Part shown: in pieces, positions 1 through 64,000 of the stretch | How positions within the stretch are numbered: position 1 is the stretch's first letter | Layout: the number at the start of each line of letters is the position of its first letter | NCBI GenBank assembly: GCA_965178125.1 | Contig: OZ237742.1 | Location: forward strand, 1 to 64,000 | Length of the DNA stretch: 64,000 bases | Origin: Bilabrum cf. latius | Taxonomy: Eukaryota | Direction of reading: 5' to 3' | The notes under the pieces: generated by a model | The model's database searches: none | The model's input: the letters and a program-made list of their open reading frames with translations, nothing else | Told to the model about the DNA's origin: nothing | Made by a program: the position numbers and the translations under genes

Positions 1-3000
1 CGCCTAAGTACCGCTGCAGTACTCTCACCGATGGTACCTTCCTCCAATGGCAAGCGGAACTAGTCCCGCCAGGGCCTCCGCATATCCTCCACGTCAAGCG
101 CATCCCAAGGCTCCACCTACCGTGCACGAAGCAGTCGCCTGGTCCTGTCGTAGACGGAAGTGCTCATATATCTGAACTTCTAGATCCGCCGCATGGCTGC
201 CAAGACTGCAGCTCGGGTGAGGCTGTCGACACGGGCAGCCTCTTGCGTCGAACCCGGCAGCGCCAGCGTCAAGCGCTCCCCTGCGTGCGTGCCCCTGCGA
301 ACCAAGTCGAGTTCCTCTTCCTTGACCAAACGGCCCTGCCGACGGACCGTGCCGATAGCAATCTGGAGCAGGTTGTCGTGTAGCACGGTGGCCGCCCTGC
401 CAGCAAGCATCAGCTGCAGTGGGGAGGCAGACTGGGTCCCATCCACCCTTATGGTATCCGGCACTCCGCCCAGCGGGAGCGACCCTAGCCTGAACCGTCC
501 GTCGTCATCCTAGCCGGTAAGACACAGCGCTAGCGGAAATGGCACACCAGGGGTGTTCACCGGAATCGCCGTCCCATGCGGAAACTTCTCGTTCTTGCCT
601 CCTCTCACCATGGCCGCAAATGCACCAATTGCCGCCAAGGGAACGTCCTCGTACGCCTTCTGGAGCGCGGAGACCATGTCCTCGAGCGTTACTCCCAGGT
701 TTCTCATGGTCTCGTGCATCAGCGAGGCTGGAGCTCCCAGTAAGGTGGCCGCTTTGGCCTGCTGCTCAATGCTCTGCGTCAGAGCCACGGTATTCTCGAG
801 CTGCATGACCACCTCGGACGCAAGCCTCCCTGGGCTGATTCGCACTACAGCAGTCAGTAGAGGGCCTGGTGCGTTGATCAGCACGGCAGACACCAAGGCC
901 GGGTGCAGCATTCGACCAATGACCCGGCCGAGCTCCACGCAGGGATCGTCACTGCCGCTCTGCAGGAACGACCTCAGATCCAGCAAGGCGCAGTCCTTGG
1001 GAGACTCAGTCCCAGCGGCGAATCCGACAACGTGGCGCCGGCTGTCAGCCCGTGTTACCGCGAGTGGTCGCTACCCCGTGCAGGCAATGAGCGAGGCCGA
1101 CTGCACACCCACCACGATGAGTGACGCTACGCCGTGCAGCAGCTTCGGAAGCACCTCTGGAGAGCGGGCCTCCGGATCCGTGATCTCCCTCACCCCGCCC
1201 CTGGTCACAACCTGAAGCACCATAGCCAGAGTTGCCTGGGCTACGCGGCACTGGCCGTTCCAGTTGCGTGGATCCTTCTCCACCGTTCGCCGTCGGTCCG
1301 CAATGGTGCCATCCGCCACATGCCAGATGGCCTGCCGCAGTCTGGCCTCGGGACGCGGAAGGACGGACTCCATGATGGACCGGGTCATGGCTTGCCCAGT
1401 CTGGGTGGGGGCCACCATCTGCGACACATCCAGCGCAAGCATGCGCAGCTCCCCTGCGACTGCCTGCTGAACAGCTAAACCGTCCGACACCTGCTCAGCC
1501 GCCATAGCCTTTATCTCGATACTGGCCGCCGTAGCCATGGCCCCTCGGACCGCCTCCTCCAAGTCCCGCGTGACGGCATGCGCCACCTCCCGCTGCACCA
1601 TGGCAGCAACTGTGTCAAAGAAGGGCGCTCGAACTGTCGACGTTCCTTCCGCCAGGGCATCCACGAGACTGGCGTGTCCGTCCTCAAGTCCCAGCGCCAT
1701 TGCTAGTCCCATCAGAAGACCGGGCCCTGCCATGCTGAATTCGACGCGAAGCGATGCTCGAGCGTCACCTATAGCCTGCAACCTGCGACACGCGATCTCG
1801 GTGGCCTCGTCGTGCGCAACCCTTGCCATGGTGGCCGCAGCAGCCCGCCCCACCTTTGGAACCTGCTGCCTGCATCGCTCCAGCTCACCATACAGCCGAG
1901 ACCCAAGCCGTTGGTGACTGTCGCCGCTGAGCCTCGTGGAGCGGAACGCCTGCTCGACGTACATCTGCACCCCGTGAGATACGCTCAGCATCGCGGGCAA
2001 GAGCTTACGAACAAACTCGTCGTCCCGCTCGCGGGTGGCCTGCGATACCAGCTCAGCCACGTGCTGAAAGTCATGCTTAGTCATGGCAGCTTGCGTATCG
2101 CCTCTGGCACGAGCCCTGAACTGCACACTGCCCAGAGATGGGCTCATGAGCAGGCAGTTCACGTTCTCTTCATCCACTTGCATTGGGAAGACGAACTAGC
2201 TCCCCACCTGTCCGAAGCCCGGTACGGAGGAGATGTCGGCCACGGCATCACCCGCAAGTGCCATGGCATGACGCAGGCCCAGCACGCTCGGAAACGCAGC
2301 GTGCATGTCGCCGCCACCTGCCATGAAGCCCAGGTCCATGGAGAGCAACACGGGGTCCTGGCACTGGATCTCTGGTCGATGTTGCCCGAGCTCCGTCGCC
2401 ATGCGGATGGCGTCCCTCCCGGCGGCAAGAGGGTCGACAAACACTACAGGGTGCCCGCCGTGGTCCGGAGGGTCCTCCTCAGGCTCACCAGCGGCCGGAG
2501 CCTGTCGCAGCATCAGGGATCGCATCACAGCAACCGCCGCCTGGTTCTGGCCCCCGACGACCAGGATTCGGTAGATCGAGCACGCCAGGACCCCTTGGAT
2601 CTTCAGTCCGTCAGGATATCTCAGCCTGTGGGGCAGATGGCTGACCTGGGTGGGATGCAGGGCCGCGTCCTCGCTCAGAACCCGGAGCACTTCGCACAGG
2701 AAGTACCCGGGCCTGATGCGATGCCCGCCATCAGGCTCAGCAGTCCCACGCACGCCCATGTGACGGTCTCCAGGACTCAAAGTCTCGGTGTGGGTGCTTC
2801 CGCGAGAGACACCGACGGGCGAGTCGGTTGCTACAATCGCGTACGATGCGGAGAGTCCCTGCGCCGTCGTGGCAGTCCTCGGGGTCGACTGCACCATGAA
2901 CTCGGGCCCGCGGTACCCCTCCTTCTCTCTCACGTAGTTGATGGCACCTGCGATGCCAATCAGGAGCGACTGCACGGCCTGGTCGAACGGCGTTCCAACG

Positions 3001-5762
3001 AGGCGCATTCCCTCCAGTCGCCGGATGTTCCAGCGCCTCGCGAGTGTGCGCAAGGAGGCCTGCTCTTCCTCAGACCCTGCGTGAGCAACGCCAAACACCC
3101 GAGCCACACCGCCCTCCGGTAGCACGACTCGCACCTCAGCCGCCCCCGCCAGGAGGACAGAGACCGAGACGTCGCCAGATCCGACCCCGCGCTGTTTGGG
3201 CATCATCGTGAGGTACTTGCGGAGCGTGGCACGTGCGGATTTCACGGCCCTGGCATTGCCTCGCACTGTGCCGGTGCTTCCCTCCAGGATCGCTTCAGCT
3301 TCCTCTAGCACCCCAACCTCCTCGCTGCTCTGGTGGAAGCGACGAGCTGCACTTCGAACGTCCGATGTCAGGGATTGGACGGTCACGTGGTCCCCTGCTG
3401 GTGCAGGGAGAGCGTGATGGATGCGGTGCAGCCGCAGCGGCTCCGAATCCACACCCATGTTCTGGATCCCCATCGGTCCAAGGTACGCGACGTCGATGCG
3501 GGGTGAGTAGTACGCGCCGTGACTCCTCGGCGTGCCGGGATTGTCCCGCTCCTACGTGGGGATGTGCCGGTTGAAGACGATGCTGTAGCCGAGCCGGGGC
3601 CTGGATGAGCCGCTCGTGTCCACCTCGGTGCGCTGGTGCTGCTGCGTGGCCGACTGCACCCTGATCTGCCCCCCGTCCCTCTGCAGACCCCTGCGCCCGC
3701 AGAGGACCCCATCCTGCGTCGCCGAGTCGGCTCCAATCAGCACGTCGATGAGGCCGTAGGCTTGGTCCAGCGGCTCGTCCAGCAGGAGCCGTGACACCGG
3801 CCCCCCAAGCGCCAGCATGAACGGGCTGGTCTGCACCTCCTGGGAGGCTCCGGCGCCGGATAGGATCCCGACCACCTCCATGGCGTCGACATCGGAGAGC
3901 TCAGAGCGGACCGCCACGGGGGCCGCCATGCCGTCTGGTGGGTTCCGCAGCACATCCGGGGCGGCCTCCTGCTCCTCTTCAGGCTCGCCTTCCAGCTCGG
4001 CATCCGCAGCTCCGAAAGCCTCCGCGGCAGGATCTCCACCATCCGCTTCCTCGTCGCCACCTTGGTCTCCGTCCGAGTCCCACTGGCCTTCCCCACCCCA
4101 CTCGCCTTCCCCAGCCTCATACCCGGCATCTTCGTCGCCCTCTGCATGCTCCTCCGCCCCAGCCGGCTGCGCCGCCGGCCCCTCCTCCATCTCGTCCTCG
4201 TCCTCGTCCTCGTACATGAACGCTGGAGGCTGCTCGGAGAGCCCGACCGCGTCAAAGACCGTCTCGTCCACGCGGTTGTACTCGATGTAGTGATCCCACT
4301 CCGTGCGGAGCGGAGAGAGCTTGTGGCTGTGCAGCCCGGGCTCCGCCAGCATCGGAGACGGCCAGAAGCTGACCGCCACCGAAGCCAGCTTGCTCCGAAT
4401 GAAGGCAGCCCCTTCCTCGTTCAGGTCTTCGCTCTCCAGCATCTTGGTGATGTCAGTCCAGCCAACGAGCTGCACGAGAAAGCGGCCGCGCCTCTGCGCG
4501 CGCTGCTCCACGCCGGCAGCATCAGTCTCGGCATGCAGGAGGCTGTCCACGACGACAACGGCGCGCCTCTGGTACGCCCACCAGCGCCGCATGCCTTGCA
4601 TGGTCACCGTCTCCATCACTGGAGGTGCGAGCGCCCTCCACACCTCGGGAGGCAGCTCCTGCCTGCCAACGCAGGTCAGCAGGCCCTGCAGGGCCTGCAC
4701 CGCCTCGTCGTCCACCTCCCATATGTGGTAGGCCAGCATGGGGTGCTGCGCGAGGTCGTCTGTCGCCTCGTGCATGCCGAACCGGTACTCGGGCGGGAGG
4801 TTGACGGCCAGGGCCTCCTCTCCCTGCGCTCCCCCAGGGTCGCCGACGACCAGGTTCCATGCCTGCACGGGTGGTGCACCGACCTCCCCTCCGGCGTCTG
4901 GGCCTGCGCCACCGCCTTGGGCGCCGGCTGCCTCTGCACCGGCAGCGAACACGACTCCAGGGACGGGCAGCTCGGGCGCTCCTCCCTCTGCCCCGAAGAG
5001 CGGCTGCTGGCCCTGAGCATCCCAGACCATGGCCTGCCGAGCTGCCAGGGTGGCCGCGTGGGCGGCTTGGCGCCCGAGGAAGATGGCCTGGACCGCTTCT
5101 GGGGGCTCGTCGTTGCCCATCGCGTCCTCCCCTGCGCCGACCCCGGCCAGGACGGGCACCTCGGCGAGAGGCACGGGCCCAGGGACGAGTTGGTGCTGGG
5201 CAGCCTGGGCAGCTGGCTGCTGCTCGGCTGCTGGAGGGGCCGGACCGACGCCGGCTGGCCCACCTGCAGGCTCCTGCTGGGGCTCCGGGATCGGGAGGAA
5301 GGCGTCGGCCTCGCCAGCTGGCGGCTCGGGCTGCAGGCCTCCTGGGACCGGCAGGTTGGCACCCGGACCAGCCGGGTGCTGGGGCGGGGCGGCGGGCATC
5401 GCCTGCTGGCCAGCAGCAAGAGCTGCACCCGGTGGTGGTTGTTGGACGCCCTCTTGCTGCTGGAGCTGGTGCTCCGGAGCATGCTCGCCAATGGCTGGGA
5501 CGGGGGCCGGCAGGCCTGCCGCATCGCCCCCCCCGGCTTCATGACCGCCTGGCGCTGGCACCACCTGGGCCGGGATCTGGGCTTGCACCTCGCCGGCCGG
5601 CGGGCCAGGCAGGGCGTCACCTCCTGGTTGAAGTGGCCCTGGTACTCCGATGCGCACGCGATGCGGGTTCTGAGCGTAGCCCTTCGCGCGGCGGTCCAGG
5701 AAGGCCCGGAGGTAGTCCAAAGCCTTCATGTGCTTGGTGGCGTCGTACGTCGACTGCGCCAT
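1..5762 (-). CDS. Giant intronless hypothetical protein (>1,900 aa, 3'-truncated by window edge); Gln/Pro/Ala-rich then acidic N-terminal third
   Basis: Track ORFs 3552-5762, 2196-3473, 1071-2183, 510-986 and 180-464 share one frame and are separated only by TAG (3552, 2196, 1071, 510, 180; also 117 and 60). I translated the gaps by hand and found no TAA/TGA down to base 3. No recognisable domain. Confidence 0.85.
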
Positions 5763-6377
5763 GACCAGACTGCGGACAGAGATGCCACAAGGATATATAA
5801 TATAGTTGGGATGTGATTAGTATGATGGTACGATGCGTTATTCCCTGGTGGCGCACTCGTCACGGCGGTGCCGCGCATCAGGTTCCGCACATGCTCCCGT
5901 CCACCAGAATTATTGTCGGAGTACTCCGCAATCAAGCAAAGTGAGCATTCGGCGCGCAGCCTACGCATCGCCGGGTAATTGTTTGCAGTATGTTATGATA
6001 TTTGATAATATGCGCGAGATTAGTTCCAACGATTGCTAGCCGTCGCGCAATTGAGGAAAACGTCTGCAGCACGTTGTGGCAAGCGCATCGCGCATCGCAC
6101 TCCCCAGGCATACCCCATCGATTTGACTCACGTTTGCTTCAGGTTTGTATGCACAATATGCTATAGTAGCTATATGCCAAGTATGCGCCTCTGCAATTAA
6201 ATACAAGGAGCGCAAAATGAGTGATTCTAATTCAGCGCTGCTGGTTGGGTGAATGAGCAGATTTCGGGATGACGAGTACAAGTTGTGTGCACCTACGTGT
6301 CTCGCGCCTGTGATCCCTGCCGCGTTCAAACGCCTGTTTGTGGCTTAATCCGTGTTCCCTTGGCACCACAGAGTACT
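5763..6377. promoter_or_regulatory. Putative bidirectional promoter region between two divergent orphan genes
   Basis: 615-bp interval, visibly more AT-rich than its flanks, between ATGs at 5762 (-) and 6378 (+); TATA-like GATATATAATATAG near 5792, about 30-45 bp upstream of the minus-strand ATG. Confidence 0.4.
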
Positions 6378-7009
6378 ATGGCCGCCGCAAAGAGCTACAG
6401 TGTCAAGCACACCAGCAAGTCTCGCCCCGTCGTGGCCGCCCTGGCTTCAGGTGTCGCCACGTCCGCGGCCAAGCAGGTCCTGCTGATCTCCCTCGTGGGC
6501 CTCCACCAAGACTGTGGGCTGCTCTGCGGGTCTACGGAACACTACGAAGGGACCAAAAAGGCGGGCATCAAGGCCTGTGTGGATGCCATCCTGGCGCTGG
6601 ATGAGTTTGAGGTGCCTTTTGGTGTGCTCACGGCGCTGAGCAGCCACCTGTGCCCAGACGCATCAGGCAGCAGCTCCGACTGGCCAGGTTTCAGGAAGAT
6701 GAAGCAGCTACTTACGGGCCTCCGCGACAGCGGCTATTCCGCCACGATTAACCCGTGGTTTAAGGCAGGCATGGATGGCCTGCAGAGACGCCACAAGGCC
6801 GTGCTCAAGTTCGTGTCCGACTACGGAGCTAAAAAAGGCTCTGTACGTGCGTGCGGAGGCATGGAGGCTGTGTTCATAGAGATGTTCGACATGGCAGTCA
6901 AGGACTCTGCCGTGGCTTCAGCAGGAGATCAAGGTGGTTCTTCGGGAGCCGCTGCTACCTCGATGAGTGGGGCACCCCGTGCTCGAAAAGACAAACGGAG
7001 TGCCATGGA

Positions 7010-7043
<34 letters not shown>

Positions 7044-7940
7044 GACGAGGACGAGGACGACCCTGACAACAATGTGAGGGGCTAGAGGGCCTACAAGGCC
7101 CGGAGAGCCCGGGGCGGGCCAGAGTCAGACGGCTCAGAGTCCAGCGACTCATTGACCGAGCGACTGAACAACGAGCTTCTAAGAGCCAAGCGGAAAGAGG
7201 AGGCCAAGAGAAAGGAAAAGGCAAAGGCCAAACTCAAGGCCAGGACCAAGGCCGCGGGCAAGTCGACGGGCAAGGTGCAGGGCAAGGTGAGGGCCAGGGA
7301 TGCGCACCTGGCAGAACCGTAGAGCAAGAAGGCGGCTGACGCCGCGCCTCGGGCACAGAGGCAACCCAAGCGATCGACCGTCTTCCAAGCAGGCTATGGC
7401 AAGGGAGGTCGCCGCACTGTTGAACAAGAGAAGAGGGGAGCAAGTGGCGCAAGGAGTGGAGCAGCAGCATCATTGCCTCGCCAGGACACTGACGAGGATG
7501 AAGAGGAGATCGGTGGTCGGTACCGCGCAGAAGCAGCCGGAGATCTGGACGAGGATGAGGCTCCAATGGGGCTTATGCAGCAGGACGAGGAGGATGAGGA
7601 GCAGCTGGACGAGGAAGAAGAGAACGAGGGCCACAACCAGCAGGACGACTCTGACCACAACGGTGGAATGGAGGACACCGGCTTCACCCCCTAGCAGCGG
7701 AACCTGATGAACCGCATCCTCGCTGCCTGCGATGACACCGCGTTGGACTGCAGCCAGACTGTCGAAGAGATGGTCGAGAACGTGCAAGAAGGCATTGAAA
7801 AGAGGGACCACGGGTTGGGCACGCTCGCAGACCTGATGACGGCCCTCGAGAAGACGGTGGAAGGAGATTTCAATGCGGAAGACGTCGACGCTGTGGAGGC
7901 GCTCCTGGCAGCTGTCGGAGCGGGATCCGATGATGGGTAA
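6378..7940 (+). CDS. Hypothetical protein (~520 aa) with poly-Asp/Glu tracts and a Lys/Arg-rich segment
   Basis: ATG 6378 (MAAAKSYSVKH). The frame continues through TAG at 7083, 7320 and 7692, joining track ORFs 6285-7085, 7473-7694 and 7707-7940. Ends at TAA 7938-7940. Confidence 0.8.
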
Positions 7941-8181
7941 GAAGCAGCTAGCGGGATGGCAATGGAGGTCAGTAGCAGCTAGACCAGCTTGTGAGAGGAG
8001 TTTGCCAATGTGCCGGCTAGTGACCTGTTAGGACGCAATAGTAGGAACCAACGGCCATTCTACCATAACAAGCCTAATATCAAGGCACTCCATCACGCAA
8101 GGGAATAAACACTTACACGTAAGTAACTGAAAAGAGCCATGTAATTGAATATCGGTCGTATCCCGCTGAAATCTCAACACC

Positions 8182-11100
8182 TTTGTACGATCCCCATGTA
8201 GCTTTGCTAGACCCCCATGTAGCATGCCATACCTCCATGTAGCCATGCACACACCCATACACATTTGCACGACCTCCATGTAGACATGCACACACCCCAT
8301 GTAGCCATGCACACACCCCATGTAGCATGCCATTCCGCCCATGTAGCCATGCACATACCCCCATACACATTTGCACGATCTACATGTAGCCATGCACACA
8401 CCCAATGTAGCCATGCACACACCCCATGTAGCCATGCACACACCCCATGTAGGATGCCATTCCGCCCATGTAGCCATGCACATACCCCCATACACATCTG
8501 CAAGATCCTCATGTAGCCATGCACACACCCCATGTAGCTTTGCACACACCCCATGTAAGTTTGCACGATCCCCATGTAGCATGCCATACCGCCCATGTAG
8601 CCATGCACATACCCCCATACACATTTGCACGATCTCCATGTAGCCATGCACACACCCAATGTAGCCATGCACACACCCAATGTAGCTTTGCACACACCCC
8701 ATGTAAGTTTGCACGATCCCCATGTAGCATGCCATACCGCCCATGTAGCCATGCACATACCCCCATACACATTTGCACGATCTACATGTAGCCATGCACA
8801 CACCCAATGTAGCCATGCACACACCCCATGTAGCCATGCACACACCCCATGTAGGATGCCATTCCGCCCATGTAGCCATGCACATACCCCCATACACATC
8901 TGCAAGATCCTCATGTAGCCATGCACACACCCCATGTAGCTTTGCACACACCCCATGTAAGTTTGCACGATCCCCATGTAGCATGCCATACCGCCCATGT
9001 AGCCATGCACATACCCCCATACACATTTGCACGATCTCCATGTAGCCATGCACACACCCCATGTAGCCATGCACACACCCATACACATTTGCACGACCTC
9101 CATGTAGACATGCACACACCCCATGTAGCCATGCACACACCCCATGTAGCATGCCATACCGCCCATGTAGCCATGCACATACCCCCATACACATTTGCAC
9201 GATCTACATGTAGCCATGCACACACCCAATGTAGCCATGCACACACCCCATGTAGCCATGCACACACCCCATGTAGGATGCCATTCCGCCCATGTAGCCA
9301 TGCACATAGCCCCATACACATTTGCACGATCCTCATGTACCCATGCACACACCCCATGTAGCCATGCACACACCCCACACACATTTGCAAGATCTCCATG
9401 TAGCCATGCACAGACCCCATGTAGCATGCCATACCTCCATTGTAGCCATGCACACACCCCATGTAGCCATGCACACACCCCATGTAGCCATGCACATACC
9501 CCCATACACATTTGCACGATCTCCATGTAGCCATGCACACACACCATGTAGCCATGCACACACCCCATGTAGCATGACATACCGCCCATGTAGCCATGCA
9601 CATACCCCCATACACATTTGCAAGATCTCCATGTAGCCATGCACACACACCATGTAGCATGCCATACCTCCATTGTAGCCATGCACACACCCCATGTAGC
9701 ATGACATACCGCCCATGTAGCCATACACACACCTCACATACACATTTGCACGATCTCCATGTAGCCATGCACACACACCATGTAGCCATGCACACACCCC
9801 ATGTAGCATGACATACCGCCCATGTAGCCATGCACATACCCCCATACACATTTGCAAGATCTCCATGTAGCCATGCACACACACCATGTAGCATGCCATA
9901 CCTCCATTGTAGCCATGCACACACCCCATGTAGCATGACATACCGCCCATGTAGCCATACACACACCTCACATACACATTTGCACGATCTCCATGTAGCC
10001 ATGCACACACCCAATGTAGCCATACACAGACACCATGTAGCATGCCATACCTCCATTGTAGCCATGCACACACCCCATGTAGCCATGCACACACCCCATG
10101 TAGCCATGCACATACCCCCATACACATTTGCACGATCTCCATGTAGCCATGCACACACACCATGTAGCCATGCACACACCCCATGTAGCATGACATACCG
10201 CCCATGTAGCCATGCACATACCCCCATACACATTTGCAAGATCTCCATGTAGCCATGCACACACACCATGTAGCATGCCATACCTCCATTGTAGCCATGC
10301 ACACACCCCATGTAGCATGACATACCGCCCATGTAGCCATACACACACCTCACATACACATTTGCACGATCTCCATGTAGCGATGCACACACACCATGTA
10401 GCCATACACAGACCCCATGTAGCATGATATACCGCTCATGTAGCCATGCACATACCCCCATACACATTTGCAAGACCTCCATGTAGCCATGCACACACCC
10501 CATGTAGCATGCCATACCGCCCATGTAGCCATACACACACCTCACATACACATTTGCACGATCTCCATGTAGCCATGCACACACACCATGTAGCCATACA
10601 CAGACCCCATGTAGCATGATATACCGCTCATGTAGCCATGCACATACCCCCATACACATTTGCAAGACCTCCATGTAGACATGCACACACCCCATGTAGC
10701 ATGCCATTCCGCTCATGTAGCCATGCACATACCCCCATACACATTTGCAAGATCTCCATGTAGCCATGCACACACACCATGTAGCATGCCATACCTCCAT
10801 TGTAGCCATGCACACACCCCATGTAGCATGACATACCGCCCATGTAGCCATGCACATACCCCCATACACATTTGCAAGATCTCCATGTAGCCATGCACAC
10901 ACACCATGTAGCATGCCATACCTCCATTGTAGCCATGCACACACCCCATGTAGCATGACATACCGCCCATGTAGCCATACACACACCTCACATACACATT
11001 TGCACGATCTCCATGTAGCGATGCACACACACCATGTAGCCATACACAGACCCCATGTAGCATGATATACCGCTCATGTAGCCATGCACATACCCCCATA

Positions 11101-12133
11101 CACAATTGCAAGATCTCCATGTAGCCATGCACAGACCCCATGTAGCATGCCATTCCGCTCATGTAGCCATGCACATACCCCCATACACATTTGCAAGACC
11201 TCCATGTAGCCATGCACACACCCCATGTAGCATGACATACCGCCCATGTAGCCATACACACACCTCACATACACATTTGCACGACCTCCATGTAGCCATG
11301 CACACACACCATGTAGCCATACACAGACCCCATGTAGCATGATATACCGCTCATGTAGCCATGCACATACCCCCATACACAATTGCAAGATCTCCATGTA
11401 GCCATGCACAGACCCCATGTAGCATGCCATTCCGCTCATGTAGCCATGCACATACCCCCATACACATTTGCAAGACCTCCATGTAGCCATGCACACACCC
11501 CATGTAGCATGACATACCTCCATTGTAGCCATGCACATACCCCCATACACATTTGCAAGATCTCCATGTAGCCATGCACAGACCCCATGTAGGATGCCAT
11601 TCCGCTCATGTAGCCATGCACATACCCCCATACACATTTGCAAGATCTCCATGTAGCCATGCACACACACCATGTAGCATGCCATACCTCCATTGTAGCC
11701 ATGCACACACCCCATGTAGCATGACATACCGCCCATGTAGCCATGCACATACCCCCATACACATTTACAAGATCTCCATGTAGCCATGCACACACCCCAT
11801 GTAGCATGCCATACCGCCCATGTAGCCATACACACTCCTCACATACACATTTGCACGATCTCCATGTAGCCATGCACACACCCCATGTAGCCATACACAG
11901 ACCCCATGTAGCATGACATACCGCCCATGTAGCCATGCACATACCCCCATACACATTTGCACGATCTCCATGTAGCCATGCACACACCCAATGTAGCCAT
12001 ACACAGACCCCATGTAGCATGACATACCGCCCATGTAGGCATGCACATACCCCCATACACATTTGCAAGATCCTCATGTAGCCATGCACAAACTCAATGT
12101 TACCATGCTAACACCCCAAGCAGCATGACATTC
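8182..12133. repeat. Complex satellite of ~21/22/43-bp modules with CATGTAGC core (~3.9 kb)
   Basis: Shuffled modules CATGTAGCCATGCACACACCC, CATGTAGCATGCCATACCGCC and CATGTAGCCATGCACATACCCCCATACACATTTGCACGATCTC; strongly C/A-rich on +. Confidence 0.97.
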
Positions 12134-13901
12134 CGCATCGTATAGCACGCACATCCTGTCTGTGGGCCGAGAAATCGGCGTTCTCCGTATAGCTAGGGTT
12201 ACGAAAGTGGCATATTTGGGTGTTTAATGGTCCATATCTCAGCCGATACTGGTCGTTGATGGCTGCGGCTTCGTCATAGCCGGGTCACGACTGCTTTCGC
12301 GTCGGTTACTTTTCGAACTCGGAGTCGAATTTCACACCCCTTCCTGCCCTCACTGTGCCCTCGGACTGTATCATGGAGGTGCTCCAGACCCACAGGCATG
12401 TGCTGCGACGCAGTTTGACCACCAGCATGCGTCACGGCGAATGGTAGAGTCAGAGACCTGAGATCTATGTGTTCCAGGATATGTGATCTCGGATTGCCGA
12501 AGTAGCCCGGCGTGGCATTTTTATAGAATGCATATTCAAACGCACCCATGCCGCATCTGGGTGCTGAGCTATCGCGGCTTGCGCAAATGTTTGGGCTAGC
12601 CCGAATCTTTGATCCATGTTTTCTCAGCCCGGAAATATGTCCAATGCCTTACACCTTCCACATGATGTCTACGCACCTCTGTTCCCTGGAATTACTCGGA
12701 GTTTCATAATTTTCAACCAAGTCTCACTCTTACCGGTCTGTGACATGCACCCTATTCCTAGCCTTGCCCCTTTGTGGGGGAGTTGCAAATTCGATTTGCT
12801 GATTCATGAGTTTGTATTATTGCACTGTATCATTTACGGTACTTGGTTTTCTGACATGATTAAAAAATCCACCCAATTTTCGGGGCCAAGCTCCTCTCGC
12901 CGGTATATGACATACACCCTATTCCTAGCCTTGCCCCTCTGTGGGGGAGTTGCAAATTCGATTTGCTGATTCATGAGTTTGCATTATTGCACTGTATCAT
13001 TTACGGTACTTGGTTTTCTGACATGATTAAAAAATCCACCCAATTTTCGGGGCCAACCTCCTCTCGCCGGTATATGACATACACCCTATTCCTAGCCTTG
13101 CCCCTCTGTGGGGGAGTTGCAAATTCGATTTGCTGATTCATGAGTTTGTATTATTGCACTGTATCATTTACGGTACTTGGTTTTCTGACATTAATGAAGA
13201 TCGCCAGTCACCCAGTCACTGTGGGCGTGGCGCCGACCAGATGAGCACTTACTTGTATTGCTCGATTGCTCGAGAGCTGTGTGCCAGCCATTCTCCAAAC
13301 TTCGCACACATGACACATGATGATGACTCAAAGTGCGAATGAACGGCTGAAATCAAGAAATCTCATTTACAGCTAATGAACGCCCCTTAGGAAAACCTCT
13401 TACCTAACCCGAACCCATGTACGTATGCAAACCCAACCATGTAGGTGTGCAAACCCCATACTTGCAATGCTTGATGTAATAGAATCACGGGGAATATTTG
13501 CCCCCAGTTGTGGTCCCCGGCCGTCCCGATGCAGTTTGAACGGTCTTCATATCTCATCTGGTTGCCGAGATCGCCGCGCGCATTTTTTCTGCCTGAAAAT
13601 CTTCGTCCCCCCATACTGTCGCCGCGCGGTCAAAACGGAACCTGGGGAACATTTGCCCCCTGTTGTGGTCCCAGGCCGTCCCGATGCAGTATGAACGGTC
13701 TTCATATCTCATCTGGTTGCCGAGATCGTCGCGCGCATTTTTTCTGCATGACAATCTTCGTCCCACCATATTATCGCCGCGCGGTCAAAACGGAACCTGG
13801 GGAACATTTGCCCCCTGTTGTGGTCCCAGGCCGTCCCGATGCAGTTTGAACGGTCTTCATATCTCATCTGGTTGCCGAGATCGCCGCGCGCATTTTTTCT
13901 G

Positions 13902-15395
13902 CGTATAGCTAGGGTTACGAAAGTGGCATATTTGGGTGTTTAATGGTCCATATCTCAGCCGATACTGGTCGTTGATGGCTGCGGCTTCGTCATAGCCGGG
14001 TCACGACTGCTTTCGCGTCGGCTACTTTTCGAACTCGGAGTCGAATTTCACACCCCTTCCTGCCCTCACTGTGCCCTCGGACTGTATCATGGAGGTGCTC
14101 CAGACCCACAGGCATGTGCTGCGACGCAGTTTGACCACCAGCATGCATCACGGCGAATGGTAGAGCCGAACCAGTTTACCTGCTCCTATCTGATTCCGGA
14201 TTGCAAGCGAACATGTGCCCGCGTCGTCTCGACTAGTTCCGACTCCGGCCTATCTAACCCGCATCGTATAGCACGCACATCCTGTCTGTGGGCCGAGAAA
14301 TCGGCGTTCTCCGTATAGCTAGGGTTACGAAAGTGGCATATTTGGGTGTTTAATGGTCCATATCTCAGCCGATACTGGTCGTTGATGGCTGCGGCTTCGT
14401 CATAGCCGGGTCACGACTGCTTTCGCGTCGGCTACTTTTCGAACTCGGAGTCGAATTTCACACCCCTTCCTGCCCTCACTGTGCCCTCGGACTGTATCAT
14501 GGAGGTGCTCCAGACCCACAGGCATGTGCTGCGACGCAGTTTGGCCACCAGCATGCATCACGGCGAATGGTAGAGCCGAACCAGTTTACCTGCTCCTATC
14601 TGATTCCGGATTGCAAGCGAACATGTGCCCGCGTCGTCTCGACTAGTTCCGACTCCGGCCTATCTAACCCGCATCGTATAGCACGCACATCCTGTCTGTG
14701 GGCCGAGAAATCGGCGTTCTCCGTATAGCTAGGGTTACGAAAGTGGCATATTTGGGTGTTTAATGGTCCATATCTCAGCCGATACTGGTCGTTGATGGCT
14801 GCGGCTTCGTCATAGCCGGGTCACGACTGCTTTCGCGTCGATTACTTTTCGAACTCGGAGTCGAATTTCACACCCCTTCCTGCCCTCACTGTGCCCTCGG
14901 ACTGTATCATGGAGGTGCTCCAGACCCACAGGCATGTGCTGCGACGCAGTTTGACCACCAGCATGCATCACGGCGAATGGTAGAGCCGAACCAGTTTACC
15001 TGCTCCTATCTGATTCCGGATTGCAAGCGAACATGTGCCCGCGTCGTCTCGACTAGTTCTGACTCCGGCCTATCTAACCCGCATCGTATAGCACGCACAT
15101 CCTGTCTGTGGGCCGAGAAATCGGCGTTCTCCGTATAGCTAGGGTTACGAAAGTGGCATATTTGGGTGTTTAATGGTCCATATCTCAGCCGATACTGGTC
15201 GTTGATGGCTGCGGCTTCGTCATAGCCGGGTCACGACTGCTTTCGCGTCGGTTACTTTTCGAACTCGGAGTCGAATTTCACACCCCTTCCTGCCCTCACT
15301 GTGCCCTCGGACTGTATCATGGAGGTGCTCCAGACCCACAGGCATGTGCTGCGACGCAGTTTGACCACCAGCATGCATCACGGCGAATGGTAGAG
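13902..15395. repeat. 410-bp tandem array (super-unit 2)
   Basis: CGTATAGCTAGGGTTACG recurs every 410 bp, 4 times. Confidence 0.95.
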
Positions 15396-16434
15396 TCAGA
15401 GCCATGAAATCCATGTGTTCCAGGATATGTGATCTCGGATTGCCGAAGTAGCCCGGCGTGGCATTTTTATAGAATGCATATTCAAACGCACTCATGCCGC
15501 ATCTGGTTGCTGAGCTATCGGGACTTGCGCAAATGTTTGGGCTAGCCCGAATCTTTGATCCATGTTTTCTCAGCCCGGAAATATGTCCAATGCCTTACAC
15601 CTTCCACATGATGTCTACGCACCTCTGTTCCCTGGAATTACTCGGAGTTTCATAATTTTCAACCAAGTCTCACTCTTACCGGTCTGTGACATGCACCCTA
15701 TTCCTAGCCTTGCCCCTTTGTGGGGGAGTTGCAAATTCGATTTGCTGATTCATGAGTTTGCATTATTGCACTGTATCATTTACGGTACTTGGTTTTCTGA
15801 CATGATTAAAAAATCCACCCAATTTTCGGGGCCAACCTCCTCTCGCCGGTATATGACATACACCCTATTCCTAGCCTTGCCCCTTTGTGGGGGAGTTGCA
15901 AATTTGATTTGCTGATTCATGAGTTTGCATTATTGCACTGTATCATTTACGGTACTTGGTTTTCTGACATGATTAAAAAATCCACCCAATTTTCGGGGCC
16001 AACCTCCTCTCGCCGGTATATGACATACACCCTATTCCTAGCCTTGCCCCTTTGTGGGGGAGTTGCAAATTCGATTTGCTGATTCATGAGTTTGCATTAT
16101 TGCACTGTATCATTTACGGTACTTGGTTTTCTGACATTAATGAAGATCGCCAGTCACCCAGTCACTGTGGGCGTGGCGCCGACCAGATGAGCACTTACTT
16201 GTATTGCTCGATTGCTCGAGAGCTGTGTGCCAGCCATTCTCCAAACTTCGCACACATGACACATGATGATGACTCAAAGTGCGAATGAACGGCTGAAATC
16301 AAGAAATCTCATTTACAGCTAATGAACGCCCCTAAGGAAAACCTCTTACCTAACCCGAACCCATGTACGTATGCAAACCCAACCATGTAGGTGTGCAAAC
16401 CCCATACTTGCAATGCTTGATGTAATAGAATCAC

Positions 16435-18242
16435 GGGGAACATTTGCCCCCAGTTGTGGTCCCAGGCCGTCCCGATGCAGTTTGAACGGTCTTCATATCT
16501 CATCTGGTTGCCGAGATCGCCGCGCGCATTTTTTCTGCATGACAATCTTCGTCCCACCATACTGTCGCCGCGCGGTATAAACGGAACCTGGGGAACATTT
16601 GCCCCCTGTTGTGGTCCCAGGCCGTCCCGATGCAGTTTGAACGGTCTTCATATCTCCTGTGGTTGCCGAGATCGCCGCGCGCATTTTTTCTGCCTGAAAA
16701 TCTTCGTCCCCCCATACTGTCGCCGCGCGGTCAAAACGGAATCTGGGGAACATTTGCCCCACATTGTACCCCCAGGCCGTCCCGATGCAGTATGAACGGT
16801 CTTCATATCTCATCTGGTTGCCGAGATCGTCGCGCGCATTTTTTCTGCATGACAATCTTCGTCCAGCCATATTGTCGCCGCGCGGTATAAACGGAACCTG
16901 GGGAACATTTGCCCCCAGTTGTGGTCCCAGGCCGTCCCGATGCAGTTTGAACGGTCTTCATATCTCATCTGGTTGCCGAGATCGCCGCGCGCATTTTTTC
17001 TGCATGACAATCTTCGTCCAGCCATATTGTCGCCGCGCGGTATAAACGGAACCTGGGGAACATTTGCCCCCAGTTGTGGTCCCAGGCCGTCCCGATGCAG
17101 TTTGAACGGTCTTCATATCTCCTGTGGTTGCCGAGATCGCCGCGCGCATTTTTTCTGCCTGAAAATCTTCGTCCCCCCATACTGTCGCCGCGCGGTCAAA
17201 ACGGAATCTGGGGAACATTTGCCCCACATTGTACCCCCAGGCCGTCCCGATGCAGTATGAACGGTCTTCATATCTCATCTGGTTGCCGAGATCGTCGCGC
17301 GCATTTTTTCTGCATGACAATCTTCGTCCAGCCATATTGTCGCCGCGCGGTATAAACGGAACCTGGGGAACATTTGCCCCCAGTTGTGGTCCCAGGCCGT
17401 CCCGATGCAGTTTGAACGGTCTTCATATCTCATCTGGTTGCCGAGATCGCCGCGCGCATTTTTTCTGCATGACAATCTTCGTCCAGCCATATTGTCGCCG
17501 CGCGGTATAAACGGAACCTGGGGAACATTTGCCCCCAGTTGTGGTCCCAGGCCGTCCCGATGCAGTTTGAACGGTCTTCATATCTCATCTGGTTGCCGAG
17601 ATCGTCGCGCGCATTTTTTCTGCATGACAATCTTCGTCCAGCCATATTGTCGCCGCGCGGTATAAACGGAATCTGGGGAACATTTGCCCCACATTGTACC
17701 CCCAGGCCGTCCCGATGCAGTTTGAACGGTCTTCATATCTCATCTGGTTGCCGAGATCGTTGCGCGCATTTTTTCTGCATGACAATCTTCGTCCAGCCAT
17801 ATTGTCGCCGCGCGGTCAAAACGGAACCTGGGGAACATTTGCCCCCTGTTTTGGTCCCCGGCCGTCCCAATGCAGTATGAACGGTCTTCATATCTCATCT
17901 GGTTGCCGAGATCGCCGCGCGCATTTTTTCTGCCTGAAAATCTTCGTCCCCCCATACTGTCGCCGCGCGGTCAAAACGGAACCTGGGGAACATTTGCCCC
18001 CTGTTGTGGTCCCAGGCCGTCCCGATGCAGTATGAACGGTCTTCATATCTCATCTGGTTGCCGAGATCGCCGCGCGCATTTTTTCTGCATGACAATCTTC
18101 GTCCCACCATATTATCGCCGCGCGGTCAAAACGGAACCTGGGGAACATTTGCCCCCAGTTGTGGTCCCCGGCCGTCCCGATGCAGTATGAACGGTCTTCA
18201 TATCTCATCTGGTTGCCGAGATCGCCGCGCGCATTTTTTCTG
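16435..18242. repeat. 155-bp tandem array (super-unit 2)
   Basis: GGGGAACATTTGCCCC recurs every 155 bp, about 11.7 copies. Confidence 0.95.
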
Positions 18243-20146
18243 CGTATAGCTAGGGTTACGAAAGTGGCATATTTGGGTGTTTAATGGTCCATATCTCAGT
18301 CGATACTGGTCGTTGATGGCTGCGGCTTCGTCATAGCCGGGTCACGACTGCTTTCGCGTCGGTTACTTTTCGAACTCGGAGTCGAATTTCACACCCCTTC
18401 CTGCCCTCACTGTGCCCTCGGACTGTATCATGGAGGTGCTCCAGACCCACAGGCATGTGCTGCGACGCAGTTTGACCACCAGCATGCATCACGGCGAATG
18501 GTAGAGCCGAACCAGTTTACCTGCTCCTATCTGATTCCGGATTGCAAGCGAACATGTGCCCGCGTCGTCTCGACTAGTTCCGACTCCGGCCTATCTAACC
18601 CGCATCGTATAGCACGCACATCCTGTCTGTGGGCCGAGAAATCGGCGTTCTCCGTATAGCTAGGGTTACGAAAGTGGCATATTTGGGTGTTTAATGGTCC
18701 ATATCTCAGCCGATACTGGTCGTTGATGGCTGCGGCTTCGTCATAGCCGGGTCACGACTGCTTTCGCGTCGGTTACTTTTCGAACTCGGAGTCGAATTTC
18801 ACACCCCTTCCTGCCCTCACTGTGCCCTCGGACTGTATCATGGAGGTGCTCCAGACCCACAGGCATGTGCTGCGACGCAGTTTGGCCACCAGCATGCATC
18901 ACGGCGAATGGTAGAGCCGAACCAGTTTACCTGCTCCTATCTGATTCCGGATTGCAAGCGAACATGTGCCCGCGTCGTCTCGACTAGTTCCGACTCCGGC
19001 CTATCTAACCCGCATCGTATAGCACGCACATCCTGTCTGTGGGCCGAGAAATCGGCGTTCTCCGTATAGCTAGGGTTACGAAAGTGGCATATTTGGGTGT
19101 TTAATGGTCCATATCTCAGCCGATACTGGTCGTTGATGGCTGCGGCTTCGTCATAGCCGGGTCACGACTGCTTTCGCGTCGGTTACTTTTCGAACTCGGA
19201 GTCGAATTTCACACCCCTTCCTGCCCTCACTGTGCCCTCGGACTGTATCATGGAGGTGCTCCAGACCCACAGGCATGTGCTGCGACGCAGTTTGGCCACC
19301 AGCATGCATCACGGCGAATGGTAGAGCCGAACCAGTTTACCTGCTCCTATCTGATTCCGGATTGCAAGCGAACATGTGCCCGCGTCGTCTCGACTAGTTC
19401 CGACTCCGGCCTATCTAACCCGCATCGTATAGCACGCACATCCTGTCTGTGGGCCGAGAAATCGGCGTTCTCCGTATAGCTAGGCTTACGAAAGTGGCAT
19501 ATTTGGGTGTTTAATGGTCCATATCTCAGCCGATACTGGTCGTTGATGGCTGCGGCTTCGTCATAGCCGGGTCACGACTGCTTTCGCGTCGGTTACTTTT
19601 CGAACTCGGAGTCGAATTTCACACCCCTTCCTGCCCTCACTGTGCCCTCGGACTGTATCATGGAGGTGCTCCAGACCCACAGGCATGTGCTGCGACGCAG
19701 TTTGGCCACCAGCATGCATCACGGCGAATGGTAGAGCCGAACCAGTTTACCTGCTCCTATCTGATTCCGGATTGCAAGCGAACATGTGCCCGCGTCGTCT
19801 CGACTAGTTCCGACTCCGGCCTATCTAACCCGCATCGTATAGCACGCACATCCTGTCTGTGGGCCGAGAAATCGGCGTTCTCCGTATAGCTAGGGTTACG
19901 AAAGTGGCATATTTGGGTGTTTAATGGTCCATATCTCAGCCGATACTGGTCGTTGATGGCTGCGGCTTCGTCATAGCCGGGTCACGACTGCTTTCGCGTC
20001 GGTTACTTTTCGAACTCGGAGTCGAATTTCACACCCCTTCCTGCCCTCACTGTGCCCTCGGACTGTATCATGGAGGTGCTCCAGACCCACAGGCATGTGC
20101 TGCGACGCAGTTTGACCACCAGCATGCATCACGGCGAATGGTAGAG
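18243..20146. repeat. 410-bp tandem array (super-unit 3)
   Basis: Five occurrences of the unit marker at 410-bp spacing. Confidence 0.95.
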
Positions 20147-20437
20147 TCAGAGCCATGAAATCCATGTGTTCCAGGATATGTGATCTCGGATTGCCGAAGT
20201 AGCCCGGCGTGGCATTTTTATAGAATGCATATTCAAACGCACTCATGCCGCATCTGGTTGCTGAGCTATCGGGACTTGCGCAAATGTTTGGGCTAGCCCG
20301 AATCTTTGATCCATGTTTTCTCAGCCCGGAAATATGTCCAATGCCTTACACCTTCCACATGATGTCTACGCACCTCTGTTCCCTGGAATTACTCGGAGTT
20401 TCATAATTTTCAACCAAGTCTCACTCTTACCGGTCTG

Positions 20438-21055
20438 TGACATGCACCCTATTCCTAGCCTTGCCCCTTTGTGGGGGAGTTGCAAATTCGATTTGCTGAT
20501 TCATGAGTTTGTATTATTGCACTGTATCATTTACGGTACTTGGTTTTCTGACATGATTAAAAAATCCACCCAATTTTCGGGGCCAACCTCCTCTCGCCGG
20601 TATATGACATACACCCTATTCCTAGCCTTGCCCCTTTGTGGGGGAGTTGCAAATTTGATTTGCTGATTCATGAGTTTGCATTATTGCACTGTATCATTTA
20701 CGGTACTTGGTTTTCTGACATGATTAAAAAATCCACCCAATTTTCGGGGCCAACCTCCTCTCGCCGGTATATGACATACACCCTATTCCTAGCCTTGCCC
20801 CTCTGTGGGGGAGTTGCAAATTCGATTTGCTGATTCATGAGTTTGCATTATTGCACTGTATCATTTACGGTACTTGGTTTTCTGACATGATTAAAAAATC
20901 CACCCAATTTTCGGGGCCAACCTCCTCTCGCCGGTATATGACATACACCCTATTCCTAGCCTTGCCCCTCTGTGGGGGAGTTGCAAATTCGATTTGCTGA
21001 TTCATGAGTTTGTATTATTGCACTGTATCATTTACGGTACTTGGTTTTCTGACAT
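20438..21055. repeat. 167-bp tandem array (super-unit 3; others at ~12741-13191, 15687-16137, 24016-24466, 29177-29627)
   Basis: CACCCTATTCCTAGCCTTGCCCC recurs every 167 bp. Confidence 0.95.
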
Positions 21056-21352
21056 TAATGAAGATCGCCAGTCACCCAGTCACTGTGGGCGTGGCGCCGA
21101 CCAGATGAGCACTTACTTGTATTGCTCGATTGCTCGAGAGCTGTGTGCCAGCCATTCTCCAAACTTCGCACACATGACACATGATGATGACTCAAAGTGC
21201 GAATGAACGGCTGAAATCAAGAAATCTCATTTACAGCTAATGAACGCCCCTTAGGAAAACCTCTTACCTAACCCGAACCCATGTACGTATGCAAACCCAA
21301 CCATGTAGGTGTGCAAACCCCATACTTGCAATGCTTGATGTAATAGAATCAC

Positions 21353-22230
21353 GGGGAACATTTGCCCCCAGTTGTGGTCCCCGGCCGTCCCGATGCAGTT
21401 TGAACGGTCTTCATATCTCATCTGGTTGCCGAGATCGCCGCGCGCATTTTTTCTGCCTGACAATCTTCGTCCAGCCATATTGTCGCCGCGCGGTATAAAC
21501 GGAACCTGGGGAACATTTGCCCCCAGTTGTGGTCCCAGGCCGTCCCAATGCAGTATGAACGGTCTTCATATCTCATCTGGTTGCCGAGATCGCCGCGCGC
21601 ATTTTCTCTGCCTGAAAATCTTCATCCCCCCATACTGTCGCCGCGCGGTCAAAACGGAACCTGGGGAACATTTGCCCCCTGTTGTGGTCCCAGGCCGTCC
21701 CAATGCAGTTTGAACGGTCTTCATATCTCATCTGGTTGCCGAGATCGCCGCGCGCATTTTTTCTGCCTGAAAATCTTCGTCCCACCATATTGTCGCCGCG
21801 CGGTCAAAATGGAACCTGGGGAACATTTGCCCCCAGTTGTGGTCCCCGGCCGTCCCAATGCAGTATGAACGGTCTTCATATCTCATCTGGTTGCCGAGAT
21901 CGCCGCGCGCATTTTTTCTGCCTGAAAATCTTCGTCCCCCCATACTGTCGCCGCGCGGTCAAAACGGAACCTGGGGAACATTTGCCCCCTGTTGTGGTCC
22001 CAGGCCGTCCCGATGCAGTATGAACGGTCTTCATATCTCATCTGGTTGCCGAGATCGTCGCGCGCATTTTTTCTGCATGACAATCTTCGTCCCACCATAT
22101 TATCGCCGCGCGGTCAAAACGGAACCTGGGGAACATTTGCCCCCTGTTGTGGTCCCAGGCCGTCCCGATGCAGTTTGAACGGTCTTCATATCTCATCTGG
22201 TTGCCGAGATCGCCGCGCGCATTTTTTCTG
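21353..22230. repeat. 155-bp tandem array (super-unit 3)
   Basis: About 5.7 copies of the 155-bp unit. Confidence 0.95.
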
Positions 22231-23724
22231 CGTATAGCTAGGGTTACGAAAGTGGCATATTTGGGTGTTTAATGGTCCATATCTCAGCCGATACTGGTCG
22301 TTGATGGCTGCGGCTTCGTCATAGCCGGGTCACGACTGCTTTCGCGTCGGCTACTTTTCGAACTCGGAGTCGAATTTCACACCCCTTCCTGCCCTCACTG
22401 TGCCCTCGGACTGTATCATGGAGGTGCTCCAGACCCACAGGCATGTGCTGCGACGCAGTTTGACCACCAGCATGCATCACGGCGAATGGTAGAGCCGAAC
22501 CAGTTTACCTGCTCCTATCTGATTCCGGATTGCAAGCGAACATGTGCCCGCGTCGTCTCGACTAGTTCCGACTCCGGCCTATCTAACCCGCATCGTATAG
22601 CACGCACATCCTGTCTGTGGGCCGAGAAATCGGCGTTCTCCGTATAGCTAGGGTTACGAAAGTGGCATATTTGGGTGTTTAATGGTCCATATCTCAGCCG
22701 ATACTGGTCGTTGATGGCTGCGGCTTCGTCATAGCCGGGTCACGACTGCTTTCGCGTCGGTTACTTTTCGAACTCGGAGTCGAATTTCACACCCCTTCCT
22801 GCCCTCACTGTGCCCTCGGACTGTATCATGGAGGTGCTCCAGACCCACAGGCATGTGCTGCGACGCAGTTTGGCCACCAGCATGCATCACGGCGAATGGT
22901 AGAGCCGAACCAGTTTACCTGCTCCTATCTGATTCCGGATTGCAAGCGAACATGTGCCCGCGTCGTCTCGACTAGTTCCGACTCCGGCCTATCTAACCCG
23001 CATCGTATAGCACGCACATCCTGTCTGTGGGCCGAGAAATCGGCGTTCTCCGTATAGCTAGGGTTACGAAAGTGGCATATTTGGGTGTTTAATGGTCCAT
23101 ATCTCAGCCGATACTGGTCGTTGATGGCTGCGGCTTCGTCATAGCCGGGTCACGACTGCTTTCGCGTCGATTACTTTTCGAACTCGGAGTCGAATTTCAC
23201 ACCCCTTCCTGCCCTCACTGTGCCCTCGGACTGTATCATGGAGGTGCTCCAGACCCACAGGCATGTGCTGCGACGCAGTTTGACCACCAGCATGCATCAC
23301 GGCGAATGGTAGAGCCGAACCAGTTTACCTGCTCCTATCTGATTCCGGATTGCAAGCGAACATGTGCCCGCGTCGTCTCGACTAGTTCTGACTCCGGCCT
23401 ATCTAACCCGCATCGTATAGCACGCACATCCTGTCTGTGGGCCGAGAAATCGGCGTTCTCCGTATAGCTAGGGTTACGAAAGTGGCATATTTGGGTGTTT
23501 AATGGTCCATATCTCAGCCGATACTGGTCGTTGATGGCTGCGGCTTCGTCATAGCCGGGTCACGACTGCTTTCGCGTCGGTTACTTTTCGAACTCGGAGT
23601 CGAATTTCACACCCCTTCCTGCCCTCACTGTGCCCTCGGACTGTATCATGGAGGTGCTCCAGACCCACAGGCATGTGCTGCGACGCAGTTTGACCACCAG
23701 CATGCATCACGGCGAATGGTAGAG
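22231..23724. repeat. 410-bp tandem array (super-unit 4)
   Basis: Four occurrences at 410-bp spacing. Confidence 0.95.
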
Positions 23725-24763
23725 TCAGAGCCATGAAATCCATGTGTTCCAGGATATGTGATCTCGGATTGCCGAAGTAGCCCGGCGTGGCATTTTTATA
23801 GAATGCATATTCAAACGCACTCATGCCGCATCTGGTTGCTGAGCTATCGGGACTTGCGCAAATGTTTGGGCTAGCCCGAATCTTTGATCCATGTTTTCTC
23901 AGCCCGGAAATATGTCCAATGCCTTACACCTTCCACATGATGTCTACGCACCTCTGTTCCCTGGAATTACTCGGAGTTTCATAATTTTCAACCAAGTCTC
24001 ACTCTTACCGGTCTGTGACATGCACCCTATTCCTAGCCTTGCCCCTTTGTGGGGGAGTTGCAAATTCGATTTGCTGATTCATGAGTTTGTATTATTGCAC
24101 TGTATCATTTACGGTACTTGGTTTTCTGACATGATTAAAAAATCCACCCAATTTTCGGGGCCAACCTCCTCTCGCCGGTATATGACATACACCCTATTCC
24201 TAGCCTTGCCCCTTTGTGGGGGAGTTGCAAATTTGATTTGCTGATTCATGAGTTTGCATTATTGCACTGTATCATTTACGGTACTTGGTTTTCTGACATG
24301 ATTAAAAAATCCACCCAATTTTCGGGGCCAACCTCCTCTCGCCGGTATATGACATACACCCTATTCCTAGCCTTGCCCCTTTGTGGGGGAGTTGCAAATT
24401 CGATTTGCTGATTCATGAGTTTGCATTATTGCACTGTATCATTTACGGTACTTGGTTTTCTGACATTAATGAAGATCGCCAGTCACCCAGTCACTGTGGG
24501 CGTGGCGCCGACCAGATGAGCACTTACTTGTATTGCTCGATTGCTCGAGAGCTGTGTGCCAGCCATTCTCCAAACTTCGCACACATGACACATGATGATG
24601 ACTCAAAGTGCGAATGAACGGCTGAAATCAAGAAATCTCATTTACAGCTAATGAACGCCCCTAAGGAAAACCTCTTACCTAACCCGAACCCATGTACGTA
24701 TGCAAACCCAACCATGTAGGTGTGCAAACCCCATACTTGCAATGCTTGATGTAATAGAATCAC

Positions 24764-26571
24764 GGGGAACATTTGCCCCCAGTTGTGGTCCCAGGCCGTC
24801 CCGATGCAGTTTGAACGGTCTTCATATCTCATCTGGTTGCCGAGATCGCCGCGCGCATTTTTTCTGCATGACAATCTTCGTCCCACCATACTGTCGCCGC
24901 GCGGTATAAACGGAACCTGGGGAACATTTGCCCCCTGTTGTGGTCCCAGGCCGTCCCGATGCAGTTTGAACGGTCTTCATATCTCCTGTGGTTGCCGAGA
25001 TCGCCGCGCGCATTTTTTCTGCCTGAAAATCTTCGTCCCCCCATACTGTCGCCGCGCGGTCAAAACGGAATCTGGGGAACATTTGCCCCACATTGTACCC
25101 CCAGGCCGTCCCGATGCAGTATGAACGGTCTTCATATCTCATCTGGTTGCCGAGATCGTCGCGCGCATTTTTTCTGCATGACAATCTTCGTCCAGCCATA
25201 TTGTCGCCGCGCGGTATAAACGGAACCTGGGGAACATTTGCCCCCAGTTGTGGTCCCAGGCCGTCCCGATGCAGTTTGAACGGTCTTCATATCTCATCTG
25301 GTTGCCGAGATCGCCGCGCGCATTTTTTCTGCATGACAATCTTCGTCCAGCCATATTGTCGCCGCGCGGTATAAACGGAACCTGGGGAACATTTGCCCCC
25401 AGTTGTGGTCCCAGGCCGTCCCGATGCAGTTTGAACGGTCTTCATATCTCCTGTGGTTGCCGAGATCGCCGCGCGCATTTTTTCTGCCTGAAAATCTTCG
25501 TCCCACCATACTGTCGCCGCGCGGTCAAAACGGAATCTGGGGAACATTTGCCCCACATTGTACCCCCAGGCCGTCCCGATGCAGTATGAACGGTCTTCAT
25601 ATCTCATCTGGTTGCCGAGATCGTCGCGCGCATTTTTTCTGCATGACAATCTTCGTCCAGCCATATTGTCGCCGCGCGGTATAAACGGAATCTGGGGAAC
25701 ATTTGCCCCCAGTTGTGGTCCCAGGCCGTCCCGATGCAGTTTGAACGGTCTTCATATCTCATCTGGTTGCCGAGATCGCCGCGCGCATTTTTTCTGCATG
25801 ACAATCTTCGTCCAGCCATATTGTCGCCGCGCGGTATAAACGGAACCTGGGGAACATTTGCCCCCTGTTGTGGTCCCAGGCCGTCCCGATGCAGTTTGAA
25901 CGGTCTTCATATCTCATCTGGTTGCCGAGATCGTCGCGCGCATTTTTTCTGCATGACAATCTTCGTCCAGCCATATTGTCGCCGCGCGGTATAAACGGAA
26001 TCTGGGGAACATTTGCCCCACATTGTACCCCCAGGCCGTCCCGATGCAGTTTGAACGGTCTTCATATCTCATCTGGTTGCCGAGATCGTTGCGCGCATTT
26101 TTTCTGCATGACAATCTTCGTCCAGCCATATTGTCGCCGCGCGGTCAAAACGGAACCTGGGGAACATTTGCCCCCTGTTTTGGTCCCCGGCCGTCCCAAT
26201 GCAGTATGAACGGTCTTCATATCTCATCTGGTTGCCGAGATCGCCGCGCGCATTTTTTCTGCCTGAAAATCTTCGTCCCCCCATACTGTCGCCGCGCGGT
26301 CAAAACGGAACCTGGGGAACATTTGCCCCCTGTTGTGGTCCCAGGCCGTCCCGATGCAGTATGAACGGTCTTCATATCTCATCTGGTTGCCGAGATCGCC
26401 GCGCGCATTTTTTCTGCATGACAATCTTCGTCCCACCATATTATCGCCGCGCGGTCAAAACGGAACCTGGGGAACATTTGCCCCCAGTTGTGGTCCCCGG
26501 CCGTCCCGATGCAGTATGAACGGTCTTCATATCTCATCTGGTTGCCGAGATCGCCGCGCGCATTTTTTCTG
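24764..26571. repeat. 155-bp tandem array (super-unit 4)
   Basis: About 11.7 copies; near-identical to 16435-18242 at offset 8329. Confidence 0.95.
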
Positions 26572-28885
26572 CGTATAGCTAGGGTTACGAAAGTGGCATA
26601 TTTGGGTGTTTAATGGTCCATATCTCAGTCGATACTGGTCGTTGATGGCTGCGGCTTCGTCATAGCCGGGTCACGACTGCTTTCGCGTCGGTTACTTTTC
26701 GAACTCGGAGTCGAATTTCACACCCCTTCCTGCCCTCACTGTGCCCTCGGACTGTATCATGGAGGTGCTCCAGACCCACAGGCATGTGCTGCGACGCAGT
26801 TTGACCACCAGCATGCATCACGGCGAATGGTAGAGCCGAACCAGTTTACCTGCTCCTATCTGATTCCGGATTGCAAGCGAACATGTGCCCGCGTCGTCTC
26901 GACTAGTTCCGACTCCGGCCTATCTAACCCGCATCGTATAGCACGCACATCCTGTCTGTGGGCCGAGAAATCGGCGTTCTCCGTATAGCTAGGGTTACGA
27001 AAGTGGCATATTTGGGTGTTTAATGGTCCATATCTCAGCCGATACTGGTCGTTGATGGCTGCGGCTTCGTCATAGCCGGGTCACGACTGCTTTCGCGTCG
27101 GTTACTTTTCGAACTCGGAGTCGAATTTCACACCCCTTCCTGCCCTCACTGTGCCCTCGGACTGTATCATGGAGGTGCTCCAGACCCACAGGCATGTGCT
27201 GCGACGCAGTTTGGCCACCAGCATGCATCACGGCGAATGGTAGAGCCGAACCAGTTTACCTGCTCCTATCTGATTCCGGATTGCAAGCGAACATGTGCCC
27301 GCGTCGTCTCGACTAGTTCCGACTCCGGCCTATCTAACCCGCATCGTATAGCACGCACATCCTGTCTGTGGGCCGAGAAATCGGCGTTCTCCGTATAGCT
27401 AGGGTTACGAAAGTGGCATATTTGGGTGTTTAATGGTCCATATCTCAGCCGATACTGGTCGTTGATGGCTGCGGCTTCGTCATAGCCGGGTCACGACTGC
27501 TTTCGCGTCGGTTACTTTTCGAACTCGGAGTCGAATTTCACACCCCTTCCTGCCCTCACTGTGCCCTCGGACTGTATCATGGAGGTGCTCCAGACCCACA
27601 GGCATGTGCTGCGACGCAGTTTGGCCACCAGCATGCATCACGGCGAATGGTAGAGCCGAACCAGTTTACCTGCTCCTATCTGATTCCGGATTGCAAGCGA
27701 ACATGTGCCCGCGTCGTCTCGACTAGTTCCGACTCCGGCCTATCTAACCCGCATCGTATAGCACGCACATCCTGTCTGTGGGCCGAGAAATCGGCGTTCT
27801 CCGTATAGCTAGGCTTACGAAAGTGGCATATTTGGGTGTTTAATGGTCCATATCTCAGCCGATACTGGTCGTTGATGGCTGCGGCTTCGTCATAGCCGGG
27901 TCACGACTGCTTTCGCGTCGGTTACTTTTCGAACTCGGAGTCGAATTTCACACCCCTTCCTGCCCTCACTGTGCCCTCGGACTGTATCATGGAGGTGCTC
28001 CAGACCCACAGGCATGTGCTGCGACGCAGTTTGGCCACCAGCATGCATCACGGCGAATGGTAGAGCCGAACCAGTTTACCTGCTCCTATCTGATTCCGGA
28101 TTGCAAGCGAACATGTGCCCGCGTCGTCTCGACTAGTTCCGACTCCGGCCTATCTAACCCGCATCGTATAGCACGCACATCCTGTCTGTGGGCCGAGAAA
28201 TCGGCGTTCTCCGTATAGCTAGGGTTACGAAAGTGGCATATTTGGGTGTTTAATGGTCCATATCTCAGCCGATACTGGTCGTTGATGGCTGCGGCTTCGT
28301 CATAGCCGGGTCACGACTGCTTTCGCGTCGATTACTTTTCGAACTCGGAGTCGAATTTCACACCCCTTCCTGCCCTCACTGTGCCCTCGGACTGTATCAT
28401 GGAGGTGCTCCAGACCCACAGGCATGTGCTGCGACGCAGTTTGACCACCAGCATGCATCACGGCGAATGGTAGAGCCGAACCAGTTTACCTGCTCCTATC
28501 TGATTCCGGATTGCAAGCGAACATGTGCCCGCGTCGTCTCGACTAGTTCTGACTCCGGCCTATCTAACCCGCATCGTATAGCACGCACATCCTGTCTGTG
28601 GGCCGAGAAATCGGCGTTCTCCGTATAGCTAGGGTTACGAAAGTGGCATATTTGGGTGTTTAATGGTCCATATCTCAGCCGATACTGGTCGTTGATGGCT
28701 GCGGCTTCGTCATAGCCGGGTCACGACTGCTTTCGCGTCGGTTACTTTTCGAACTCGGAGTCGAATTTCACACCCCTTCCTGCCCTCACTGTGCCCTCGG
28801 ACTGTATCATGGAGGTGCTCCAGACCCACAGGCATGTGCTGCGACGCAGTTTGACCACCAGCATGCATCACGGCGAATGGTAGAG
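26572..28885. repeat. 410-bp tandem array (super-unit 5)
   Basis: Six occurrences at 410-bp spacing. Confidence 0.95.
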
Positions 28886-29924
28886 TCAGAGCCATGAAAT
28901 CCATGTGTTCCAGGATATGTGATCTCGGATTGCCGAAGTAGCCCGGCGTGGCATTTTTATAGAATGCATATTCAAACGCACTCATGCCGCATCTGGTTGC
29001 TGAGCTATCGGGACTTGCGCAAATGTTTGGGCTAGCCCGAATCTTTGATCCATGTTTTCTCAGCCCGGAAATATGTCCAATGCCTTACACCTTCCACATG
29101 ATGTCTACGCACCTCTGTTCCCTGGAATTACTCGGAGTTTCATAATTTTCAACCAAGTCTCACTCTTACCGGTCTGTGACATGCACCCTATTCCTAGCCT
29201 TGCCCCTTTGTGGGGGAGTTGCAAATTCGATTTGCTGATTCATGAGTTTGTATTATTGCACTGTATCATTTACGGTACTTGGTTTTCTGACATGATTAAA
29301 AAATCCACCCAATTTTCGGGGCCAACCTCCTCTCGCCGGTATATGACATACACCCTATTCCTAGCCTTGCCCCTTTGTGGGGGAGTTGCAAATTTGATTT
29401 GCTGATTCATGAGTTTGCATTATTGCACTGTATCATTTACGGTACTTGGTTTTCTGACATGATTAAAAAATCCACCCAATTTTCGGGGCCAACCTCCTCT
29501 CGCCGGTATATGACATACACCCTATTCCTAGCCTTGCCCCTTTGTGGGGGAGTTGCAAATTCGATTTGCTGATTCATGAGTTTGCATTATTGCACTGTAT
29601 CATTTACGGTACTTGGTTTTCTGACATTAATGAAGATCGCCAGTCACCCAGTCACTGTGGGCGTGGCGCCGACCAGATGAGCACTTACTTGTATTGCTCG
29701 ATTGCTCGAGAGCTGTGTGCCAGCCATTCTCCAAACTTCGCACACATGACACATGATGATGACTCAAAGTGCGAATGAACGGCTGAAATCAAGAAATCTC
29801 ATTTACAGCTAATGAACGCCCCTAAGGAAAACCTCTTACCTAACCCGAACCCATGTACGTATGCAAACCCAACCATGTAGGTGTGCAAACCCCATACTTG
29901 CAATGCTTGATGTAATAGAATCAC

Positions 29925-31730
29925 GGGGAACATTTGCCCCCAGTTGTGGTCCCAGGCCGTCCCGATGCAGTTTGAACGGTCTTCATATCTCATCTGGTTG
30001 CCGAGATCGCCGCGCGCATTTTTTCTGCATGACAATCTTCGTCCCACCATACTGTCGCCGCGCGGTATAAACGGAACCTGGGGAACATTTGCCCCCTGTT
30101 GTGGTCCCAGGCCGTCCCGATGCAGTTTGAACGGTCTTCATATCTCCTGTGGTTGCCGAGATCGCCGCGCGCATTTTTTCTGCCTGAAAATCTTCGTCCC
30201 CCCATACTGTCGCCGCGCGGTCAAAACGGAATCTGGGGAACATTTTCCCCACATTGTACCCCCAGGCCGTCCCGATGCAGTATGAACGGTCTTCATATCT
30301 CATCTGGTTGCCGAGATCGTCGCGCGCATTTTTTCTGCATGACAATCTTCGTCCAGCCATATTGTCGCCGCGCGGTATAAACGGAATCTGGGGAACATTT
30401 GCCCCCAGTTGTGGTCCCAGGCCGTCCCGATGCAGTTTGAACGGTCTTCATATCTCATCTGGTTGCCGAGATCGCCGCGCGCATTTTTTCTGCATGACAA
30501 TCTTCGTCCAGCCATATTGTCGCCGCGCGGTATAAACGGAATCTGGGGAACATTTGCCCCCAGTTGTGGTCCCAGGCCGTCCCGATGCAGTTTGAACGGT
30601 CTTCATATCTCCTGTGGTTGCCGAGATCGCCGCGCGCATTTTTTCTGCCTGAAAATCTTCGTCCCCCCATACTGTCGCCGCGCGGTCAAAACGGAATCTG
30701 GGGAACATTTTCCCCACATTGTACCCCCAGGCCGTCCCGATGCAGTATGAACGGTCTTCATATCTCATCTGGTTGCCGAGATCGTCGCGCGCATTTTTTC
30801 TGCATGACAATCTTCGTCCAGCCATATTGTCGCCGCGCGGTCAAAACGGAACCTGGGGAACATTTGCCCCACATTGTACCCCCAGGCCGTCCCGATGCAG
30901 TTTGAACGGTCTTCATATCTCATCTGGTTGCCGAGATCGTCGCGCGCATTTTTTCTGCATGACAATCTTCGTCCAGCCATATTGTCGCCGCGCGGTCAAA
31001 ACGGAACCTGGGGAACATTTGCCCCCTGTTGTGGTCCCAGGCCGTCCCGATGCAGTTTGAACGGTCTTCATATCTCATCTGGTTGCCGAGATCGTCGCGC
31101 GCATTTTTTCTGCATGACAATCTTCGTCCAGCCATATTGTCGCCGCGCGGTCAAAACGGAACCTGGGGAACATTTGCCCCACATTGTACCCCCAGGCCGT
31201 CCCGATGCAGTTTGAACGGTCTTCATATCTCATCTGGTTGCCGAGATCGTCGCGCGCATTTTTTCTGCATGACAATCTTCGTCCAGCCATATTGTCGCCG
31301 CGCGGTCAAAACGGAACCTGGGGAACATTTGCCCCCTGTTGTGGTCCCAGGCCGTCCCGATGCAGTTTGAACGGTCTTCATATCTCATCTGGTTGCCGAG
31401 ATCGTCGCGCGCATTTTTTCTGCATGACAATCTTCGTCCAGCCATATTGTCGCCGCGCGGTCAAAACGGAACCTGGGGAACATTTTCCCCACATTGTACC
31501 CCCAGGCCGTCCCGATGCAGTTTGAACGGTCTTCATATCTCATCTGGTTGCCGAGATCGTCGCGCGCATTTTTTCTGCATGACAATCTTCGTCCAGCCAT
31601 ATTGTCGCCGCGCGGTATAAACGGAACCTGGGGAACATTTGCCCAACATTGTACCCCCAGGCCGTCCCGATGCAGTTTGAACGGTCCTCATATCTCATCT
31701 GGTTGCCGAGATCGTCGCGCGCATTTTTTC
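29925..31730. repeat. 155-bp tandem array (super-unit 5), abutting the telomere linker
   Basis: About 11.7 copies ending in CGCGCGCATTTTTTC. Confidence 0.95.
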
Positions 31731-31790
31731 GACAAAAAGTGAAGATGAAAATTTTTTTTCCCCGACCCTGTCCCTGACTTTATATTAGAT

Positions 31791-32065
31791 ACCCTAACCC
31801 TAACCCTAACCCTAACCCTAACCCTAACCCTAACCCTAACCCTAACCCTAACCCTAACCCTAACCCTAACCCTAACCCTAACCCTAACCCTAACCCTAAC
31901 CCTAACCCTAACCCTAACCCTAACCCTAACCCTAACCCTAACCCTAACCCTAACCCTAACCCTAACCCTAACCCTAACCCTAACCCTAACCCTAACCCTA
32001 ACCCTAACCCTAACCCTAACCCTAACCCTAACCCTAACCCTAACCCTAACCCTAACCCTAACCCT
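31791..32065 (+). repeat. Telomeric repeat tract (CCCTAA)~46, internal to the window
   Basis: 275 bp of uninterrupted CCCTAA (TTAGGG on minus); the orientation is that of a chromosome left end. Confidence 0.98.
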
Positions 32066-32138
32066 CAGAGTGCAGGATGGAACGCATACAATGGCATCGT
32101 CGTTGGCTCCGCAAACGAATGAGTGGCGCGCGATGGTG

Positions 32139-32842
32139 CCATGGTGTCTGTGCTGGGGCAAGCAGGTTGGATGTGCGGGCGCTGGATGGGGCCATGGTGC
32201 CTGTGCTGGGGCAAGCAGGTTGGATGTGCGGGCGCTGGATGGGGCCATGGTGTCTGTGCTGGGGCAAGCAGGTTGGATGTGCGGGCGCTGGATGGGGCCA
32301 TGGTGCTTGTGCTGGGGCAAGCAGGTTGGATGTGCGGGCGCTGGATGGGGCCATGGTGTCTGTGCTGGGGCAAGCAGGTTGGATGTGCGGGCGCTGGATG
32401 GGGCCATGGTGCTTGTGCTGGGGCAAGCAGGTTGGATGTGCGGGCGCTGGATGGGGCCATGGTGTCTGTGCTGGGGCAAGCAGGTTGGATGTGCGGGCGC
32501 TGGATGGGGCCATGGTGCTTGTGCTGGGGCAAGCAGGTTGGATGTGCGGGCGCTGGATGGGGCCATGGTGCCTGTGCTGGGGCAAGCAGGTTGGATGTGC
32601 GGGCGCTGGATGGGGCCATGGTGTCTGTGCTGGGGCAAGCAGGTTGGATGTGCGGGCGCTGGATGGGGCCATGGTGCTTGTGCTGGGGCAAGCAGGTTGG
32701 ATGTGCGGGCGCTGGATGGGGCCATGGTGCCTGTGCTGGGGCAAGCAGGTTGGATGTGCGGGCGCTGGATGGGGCCATGGTGCCTGTGCTGGGGCAAGCA
32801 GGTTGGATGTGCGGGCGCTGGATGGGGCCATGGTGTCTGTGC
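32139..32842. repeat. 53-bp G-rich subtelomeric minisatellite (~13 copies)
   Basis: CCATGGTG(TC/CC/CT)TGTGCTGGGGCAAGCAGGTTGGATGTGCGGGCGCTGGATGGGG repeated head to tail. Confidence 0.97.
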
Positions 32843-33623
32843 GTTTTGGTTCAGGCATGCAATGAATGCAAAAATCGTATTGTCGGAGTCTTGCTAAATG
32901 GACCCGACATTCACTTTCCTGCTCTTTTCCAAGAAGCAAAACTGCACTGGGGCTGCTTCTGCCCCTCTTCGATGTTGGCGTATCACTAGCAAGCAAATTC
33001 CCTTTCTTCCCTGAGCCCCTCTAGGGCGATGCGATGGATTTTGGTGACAACGTCTTTCTTGCAGGACACTTTCGAGAAGCTGAACCGCTGAATCCACCCA
33101 TCGGCTGTGGTAACGATGAGGCTGCAAACTGCTACCCATCATCGCCCTCATCTCATTGCTTGGTTGCGTGCGCATGGGCCCCTAGATGGGACGGCGGTCC
33201 GCCCCTCGGATGGACTTGCACCCATCGTCATCCTGCATGCTGGCACTCTAGCCCTCTTGCCCCAGGCCTAGGGAGCACCTTACGCTATGCCCCCCGCACG
33301 AGCCTGGGCCGCTTGCTCACCCGATCGATATTGCTTGCCCGGGACGGAGCCGGGGTGGACCACGTCCACAGCAACACCCTTATTGACCTGCGTTCAACTG
33401 GACATTGTCCCCCCAGCTCGAAATCGCTCCTAGACCGCTTGATTGACTGCCTAGCCATCAGCACCGCCAGCTGTCTCTTTGGCACACACTATAAGGAAAC
33501 CGAATTCAAAACCAGAATTTATTGTTGCGTTCCGTTTCATGCTTTGGGTCCAGAGCTCGACAGATCTTACATTTGTCATCCACTTTTCCGTTCACACGGC
33601 CGTTTAGCACCGAAAGCATTCTC

Positions 33624-34946
33624 ATGATGCGTTCAGTTGCCGTCATTGTTTGTTTACTTTCGTCTTTTGTGGCAGGTTTCGCCACCGCAGCTGTGAAGAG
33701 GGCATCAATTGCTTCCGTTCTCGCCGCGCCAACTCCAACGGAGATCAAGCTTGGGGTGCCTGTGACGGTCTCGCTTAGTGCTGGCGCTTCTACTGGGTAC
33801 TATGTCGACGTCTATTCTCCGGTTTACGATGAGATTATGACGATCAACGGCATGGGGTTCGTCCAGGTCGAAATGTCTGCTGCCCCATCAACAGCGTATG
33901 GCAAAGTCAAGCTAGAGCGCGGCACTGGCTCCTTGTTTAGTGATACGCGACCTGCTGGAAACTACTACGCAGGCACTGTAGATGTCTCGAGCGAGACATC
34001 TCCCGGAGACTGCAGCGGGAGGTGGTACGTGACGCTTACAATGTGTGATGGCTGCTCGGGGTAGCCTTCGTCTGCCAGCTTTACCATCACGGTGTATCTG
34101 CGAGACTTCGCAGCCGAGAGGACACTTTCTTTGAGTTCTAAGCCTAACCTGCTGTCGTTGATGGGCAGCCAGCAGCGCATGTGGATGGTGGATCCGATCC
34201 GCGACCCAATCGTGCAGCAGCTAGTCGCTAGACAGTCGTGGGGCAACCTCACGCGCCCCATCCGGGTGGACGTGCGATCAAGCAACGATAGCGCAGTAGC
34301 ATACATCCAGATGAAGCTTGGATCAGATTTGCTGAGCAGTGGGCTGCAGTGCCCGGCCGGCAACACCTACGACACCGATTGCTCCCTACGATTTGGAGCC
34401 CAAATGCAGGCGTCCGCGTACTTTCCCGAATAGTTGGCGCTGCAGCAACTGTTTGCGACCATCCAAGGGTGCGGCGATTGCGAGCAAACTAGCGAAGGCA
34501 CCATTTACAATGGAACCGTTTCAGCAGCGCTTCAGAGGCAGACCAGCCCCGAGTTCATTGAGGTAGGGCAGCCGGTTGGCGTGCACTCTACATCAGCGGG
34601 GATCTACAGCCATTTCTTCCTCAACCTGACCGATAGCTCGGTTGCGGCCACCATTTTGGTGCGCAACATGACCGTGGGTGCTTACTACAAGATTCTGGCC
34701 CGTAAGGGCGCGCTGGCATCCTTAAGCAAGAACGATGCGAGTGCCCCCACCGGAAGTGACTACTCGTCCACGCCGTCGCTGACGATCCAAAACCCCGAGT
34801 CATCGCCGCACGGGTTGTGGTATATTTCCGTCATGCAGTGCGACGGCTGCGGTGAGGGCTCAACCCAGTCCACATCGACTTTCTCGCTTACCACTGTCAA
34901 GTCTGCTGCCGTTGAAGGACGCGACAGTCCTGAAGCTGGAGACTGA
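33624..34946 (+). CDS. Putative secreted protein (440 aa) with three beta-rich repeats, PPC (pre-peptidase C-terminal)-like, each with CxxC
   Basis: Signal-peptide-like MMRSVAVIVCLLSSFVAGFATA. Three same-frame track ORFs are joined by TAG at 34062 and 34431; TGA stop. Internal similarity: GRWYVTLTMCDGC / LFATIQGCGDC / GLWYISVMQCDGC. Confidence 0.75.
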
Positions 34947-35742
34947 CAAACCACATCAGTAAGCAGCTGATTGGTACGTGAGATTATGTCTTCATCCATT
35001 GATTCTGAGACGCAGAGACGCTCTCAACTCGATGCAGGAGGGCATCGGAGTTGCGGGCGAGAGAGTGAGGGGCTAGGCCTAACTGGAGTGACATCGGCAC
35101 TCCAGCGATGAACGATTTTTTTCTAGTTACATAAATACTGACTCAATCGGGGATTGTCGAGCATCAATCAAGCAGCATCTGCACTAGCTCGTTGGCTGAG
35201 CCCTTGGCATGATGATGCTTCGCAGACCCTGGGGAGGTGACAGGAGTCGCTGCTTCCTTACGCGGTCAGGCTGGTCTTGCAGCCGCGCTGGTGGACCGAC
35301 CTTTTAGTCCGGTCCTGCCCTGCCCTGCCCTGTCCGGTCCTGTCCTGCCCTGCCCTGCCCTGGTGAGGACCAATGAATCCTAACCTCCTTTTCGGACAGA
35401 CTACTATGCTTGTCTGACTGCTTGAGCCACCACACAGCCATCCGCTCTTTTCCACGCGCACCGTCACCCCGCACTGCATTGGGGCAATGCCACTGGCTGC
35501 CTCCGATTCAAGCTGTTTGTACATGACTGCGTGTAGGGGCCAGTGTTTGCGGCATCTGCAACCAGGGCTCCTTGCGCGTATAAATTCTACTCCCCGCGGT
35601 GAAATGCACACCCCAGTTCCTTGCTATTGGGTATAGCAGTATCTTCCAGTTCAAGCTGCAGCATTCTGCGAAAGTGGATCATGTCAGCAGTCGCTTGCCG
35701 CATGCCGCGAGCAGTTAGTCGAAAATCCTACAGCGGGCCAGA

Positions 35743-36375
35743 TTACGTTACACCTGCAGAATGTTTGCTGTGTGCTCCTTCCAATCTACCACCTGCAGTC
35801 GATCGTTGCAGCAAGGAAGCAAGCGGGCTCCCCTTGGCAGCAAGAGTTGAAAGCTCTCGCGCTTTGACAGCCGCATGAGCATCATGCTCGATCTGTTCAG
35901 TATGCTCAGTTTTACGAATCGAGTGAACATCAGTCCCATCTGCTTGGCCACCACGTGAACATGCTGCAGACGATGGAGTAGCCGCAAAGCCGTGTTTTGC
36001 TTGGTCCGTCGACTTGCCTTCCCCCGCCCCGCTTCTACGCGCCGAAATTGACTTGAGCATACTTTCTAGTTCGCTGCGCGGGTCGGGCGTGTATTCCAAA
36101 GCGCTCTGCGGTGGGCTTGCCGAAGACCCGTCCTCCTCGTCTGGATTGCGCAAACCTGAACTCTACTCCGCGCTGGACTTGGACCTTACAAGCCCCTCGT
36201 CTCGAGCATGAAACCTCCATCTAGTTTTGGGCTCGTCTGAGGAGGACGAATCGTCTCGGCTTCCGGCCCCTCGCCGCTTTTTCTTGCGCTTGGCGTCTCG
36301 ATGCCTTCTCGTGCGAGCGGCAGCTTGCGGGCATTGTGGGCCGCCATATCTGCCTGAATCGGGGACATCATCCAT
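35743..36375 (-). CDS. Hypothetical low-complexity protein (~210 aa) with basic NLS-like KRKKKRR; boundaries uncertain
   Basis: Track ORFs 36163-36375 and 35743-36153 are in frame and joined by TAG 36163; ends at TAA. Further exons are possible. Confidence 0.4.
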
Positions 36376-36724
36376 GCCAAAAGAAATGCTTGTTTTGGAC
36401 CGAGGTAGACTGGTGAGGAATGGCCAGGGGCAGAGTTAGGAGTCTGTAGTGTGGGACGGCGTGCCCTCGTCGTCATTGGTCGCAATAGTATGAAAGCATT
36501 GATAAGATTCGCATCAGCGCTAGTTCAGCATTGAAGAGGCCTGTTTCTTGCACAGTTCAGCTCAGAACCATTAAGCGTCGTTGCGTAGTAGCATGAGTGC
36601 TCCCCTTGATGTTCCCGCGTCGCAGCAGATCGTGTGAGGTTACAAGCCAACCATTCAGTTTCCTGCGTACGGGCATACCATGCAAGCATCATGTGGTTCA
36701 GTGCCGTTCGCATTATCCATTTCA

Positions 36725-38285
36725 ATGGTTGTGTATATTAGCCGCAGTGAGGTTAGTGGCTAGGAGAAGGATTCAGGGAAGGCCGCATCTGTCCGTCCGT
36801 CAATACGCACCCCGGGCGTTCCAGAGCACATCCTAAATGACCGAGCTCTACAGAAAGCACTGGAAGCAGTGAGCGCACTTGGTCGTATGTTTGAGGTCCC
36901 GTGCGCTGTTCAACCCAAAACGGCCCTCTATCCCACGAGTTTCCATTCTGTTGCAGCTGCCGAAGAATTACAACTTCGAGGTACCAAAGACGGTCTGGAA
37001 GTTGAGGGAAGCGGGGGCCAGATGTGTTGCTTTGTAGCTACCTGAAGGTCTACAGATATTTGCAACTACGATAGCTGACATCCTGGAACGATTCGCAGCT
37101 GTTGACGTGGTAATCCTTGGGGATGTCACCTACGGCGCTTGCTGTATTGATGACCTCGGCGCGGAAGCCGTAGGCGCTGATTTTTTGGTGCATTATGGGC
37201 ATAGCTGTCTTGTTCCCTTGGAAGTTACAAAGCGGCAGCTCCGGGCCCTGTACGTGTTCGTGGAGATCCTGTTTGACGGGTCCCACCTGGTGGAGACGAT
37301 TCGAAGCAACTTCCCGAGAGGGTCTAAGCTCGCGGTCCTGGGCACCATCCAGTTCGGGGCAGGGGTTCACGCAGCAGCAGAAGCCTTGCGCGAGTGGTGC
37401 CCTGACGCGTTTATCCCACAGGCCCACCCGCTGTCTCGAGGGGAGGTTCTGGGGTGCACCAGCCCGCGACTGCCCAGCGACACGCACTCGCTCGTCTTCG
37501 TGGCCGACGGCCGGTTCCACCTGGAGTCCGCGATGATTCACAACCCAAATGTGCCAGCTTACAGGTACGACCCGTATCAGAAGCGACTCACCCGGGAATC
37601 ATACGACACGGGCCGTATGATTGCCACTCGCACCAAGGCCGTGCAGACCGCTGGCGCACCCGACGCCAAGACATACGGCCTAGTGCTGGGAACGCTGGGA
37701 AGACAAGGCAATCCAGCGGTGCTGCAGCGACTGCAGGCCCTCTTGGGGCGGCACGGGCGTCGTCACTTCGTGCTTCTGCTCAGTGAGCTGTTCCCTGCCC
37801 GGCTGTCGCTCATGGCCGGCTCGGTGGACGCATGGGTCCAGGTTGCTTGCCCCAGGCTCTCGATTGACTGGGGCCATGCTTTCGATAGGCCGCTGCTCAC
37901 CCCCTTCGAGGCGTATGCAGCCATGGGGGAGACAGTTCTGCCCGCTGCACTGCCGACCGCTGCTCCACGGGAACTCTCTCTCTTGCCCGAAGGCAAGGAG
38001 GAGGGCGGTGGCGAGGGCGAGGAGCCCGCTGGGGCTGTGGCTGGGGCAGGTAGAGCAACGGATGCCGCAGCAGCTGGTTTAGCCGGCACTGAGTAGAGAT
38101 AGGTGTATCCAATGGACTACTACGCGGAGGGCAGCGGGCCATGGAGCAACTACTACGAGGACCCCGCCGTGAGGGAAGCGAGGGAGCGCGCTGCCAGGGA
38201 GCGCAAGGCGAGGAGGATGAGGCTGAGGGCAGAAAGAAAAGCAAAGAAAGAGAAAGCATTGGCTGGGAACCCATCGCCATCGTGA
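36725..38285 (+). CDS. DPH1: Diphthamide biosynthesis protein 1 (~490 aa), 1 intron (36869-36956)
   Basis: Motifs VPEHILND, LPKNYNFEVPKTVW, AL[TAG=Q]LPEGL, ILGDVTYGACCIDD, LVHYGHSCLVP, DGRFHLES, LGTLGRQG, VQVACPRLSIDWG, YPMDYY. In-frame TAG at 37035, 38094 and 38100; TGA stop. Confidence 0.95.
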
Positions 38286-38403
38286 CTAGCTAGGAAAATG
38301 ACTTGTTGATGAATGGTGCCAGGTCCGAACGTTCGTGTGGGTGTCGCCGAACCTAACGGCCCTTTTTTCGCAACAGATTCATTTGCCGTTATCCCACGCT
38401 TCC

Positions 38404-39276
38404 ATGTCGTCACAGCAGTCACTTGTGCAGTATGGCAAGGCTGTATTAATTACTACTAAGAAAGGCAGGGAGGGTATGAAGCCGCAGTCAAGGACAGAGG
38501 CTGTTCTGAACAGCATCCTCCCCCCAAGGTTCGTTGCTTGATTGTGTAGCACTGTTGCTGCTTTCACGTTTTTGCAATGGACACCCCAACTATCTAACAC
38601 AATGTATGTTCTCGCAGGGAGCACACAAAAGAAGGCCAGCTTTGGCTGCAGTACGTCTCAAGCGTACCGGCAACAAGAGTTGATGTGATTAACTTGCAGG
38701 AGGCCCTGGACCACTAGTTGCAACAACGCCAAGCGCGGGAAACCGGTATTTGTCCCGTTCGAGAAGAGCTGTACGCTCAGTGTTTCGGTGAGGAGGTGAT
38801 TCGGTGGTACCATACACCGCGGTCGCACCTAGAGAGGTATTTCAGGTTCTAAGCCACCACATGCGTTTCTTTTGCATGCGGCCGCAGATGAATTGATTCG
38901 ACAAGTTACAGTAGATTGCTTGGAGCGCGGCATGCTCTTGGTTCGAGTGAGGGACGAGATAAAAATGACTGTTGCAGCGTACCAGCGACTGTATGAGAGC
39001 AGCATCGCGTACGGCATGCGAAAGGCCCTGATGGCAGAACAAAGGAAGGGGGAAATGCAAGACAGAATTTCGGAGTTGGAGGGTAACAGACGTGACCTAG
39101 AGGCCCAGGTGGCGGAGCTGGAGCGCAAGGCCCGGCAGGCCGAAGAGGAGGATGCAGAGTAGGTGCGCGAGGAGCGGGAGGCCCATGAAGAGGAGGTAGC
39201 CAGGCTTCGCGAGACGCATGACACCCTGAAGACCACTTTGGAAGAGCTTCTTGCTCCACCGGCCAAGAAGGGTTAA
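38404..39276 (+). CDS. DNALI1: Axonemal inner-arm dynein light intermediate chain p28 (227 aa), introns 38529-38617 and 38788-38887
   Basis: LNSILPPRE, VSSVPATRVDV, LQQRQARETGICPVREELYAQCFDELIRQVT, ERGMLLVRVRDE, YESSIAYGMRKAL. TAG at 38715 and 39160 read through; ends LLAPPAKKG-TAA. Confidence 0.95.
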
Positions 39277-39444
39277 TGCGGATCCAGGACTGCTTGGTCT
39301 ATTCCATGCGGCAGGCGGGTTCGTGCTTGACTGTAGCAACCGAAAGTAACTAGTGCCACTCTCGGTGCTTAGCCAGCGCTAATCCATACACTGAGTAGAT
39401 TCTCTTGGACTGCAATGCAAAGCAGACTAGCATGAAAAGACGCC

Positions 39445-40692
39445 ATGCCTAAATAGCGGTTACAACCGTCGTCGCTGCGGGGGCAGACGTGGGGATGGCT
39501 GCTGCCAGTGGGGCTACAGAAGAATAAGTTTATCCGAGCAGCCATGGTCCGCATACGGGTTTGCACACTCCCATTGCAACGGCCTGGTCAAGATACGGTC
39601 GAAGACCACAGGAAGCGAGTGGCTAGAGCTATTCGGGTCTTCCACAGCAAGAATTCGCTGCCCTCAAGCCTGCCGAGGACGTAGCATTTTGTGCTTACTC
39701 CAAGATCCAGAGCTACCATGATGACATCCGAAGCGCAGTTGAGGGATGTGTGCGAGCGCCTGACAAGGCCAATCCTGATGACTGTTACACATCGCAGCTC
39801 AACTTCAACCGAAGGCTCAAGTTTGCCGTGCTGCCGACAGATGTCTTCAGACCAGCGCGTGCTGTATGCAGTCGCAATGCTCTCTCACACAGAGCATAGG
39901 ATGGTTAGTCATCGGCTGGCAGAATTGCTGGCCAATCAAGGCTCACGCGACTTCGTTCTGTTGCTTGATTTTCGTAATGCAGCCTGCAAAGCCTCATCAA
40001 TTGCTCAACCAGGCTACACAGAGACATGCTGCTCTTCAACAGAAGTTCAAGTTGAGGGCGCTCGTCTTGTTATTTCGAACAGTTTGTAGGCAGCAGAAGG
40101 CATCTCAGATGGCCCCAGGTCTGGCGACTGGGTTTTGTGTCCTGTTGTGGCTTGCTGTGCTGTTCTTGGCAACGGTTGTTGCCGACCGTTTGTGTACGGT
40201 ATAACAGATGAGGTTTTTGTGCCAGAATGTTCAGTTGATGATGCTGGGAAACCGTTGCTTACCGACAATATCCCCTCTGGCAAGCCACACAGCCAAGCTA
40301 GCGGGACTGGAGCTTCAGCTGCGAGTTTGCGGCCAATGTAGCCGCGCAAGGACTAGATATCAAGTAGACTACGTGCTAGTTTTGCAGGGAAAGAGCCCGA
40401 GCCAGGCCCCGTCGATTTCAAGGCTCTCCAAGCTCGGCTCAAGTCAAGCGATGACACGCCGACCGTGCCACCCGCCCCTGGTGGTCTGCCTGGCGGCGCC
40501 GCAGTCGATTCAGAAGGGGCATCCTTGAATCCAGCAGCAGGAGATAGCTAGCAAACCTCCGTAGCGCCAAGCAGCAGTGATGCAGCCAGCCCAGCGACCG
40601 ATGGGACCGCCGTGGTGAACCCACTGGGAGTGGCGGATTCAAGCACTGCTGCGGCTGCCACTGGCCCGGGGGATGACGACGACCCCTTGTAA
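39445..40692 (+). CDS. Hypothetical protein (~415 aa; start and possible introns uncertain)
   Basis: One frame open from ATG 39445 (alternative 39544) to TAA 40690 with only TAG interruptions; includes track ORFs 39691-40089 and 40135-40341. Confidence 0.55.
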
Positions 40693-40762
40693 TGCAGCGG
40701 TGCCGATCAAATGGACTGAGTACAACTGGCATGCATTCTAGTGGACCAGGACAACGAGTTAA

Positions 40763-42472
40763 TCACCCTTGGAAATCTATGTGCACTCTAACTCTCGTGG
40801 GAATCGAGGCCTTGACGAATCCCACCGGACCCCGATGGCCAGACCCAGACCCAGACAAGGAGGAGTTTTCCTGCGCAGCAACCGCCTGGCCATGCGGTGC
40901 TCCCGCCGGCCCGGCCGATAAATGCACCAGGGGCAGTGGCTCGGGGGACGCAGGCCTGTCCGCACCCACACTTGCCCCGCTCGCTGGCGCGGCGTGGGCT
41001 TGCCGTGTTCGGGGCTCTCCTGCCAGCTGCCTGGCGCTATCGCTCTATAAAGTTTCCGAGTCAGTAAGGGTCTGACCTGTGCGATGATGCTGGTAGGGCA
41101 CTAGAAATCGCACGGAAGATTGCTTTCTAGGTGTCGCAATCAGCGGCGGGAGGCCAGTGGAGGCAGGAGCCAGTGCCTGTGCTGGGGCCGCACGCTGGCT
41201 GTGCCGGGAGGAAAACCCAAACCTTGATCCGGCACCGCCGTTCGCTTCCCTGCTATGTGCAGACCCGGCATCGCTGCGAACCGACTTAGCCAGCTAGTCT
41301 GACAGGGCAACGATCAGCTCGCGCGAGGCGAGGTCATATCCCCGGTCCTACCGCGCTTTCTGATCATGCGAATTTCCGCCGGCCACACCTTCCTCTGCTG
41401 GCTTGGCTGTCCCAACGGAGTCCGATCCGCCTTCACCCGCTGCTGTTGGTGCTTGCAAGGCTGTTGAAACGGGTGGAAGATCGGGCAGGTTGCCGTCATG
41501 AGTGGCTGATCTTGCAACCACATTCCATGCACGTAGTGTCATCGGACGCTGCAATAGCGACTATAGTTTGTCTCGCTGCTTACGAGCACCAGAATGTCCT
41601 TTATCAAGTCCATGTAGCATTGAAAAGACTGGCCCCGAATCGTGAGCTTGGGGCAATTCCAGAACCTGCTAGCTGTCAGCCCTGAGTCGTGCCAGCGACC
41701 GTTCTATGCGTTCGACAGACGCGATGGTGCTGCCCTTGCCCCCTTTTAGGGAGTCCTTGGCTGACTCTAGCGATCGTCGGATGGACTCAGAATCAGATGA
41801 AATGCTGCCGATTACGACTTCTCGCCTGTTCTACAGCGCTTGCAGCCCGCCACAGAGGATCTGGGCGCGGCGCGATGCCGCAGCAGACACTCTGCCTCGC
41901 AGGCTCACGAGCTTCTGCTGCAGTCTGGCCCTGCGAGCCCTAATTTCACCCAGGCTCTCCCTCTAACCCACAGCAAAGGATGACCCTTTTTCAAATTCAC
42001 GGCTTTTGTGCGCTTGTGCATCCACAAAACGGGTCAACTTCTGCTAGTCGGCATCTATGGTCGGAACAGTCCGGTCCGCAACATCGTCGTCATGGCCGTC
42101 GCATATCTACCTGCTTTGGCCCGTGTGTTGGCTCGAAAGTGCACTGACAAAACCCGTCTTTGCTTGATCACGGACCCTACTGATCCCGTTGTTCTGACTA
42201 GAAAGCTGGGACATCATTTCTACCAGCGGCCTCGCTCGAGAACCGAGTGATTTGGCTACCTGGACTGCATTATAGCTAGCAGCCCTATGGCCGACGCCCA
42301 CGAACTTGAAGCCTCCTATAGCAGAGGACTGATCAGCTGACCAGCACGGAAGCGTCGCAATTTGTGGGGCAATGCTCGGATTCGCAGATACCCACTGCTT
42401 GAGCATCTCAGCGTCGTTCAGCAAAAAAGCAGTCTCAAGCGTTCGCGTGCCACTACCCTTGATTTGATTCAT
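40763..42472 (-). CDS. Hypothetical protein (~570 aa) with a central coiled-coil-like segment; 5' end uncertain
   Basis: Frame free of TAA/TGA from ~42679 to TGA at 40763; joins track ORFs 42107-42616, 41348-41554 and 40763-40969 via TAGs. First in-frame ATG at 42472. Confidence 0.6.
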
Positions 42473-43185
42473 TCTGTGTGCCCCTTGTTGGCTGTAGACA
42501 ACTGAATCGATGCAGAAACGCGCTATGTGACTCCCCCAGAATCTGCCAGTGTATGCAATATCCGTGTGTGCTCTGCTGGTTTGGCGGAAAGGTGCAGACG
42601 AGGCCCTGATAGGCACAAATACAATTGCTTCTGTCCGCTTGGTTGCTACAACGATTGCGCTACAAAAACGTGGTTGCCGTTAAACGACTTTCGTTGGGGA
42701 CTGGGTGTGACGACAGCAGCAAGGCTTAGGGCAGAAACCGACTGGCCTTGCCCACCTTGCCGTTTGGGTGGCTGGCAGGCTGGCAGGCCGGCACTGCAGC
42801 TGAGCTTTGATCAGCTTACACTTCAGCTGAGAGTGGCACACCATATCAGCTCCACAGATTCGAAGGGTGTCAGCCTAGAGCAAAGAGCCTCTGGTACTGC
42901 GTTGGCCCCAGCACCACGCCTCCGAGTGCCACATCATGCACTGGCAGAGCGATGCACCGGTTGAGACTCTGGCTTCCTACGTCTCAACAAACTGCGAGTC
43001 TAGCCCAGAGATGAGGCTAGCAGGGCAACCCAGCGGCGCTTGCATTTCGTCGCTGCCGCATGTGGTCTCCATTCGGTAATCGCTGGAAGCGACCGATCTT
43101 CCAGTCGCTTCGAATGCATACGCCGGTGAAAGCACCCCGGATGGCAACCAACAGATCACAAAGGCGGACGGTTGCGTGCGTGGGC

Positions 43186-43305
43186 GCTGCAGACTGTCCT
43201 TCACCCCTCGTGACCACTAGCAGCTGCAGACTGTCCTTCACCCCTCGTGACCACTAGCAGCTGCAGACTGTCCTTCACCCCTCGTGACCACTAGCGGCTG
43301 CAGAC
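43186..43305. repeat. 37-bp tandem triplication spanning the stop codon of the ZMYND12-like gene
   Basis: CTGCAGACTGTCCTTCACCCCTCGTGACCACTAGCAG at 43187, 43224 and 43261. Confidence 0.9.
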
Positions 43306-44519
43306 GCTCCTCCGCCCCCCAAATCATCGCCAATCGAGGCTACTACAGCCTCCAGCTCAGACTCCATGGCGCCCACTGCGCTGCTCGCCGACTCAACGGC
43401 CGGGTGGTCGTCCTCCATCGACTTGCGCATGGCCCCAGGGACGGACCTGCACTCTTCCAGCCCGGCGCGATGGGCCCCTGCGGCCCAGAGACACATGCCC
43501 AGCGCCAACCTACACTCGTGGTATGCCACGTGGTCCTCTCCCAGGGCAGCGAGCCGGTAGTCGCGGATGAAGCGCAGCATCCCGATGGCCTCTGCGACTG
43601 CTGCCACACTCACGTGCTCCACGGGCCTAGGCAGCGCCCTGGTAGCATGCTCGTCTGAGGCGGCCTTAGCACCGCTCGAGCCCATCTCGGGTCCTACTGC
43701 CAGGTCAGATCCAGCATCAGGACCGGCCTGTGGGCCACTACCAGGAACAGGCGACACCTGCTGGTACCAGATCTCGACGACCTTGTCGAAGAAGGCCATC
43801 GCGGTTGAGCTGAGCGCGCTAGTTGCTTCGGAGTCACCGGTTTCGTCAAGGTCCAGTGCCACTTTACCCAATCGAAAAAATGCAGCCGCAGTTTCAATCG
43901 AGCCGGGACCAGCTGACATGCTCGCTTCGAATGCCTCTTCTGCGAAGCTCTTTTGCGCAGCGAGCAGCTTGTCGCGCGGGCCAGATTCAGATTCCTTGCC
44001 TTCAAACATACCAGAGTGAAAGTGAGATGCCTGCAGACGTCCACGGACACACAGAAGCCGGGCCCTCAACATGTGGTCGTCCGGGCCTCCCTGCTACACT
44101 AGCACCCACGATGCAGCTGACAATAGCTCTTCGACTTCGGCCAATTTTCCGACGCCAAGACTACTTTCAGCCAGCAATAAACTAGGAACTAACGTATCTA
44201 TAGTACCTTCGCCAAAAATAGACTGCGCACTCGCCAACGCATCTTGAGACGACGAAACAGCGAGCTTAAAATTGCCCGCTGCGATCAGGTTCATGCTGAG
44301 AGCTACAGACACCTCCAACAGTGCCCCCCGCGCCGCAGTAAGCGAATCGCCTTTCAGTTTACGCTCTGAGGCTGAGCCAATCGCATCATGCGCTCCAAGC
44401 AGCTTTATCTCGCCTCGTATCGATTCGCAGCGGCGCGTTAGCTCCATGCACTTGTGCTCCAGACCAAGCACGTCATCCACATCAATCGGTGGAGCAATAG
44501 GAAGGGAAGCCTATGCCAT
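43275..44519 (-). CDS. ZMYND12: ZMYND12 / dynein p38-like TPR-type protein (414 aa), no MYND finger seen
   Basis: FKLAV..SQDAL, LVPSLLLAESSLGVGKLAEVEELLSAASWVL, TAAAFFRLGKV and FFDKVVEIWY resemble the ZMYND12 helical region as I recall it. TAG at 44511 and 44094 read through; TGA stop. Confidence 0.7.
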
Positions 44520-44631
44520 ATCAACAACCTGTTGGCTAACAGACTGGGCTCTTCTGGTGCCAAGAACCGCAGTTTCCGTTGCAGCCCTTTGTAGCGTTCG
44601 ATCTGCCGTCCCTCAGTCTTGTAGGTGCAAA

Positions 44632-45747
44632 ATGATCAATAGCTTCCGTCTGGCGGCAGCAGTTCGCAGAACATTGCAGTATTCTCGGCATAGGCGCTTT
44701 ATGGCAGCGGTTGGTGCAGTTGAAGCGGCTGAAAAAAGCGCCCCAGTCGCAAAGCCGTTCGGATTAGATCTGAAGTGCAAGCTAGGAGAGGGCGCGCTAT
44801 GGGACGAGACATTGTTCGATGGTCGCGGCGGGCTTTTCCATATAGACATAATAGGATGTCGCCTGATGGTGCTGGATAGCACTGCCAGCCCCCCAGTCAA
44901 CTACAGCTTTCCCATGCCCTCGAGGATCGGGACCGTCGTGCCGTGTAGCACTCCTGGGATGGTGGTTGTGGCTCTGACAGATGGAATTTACTCGATGAAA
45001 ATCGACATCCCCGCGAAAGCAGAACCGGCAGTGGCTCCTGGAGACACGGTCAAGACGGTAGAGCTGCCGGAGCCGAGCTTGGAGCGAGTGGCGCGGGACC
45101 CTGAGCCAGGCATCCCCACCAATAGACTTAACGACGGTAAATGTGATCCGTACGGGCGATTGTGGGTAGGTTCGATGAAGTCAGAGTCCCCAAGAGACAG
45201 AACTGGAGCCTTGTACATGTTTGACCCGTCCACAGCGCCCAAGCCGGGAGAAGGCGCCTCGCTCCCTGCGATGACCAGGGTGTTGGACAAGGTAGGCGTG
45301 AGTAATGGAGTGGCTTGGTCATCCAGCGGCGAAAAAATGTTTTATATTGACAGCTTTGAGAGGCGGGTGTCGGTCTTTGATTACGACCCGAAGACCGGGG
45401 CAGCCTCGGGCCGCAATACCGCCTTCGAGTTCGCCGAGGCGGATGGCACACCGGATGGATGTGTCATGGATGCGAGCGACCGGCTGTGGGTGGCTCATTT
45501 CAATGGCGGACAAGTCACCTGCACGGATACCAAGTCGAACAAGCGCGTGCTCTCGATCGCGATCCCCGGTGCAACGCAGGTCACGTCTGTGACTCTGGGG
45601 GGCCCCTCTGGCAGCGACCTGTTCGTGACCACAGCGCGGGAGGACATGTCGGCGGAGGACATCGTCAAGTTCCCAGAGTCCGGCTCGTTGTTTGTGGTGG
45701 AGGGCGTGGAGGCGAAAGGCAAGCCTGCTGCTCGACTAGAACTGTGA
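44632..45747 (+). CDS. Regucalcin / SMP-30 / gluconolactonase family protein (371 aa)
   Basis: LGEGALWD, NRLNDGKCDPYGRLWVGSM, VSNGVAWS, YIDS, PDGCVMD..RLWVA, VTSVTLGG...DLFVTTA; TGA stop. Confidence 0.93.
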   Translation: MINSFRLAAAVRRTLQYSRHRRFMAAVGAVEAAEKSAPVAKPFGLDLKCKLGEGALWDETLFDGRGGLFHIDIIGCRLMVLDSTASPPVNYSFPMPSRIGTVVPCSTPGMVVVALTDGIYSMKIDIPAKAEPAVAPGDTVKTVELPEPSLERVARDPEPGIPTNRLNDGKCDPYGRLWVGSMKSESPRDRTGALYMFDPSTAPKPGEGASLPAMTRVLDKVGVSNGVAWSSSGEKMFYIDSFERRVSVFDYDPKTGAASGRNTAFEFAEADGTPDGCVMDASDRLWVAHFNGGQVTCTDTKSNKRVLSIAIPGATQVTSVTLGGPSGSDLFVTTAREDMSAEDIVKFPESGSLFVVEGVEAKGKPAARLEL

Positions 45748-45924
45748 TTGCTGTACTGACATGGCCGGCGGACTTCGATTTTTGTTGGCTTCGCTTCTGC
45801 TTGCCTCGTGCACGTTAAGAAAATATGGGTTCTGTTCATTGTCAGCCATTCCATTGAGCTGATCTGCAAACGCAGCCCCGCACACCCCTCTCTCATGCCT
45901 ATGTCTCACTCCCTTCCGTTCCGC

Positions 45925-47039
45925 TCACTGGCGCCCCTTGCCGAGCCCCTGGTCCCCGAGCAGGTTGAGCAGCAGCGCCTCGCTCGACAGGAAGACCTGG
46001 TTGCGGGACTGCAGCATTGTGCCTGCGATCTGCTTGGCCGTATCTATGCGCTTGAGCTTGACGAACCCAGGGTTCTCCTTGATGGCCTCACCAATGAGCT
46101 CGGCAGCGCGCGCCTCACCCTGCGCGCGGATGATGGTGGACCGCTTGTCCTGGAGGGCCTTCTCCACCACGAACCGGGCGCGCTCGGCCTCCTGCTGGGC
46201 GACCTGCTTCGCCTCAACAGCGGCAGTGAACTCCCTTCCGAAGTGCAGCTCCGTGATCGAAACGTCCTCAAGGACGATGTTGAAATCGCGCGCTCGCTTT
46301 TGCAGATTCTGACGGATCTTCTGACTTACTGCCTCACGCTGGGTGAGCAGCTGAGGAGCAGTAAACTGAGCGATCACCTGCTTCAATACCTCGTTCACGA
46401 TAGACGGAAGCACCTTCTCATCGTAGTCGGTGCCGAGCGTCTGGTAGATGCTGGGCAGCTTGGACACTTCAGGCCTCGTCAAAACACGGAGACTCAACTC
46501 CACCATCTGGAGATCCCGAGATCCCGAGACAGACTTAACAACTCTGGGCCTTGTCCTGATGTCAAAGATGATCGGCTTGTCAAACCAAGGAACCATGAAG
46601 TGGGTGCCCTCAGCAATGACGTCGGGCCGAACTCCGACAATCCTGTTGAAAATGATAGCTCGTTCACCGCCCTTGACTGCAAAATGTTGCAAATAAAATA
46701 CATGGTATCGCAGACACTCGTAGTAACGCAGGATGGTTGTATGCGGCACAGCCCACACCACGATAATCAGCAGCGAGGGTGTTCATTAGCCAACGCGAAG
46801 CAAACCGACCCATCCACGATGCTGCCAGTTTCGGACAGCACAATATCTTTATGCAAATTGATGCCCCAAGAAGGGCGGCTATCCCAAAGGTGGCAATCGA
46901 TCGAGACATCCTGGAATACCTCACCATTGTACAGAGAGTTCATCCCAGTATAACCTAGTACTCCCAGTCCGCCGACTGCACCAAGTGCTCCAGTAACAAT
47001 GTTGATGAAGTTAGGCGGCAACTTGGGAAGCTTTGCCAT
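45925..47039 (-). CDS. PHB2: Prohibitin 2 (288 aa), 1 intron (46677-46924)
   Basis: Spliced SLYN-V-KGGERAIIFNR, EGTHFMVPWF, GSRDLQMV, VLPSIVNEVLK, AVEAKQVAQQEAERARFVVEKALQDKRSTIIRAQGEA; TGA stop. Confidence 0.95.
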
Positions 47040-47291
47040 CTTGTGTGTCGGTGAAGGAAGATGACAGCTTGCTACGTGCATGCTCATCGAAATCTGGATT
47101 ATCTACGAAAATCATTCGTTACATAGGCGGGGCGGTCGGGCGGCGTTCTTGGCAACATTTACCGGGTTTGTTGACTAGTATCCCAGTGGTTAGGAGGTTG
47201 AATAAGAATAACTCTAATTTTCCCACTTGCTCTGCAATTTGGTACTGAGAAACGAATTAGTTTCAATCTCTTGCACAGGATCGCACACAAA

Positions 47292-50200
47292 ATGGCTATT
47301 CCTGGGCTTGCAGCTGCACTTTCCAAACGAAGAGCTGTGGTTGATGCAACGCAAGGCTCAACAACAACCGGGTTTGGTACGGGGGGAGCTGGCAGTGTCA
47401 CAACTACTCTTGGTGACAAGGCACGAAGGCGTGGGTTCACATTTGTGGATCGTAGCCCGACAGACTTTGTCGGTCTAGCCAATCAAGGCGCAACTTGCTA
47501 CCTCAATTCATTTATTCAAATGCTGTTCATGACGCCTGAATTTCGGAAGGCACTGTTCGGTGAGACGATTTTGTATTGAAGAGTGCGGGCTACCGTTCCT
47601 AGAGCTGCTGGGAGACTGCGCCTGGCCTTGCTATCCAGCTTTAGTCCGCAGAGTGGAAGTATGACCCCGAAATTCACGACGAACCGAAGTTTTGCCTTGC
47701 ACTTCAGCTGCAAAAACTGCTCGCTAGGCTGCAGCTATCCAGCCAAGGCGCAGTCACCACCAGGGACCTGACCAAGAGCTTCGGTTGGGAAGGGGCAGAA
47801 GCGTTCGTGTAGCACGACGTGCAGGAGTGCATGGCTCACGTGTTTGAACACCTGCAGATTCTTGGGGCTGGGACTCCATTAGGTGACCACATTGGTGAGG
47901 AGCAGACGGGGTTGGCGAAGGGGTACGTGCACTGCCACTCGTGCGGCTATGTATCCGAGAGAGACGAGCCGTTCACAGCCTTGCCCCTACCGATCAAGGG
48001 CAGGAAGAACTTGCAAGAGGCCCTCCTGGGGTACACGTCCCCTGAGCTCATGCAAGGCGACAACCAGTACCGGTGCAGCTCGTGCGGGCAGCTCTCAGAT
48101 GCGAGCAAGGGCCAGTACTTCGACCAGAGTCGCCTTCCCAAAATCTTCACCATCCAGCTGGGGCGATTCGAGTTCGACATGCGCACGCTCAGCCGCAAGA
48201 AGATATCGGACGAGCTCCCGTTCCCACTCATTCTAGACGTCGCGGAGTACTGCAAGAAGCCAGGGCTGGTTGGAGACGGCACTGAGGAGGCGAAGATGGA
48301 CCAAGCGGCAGGCGTTAATCCATCATCCGAGCCAGCTGGAGCAAGCGATATTCCACCGCAGGAGGCTCCAGATGTTGAGCGCAGCACGAGGTACGCTCTC
48401 TTCGCGGTGATGATGCATCTGGGGGGCACTCACGGCGGCCACTACTTTGCCTACATTCGCGACTAGGGCGCAGGTGGAGCCGACGGTGGGCAGCGAGTCT
48501 GGGTGCCCTCAGATGGGGCACCACCCGTAGATTTCCCGCCGGCACCTTCACCGAGCGAGCCAGAGCCCAGTGTCCCCGAGGCAGCCGCAACAGGTGCCGG
48601 GGTGCAAGATTCCGGTTCGACCGGTGCCCCAGAATCAGTGTCGAAGCCGCCTCCGTTCGTTGATGGGCCACCCCTGCCGGCTGGTGCTGAGAGTATCGCT
48701 TTGCCTACATCAGGTGGGACCACGTTGGACAGCGAAGTACTTGAGGGCAAGCGAGGGCGGTGGGTTAAGTTCAACGATGCATCGGTGGACTGGCTGCCGG
48801 CTGATAGGGTCCACTGGGCATTCGGCTGGACTGAAGCAGCTAAGCGGGCCAAAGCTGAGGCCGACGCTGCAAGACTGAATGGCGCTGGTACGCGGCCCAG
48901 TGAAGATGAGCCGACAGTCGAAGAAGAGTTGGCGGCTGCCAAGTCTGGAGTCGATGTGGCATAGGGGCGCAGGGACACTCGGGCTCCAGATGGTACTGCC
49001 AGTACAGGTGATTCGGGCCGAGCTCCTGGCAAGGGCAAGGGCAAGGACAAGGGCAAGGACAAGGGTAAGGGTAAGGAGACTGCTCCGGCTGGGAGTGCGT
49101 CCAAGAAGTCAGGAGCCGTGTCGGTGAGTCGGTCAACATCGAATGCCTACATGCTCGTTTATAGACGGATCGATACGTCGGTGTCTGGCGGTGTGAAGCG
49201 TGCCCTGCTACCCCCGGCCGTGACAGCTGCGGATGTCCCAGCGCCAGTTGCTGACGAGGTGGCAGCAGACAATGCCGACTGGGCGAAGCTGAAAAAAGAG
49301 TGGGATTATCAAAGAGAGATGGTCAATATTCGCGTGTTTGGGCCCCCTCTGGAGACGGCAGATGGTATCGCAGGATCCGATAAATCTGACCCAGCGAAAG
49401 AGGCATTGGTCGCCGAGCAAAGGCGAGCCAGCGGTAAGAGTGCTAGGGATTCGAGCACATCTGGCAATCGGCATGGAAAGCAGGTAAGCTTCTCGTTGCA
49501 TGAGTCTACCACGGTTGATGATCTTGTTTGCGAAACCGCCCGACGCGTTGGCTTGCTGAAGGACGGCAAGAGCCTGACAAAGCACAAACCGAAGAAAGGC
49601 TCTGGTGAGGAGCGTGCTGCAACGGACGGCTCCGTGGCTAGGGGTTCGCTGTTCCGAGATGAAGCTGATTGCGTGTCGCGATGCCGGCTGAGGCACTACG
49701 ACATGATGAATGGCGTCATGCTTGCCCCTATTGAATGGGCGGCAGTTCGGGAGAAAGCTGCAGCAGCTGCCAAGGCTGCATAGGGGCATGGCGCATCCCC
49801 AGCATCGCAGGCTAGTAGTGCTGCTGGAACAGCAGGACCGCCTGCTGTGGTTCTTAAGGATTTAGATCCGGCGCTGGGACCACACCGGCCCCTGTTGCTG
49901 GAAGTGAAAGCAAGCGCAGAAGCTCCTTGGGCCCCGTGGCGGCCCGGAGGTCTCCCTCTCCGCCTTGCATGCCTTGCCACGGGCCGCCACCAGTTCAGCC
50001 GCCCCCATCAAATTGTCATCGATGATGATTCAGCTGTGTCTCTGCGTCGCACCGCGGCAACTTACATGAAGCTACCAAGCAGACTGGTTCGATTGTTCGT
50101 GTTGTCTGACTCTGGGCCCATCGAGCTTGGTGTAGACAACCCTCCTGGCGCTCTGCTGGAGCCTCACTCCAGCTAGGTGGACAAGCAAGTTGCAGCTGAA

Positions 50201-52672
50201 GCACTCGCAGAAAGAGAAGGTGCTTTCAAAGCGGCTGAAGACAGGGCAGGCCTCGGCGGAAGCGCAGAATCAGGTGCTGACATGTCAGTTGGTGCAACAG
50301 ACGTACGCGATTAGGTGCTGGTAGCTATGCAGCGGCGAATTGAGGAGAATCCACACATCGATGAAACCCGCCTGAGTCTGTCTAAGTCGCTTCGTCTCAT
50401 CGCTGGAAACACAGTGTTTGCCGAGCAGAGAGCTACAGATCCGCTTGTTGATGCAGATCACGCCGAGACAGAACAATCTCGAGCCAAGAACATGCTGGAT
50501 GGCCTCGTGAACAACGTGACAGTCGAGTGCGTCGTTAAAGGGTTTGGGTACGGTCTAGATGAGGCTAGCAGCGACCAATCAACTGGGGGAGTGAGGCTCC
50601 TATCCGTAGATTTGGATCAGCGGAAGCCCTTGAACGACCTCAGAGCTGCCATCGCGGACCAGCTCGGCGTGCACCCAGGTTCATTCAAGGTCATGAGGGA
50701 GGGTACCCACGGCCCATTCTTGACGAAGGCAGAGAAGGCAGATCTCGGCGCGATGCGCAAGTCGGAGTCAGACAGACTTGCCGAGTCAGCAGATGCAGCT
50801 AGCGCTGATGGCAAGCCGGCGTCACCATCAACTGGTTTGCCACCGCTCATGGCAGGGTCCTTGCGTGTCGGACCCGAGCTCAAGAATGGCGCGAAGAGCT
50901 TGGAATATTACGGCATGATGGGTGGAGGCCGAGTGCTGGTAAGGCGGGGACGGCCCTTGAGCATGGGGGAGTACTCGTTCAAGGTTGCTTTGTACGATGA
51001 AGCTCATGCCCTGAACCTCGCTGAGAAAACAAGTGCGGCGGGTCCTACCCAGCCAGCAGGAAGGCCTGTAAAAGGGCCGCGGCCTCAGCCGCGACCCCGG
51101 CCTCGACCTCGTCCCGCGCCGGGCACTGCGCGGCCCAGCCGCCCAGGCCCTGGCCCAAGCCATGAATCGCGTCCATCGCAGCTGTCACGATCACCCAGGG
51201 TCCGGCCTCGTCCGGGTGGTGGTCGGCCTCCAAGGGCAAGCGCTGGAGCGGCTGCACCGCAACCCCAAGTAAAGACCGGGGCATCCGAAGCCTTCATCAT
51301 GGTCTGCCGGGTTGAATTGAGCGGGGATACCCTAGTGCAAGATGCGAAGAGGGTAATTTGCGATGCAATCGAGGAAGCTGCGCGGCAGAAGGCAAGAGAT
51401 GTAGAGCAGCCCCTGCACGTGATGGGATCGTCGGGACCAATGCCTTTGCCCAAGCCCACGCATTGCAGGCTCCGCGTGGCCCAGGGGTCCAAGCTAGGCC
51501 ATGCGCTCGTGGACACGGGTTCCCTGTCATCTGGGTCTCGCACGCGCCTACGCGATGGCATGGTACTGATTGTGCAGCGCACTGCGGTGAAAGAGACCCT
51601 GCAGCAAGACGACGTCTTGCTTGTGCTGCGGAGGTGGATGGCCGCAGAGGCGCGGCTTGGCAAGCCGCACGAGGTATGCGTGCCTGGCAGGGCCACTTAC
51701 GGGGACCTTGCAGTCATCGCCCAGAGCGTCAGTCGGCTGGAGGTGGGGCTCGTGGAGGAGCCGTCTGACGCTGAGCTGGATGCTGAGTCCGAGCGGAGTA
51801 AGCGAATTGCGCAGGAACTGCAGGCTAAGCGCGAGAAGAAAGAGTCGGCCGCAGCTAGCTCTGCACCGCAGGAGCAAGGAGCCGAGGAGACAGGGAAGGA
51901 GACAGGTGGGACAGCAGGCGATGCGCCCAAGTGCCCCACGAAGGCTGGCGACTCTGCTGAGAACACCGCTCCTGTCGCTCGTGTGGCAACAGGCTCGGCT
52001 CATGACCCCGTGTCGACCCCTTGGGTGCCTGCCAAGCGGGTTCGGTTTGCCACTGCCTTTCAGTGGCAGCTGCGGGATGCGCAGGAGGTGGCCGAGCTGC
52101 GTCGTTGGGAGCAGCAGCCCCACCGCTCCTCGAGCCTGGCCGGGGCCCCTTGGAACATCAAAAGCGGAGACATCGTTGTGTTCAGGGACAGCGCCGAAGT
52201 GGACCTGTTGCAGGCCCGTGAATTCGACCCCACCCATGGGTTGAGGCCCTGGGCGGGGAGGAAGGACGTGAAGGGGGGCGCTGCAGGGGGGCCACGGGAG
52301 CAGGCGTTCCACATTTTGTCTGCTGAAGAGCGGCGGGAGCGCGCAGAGGAGCGGAAGAAGGAGGAAGACGAGGCTGCGCGCACCCAGTCCGCAGCTGCAG
52401 CTGCAGTGGCCAAGGCCAAGGGGGTTGGCAGCGCAGGGGGCGGGACCGGTGATGCCGAGAAGTCGGGTGAAGCTACTGAGACAGCTGCAAGCTCTGGTGC
52501 CGCGGTTGTAGATGGACATGACCTGGGCCGATTCGTTCGGATGCTGGCTGTTGGTGTTGGGGAGCGGCAGGTTGGAATCGCGATGGCTTCGGAAGGGCTC
52601 GACGTGGCCTTGCTCCATCGGGCAATCGAGCAACTTGACGAGGCAGCTGACAAAGGGAAGGAAGAGACTTGA
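47292..52672 (+). CDS. Ubiquitin-specific protease, USP47/USP40-like (peptidase C19), ~1,760 aa, intron 47560-47651
   Basis: Cys box [23 protein letters not shown][TAG=Q]HDVQE, His box [29 protein letters not shown], downstream UBL-like segments. Five same-frame track ORFs joined by TAGs; TGA stop. Confidence 0.92.
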
Positions 52673-52835
52673 TGTCTGGTAATAATAGTCCAGGCAATGG
52701 CCTGCAAGCAAAATAATCTGCGCGATTGAACAGCGTGCAGCTGAGCGAAGGTTCCCTGATTGTTCGCAGCACACGTGGTTGCTTGCTCTTCCTTTTCACG
52801 GACCTACCTGCAAGACCTTTGCCGCTGGAATTAAA

Positions 52836-55800
52836 ATGCTGCCGGTTCGTAGAGCAGTACAATCTGGAGCACTATGCCGAAACGTTTACACACGGTTCCG
52901 TGGACAATTTTCGCGATTGATGTCTTCCCAAGCTTCTAAATTTCCAGCCTTCTGGGGGGCTGCCCCAAGGGCAATCATGAGGCGGCACCACTCCCTCAAT
53001 ATCAATCGTAGTATACTGTTGGACCGATTGCGTGTGTTGCATCGCGATGACAAGCACTATCTTGCCGGCGTATCTGACTTGTTCCAGGCTATCTGCGATT
53101 CCATACTTGGTGCGCACTCCAGTAGCAGCGAGGCGAGTATTCAGTAGATTCTTTAGGCTGCAACGGACAAGACTTTGAATGACGAGCTATTGCGTTGGCG
53201 CGACGACCTGATAGACAGGCAACTCATAGGAAGCAAAGCACTAGGCCGCGTAGATGTGCAGACCGCGTCACTACTTCGGGTATTAGTACTTGCGCAGGCA
53301 GGCGGTAGCCCTTCCGCTGATGGTCAAGCGCAAGTTGGCACTCTGGCTCAGAGCATAAACGATGTCGCAGCCATCACCAGCTAGGGGTCACAAGATGGTC
53401 ACGAGGATCCCGTGTCTTCGTTCGGATACAGTCTTTCCTTTCTCAGTGCTTTGCGGCAAGGGCAGGGCAGCTCGTACACCCCGGGCAACATGTCACCTGC
53501 CATGTTTGCGATGGAGGCGTGCGTGCGAGCGACTGTGCTGTTGACCGGACTGGAGCAAGAGCGACGGGACAGTCGATCTGAGCAGCAGGAAGCCTCACAT
53601 AGAGCACATGGCGCGAGATGGGAGTCGACGGTTGAGAAGGACCCGTCTTGGACGCCTCGCTCCGGTCCAGCTCGCGAATTGCTGGATGACTTCACTGCCA
53701 GGCTGCGTGCAGGGCTGGCTAGGAGGCACCCAATCCTTCCTCACGATCAATCGCAGAGCATGGATGGGGCCGGGAATGGCGAGCATGCGCCCGCAGAGAT
53801 GACTACAGCGCGCCAATTTCTGCTGGAGGGCACCGAGACCATGCGTAATCTGTGTCTGGCTCGCATTGAGAGGCTGCTTCCCACTGTGTGCGATACCCCG
53901 TTCTTTGGCTTGCTGCCAGCGCACAGCGCAAACGTTTTGTTTGCTTGGGCCTTCGGATTTGGCGACGGGGCGACCGGTGTGCGAGGCGAAGAGGTGCGAG
54001 CGATTCGGATGGAGAGTCTGGAGAGCATGCTGGAGAGTCGGAGAGCCGAGATGGAGGCGTTCTACGACGAGCGAGCCAGGAGCCCGAACACCTCGACGGA
54101 GGCGATCGAAGTCGACAGAAAGATAGCACTAGACCGTCTTAACGCGGTGTACGAAGAAGCCAGGCAGGAGATTGAGGAGGAGGCAGACTTGGATGGCGAA
54201 TCTAGCGAGGCCTCAAGCATGACCACTGCCAGTGGCGATAAAGGAAAGGCGCGTCGGCACTTTGCGCTCTCGATTGCATGCAACGCTGCCATCATTGCGA
54301 ACCAACTTCGACCTCGGCTTGATGGAGCTGGCCTCTTCGAATCGGCTGGCCTGGTTCATCCCGAGGACAAGGAAGCAGCAGGCATCAGCAAGTTCGCCCA
54401 GGATGCTCTTGCCACAGTTGCGCAGCATGCAAGTATGCAGCATCTAGCAATGGCCGAAGGATCCCCTCTTCTAGGAGAGCCCATGCCGTTTTAGTTCGGA
54501 ACAGACAGTCCAGTGTATGCTCCAAATGGACAAGGCAGTGACTCGCGACAGCTGCGGGCCGCTGGCATAGCCATGGAGACGCTGCTTCAATCTCGCCTGA
54601 ACGTAACTCGTGAGCACTTGCGCCACCACGTGGTTCAAGCAGAGCTCCCTTTGGAGCGAGTGCCTCTGAAGGCCGTGCGCTCCGATGCGTACAGCAGCCT
54701 TGAAGTGCCAGAGCACGCCTAGGACCTCGCCGAGGACTTTGCCGACTAGGATTGGTCCGACTACCCTTTGGAATTCCGGGGGTGTGCCGATATATCCCAG
54801 TTTTGGATGCGCGTTGCGAACGTCTTTGGGATTGAGCTACCAGGGCCTTTGCTTCCGACAGCAGGCTGGAAGCTGATCAATATCGATGGCGCCATCTCGT
54901 CGGAGCAGGAAGGCAGCTCGGTGGCGAAATCTGTGCACAAGCATGTGGTCAGATAGTTCATTGAGAGCGAAGCGTCTTCTGCTGAAGAGTATGTGTTGGC
55001 AAAGCTGGCCCCGTGCGGCCGGACCATGTTCCATACCGTCTAGCATGCAATGCTTCTGCGATTACTGCTTGGATCCCTGTTGGGTCCAGGCAGCAAAGAG
55101 GTGCTCTAGTTTGAACGGAGGTGCTTAGTTGAGAAATGGTGCAGCGCAGAGGTGATCGGCCTGTGCCGAACAGCCGAGTAGGAAGTATTGCGAATTGGTG
55201 ACGACAACAGCGCTGGGGTTGAGTCTCGCTCACCCATCATCGAGTCAACTTTCCCCGGCTAGAATGAAGCCGCTGCTGCGACAGCTGCTCATGGCACTTC
55301 GGCAACGGCGGCGAACGATGGAGACGATGCAGACAGTGAAGATCTGCATGTTGGCCTGAAGTGGAGAGTGGCTGAGAGCAAGCATGGACTGCAGATCGCT
55401 ACGTAGTTGCTGCAGGGTTTCAAGACTGAGCAGGAAGTGACAGACACCAAAGCTCATGCAGAACTGCTTGAAATGCTGTCGCGTCCGTGTGAGGAAGAAG
55501 CAACGCAAGAGGTAGATTCTTCGGTATCACCACATCTGACTGAGTTGGGGGCCAGCGTAGGGAGATCCGAACACGACACCCGTAGTTCTGAGCTAGAACT
55601 CATGCTAGTTGAGGCCCGAGATGAGCTCTAGGGCATGGCCAACGACCTGAAGGATCCATACATTGTCGCAGTAGGCTACGCCTTTCAAAAGTTCGCTGAG
55701 GACGTTGCAGGATCTAGCAATGGAACGTCACCTGCAACCAAAACAGAGTCTTCTGTAGACCCTATTGCTCACGAAGGTGGGATCGATGGATCCAGTGCTT

Positions 55801-56522
55801 CCAGCGCAATCCCCAATAAAGACAGAGTTGACTCAGAGAAGGGTACTCGCGGGCTCATCCAAGGGCTTGATGCTGTAAACAAACCAGGAGTTAGCAAGAG
55901 GCTGGCAGTTCCACCACTCGGTCCAGACCACCGCATATACTCTGCCGTACATCTTGACGAAGCCCTTGCGCAGAATGTGGCAAGTCTGGCATGGTAGACT
56001 GTAGCGAGCGCATTGGGTCTTCCGGCATCTTCATTTGATGGCCAACCACTTGAGACTTCGGAGCAGGCGCAGTTCGATGAGCTGAAGCAGCTTGCGCTGG
56101 ACGAGGTGCGTGACACTGAAGACGAGGGGCTTAAAAAGGACTTGCAGCGTGCACTGTCCATTCAATTCGTCCCCGGTGTCACCAGAAGTAGAGGACCGCT
56201 CGTGTCGGACGAAATGCAGTACCGAGACACCGTGGTGGTTCGACCGGCTCGACTTGCCTCCGAGTTCGGGACTGACGCAACGACCAGTACTGCACTTGAG
56301 GTGCACCGTATTGAAAGTTCTGACGCAGCGGTTGGTGCGGGGGATGCAAAACAGTACAAAGCCCCTGTGTGGGTTCGGAACTTGTGGCACCAAGCTACTT
56401 TGGCGGCTGCGGACACCGTGCTGCAGCGCCGCGGCGTAAAGAAAGATCCAGAGAGCAGGCAAAATGATGAAATCGTCAACGGAGGAGCCAGTGAAGATGC
56501 TAGCCACGTATCTCGCAGGTAA
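52836..56522 (+). CDS. Large hypothetical protein (~1,228 aa) with mitochondrial-presequence-like N-terminus
   Basis: Eight same-frame track ORFs joined by about 14 TAGs with no TAA/TGA until TAA 56520. N-terminus MLPVRRAVQSGALCRNVYTRFRGQFSRLMSS is Arg-rich and lacks acidic residues. Confidence 0.8.
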
Positions 56523-56705
56523 GGCGGGTACCTGTTTCTCATCGGCTTGGGATGGCTGGCTCAAAGACGTCAACCAAGTGGTGGGTCTCTAAGCTTTTGC
56601 CCTCTGATTTTGGCCTATTCCTCGGGCAGTTTGACTTGAATTGATGCTATTCACATATTTGTACAGACGTTTTCGTGCACGCATGTAGGTGCGCGAGCAG
56701 CATCA

Positions 56706-56729
56706 GATCCGGAATCCGGATTCCGGATC
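56706..56729. other. Perfect 24-bp palindrome in a convergent intergenic region
   Basis: GATCCGGAATCCGGATTCCGGATC equals its own reverse complement. Confidence 0.85.
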
Positions 56730-56990
56730 CTCGCAGCATGCCGCGATATTCCACTTTGCTCCTTGCGTAGCCTACTGACACCGCACTATCGTCGCCTGTG
56801 CCGGTGCCCCCCTCTTATTCCTTTCCACATCCTGTCCGTCTGCGCCCACCTCGACTTCCGACTCATCTCTGCTCCCCGTCGCTTCGATCGTGATGTCCAA
56901 GTGTATGTACCAGGATTCGGAGCTAACTACGACTTGCTCGCGTTCTGACCTACTGACAGGCAAGCCCACCCCTTGAGCAACCAATGCAGT

Positions 56991-59900
56991 TCACTCCTTC
57001 AGCTTGACCGCGCCCCCGCTAGCTTGCATCTTGGCGTGGTTGAGTCGATCCCGCTTCAGCAGCCGCGCCACTTCAGCTGGCATCTCGGGCACTGTGTATG
57101 CCAGAATCATCCGTAAGAACAGCACGAAGTGCTCACACAGGAACACCACCAATATTCTCTGAGCGCTAGTCAGTGTGGGGAAGTACACGACAAATTGACG
57201 CGAGGCCACCGCAAGATGCGCGCAGTTCGTCAGGACGGCGAACACCGACATCACGTGGAGGACGTTGTACCACACTCCAATCCCTGAAGCCTTGTGCGCA
57301 ATTGGTCTCTGTGTGAAGTAACACAACTTGTATGCATCAGTACGCATCTCGATCAGGTTGTTGACAAGCGCGCACAACGGCGCAAGAGGGAATGCCCAGC
57401 TGAAGAACGTGACGTAGCCGAACTGAATGACTGCGGGGTTTGTGGCAGGCGACTGGGGTATTTATTGAGCGGAGTACTCGGCAGAGACTACGAGGCGTGT
57501 ACATTGAGCGAATATCGTCTGTACTCACGCATTTCAGCGTAGTCATTGAATGTGTCGTAACGAGACAGCCTGGACTCTGCCCATGCCTGCGACTTGGCGT
57601 GCCGGATCAACCTCCTGCCTCGCCTGCCCTCCGTCAGACCGCTGTCAAGAGCCCGCTGCACTTTGGCCTGGAAGCGACACTCTTGGTATCGACGCCACAG
57701 ACAGGGCAGCACAACTTCAAGAGCCGTGTTCCAGAGCTGGCCGACCACGAGGAAGACTGCGAGCTGCACGGTAAGCTGCAGTAGCGTTGAATGCGGCGCG
57801 AAGGCGTAATAGAACAGAGAGATGAAGCAATTCACGAACCGAAACGAGAAGACCTTGGCGATCCTATGGTTTCTGTAGTCGCTATGAGTCCTGTGATTCT
57901 CCCAGTCGTTCAAAAGGATGGCGAGCCTGCCAAAGATGAAGTCTAAGCAGGGGATGAGGAATCCGTACACCACTGGTGGAAGCAGCATGGCAACCCACCA
58001 ATTTGCATCTGACGAGTGCAGCCTAAACTACTCCAGTTGGCCAACAATCGGCGAGTCGTCAGGCTAGGTATGACTGCTTTCCGCATCTCCCGCACTGCTG
58101 TTGGACTAGAGCAACCGAGCTGTAGGTACGACAGGGTCGTCCAAACGGAGCCCGAGCAGGTACCTGGCGTGCGCAAATCCAGGCAGATCCGGTGCCCAGC
58201 TCCTACTCTCAGGCTTGCTTGCTGACCAAGTGGCTTCATCAAACAAACGACGGCTTCTGTGGTCATCCGTGCTCACTCCCGTGTTTCCGTTGGAACTAGT
58301 CCCGATGCCAAGTGAAGCCGCTAGCCCGTCGAAATCGAGAGCAGCTGCATGCAATCCTGTAGCATTGGCACCAAGACGCGCTTCGCAGATTTCTGTGTAG
58401 GATGCGAGACCATCCATGCACGCTTGCGTCTCAATGCGCTCCAGGATCGCGTCACGGGTTGTGAATACGAACAGCATGGCCACCACAACGCACACCATCT
58501 GGGTAGCCACGCAGGCAAGGCTGGCAAACACCTTGCAGGTTCTCCGCCAAACAGGGTACCACCGCATGACCTCTCCAGTGACGGGGTCGTGCCTCCACTC
58601 ACCCCGGAACTGTGGCCGCGTGACTTCCTCTTGCTCGTGGTTCAGCACGCCCCACTTGTAGGCAAGCTCATTGTTGCGCCTCTTCCAGCACTCCAAGAAC
58701 ACCATGCTCCACACAGCTACGAACAAGCTGAAGAGGGGTACGAAAATAACGTCGACCTAGTTCTTCCAAGTCTAGTACAAGAATAGCAGCACACCCGCCA
58801 CCGATGGAACGATCAGCCAATGCGTGTAGTACTCGAGCCATGCGAAATAGAACGCCACGGTCTCTCCAAAGTACGCAGCAATTCGGTCGAGTGGCTGCGT
58901 GAGCACGTTACCCCAGAACCGGCTGCAAGATCTCTGACACTTGCAGCAACACGCCGTGCAGCCGCAGAACGCGCGGAAGCACATGAAACCAAGGCAAGAG
59001 CCGCACGATGCCGGGCAAAACATGGTACAGCATGCTCTATCAACCGGCTCATGGTCGTGAAGCGGCAGCCCAGCAGCATCCGTCTGGTCCATGTCCAGCT
59101 CGCGCAGCTCGAGCAATGGCTCGCCACCGTTGTCCCCGCAGCTGAACTTGCACCCAGTTGGAGCACACGAAGCAACGTGGTATGATTGCGTCAGCTGACA
59201 TGTCAGTGCGTTCGCACAACCCACAGCGATCCGTTTCTGGCAGGCGTCACTCCTACAGCACCTCCTCATGTTGGCCTCCTCCTCGGTCAGTTCAGCAGCC
59301 AAAGCGGCTCCTCCCTAGCTAAAACGGATGGGACCTCCCCGCATGACGCTTTTTCGAACTGAGCTGGATGTGCTGGCAAGACTGAAACGGGCCATTCCAG
59401 CACCAAGGGCTAGAGATCTGCGGTCACGTCGAGCGCCAGCCTTTTTGGAGCTTGCATGATCGCCGCGGGAAAAGCAGCATGGCCTGGGAAGGCACACTGT
59501 TCCTGCACAGATTAAGATGAGTCCACATGTCGCAACAAGTAGCATCCAGGCGAGCACGTCCGTCCAGCACGAGGTGCTGTCGCCACACTAGCCCTCCTCG
59601 CTGCCAGTCTACGGAGAAGTATGACGACACGGGTGCTGGCAAATGCAACAGCAGAACTTGCACTGGCCAGAGGCTGCGGTCGAAGACAAAGCACCCGCAC
59701 GGTGGGCGTGTGGTACGGATATGCCGGCGGTGCGTAGATCGTCTTCGTGCACAGGGCCACAGCACAGTCCGCCGACGTCATTGTTGGCTGCTGTTTCCTC
59801 GCCATCTATCGGTGGAGCATCGGCAACAAGGCCGAGCTAACGGAGGATTCCATCGCCGGATCCTTCGTTTTGCTACGCTTGGAGCTGCAGGGGATCAATG

Positions 59901-62900
59901 AGCGATGGGCCGTCCGCGACAATGAGGGAGGTGCCGATCCTATCCAGCTCTGCGATGGCCTGTCGAGGGCGCCAGATGCACAGCCAGTCGTTTCGCAGTT
60001 CTTGCAGTCTGGCGTACATGTGCAGAGGAAACATGGCGACAACGTATGCACCGAGCGGGGTGTGCGCCCCAAGCTCGGCCCCACCTTCTGCAGTGCTTGA
60101 CCGCAGAATGTTGTTGATGAGCGTCTGCCTGTCGCTCGAATGAAACAAGCTGCTGCCACGACCCACGCTCTGCCTCGTTACAACGGTGAGGGTAACTCGT
60201 CTCCGTCCAGCAGGCAGACTCGAGAATCGGGGTGCCGCGGCTCCTGCAGATGGACTCTTGGTGGTCTCCACTTTCCCATTGATGGACCCCTCCGTTGTCC
60301 AGCTTTCTGCATCGTCCTCGATGATCGTTGGTAGGAACGCATGCCTGGTGCTGCGTCGAAACCGCGACCAACCGCCATCTCTCCGGCGCAGTCGGAGCCG
60401 GAGGCGCTCTGCCTCCTCCTCGAGTCTCCACTCCGGAGCACGGATCTTGATGAGCCACTTGCGCCTGGACAGCGATCGCACTCGCTTTGCTTTGAGGCCA
60501 GCCGCGCGGAGAGAGGAGAGGATCTCCTCACACTTGTGCGCATTCCGCAGGTCTTCCTCTTCTTCTTCATCGGGCTTGCGTCGCCTGCCAGCAGCGGAGC
60601 CACCGGGCCGATCGCTGCCGCGCCCCCCATGGCCTGGCTTGGTGCCCCCCTCCGTGTCCGAGCCCGCATCGTACCGCCTCGCCTTGCTAGACTTCACTCC
60701 TTCTGGCGTGTCAGCGAATGCCACTGACTTCTTTCCATGCGCCTCTCGCACGGAGCGCAACGCGCGGGAATTGGGCTTTGGCACACGAGGCTCAGAGTCT
60801 TCTAGTTTGTTCGACAGAGGCTGCTGGTCAACAGGAACAACGCTGCCGTGTCCAGGCTAGCTGGTGTCGTAGTCATCCGATGAGGCCGAGATAGAGTCAG
60901 AGTCACTCAAAGATGCACTATCGCTGTGCCGGATGCCATCTGCGAGCGAGGGCTTGCCCAGGAGAGAGTTGGTGCGAGCCTACGCCGATGAACCCTTAAC
61001 CATATCCGGAATGCCATCAGCATCATCTTCATCGCTGTCATCGTCTCGATCTGATAGAGGCAAGGAGGCCAGCCTTCGCGATGGGGTCGCTCTGATGTGA
61101 GACGGGTAATTCATCGGCTGCTTGCCGAACTGCATCACCATCTTGTTTGCAGCTGCAATCGCGTCGGCTCGACGTCGAGCCTGCTGCAAAGCAGCTACTT
61201 GCGCCTGGTCAAAGGCTACTCGCACAATAACTGCGAAATCATAAGAATCCTCGTTGAGGGCATCAGACCGCCGGAAGTGGGCTCGCTTGCGAGCAGTGTC
61301 CGAGTCTTCATCGCTCAGCGCGAGACCGCGAGACTGCCTGATTCGACGACGGCTGTCTTTCTAGCGATCAGGTGTCCCAGCACGACTGCTTCCGGTGGAG
61401 CCTTGGGAAGGCTTCTCCTCTTCGTCAATCACAATGCTGTGGCAAGAAGACTGCCGCGAGCGAGGACCGGTGATGTCAGAGGCCGACACGCCATCAACCT
61501 ACTAAGGCTGTTGAGCTGCTGCCCCCTGCTTCACGAGGGGTGATTTTCGCTGCCGCAAGCTAGACCCTACCTCTTGCACAGGAGATACTGGGGTTGCTTT
61601 CCGCAGTGAACTCTTGGTCGGCAGCTTCTCCTTTGGAACGGGCGCCACTCCAGCAGCATTCGCCTCGAAGGAATGCGATTCATCTCGGCGAAGCACATCT
61701 GCGCGGTCTGTTTCGCCAGTGTTATGACCGCCTAGGTCAAGCCCGACTTCCGGCACAACAGTTGTGCGCTTCTGGATCAGGATGCTGCACCTAGATACTT
61801 TGCCCCTCCCGTGGTCCTTCCTGAACCTCTTTCTCCATTTCTTCTCCTTCTTGGACATGTCATGTGACCCTACGTACTCAATACGCTCTTCCTCAACCTC
61901 CTCTTCAGTTCCATAGCCCTCCTCGTCTTGCTCTGATTCAGAATAGCTGGCACTAGCAGCGACCTGAGCAATGGCTGCAGGCGCCTCGCGGTCTGCAGGT
62001 TTCGCCCTACGCCTGGACATACTCCGTCCCATCTCAGGTGGGCGAGCAAGTTGATGGTCCTCTGAACCGTTTGAGTCAGGGACGCTGGGTAGTGGGGCAC
62101 TAGGAGCAGCCTCTCCTGGCATGATAGACCACCTAGCTCGACGCACAGTCCTTCGGACCTCGACATTGGCCGAGCCGAGCGAAGTGCCCGAGTCTGAATC
62201 GCTGTCGTGAACAGACTGAAACTCGGCGCTGCCATGGCTAGCATCAGAATGGCTCGCTACATCTACCAATGACTCCTGCCCCCTCGCAGAGAATACCCGT
62301 TTGCCCTCCACACTAGCCACGCTGCCTCGATCCTCCCTGTCGAATGCACTTGCAGCCTGCCCTGCCTCCTAGCCGGCGCAGCTGTCGATACTCCGATCAT
62401 CGTCGGTACACTGCACGTCATTATCGTAGCCAAGCATACCCCGTGGGGGCGAATTTCCGGTGCGCCCGTGCTTGTGATCGGAGACATCCTTCTAACGCCT
62501 GCTAAACGGCGCGCTAGGGCATGCAGCATCACCACTTCGATGCCCCTGCTTCGATTGACCGCGGCTCAATGCATTCTTGTGCCGAGGGGAGTCTAGTACA
62601 GAGTCATTTCGCCGCTTGGTGTCAATATCTCGTCGCCGCCTTGATTTGGACGAGACACCCACCTTGGTCCGCACACGCCTGCCCGCATCGGCCTGCAAGT
62701 GCACGCCGCTGTCCGGCACCCCACTCGTCTCTCTGCTGGCTCCCTCTCTCTTGTGGGTCGATGACCGCCTCGAGCGACTCCGATGCCGGCTAGACACCTG
62801 GCGGCTTTCGCTGGGAGTCGGCCTGTCGCTCGACTGCTGCAGGTCGGAGTGCGGCTGGCGCTGGCCTGTCTTGCGGCCTGCTCCGATCGCAGAGGTACCC

Positions 62901-63636
62901 CCTTCGTGCCACCGCCTCTGCTCCACAACCACCATTTCATCACCATCACTACGAGCATGTGGTGGCAGTGCGGTCTCTTGTGCGGGCTTGTCCCTACCCG
63001 AAGCGGCAGGGGAGACAGGTCTGACAGGACCAGGAAGATGCCGGCCTTGCCGCTTCTTTCGCTAGGACCGCCGACCTGAACTTGAATTGACGACCACATT
63101 ATGCGAATCTTTGTGAACTCCTCGGCGACTGCTACGATGCCCATGCCTTCGATTTCGCCTTGACGTGGCTTCCCGTGGTACCGAGGATGCCACCTTGTCA
63201 TCTGCGGGGTCTTCCCTGTCCTGCCTGCCAAGTATTCCATCGGCCGCCACACCACGTGGACTTCCTGCAATACTCTTGTGCACATAAGCATCCAGCTTGC
63301 GCATTCCAAAAGAGCTCCTTTCATCGTTGATTCCGTCGAATCGACCAGTATCTGCGATACGTACAGATAAGGATAGGATGCGCAGTACTATCCAGGAGCC
63401 GACGCAAGGAGAATTGTCATGAACGAACTGCACACACCTTCGGGGATATCGTCTTGGGATGGAGCGATACTGCTCGCACGGGGTGATACGAACAACGCCT
63501 GCTTCCGCCTCTTTCTGCTACCTCGGCTCTGTCTTTGCAGCTACGGAGAGAGACCATCGTCCGAGAGATTCGCAAGACCTATTGATCCTGATTCATTGCT
63601 ATCAACAGGAGACAGGGCACTAATTGGCGACACCAT
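56991..63636 (-). CDS. Anoctamin/TMEM16 family protein (ANO10/ANO8-like), ~2,150 aa with very long N-terminus; introns 63352-63437 and 57431-57528
   Basis: FPLH, QPLDRIAAYFGETVAFYFAWLEYYT, FLECWKRRNNELAYKWG, LNDWENHRT, KVFSFRFVNCFISLFYYAF, DYAEM/LIQFGYVTFFSWAFPLAP, NNLIEMRTDAYK, IGVW. One frame open 57529-63351 with only TAGs; TGA stop. The first exon is less certain. Confidence 0.9.
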
Positions 63637-64000
63637 GATTGCCCCAATTGTGTGACCTCAACGTTCGCGAAGGATGAAATAGCACGTTACAAAGGAACCG
63701 CAACGGCGATTGCTCAAGTTTGCACCGTAGCAGCAAATATTAGCCGCAATTGCAGCAATTACTTGCTTTACGAACCTGCTTTTTAATCTTTCAAGGTATC
63801 CAGCGGTTCTGATTGGAATACAACCATGCAGTTGTCAGGTGCAGCAGCTCCATTTTTTGGATCCATGTTCTTTCGAGAGGATTTTGACTTTGCCCCGTAA
63901 GTCTACCGCAGCCGGGGTGATAATCGGAGTACCATTTATTCTGGTGCTGAAGGGATCCGCTGATCATCGCGCTGCTCCAATTCTTTGCAAGTCGCAGGTT

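Follow-up and report, generated by a model that had tools for sequence, protein, structure and literature searches.

The DNA lying outside an internal telomere tract at the left end of contig C8 of Bilabrum cf. latius is one long copy of a telomere-stacking element, F1, and is neither a one-off fusion nor the end of a virus. F1 and its sister families F2, F3 and F4 are real, genome-wide elements that are restricted to telomere tracts and face in a single direction. The window (the whole stretch of 64,000 nucleotides that was analysed, C8:1-64000) begins at base 1 of its contig in an assembly of 48.6 Mb and 111 contigs, so nothing is assembled farther out, although the first-pass annotation had presumed sequence to the left. 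Features of the window are given in Table 1.

Table 1. Features of the window, from the contig end inward.
Feature	Positions	Strand	Remarks
ORF-A, first 1,920 of 2,328 codons	1..5762	-	ORF call; contig end falls within the gene
GT..AG intron in ORF-A 5' UTR, 362 nt	5770..6131	-	stops 7 nt before the ATG
Putative ORF-B 5'-UTR intron	6249..6371	+	predicted from sequence only
ORF-B, 520 aa	6378..7940	+	ORF call
21-bp minisatellite	8192..12136		limited to the window's subfamily (also C11-left, C33-right)
Five-unit higher-order repeat	12120..31730		monomers of 410, 167 and 155 bp
F1 tail, fixed 60-bp proximal end	31731..31790	+	GATA abuts the telomere repeats
Internalised (CCCTAA)46 tract	31791..32065	+	45.8 perfect copies
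53-bp minisatellite	32125..32842
Host chromosome arm, ordinary genes	32843..64000

Much of what had been read from the window's letters was borne out. A (CCCTAA)46 tract, a 53-bp minisatellite and host genes follow one another as at a chromosome left end; distal to them are about 23.5 kb of tandem arrays (8192-31730, the 21-bp array and then the higher-order repeat) and two divergent genes, which are orphans in that neither ORF-A nor ORF-B has a Pfam family; and there is no opposing telomere tract, as (TTAGGG)4 or longer is absent from the first 40 kb of the window and from all 70 end regions surveyed. The description of the two genes as intronless holds for their coding parts but not for their 5' untranslated regions, where ORF-A has an intron seen in one contig and ORF-B a putative one. 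The genes proximal to the tract have Pfam matches (diphthamide synthesis, SGL, prohibitin, UCH and anoctamin), and positions 32843-40000 have no match at the other chromosome ends compared. Prohibitin matches, together with the virophage-like elements of the genome, tentatively suggest a Cafeteria-like bicosoecid host. The internal tract is read as what was once the chromosome end, to which the element was then added. At many ends the 53-bp minisatellite lies close on the inner side of the telomere tract, and it also occurs at the outer end of F4 units; 8.7 kb of the higher-order repeat is 99.85% identical at C28-left. Long genes of the window with intact Pfam domains read through TAG and use TAA and TGA as stops; TAG is taken as glutamine on the assumption of table 15 rather than from conserved columns, and bicosoecids are unmentioned in the genetic-code literature found. 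Both ORF-A and ORF-B read through TAG as host genes do.

The 161 bases around the outer edge of the tract match many contig ends. A 23-nt core of the F1 tail has 221 exact copies in the genome (92 forward and 129 reverse, with none for the control), and among the copies listed, 99 of 100 face inward from positions no more than about 32 kb from a contig end. The remaining one (C14:701364) comes after a scaffold N gap, behind which a complete chromosome-end stack stands mid-contig (C14:699500-704000, L050); this buried stack is likely a scaffolding misjoin of two chromosomes. The 70 end regions surveyed, which total 1.02 Mb with 40 kb of the window among them, contained 231 junctions between elements and tracts (192 of F1, 21 of F2, 13 of F4 and five of F3), none of which was reversed. 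Within the first 8-40 kb of each of 38 left ends, the F1 tail is present at 23 ends and some family at 29; this count is limited to left ends because right ends were partly picked for having matches.

From the outside in, F1 consists of variable satellites, ORF-A, a short divergent promoter region, ORF-B, subfamily-specific satellites, 155-bp repeats, the 60-bp tail and a telomere tract. Copies are cut short on the outer side, capped by a telomere tract and stacked head to tail. The 166 tract-bounded F1 units are at most 14.4 kb long, with a median of 1.0 kb (15 are shorter than 200 bp and only four reach at least 10 kb), and the median internal telomere tract comprises 60 repeats. Roughly 60 different cut points were found, many adjoining degenerate telomere repeats. 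The copy in the window, at more than 31.8 kb, is the longest F1 seen. The longest copies run into arrays of 839-bp or 23-bp repeats, and the outer end of a complete element is unassembled.

Many cut points are shared between units. The outer junction of 136 of the 166 units is common to another unit, and 22 of the roughly 60 junction types are found in two or more regions, counts that are slightly inflated because C85 is unplaced and two stretches of C42 represent one end. A 12.2-kb block of five units is present three times at C36-right, and a 13.5-kb array with near-identical internal tract lengths is common to C19-right, C22-right and the unplaced C85. One copy at C14-right is broken by a tract of 17 repeats and resumes 111 bp on. 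At eight inner junctions the tail is missing or incomplete, and several of these meet the tract at a few shared bases.

In several F1 subfamilies, tRNA-like A and B boxes followed by T runs lie on the plus strand upstream of ORF-B (for example L001:7790-8100), which suggests a small RNA transcribed by Pol III; the window's copy lacks this segment. It has no Rfam match, and relaxed ARAGORN predictions amounted to noise. At C36-right and C28-right the boxes are replaced by an expansion of a 10-bp repeat of up to 3.9 kb. Another subfamily, at C25-left (L004-L005), has the same 23-bp satellite on both sides of the gene pair, in inverted orientation.

Both genes are intact and under purifying selection. 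Full-length ORF-A encodes 2,328 amino acids with TAG as glutamine, is antisense in F1 and is free of stops in 22 of 22 copies, with dN/dS of 0.18-0.63 among six copies, whose pairs are not independent. ORF-B (509-526 amino acids, nine sequence variants genome-wide) has dN/dS of 0.16-0.77 among these nine, again in non-independent pairs, and its C-terminus is near 1 in many pairs. Its product has a globular-looking N-terminal portion of 180 amino acids, an acidic and basic middle and a helical-looking C-terminus. Three sequencing runs of one study, which may be the source of the assembly, cover the F1 genes in all of 30 bins, and the run of another study covers 24 of the 30.

ORF-A is likely transcribed and spliced, as judged from one contig of one run (X1) that joins position 5769 to 6132 and skips a GT..AG segment retained in runs X2-X4; the runs are unstranded, and a classifier rated this contig as probably DNA. 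The donor motif of this intron is present in 21 of 22 genomic copies. A 5'-UTR intron in ORF-B is predicted from a CAG acceptor and pyrimidine tract before the ATG at 26 of 26 starts and a candidate GT donor kept in seven of seven aligned copies; the contigs of public sequencing runs that were examined gave no RNA support for it.

F2, F3 and F4 resemble F1 in anatomy. F2 and F3 end in GATA before the repeats as F1 does, and the end of F4 differs. F2 and F3 usually lie inward of F1, though not at C26-right, C27-right and C29-right, among others. The antisense ORF of F2 is 24% identical to ORF-A over 665 amino acids (69 bits, compared with a maximum of 27 in 50 shuffles), and F4 has a large ORF of 2,142 amino acids on the sense strand. 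Direct profile comparisons of the whole large proteins were weak. A motif of about 110 amino acids, at about residues 850-960 of ORF-A, links ORF-A, F2 ORF-A and the F4 ORF in leave-one-out profile searches of 2,379 ORFs (E from 2e-8 to 5e-4). The large proteins of F1, F2 and F4 are remote homologues under purifying selection, with dN/dS of 0.21 between two F4 subfamilies. The ORF-B proteins of F2 and F3 match each other (127 bits), but F1 ORF-B does not match them above shuffles. Used as queries against the genome, ORF-A, the F4 protein and F3 ORF-B had ten, eight and four matches respectively, all near contig ends.

Searches beyond this genome detected no homologue of the proteins. ORF-A (residues 620-2328, compared with sequences of near length) had no homologue in a set of 5.8 billion sequences; against 1.84 billion representatives it had five matches, all of them fragments 97-100% identical to it; and viral contigs contained no match to ORF-A or to the shared motif. 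This motif is too variable for a metagenome scan, and its best PDB match, an oligoribonuclease (E 0.77), is not significant. No outside homologue of the F4 protein was found. None of the element proteins matches a Pfam or PDB family, and the sole PHROG row has an E value of 0.12. AlphaFold models are of low confidence (pLDDT 36 for ORF-A and 30 for the F4 protein). ORF-A and ORF-B have no match to a helicase, recombinase, integrase, capsid, polymerase or terminase; for helicases this means none above threshold in Pfam, PHROG or PDB, which leaves room for a very remote one. Rfam has no match at 5700-17000 or 28800-31800. The genome has 14 short GIY-YIG matches, none of them in the telomeric families.

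The first-pass annotation had seen no reverse transcriptase (RT), integrase or capsid motif, and profile searches still detect none. It had nevertheless proposed the terminus of a large virus as one origin of the block. HHV-6 is a virus that integrates at telomeres, and a linear element bounded by telomere repeats and encoding a large orphan protein would suit a virus of that type. Given an element of only two genes without the hallmarks of a virus (capsid, polymerase, packaging genes, integrase), present in hundreds of short truncated units that are mostly 1-kb fragments, and with a GC content of 55-68% in its gene region compared with about 30% in the readily recognised virophage-like elements of this genome, such an origin is extremely unlikely.

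A chromosome end fusion or an assembly misjoin had also been considered for the window's junction, and either is very unlikely. A fusion relic is contradicted by the missing opposing tract and by the uniform polarity of the junctions. Bacterial-type DNA is joined to terminal tracts at several other ends, as a misjoin would have it, but the window's junction is the standard junction of the family, near-identical elements of the window's subfamily stand at C11-left, C28-left and C33-right, and the F1 genes are covered by runs of two studies. Mapping relative to other telomeres, as had been proposed, showed the junction and the genes recurring at many ends with the same polarity, and the suggestion of a telomere-attached mobile element is supported. 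Misjoining was dismissed for the family, which recurs genome-wide, and survives for the position of this copy: because the assembly also joins bacterial DNA to terminal tracts, the placement at C8-left is provisional, and there is a modest chance that a misjoin affects which copy lies there, not whether the family exists. This placement and part of the sharing between chromosomes could be assembly error.

Bacterial-type DNA was found directly outside the terminal tract at C14-left (L034:1-3441) and C15-left (L036:1-3802), where Pfam matches to alkylation-repair, sigma factor and O-methyltransferase genes confirm it. ORF content or GC suggests the same for C30-left, C35-left, C8-right, C20-right, C27-right and C42-right. 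It is always outermost and differs at each end; the join at C14-left terminates in the bases of the F1 tail. Because this DNA adjoins terminal tracts, end chimeras probably occur in the assembly. The joins are probably library or assembly chimeras, and real capture of prey DNA at telomeres is conceivable.

On balance F1 seems to spread by telomere-primed copying of DNA with capping by telomerase, as in the models for yeast Y' elements and MoTeR arrays. The G-rich 3' overhang of a chromosome end would pair with an internal (CCCTAA)n tract of another end, of its own end or of an excised circle. Synthesis would then proceed outward, always copying the fixed tail first, which would explain the invariant inner junction and the polarity that are observed. 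Copying would halt early, or the new end would break, and telomerase would cap it, leaving the observed variable outer truncations beside repeats that are often degenerate; falling off or breaking followed by capping needs no RT and fits the kept introns. Repeated rounds would yield the tandem and cross-chromosome duplicates of multi-unit blocks that are observed. Copying at the DNA level is indicated by the identical multi-unit arrays on different chromosomes, the common cut points and the repeated block, although misassignment of reads to the wrong end might account for part of this sharing. Any copying primed by the G-strand 3' end of a chromosome would leave the inner end fixed and the outer end ragged. 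Three observations do not favour copying of DNA: the unit lengths resemble those of retrocopies, three families share a GATA end before the repeats for which passive recombination has no need, and the few-base inner junctions are not predicted by homology-driven invasion.

These same features make it possible, though we would not put it first, that new units are retrocopies like those of Terminon/Athena or HeT-A elements, which DNA recombination only amplifies later. By the route to which we give the same limited credence, a plus-strand RNA ending in CCCUAA repeats would anneal to the G-overhang and be copied by an RT that has escaped recognition. This could be a diverged part of ORF-A, the product of a gene in the outer region (the outer end of a complete F1 being unassembled, there is room for an RT gene in it), an element of the interior working in trans, or telomerase. 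The fixed inner end with C-strand repeats, the outer truncation and the head-to-tail arrays match Terminons as they are described in the portion of PMC6431247 consulted; very short units, priming-like junctions of a few bases, the shared GATA end and the plus-strand tRNA-like boxes of several subfamilies point the same way, and RT-bearing elements exist in the interior of the genome. Against this, ORF-A, ORF-B, F2 ORF-A and the F4 protein have no RT match, and none of the 84 RVT_1 matches in the genome lies in terminal arrays. Comparison of the element proteins with a TERT profile was negative, and a TERT query recovered only TERT, which is a weak test. No hammerhead core was found near the tails (no Rfam match at 28800-31800 and no plus-strand core in the last 3 kb at five tails). 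In F1 and F2, ORF-A runs antisense; the putative intron of ORF-B, on the sense strand, is kept, and the window's copy would require an RNA of more than 31 kb.

Copying of either kind might be promoted by the element. ORF-A and ORF-B may act in telomere targeting or copying of their own element, as suggested by homologues down to 24% identity that are found only in telomeric units. That the family consists of ordinary host genes and satellites of the subtelomere, which move passively when telomeres fail and are repaired and do not promote themselves, is by comparison unlikely: host enzymes would suffice for every copying step (as in the part of PMC8381367 consulted) and ORF-A resembles a normal spliced gene in the host code, but there are four families with separate fixed ends, their large proteins, homologous at 24% identity, were found only in telomere-bounded units, and outer truncations repeatedly destroy ORF-A, which would be unfavourable for a needed host gene. 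More tentatively than we propose telomere-primed copying, F1-F4 might constitute an undescribed superfamily of telomere-specific elements without an RT, transposase or helicase of any known family, added to chromosome tips by their own orphan protein of about 2,100-2,300 amino acids, perhaps with host telomerase, which would possibly act on an element template ending in GATA and CCCTAA repeats.

Among known systems, the Y' elements of Saccharomyces cerevisiae are likewise gene-carrying tandem units at chromosome ends with telomeric repeats between them in the presence of telomerase. According to the section of PMC5354574 consulted, Y' elements move by invasion of internal telomeric repeats, a route that the shared multi-unit arrays of F1 would fit. 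They encode a helicase and number one to four copies per end, whereas F1-F4 have no helicase match, two divergent genes, four families and stacks that can reach a dozen units or more per end, most of them truncated. MoTeR arrays are modelled in an excerpt of PMC8381367 as amplified in tandem by loop-back invasion (the TAIR model). MoTeR and FoTeR share with F1-F4 the CCCTAA repeats at a fixed end, interstitial tracts, truncated copies and internal tandem repeats (excerpts of PMC8381367 and PMC12857005), and F1-F4 match them in being confined to telomere tracts in one polarity; they are CRE-clade non-LTR retrotransposons with an RT, and no RT was detected in F1-F4. The 3' tracts of FoTeR have 3-8 repeats in the text seen of PMC12857005, compared with the much longer median here. 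Terminons, in the pages of PMC6431247 that were available, reach 40 kb, carry accessory orphan ORFs in head-to-tail arrays, are truncated at the 5' side by telomeric repeats and have reverse-complement repeats at the 3' side. F1-F4 differ from these endonuclease-deficient Penelope-like (Terminon/Athena) elements in that RVT_1 and TERT profiles detected no Penelope RT, with the outer end unassembled, in that no hammerhead was detected, and in the antisense orientation of the largest ORF of F1 and F2.

The HeT-A and TART elements of Drosophila form polar head-to-tail stacks with outer truncation, HeT-A having no RT of its own, in a genome without telomerase and short telomere repeats. In B. cf. 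latius both are present, and the element arrays examined contained no TART-like RT partner. F1 appears to behave like Y' and MoTeR arrays and to be built like a Terminon, yet searches did not detect the enzyme of each system. What sets it apart is that its large proteins show no relationship to any outside protein and that no RT is detectable; in the parts of the literature seen, the described telomere stackers rely on an RT (MoTeR, FoTeR and Terminons) or carry a helicase (Y'). Here four families of the same anatomy, with a common unannotated large protein, hold most of the examined ends of a telomerase-positive protist; the main texts of open-licence literature contained no description of such elements in its group. 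The system can be used to test how selfish DNA exploits the 3' end of telomeres, and whether ALT-like copying runs beside telomerase in wild cells.

Other elements were encountered at or near chromosome ends. At C23-right (L104, L099) there is a Virophage/Polinton-like element of about 30% GC with a capsid match and a polymerase-like ORF. Another Virophage/Polinton-like element, at C28-left, is cut and capped by a telomere tract, and its integrase-chromodomain and helicase-like genes (C28:15001-19700; L069-L070, L110) lie within an F3 unit. A long ORF at C20-left was considered as a further element and rejected as a host-type gene. The nearest RT element inspected, 10 kb in from the left end of C37, is of a type scattered through the interior and has no end in common with F1-F4; it possesses an intact RT ORF (C37:10224-13739, L080:224-3739) with 52 related matches across the interior and a C-terminus that we take to be a CCHC and nuclease-like motif. 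An element of this type is a possible RT donor in trans. TERT is present with a frame open across the 1,131 codons read, which contains a long (Ala-Gly)n stretch encoded by a 6-bp repeat before the RNA-binding domain (L021:300-800).
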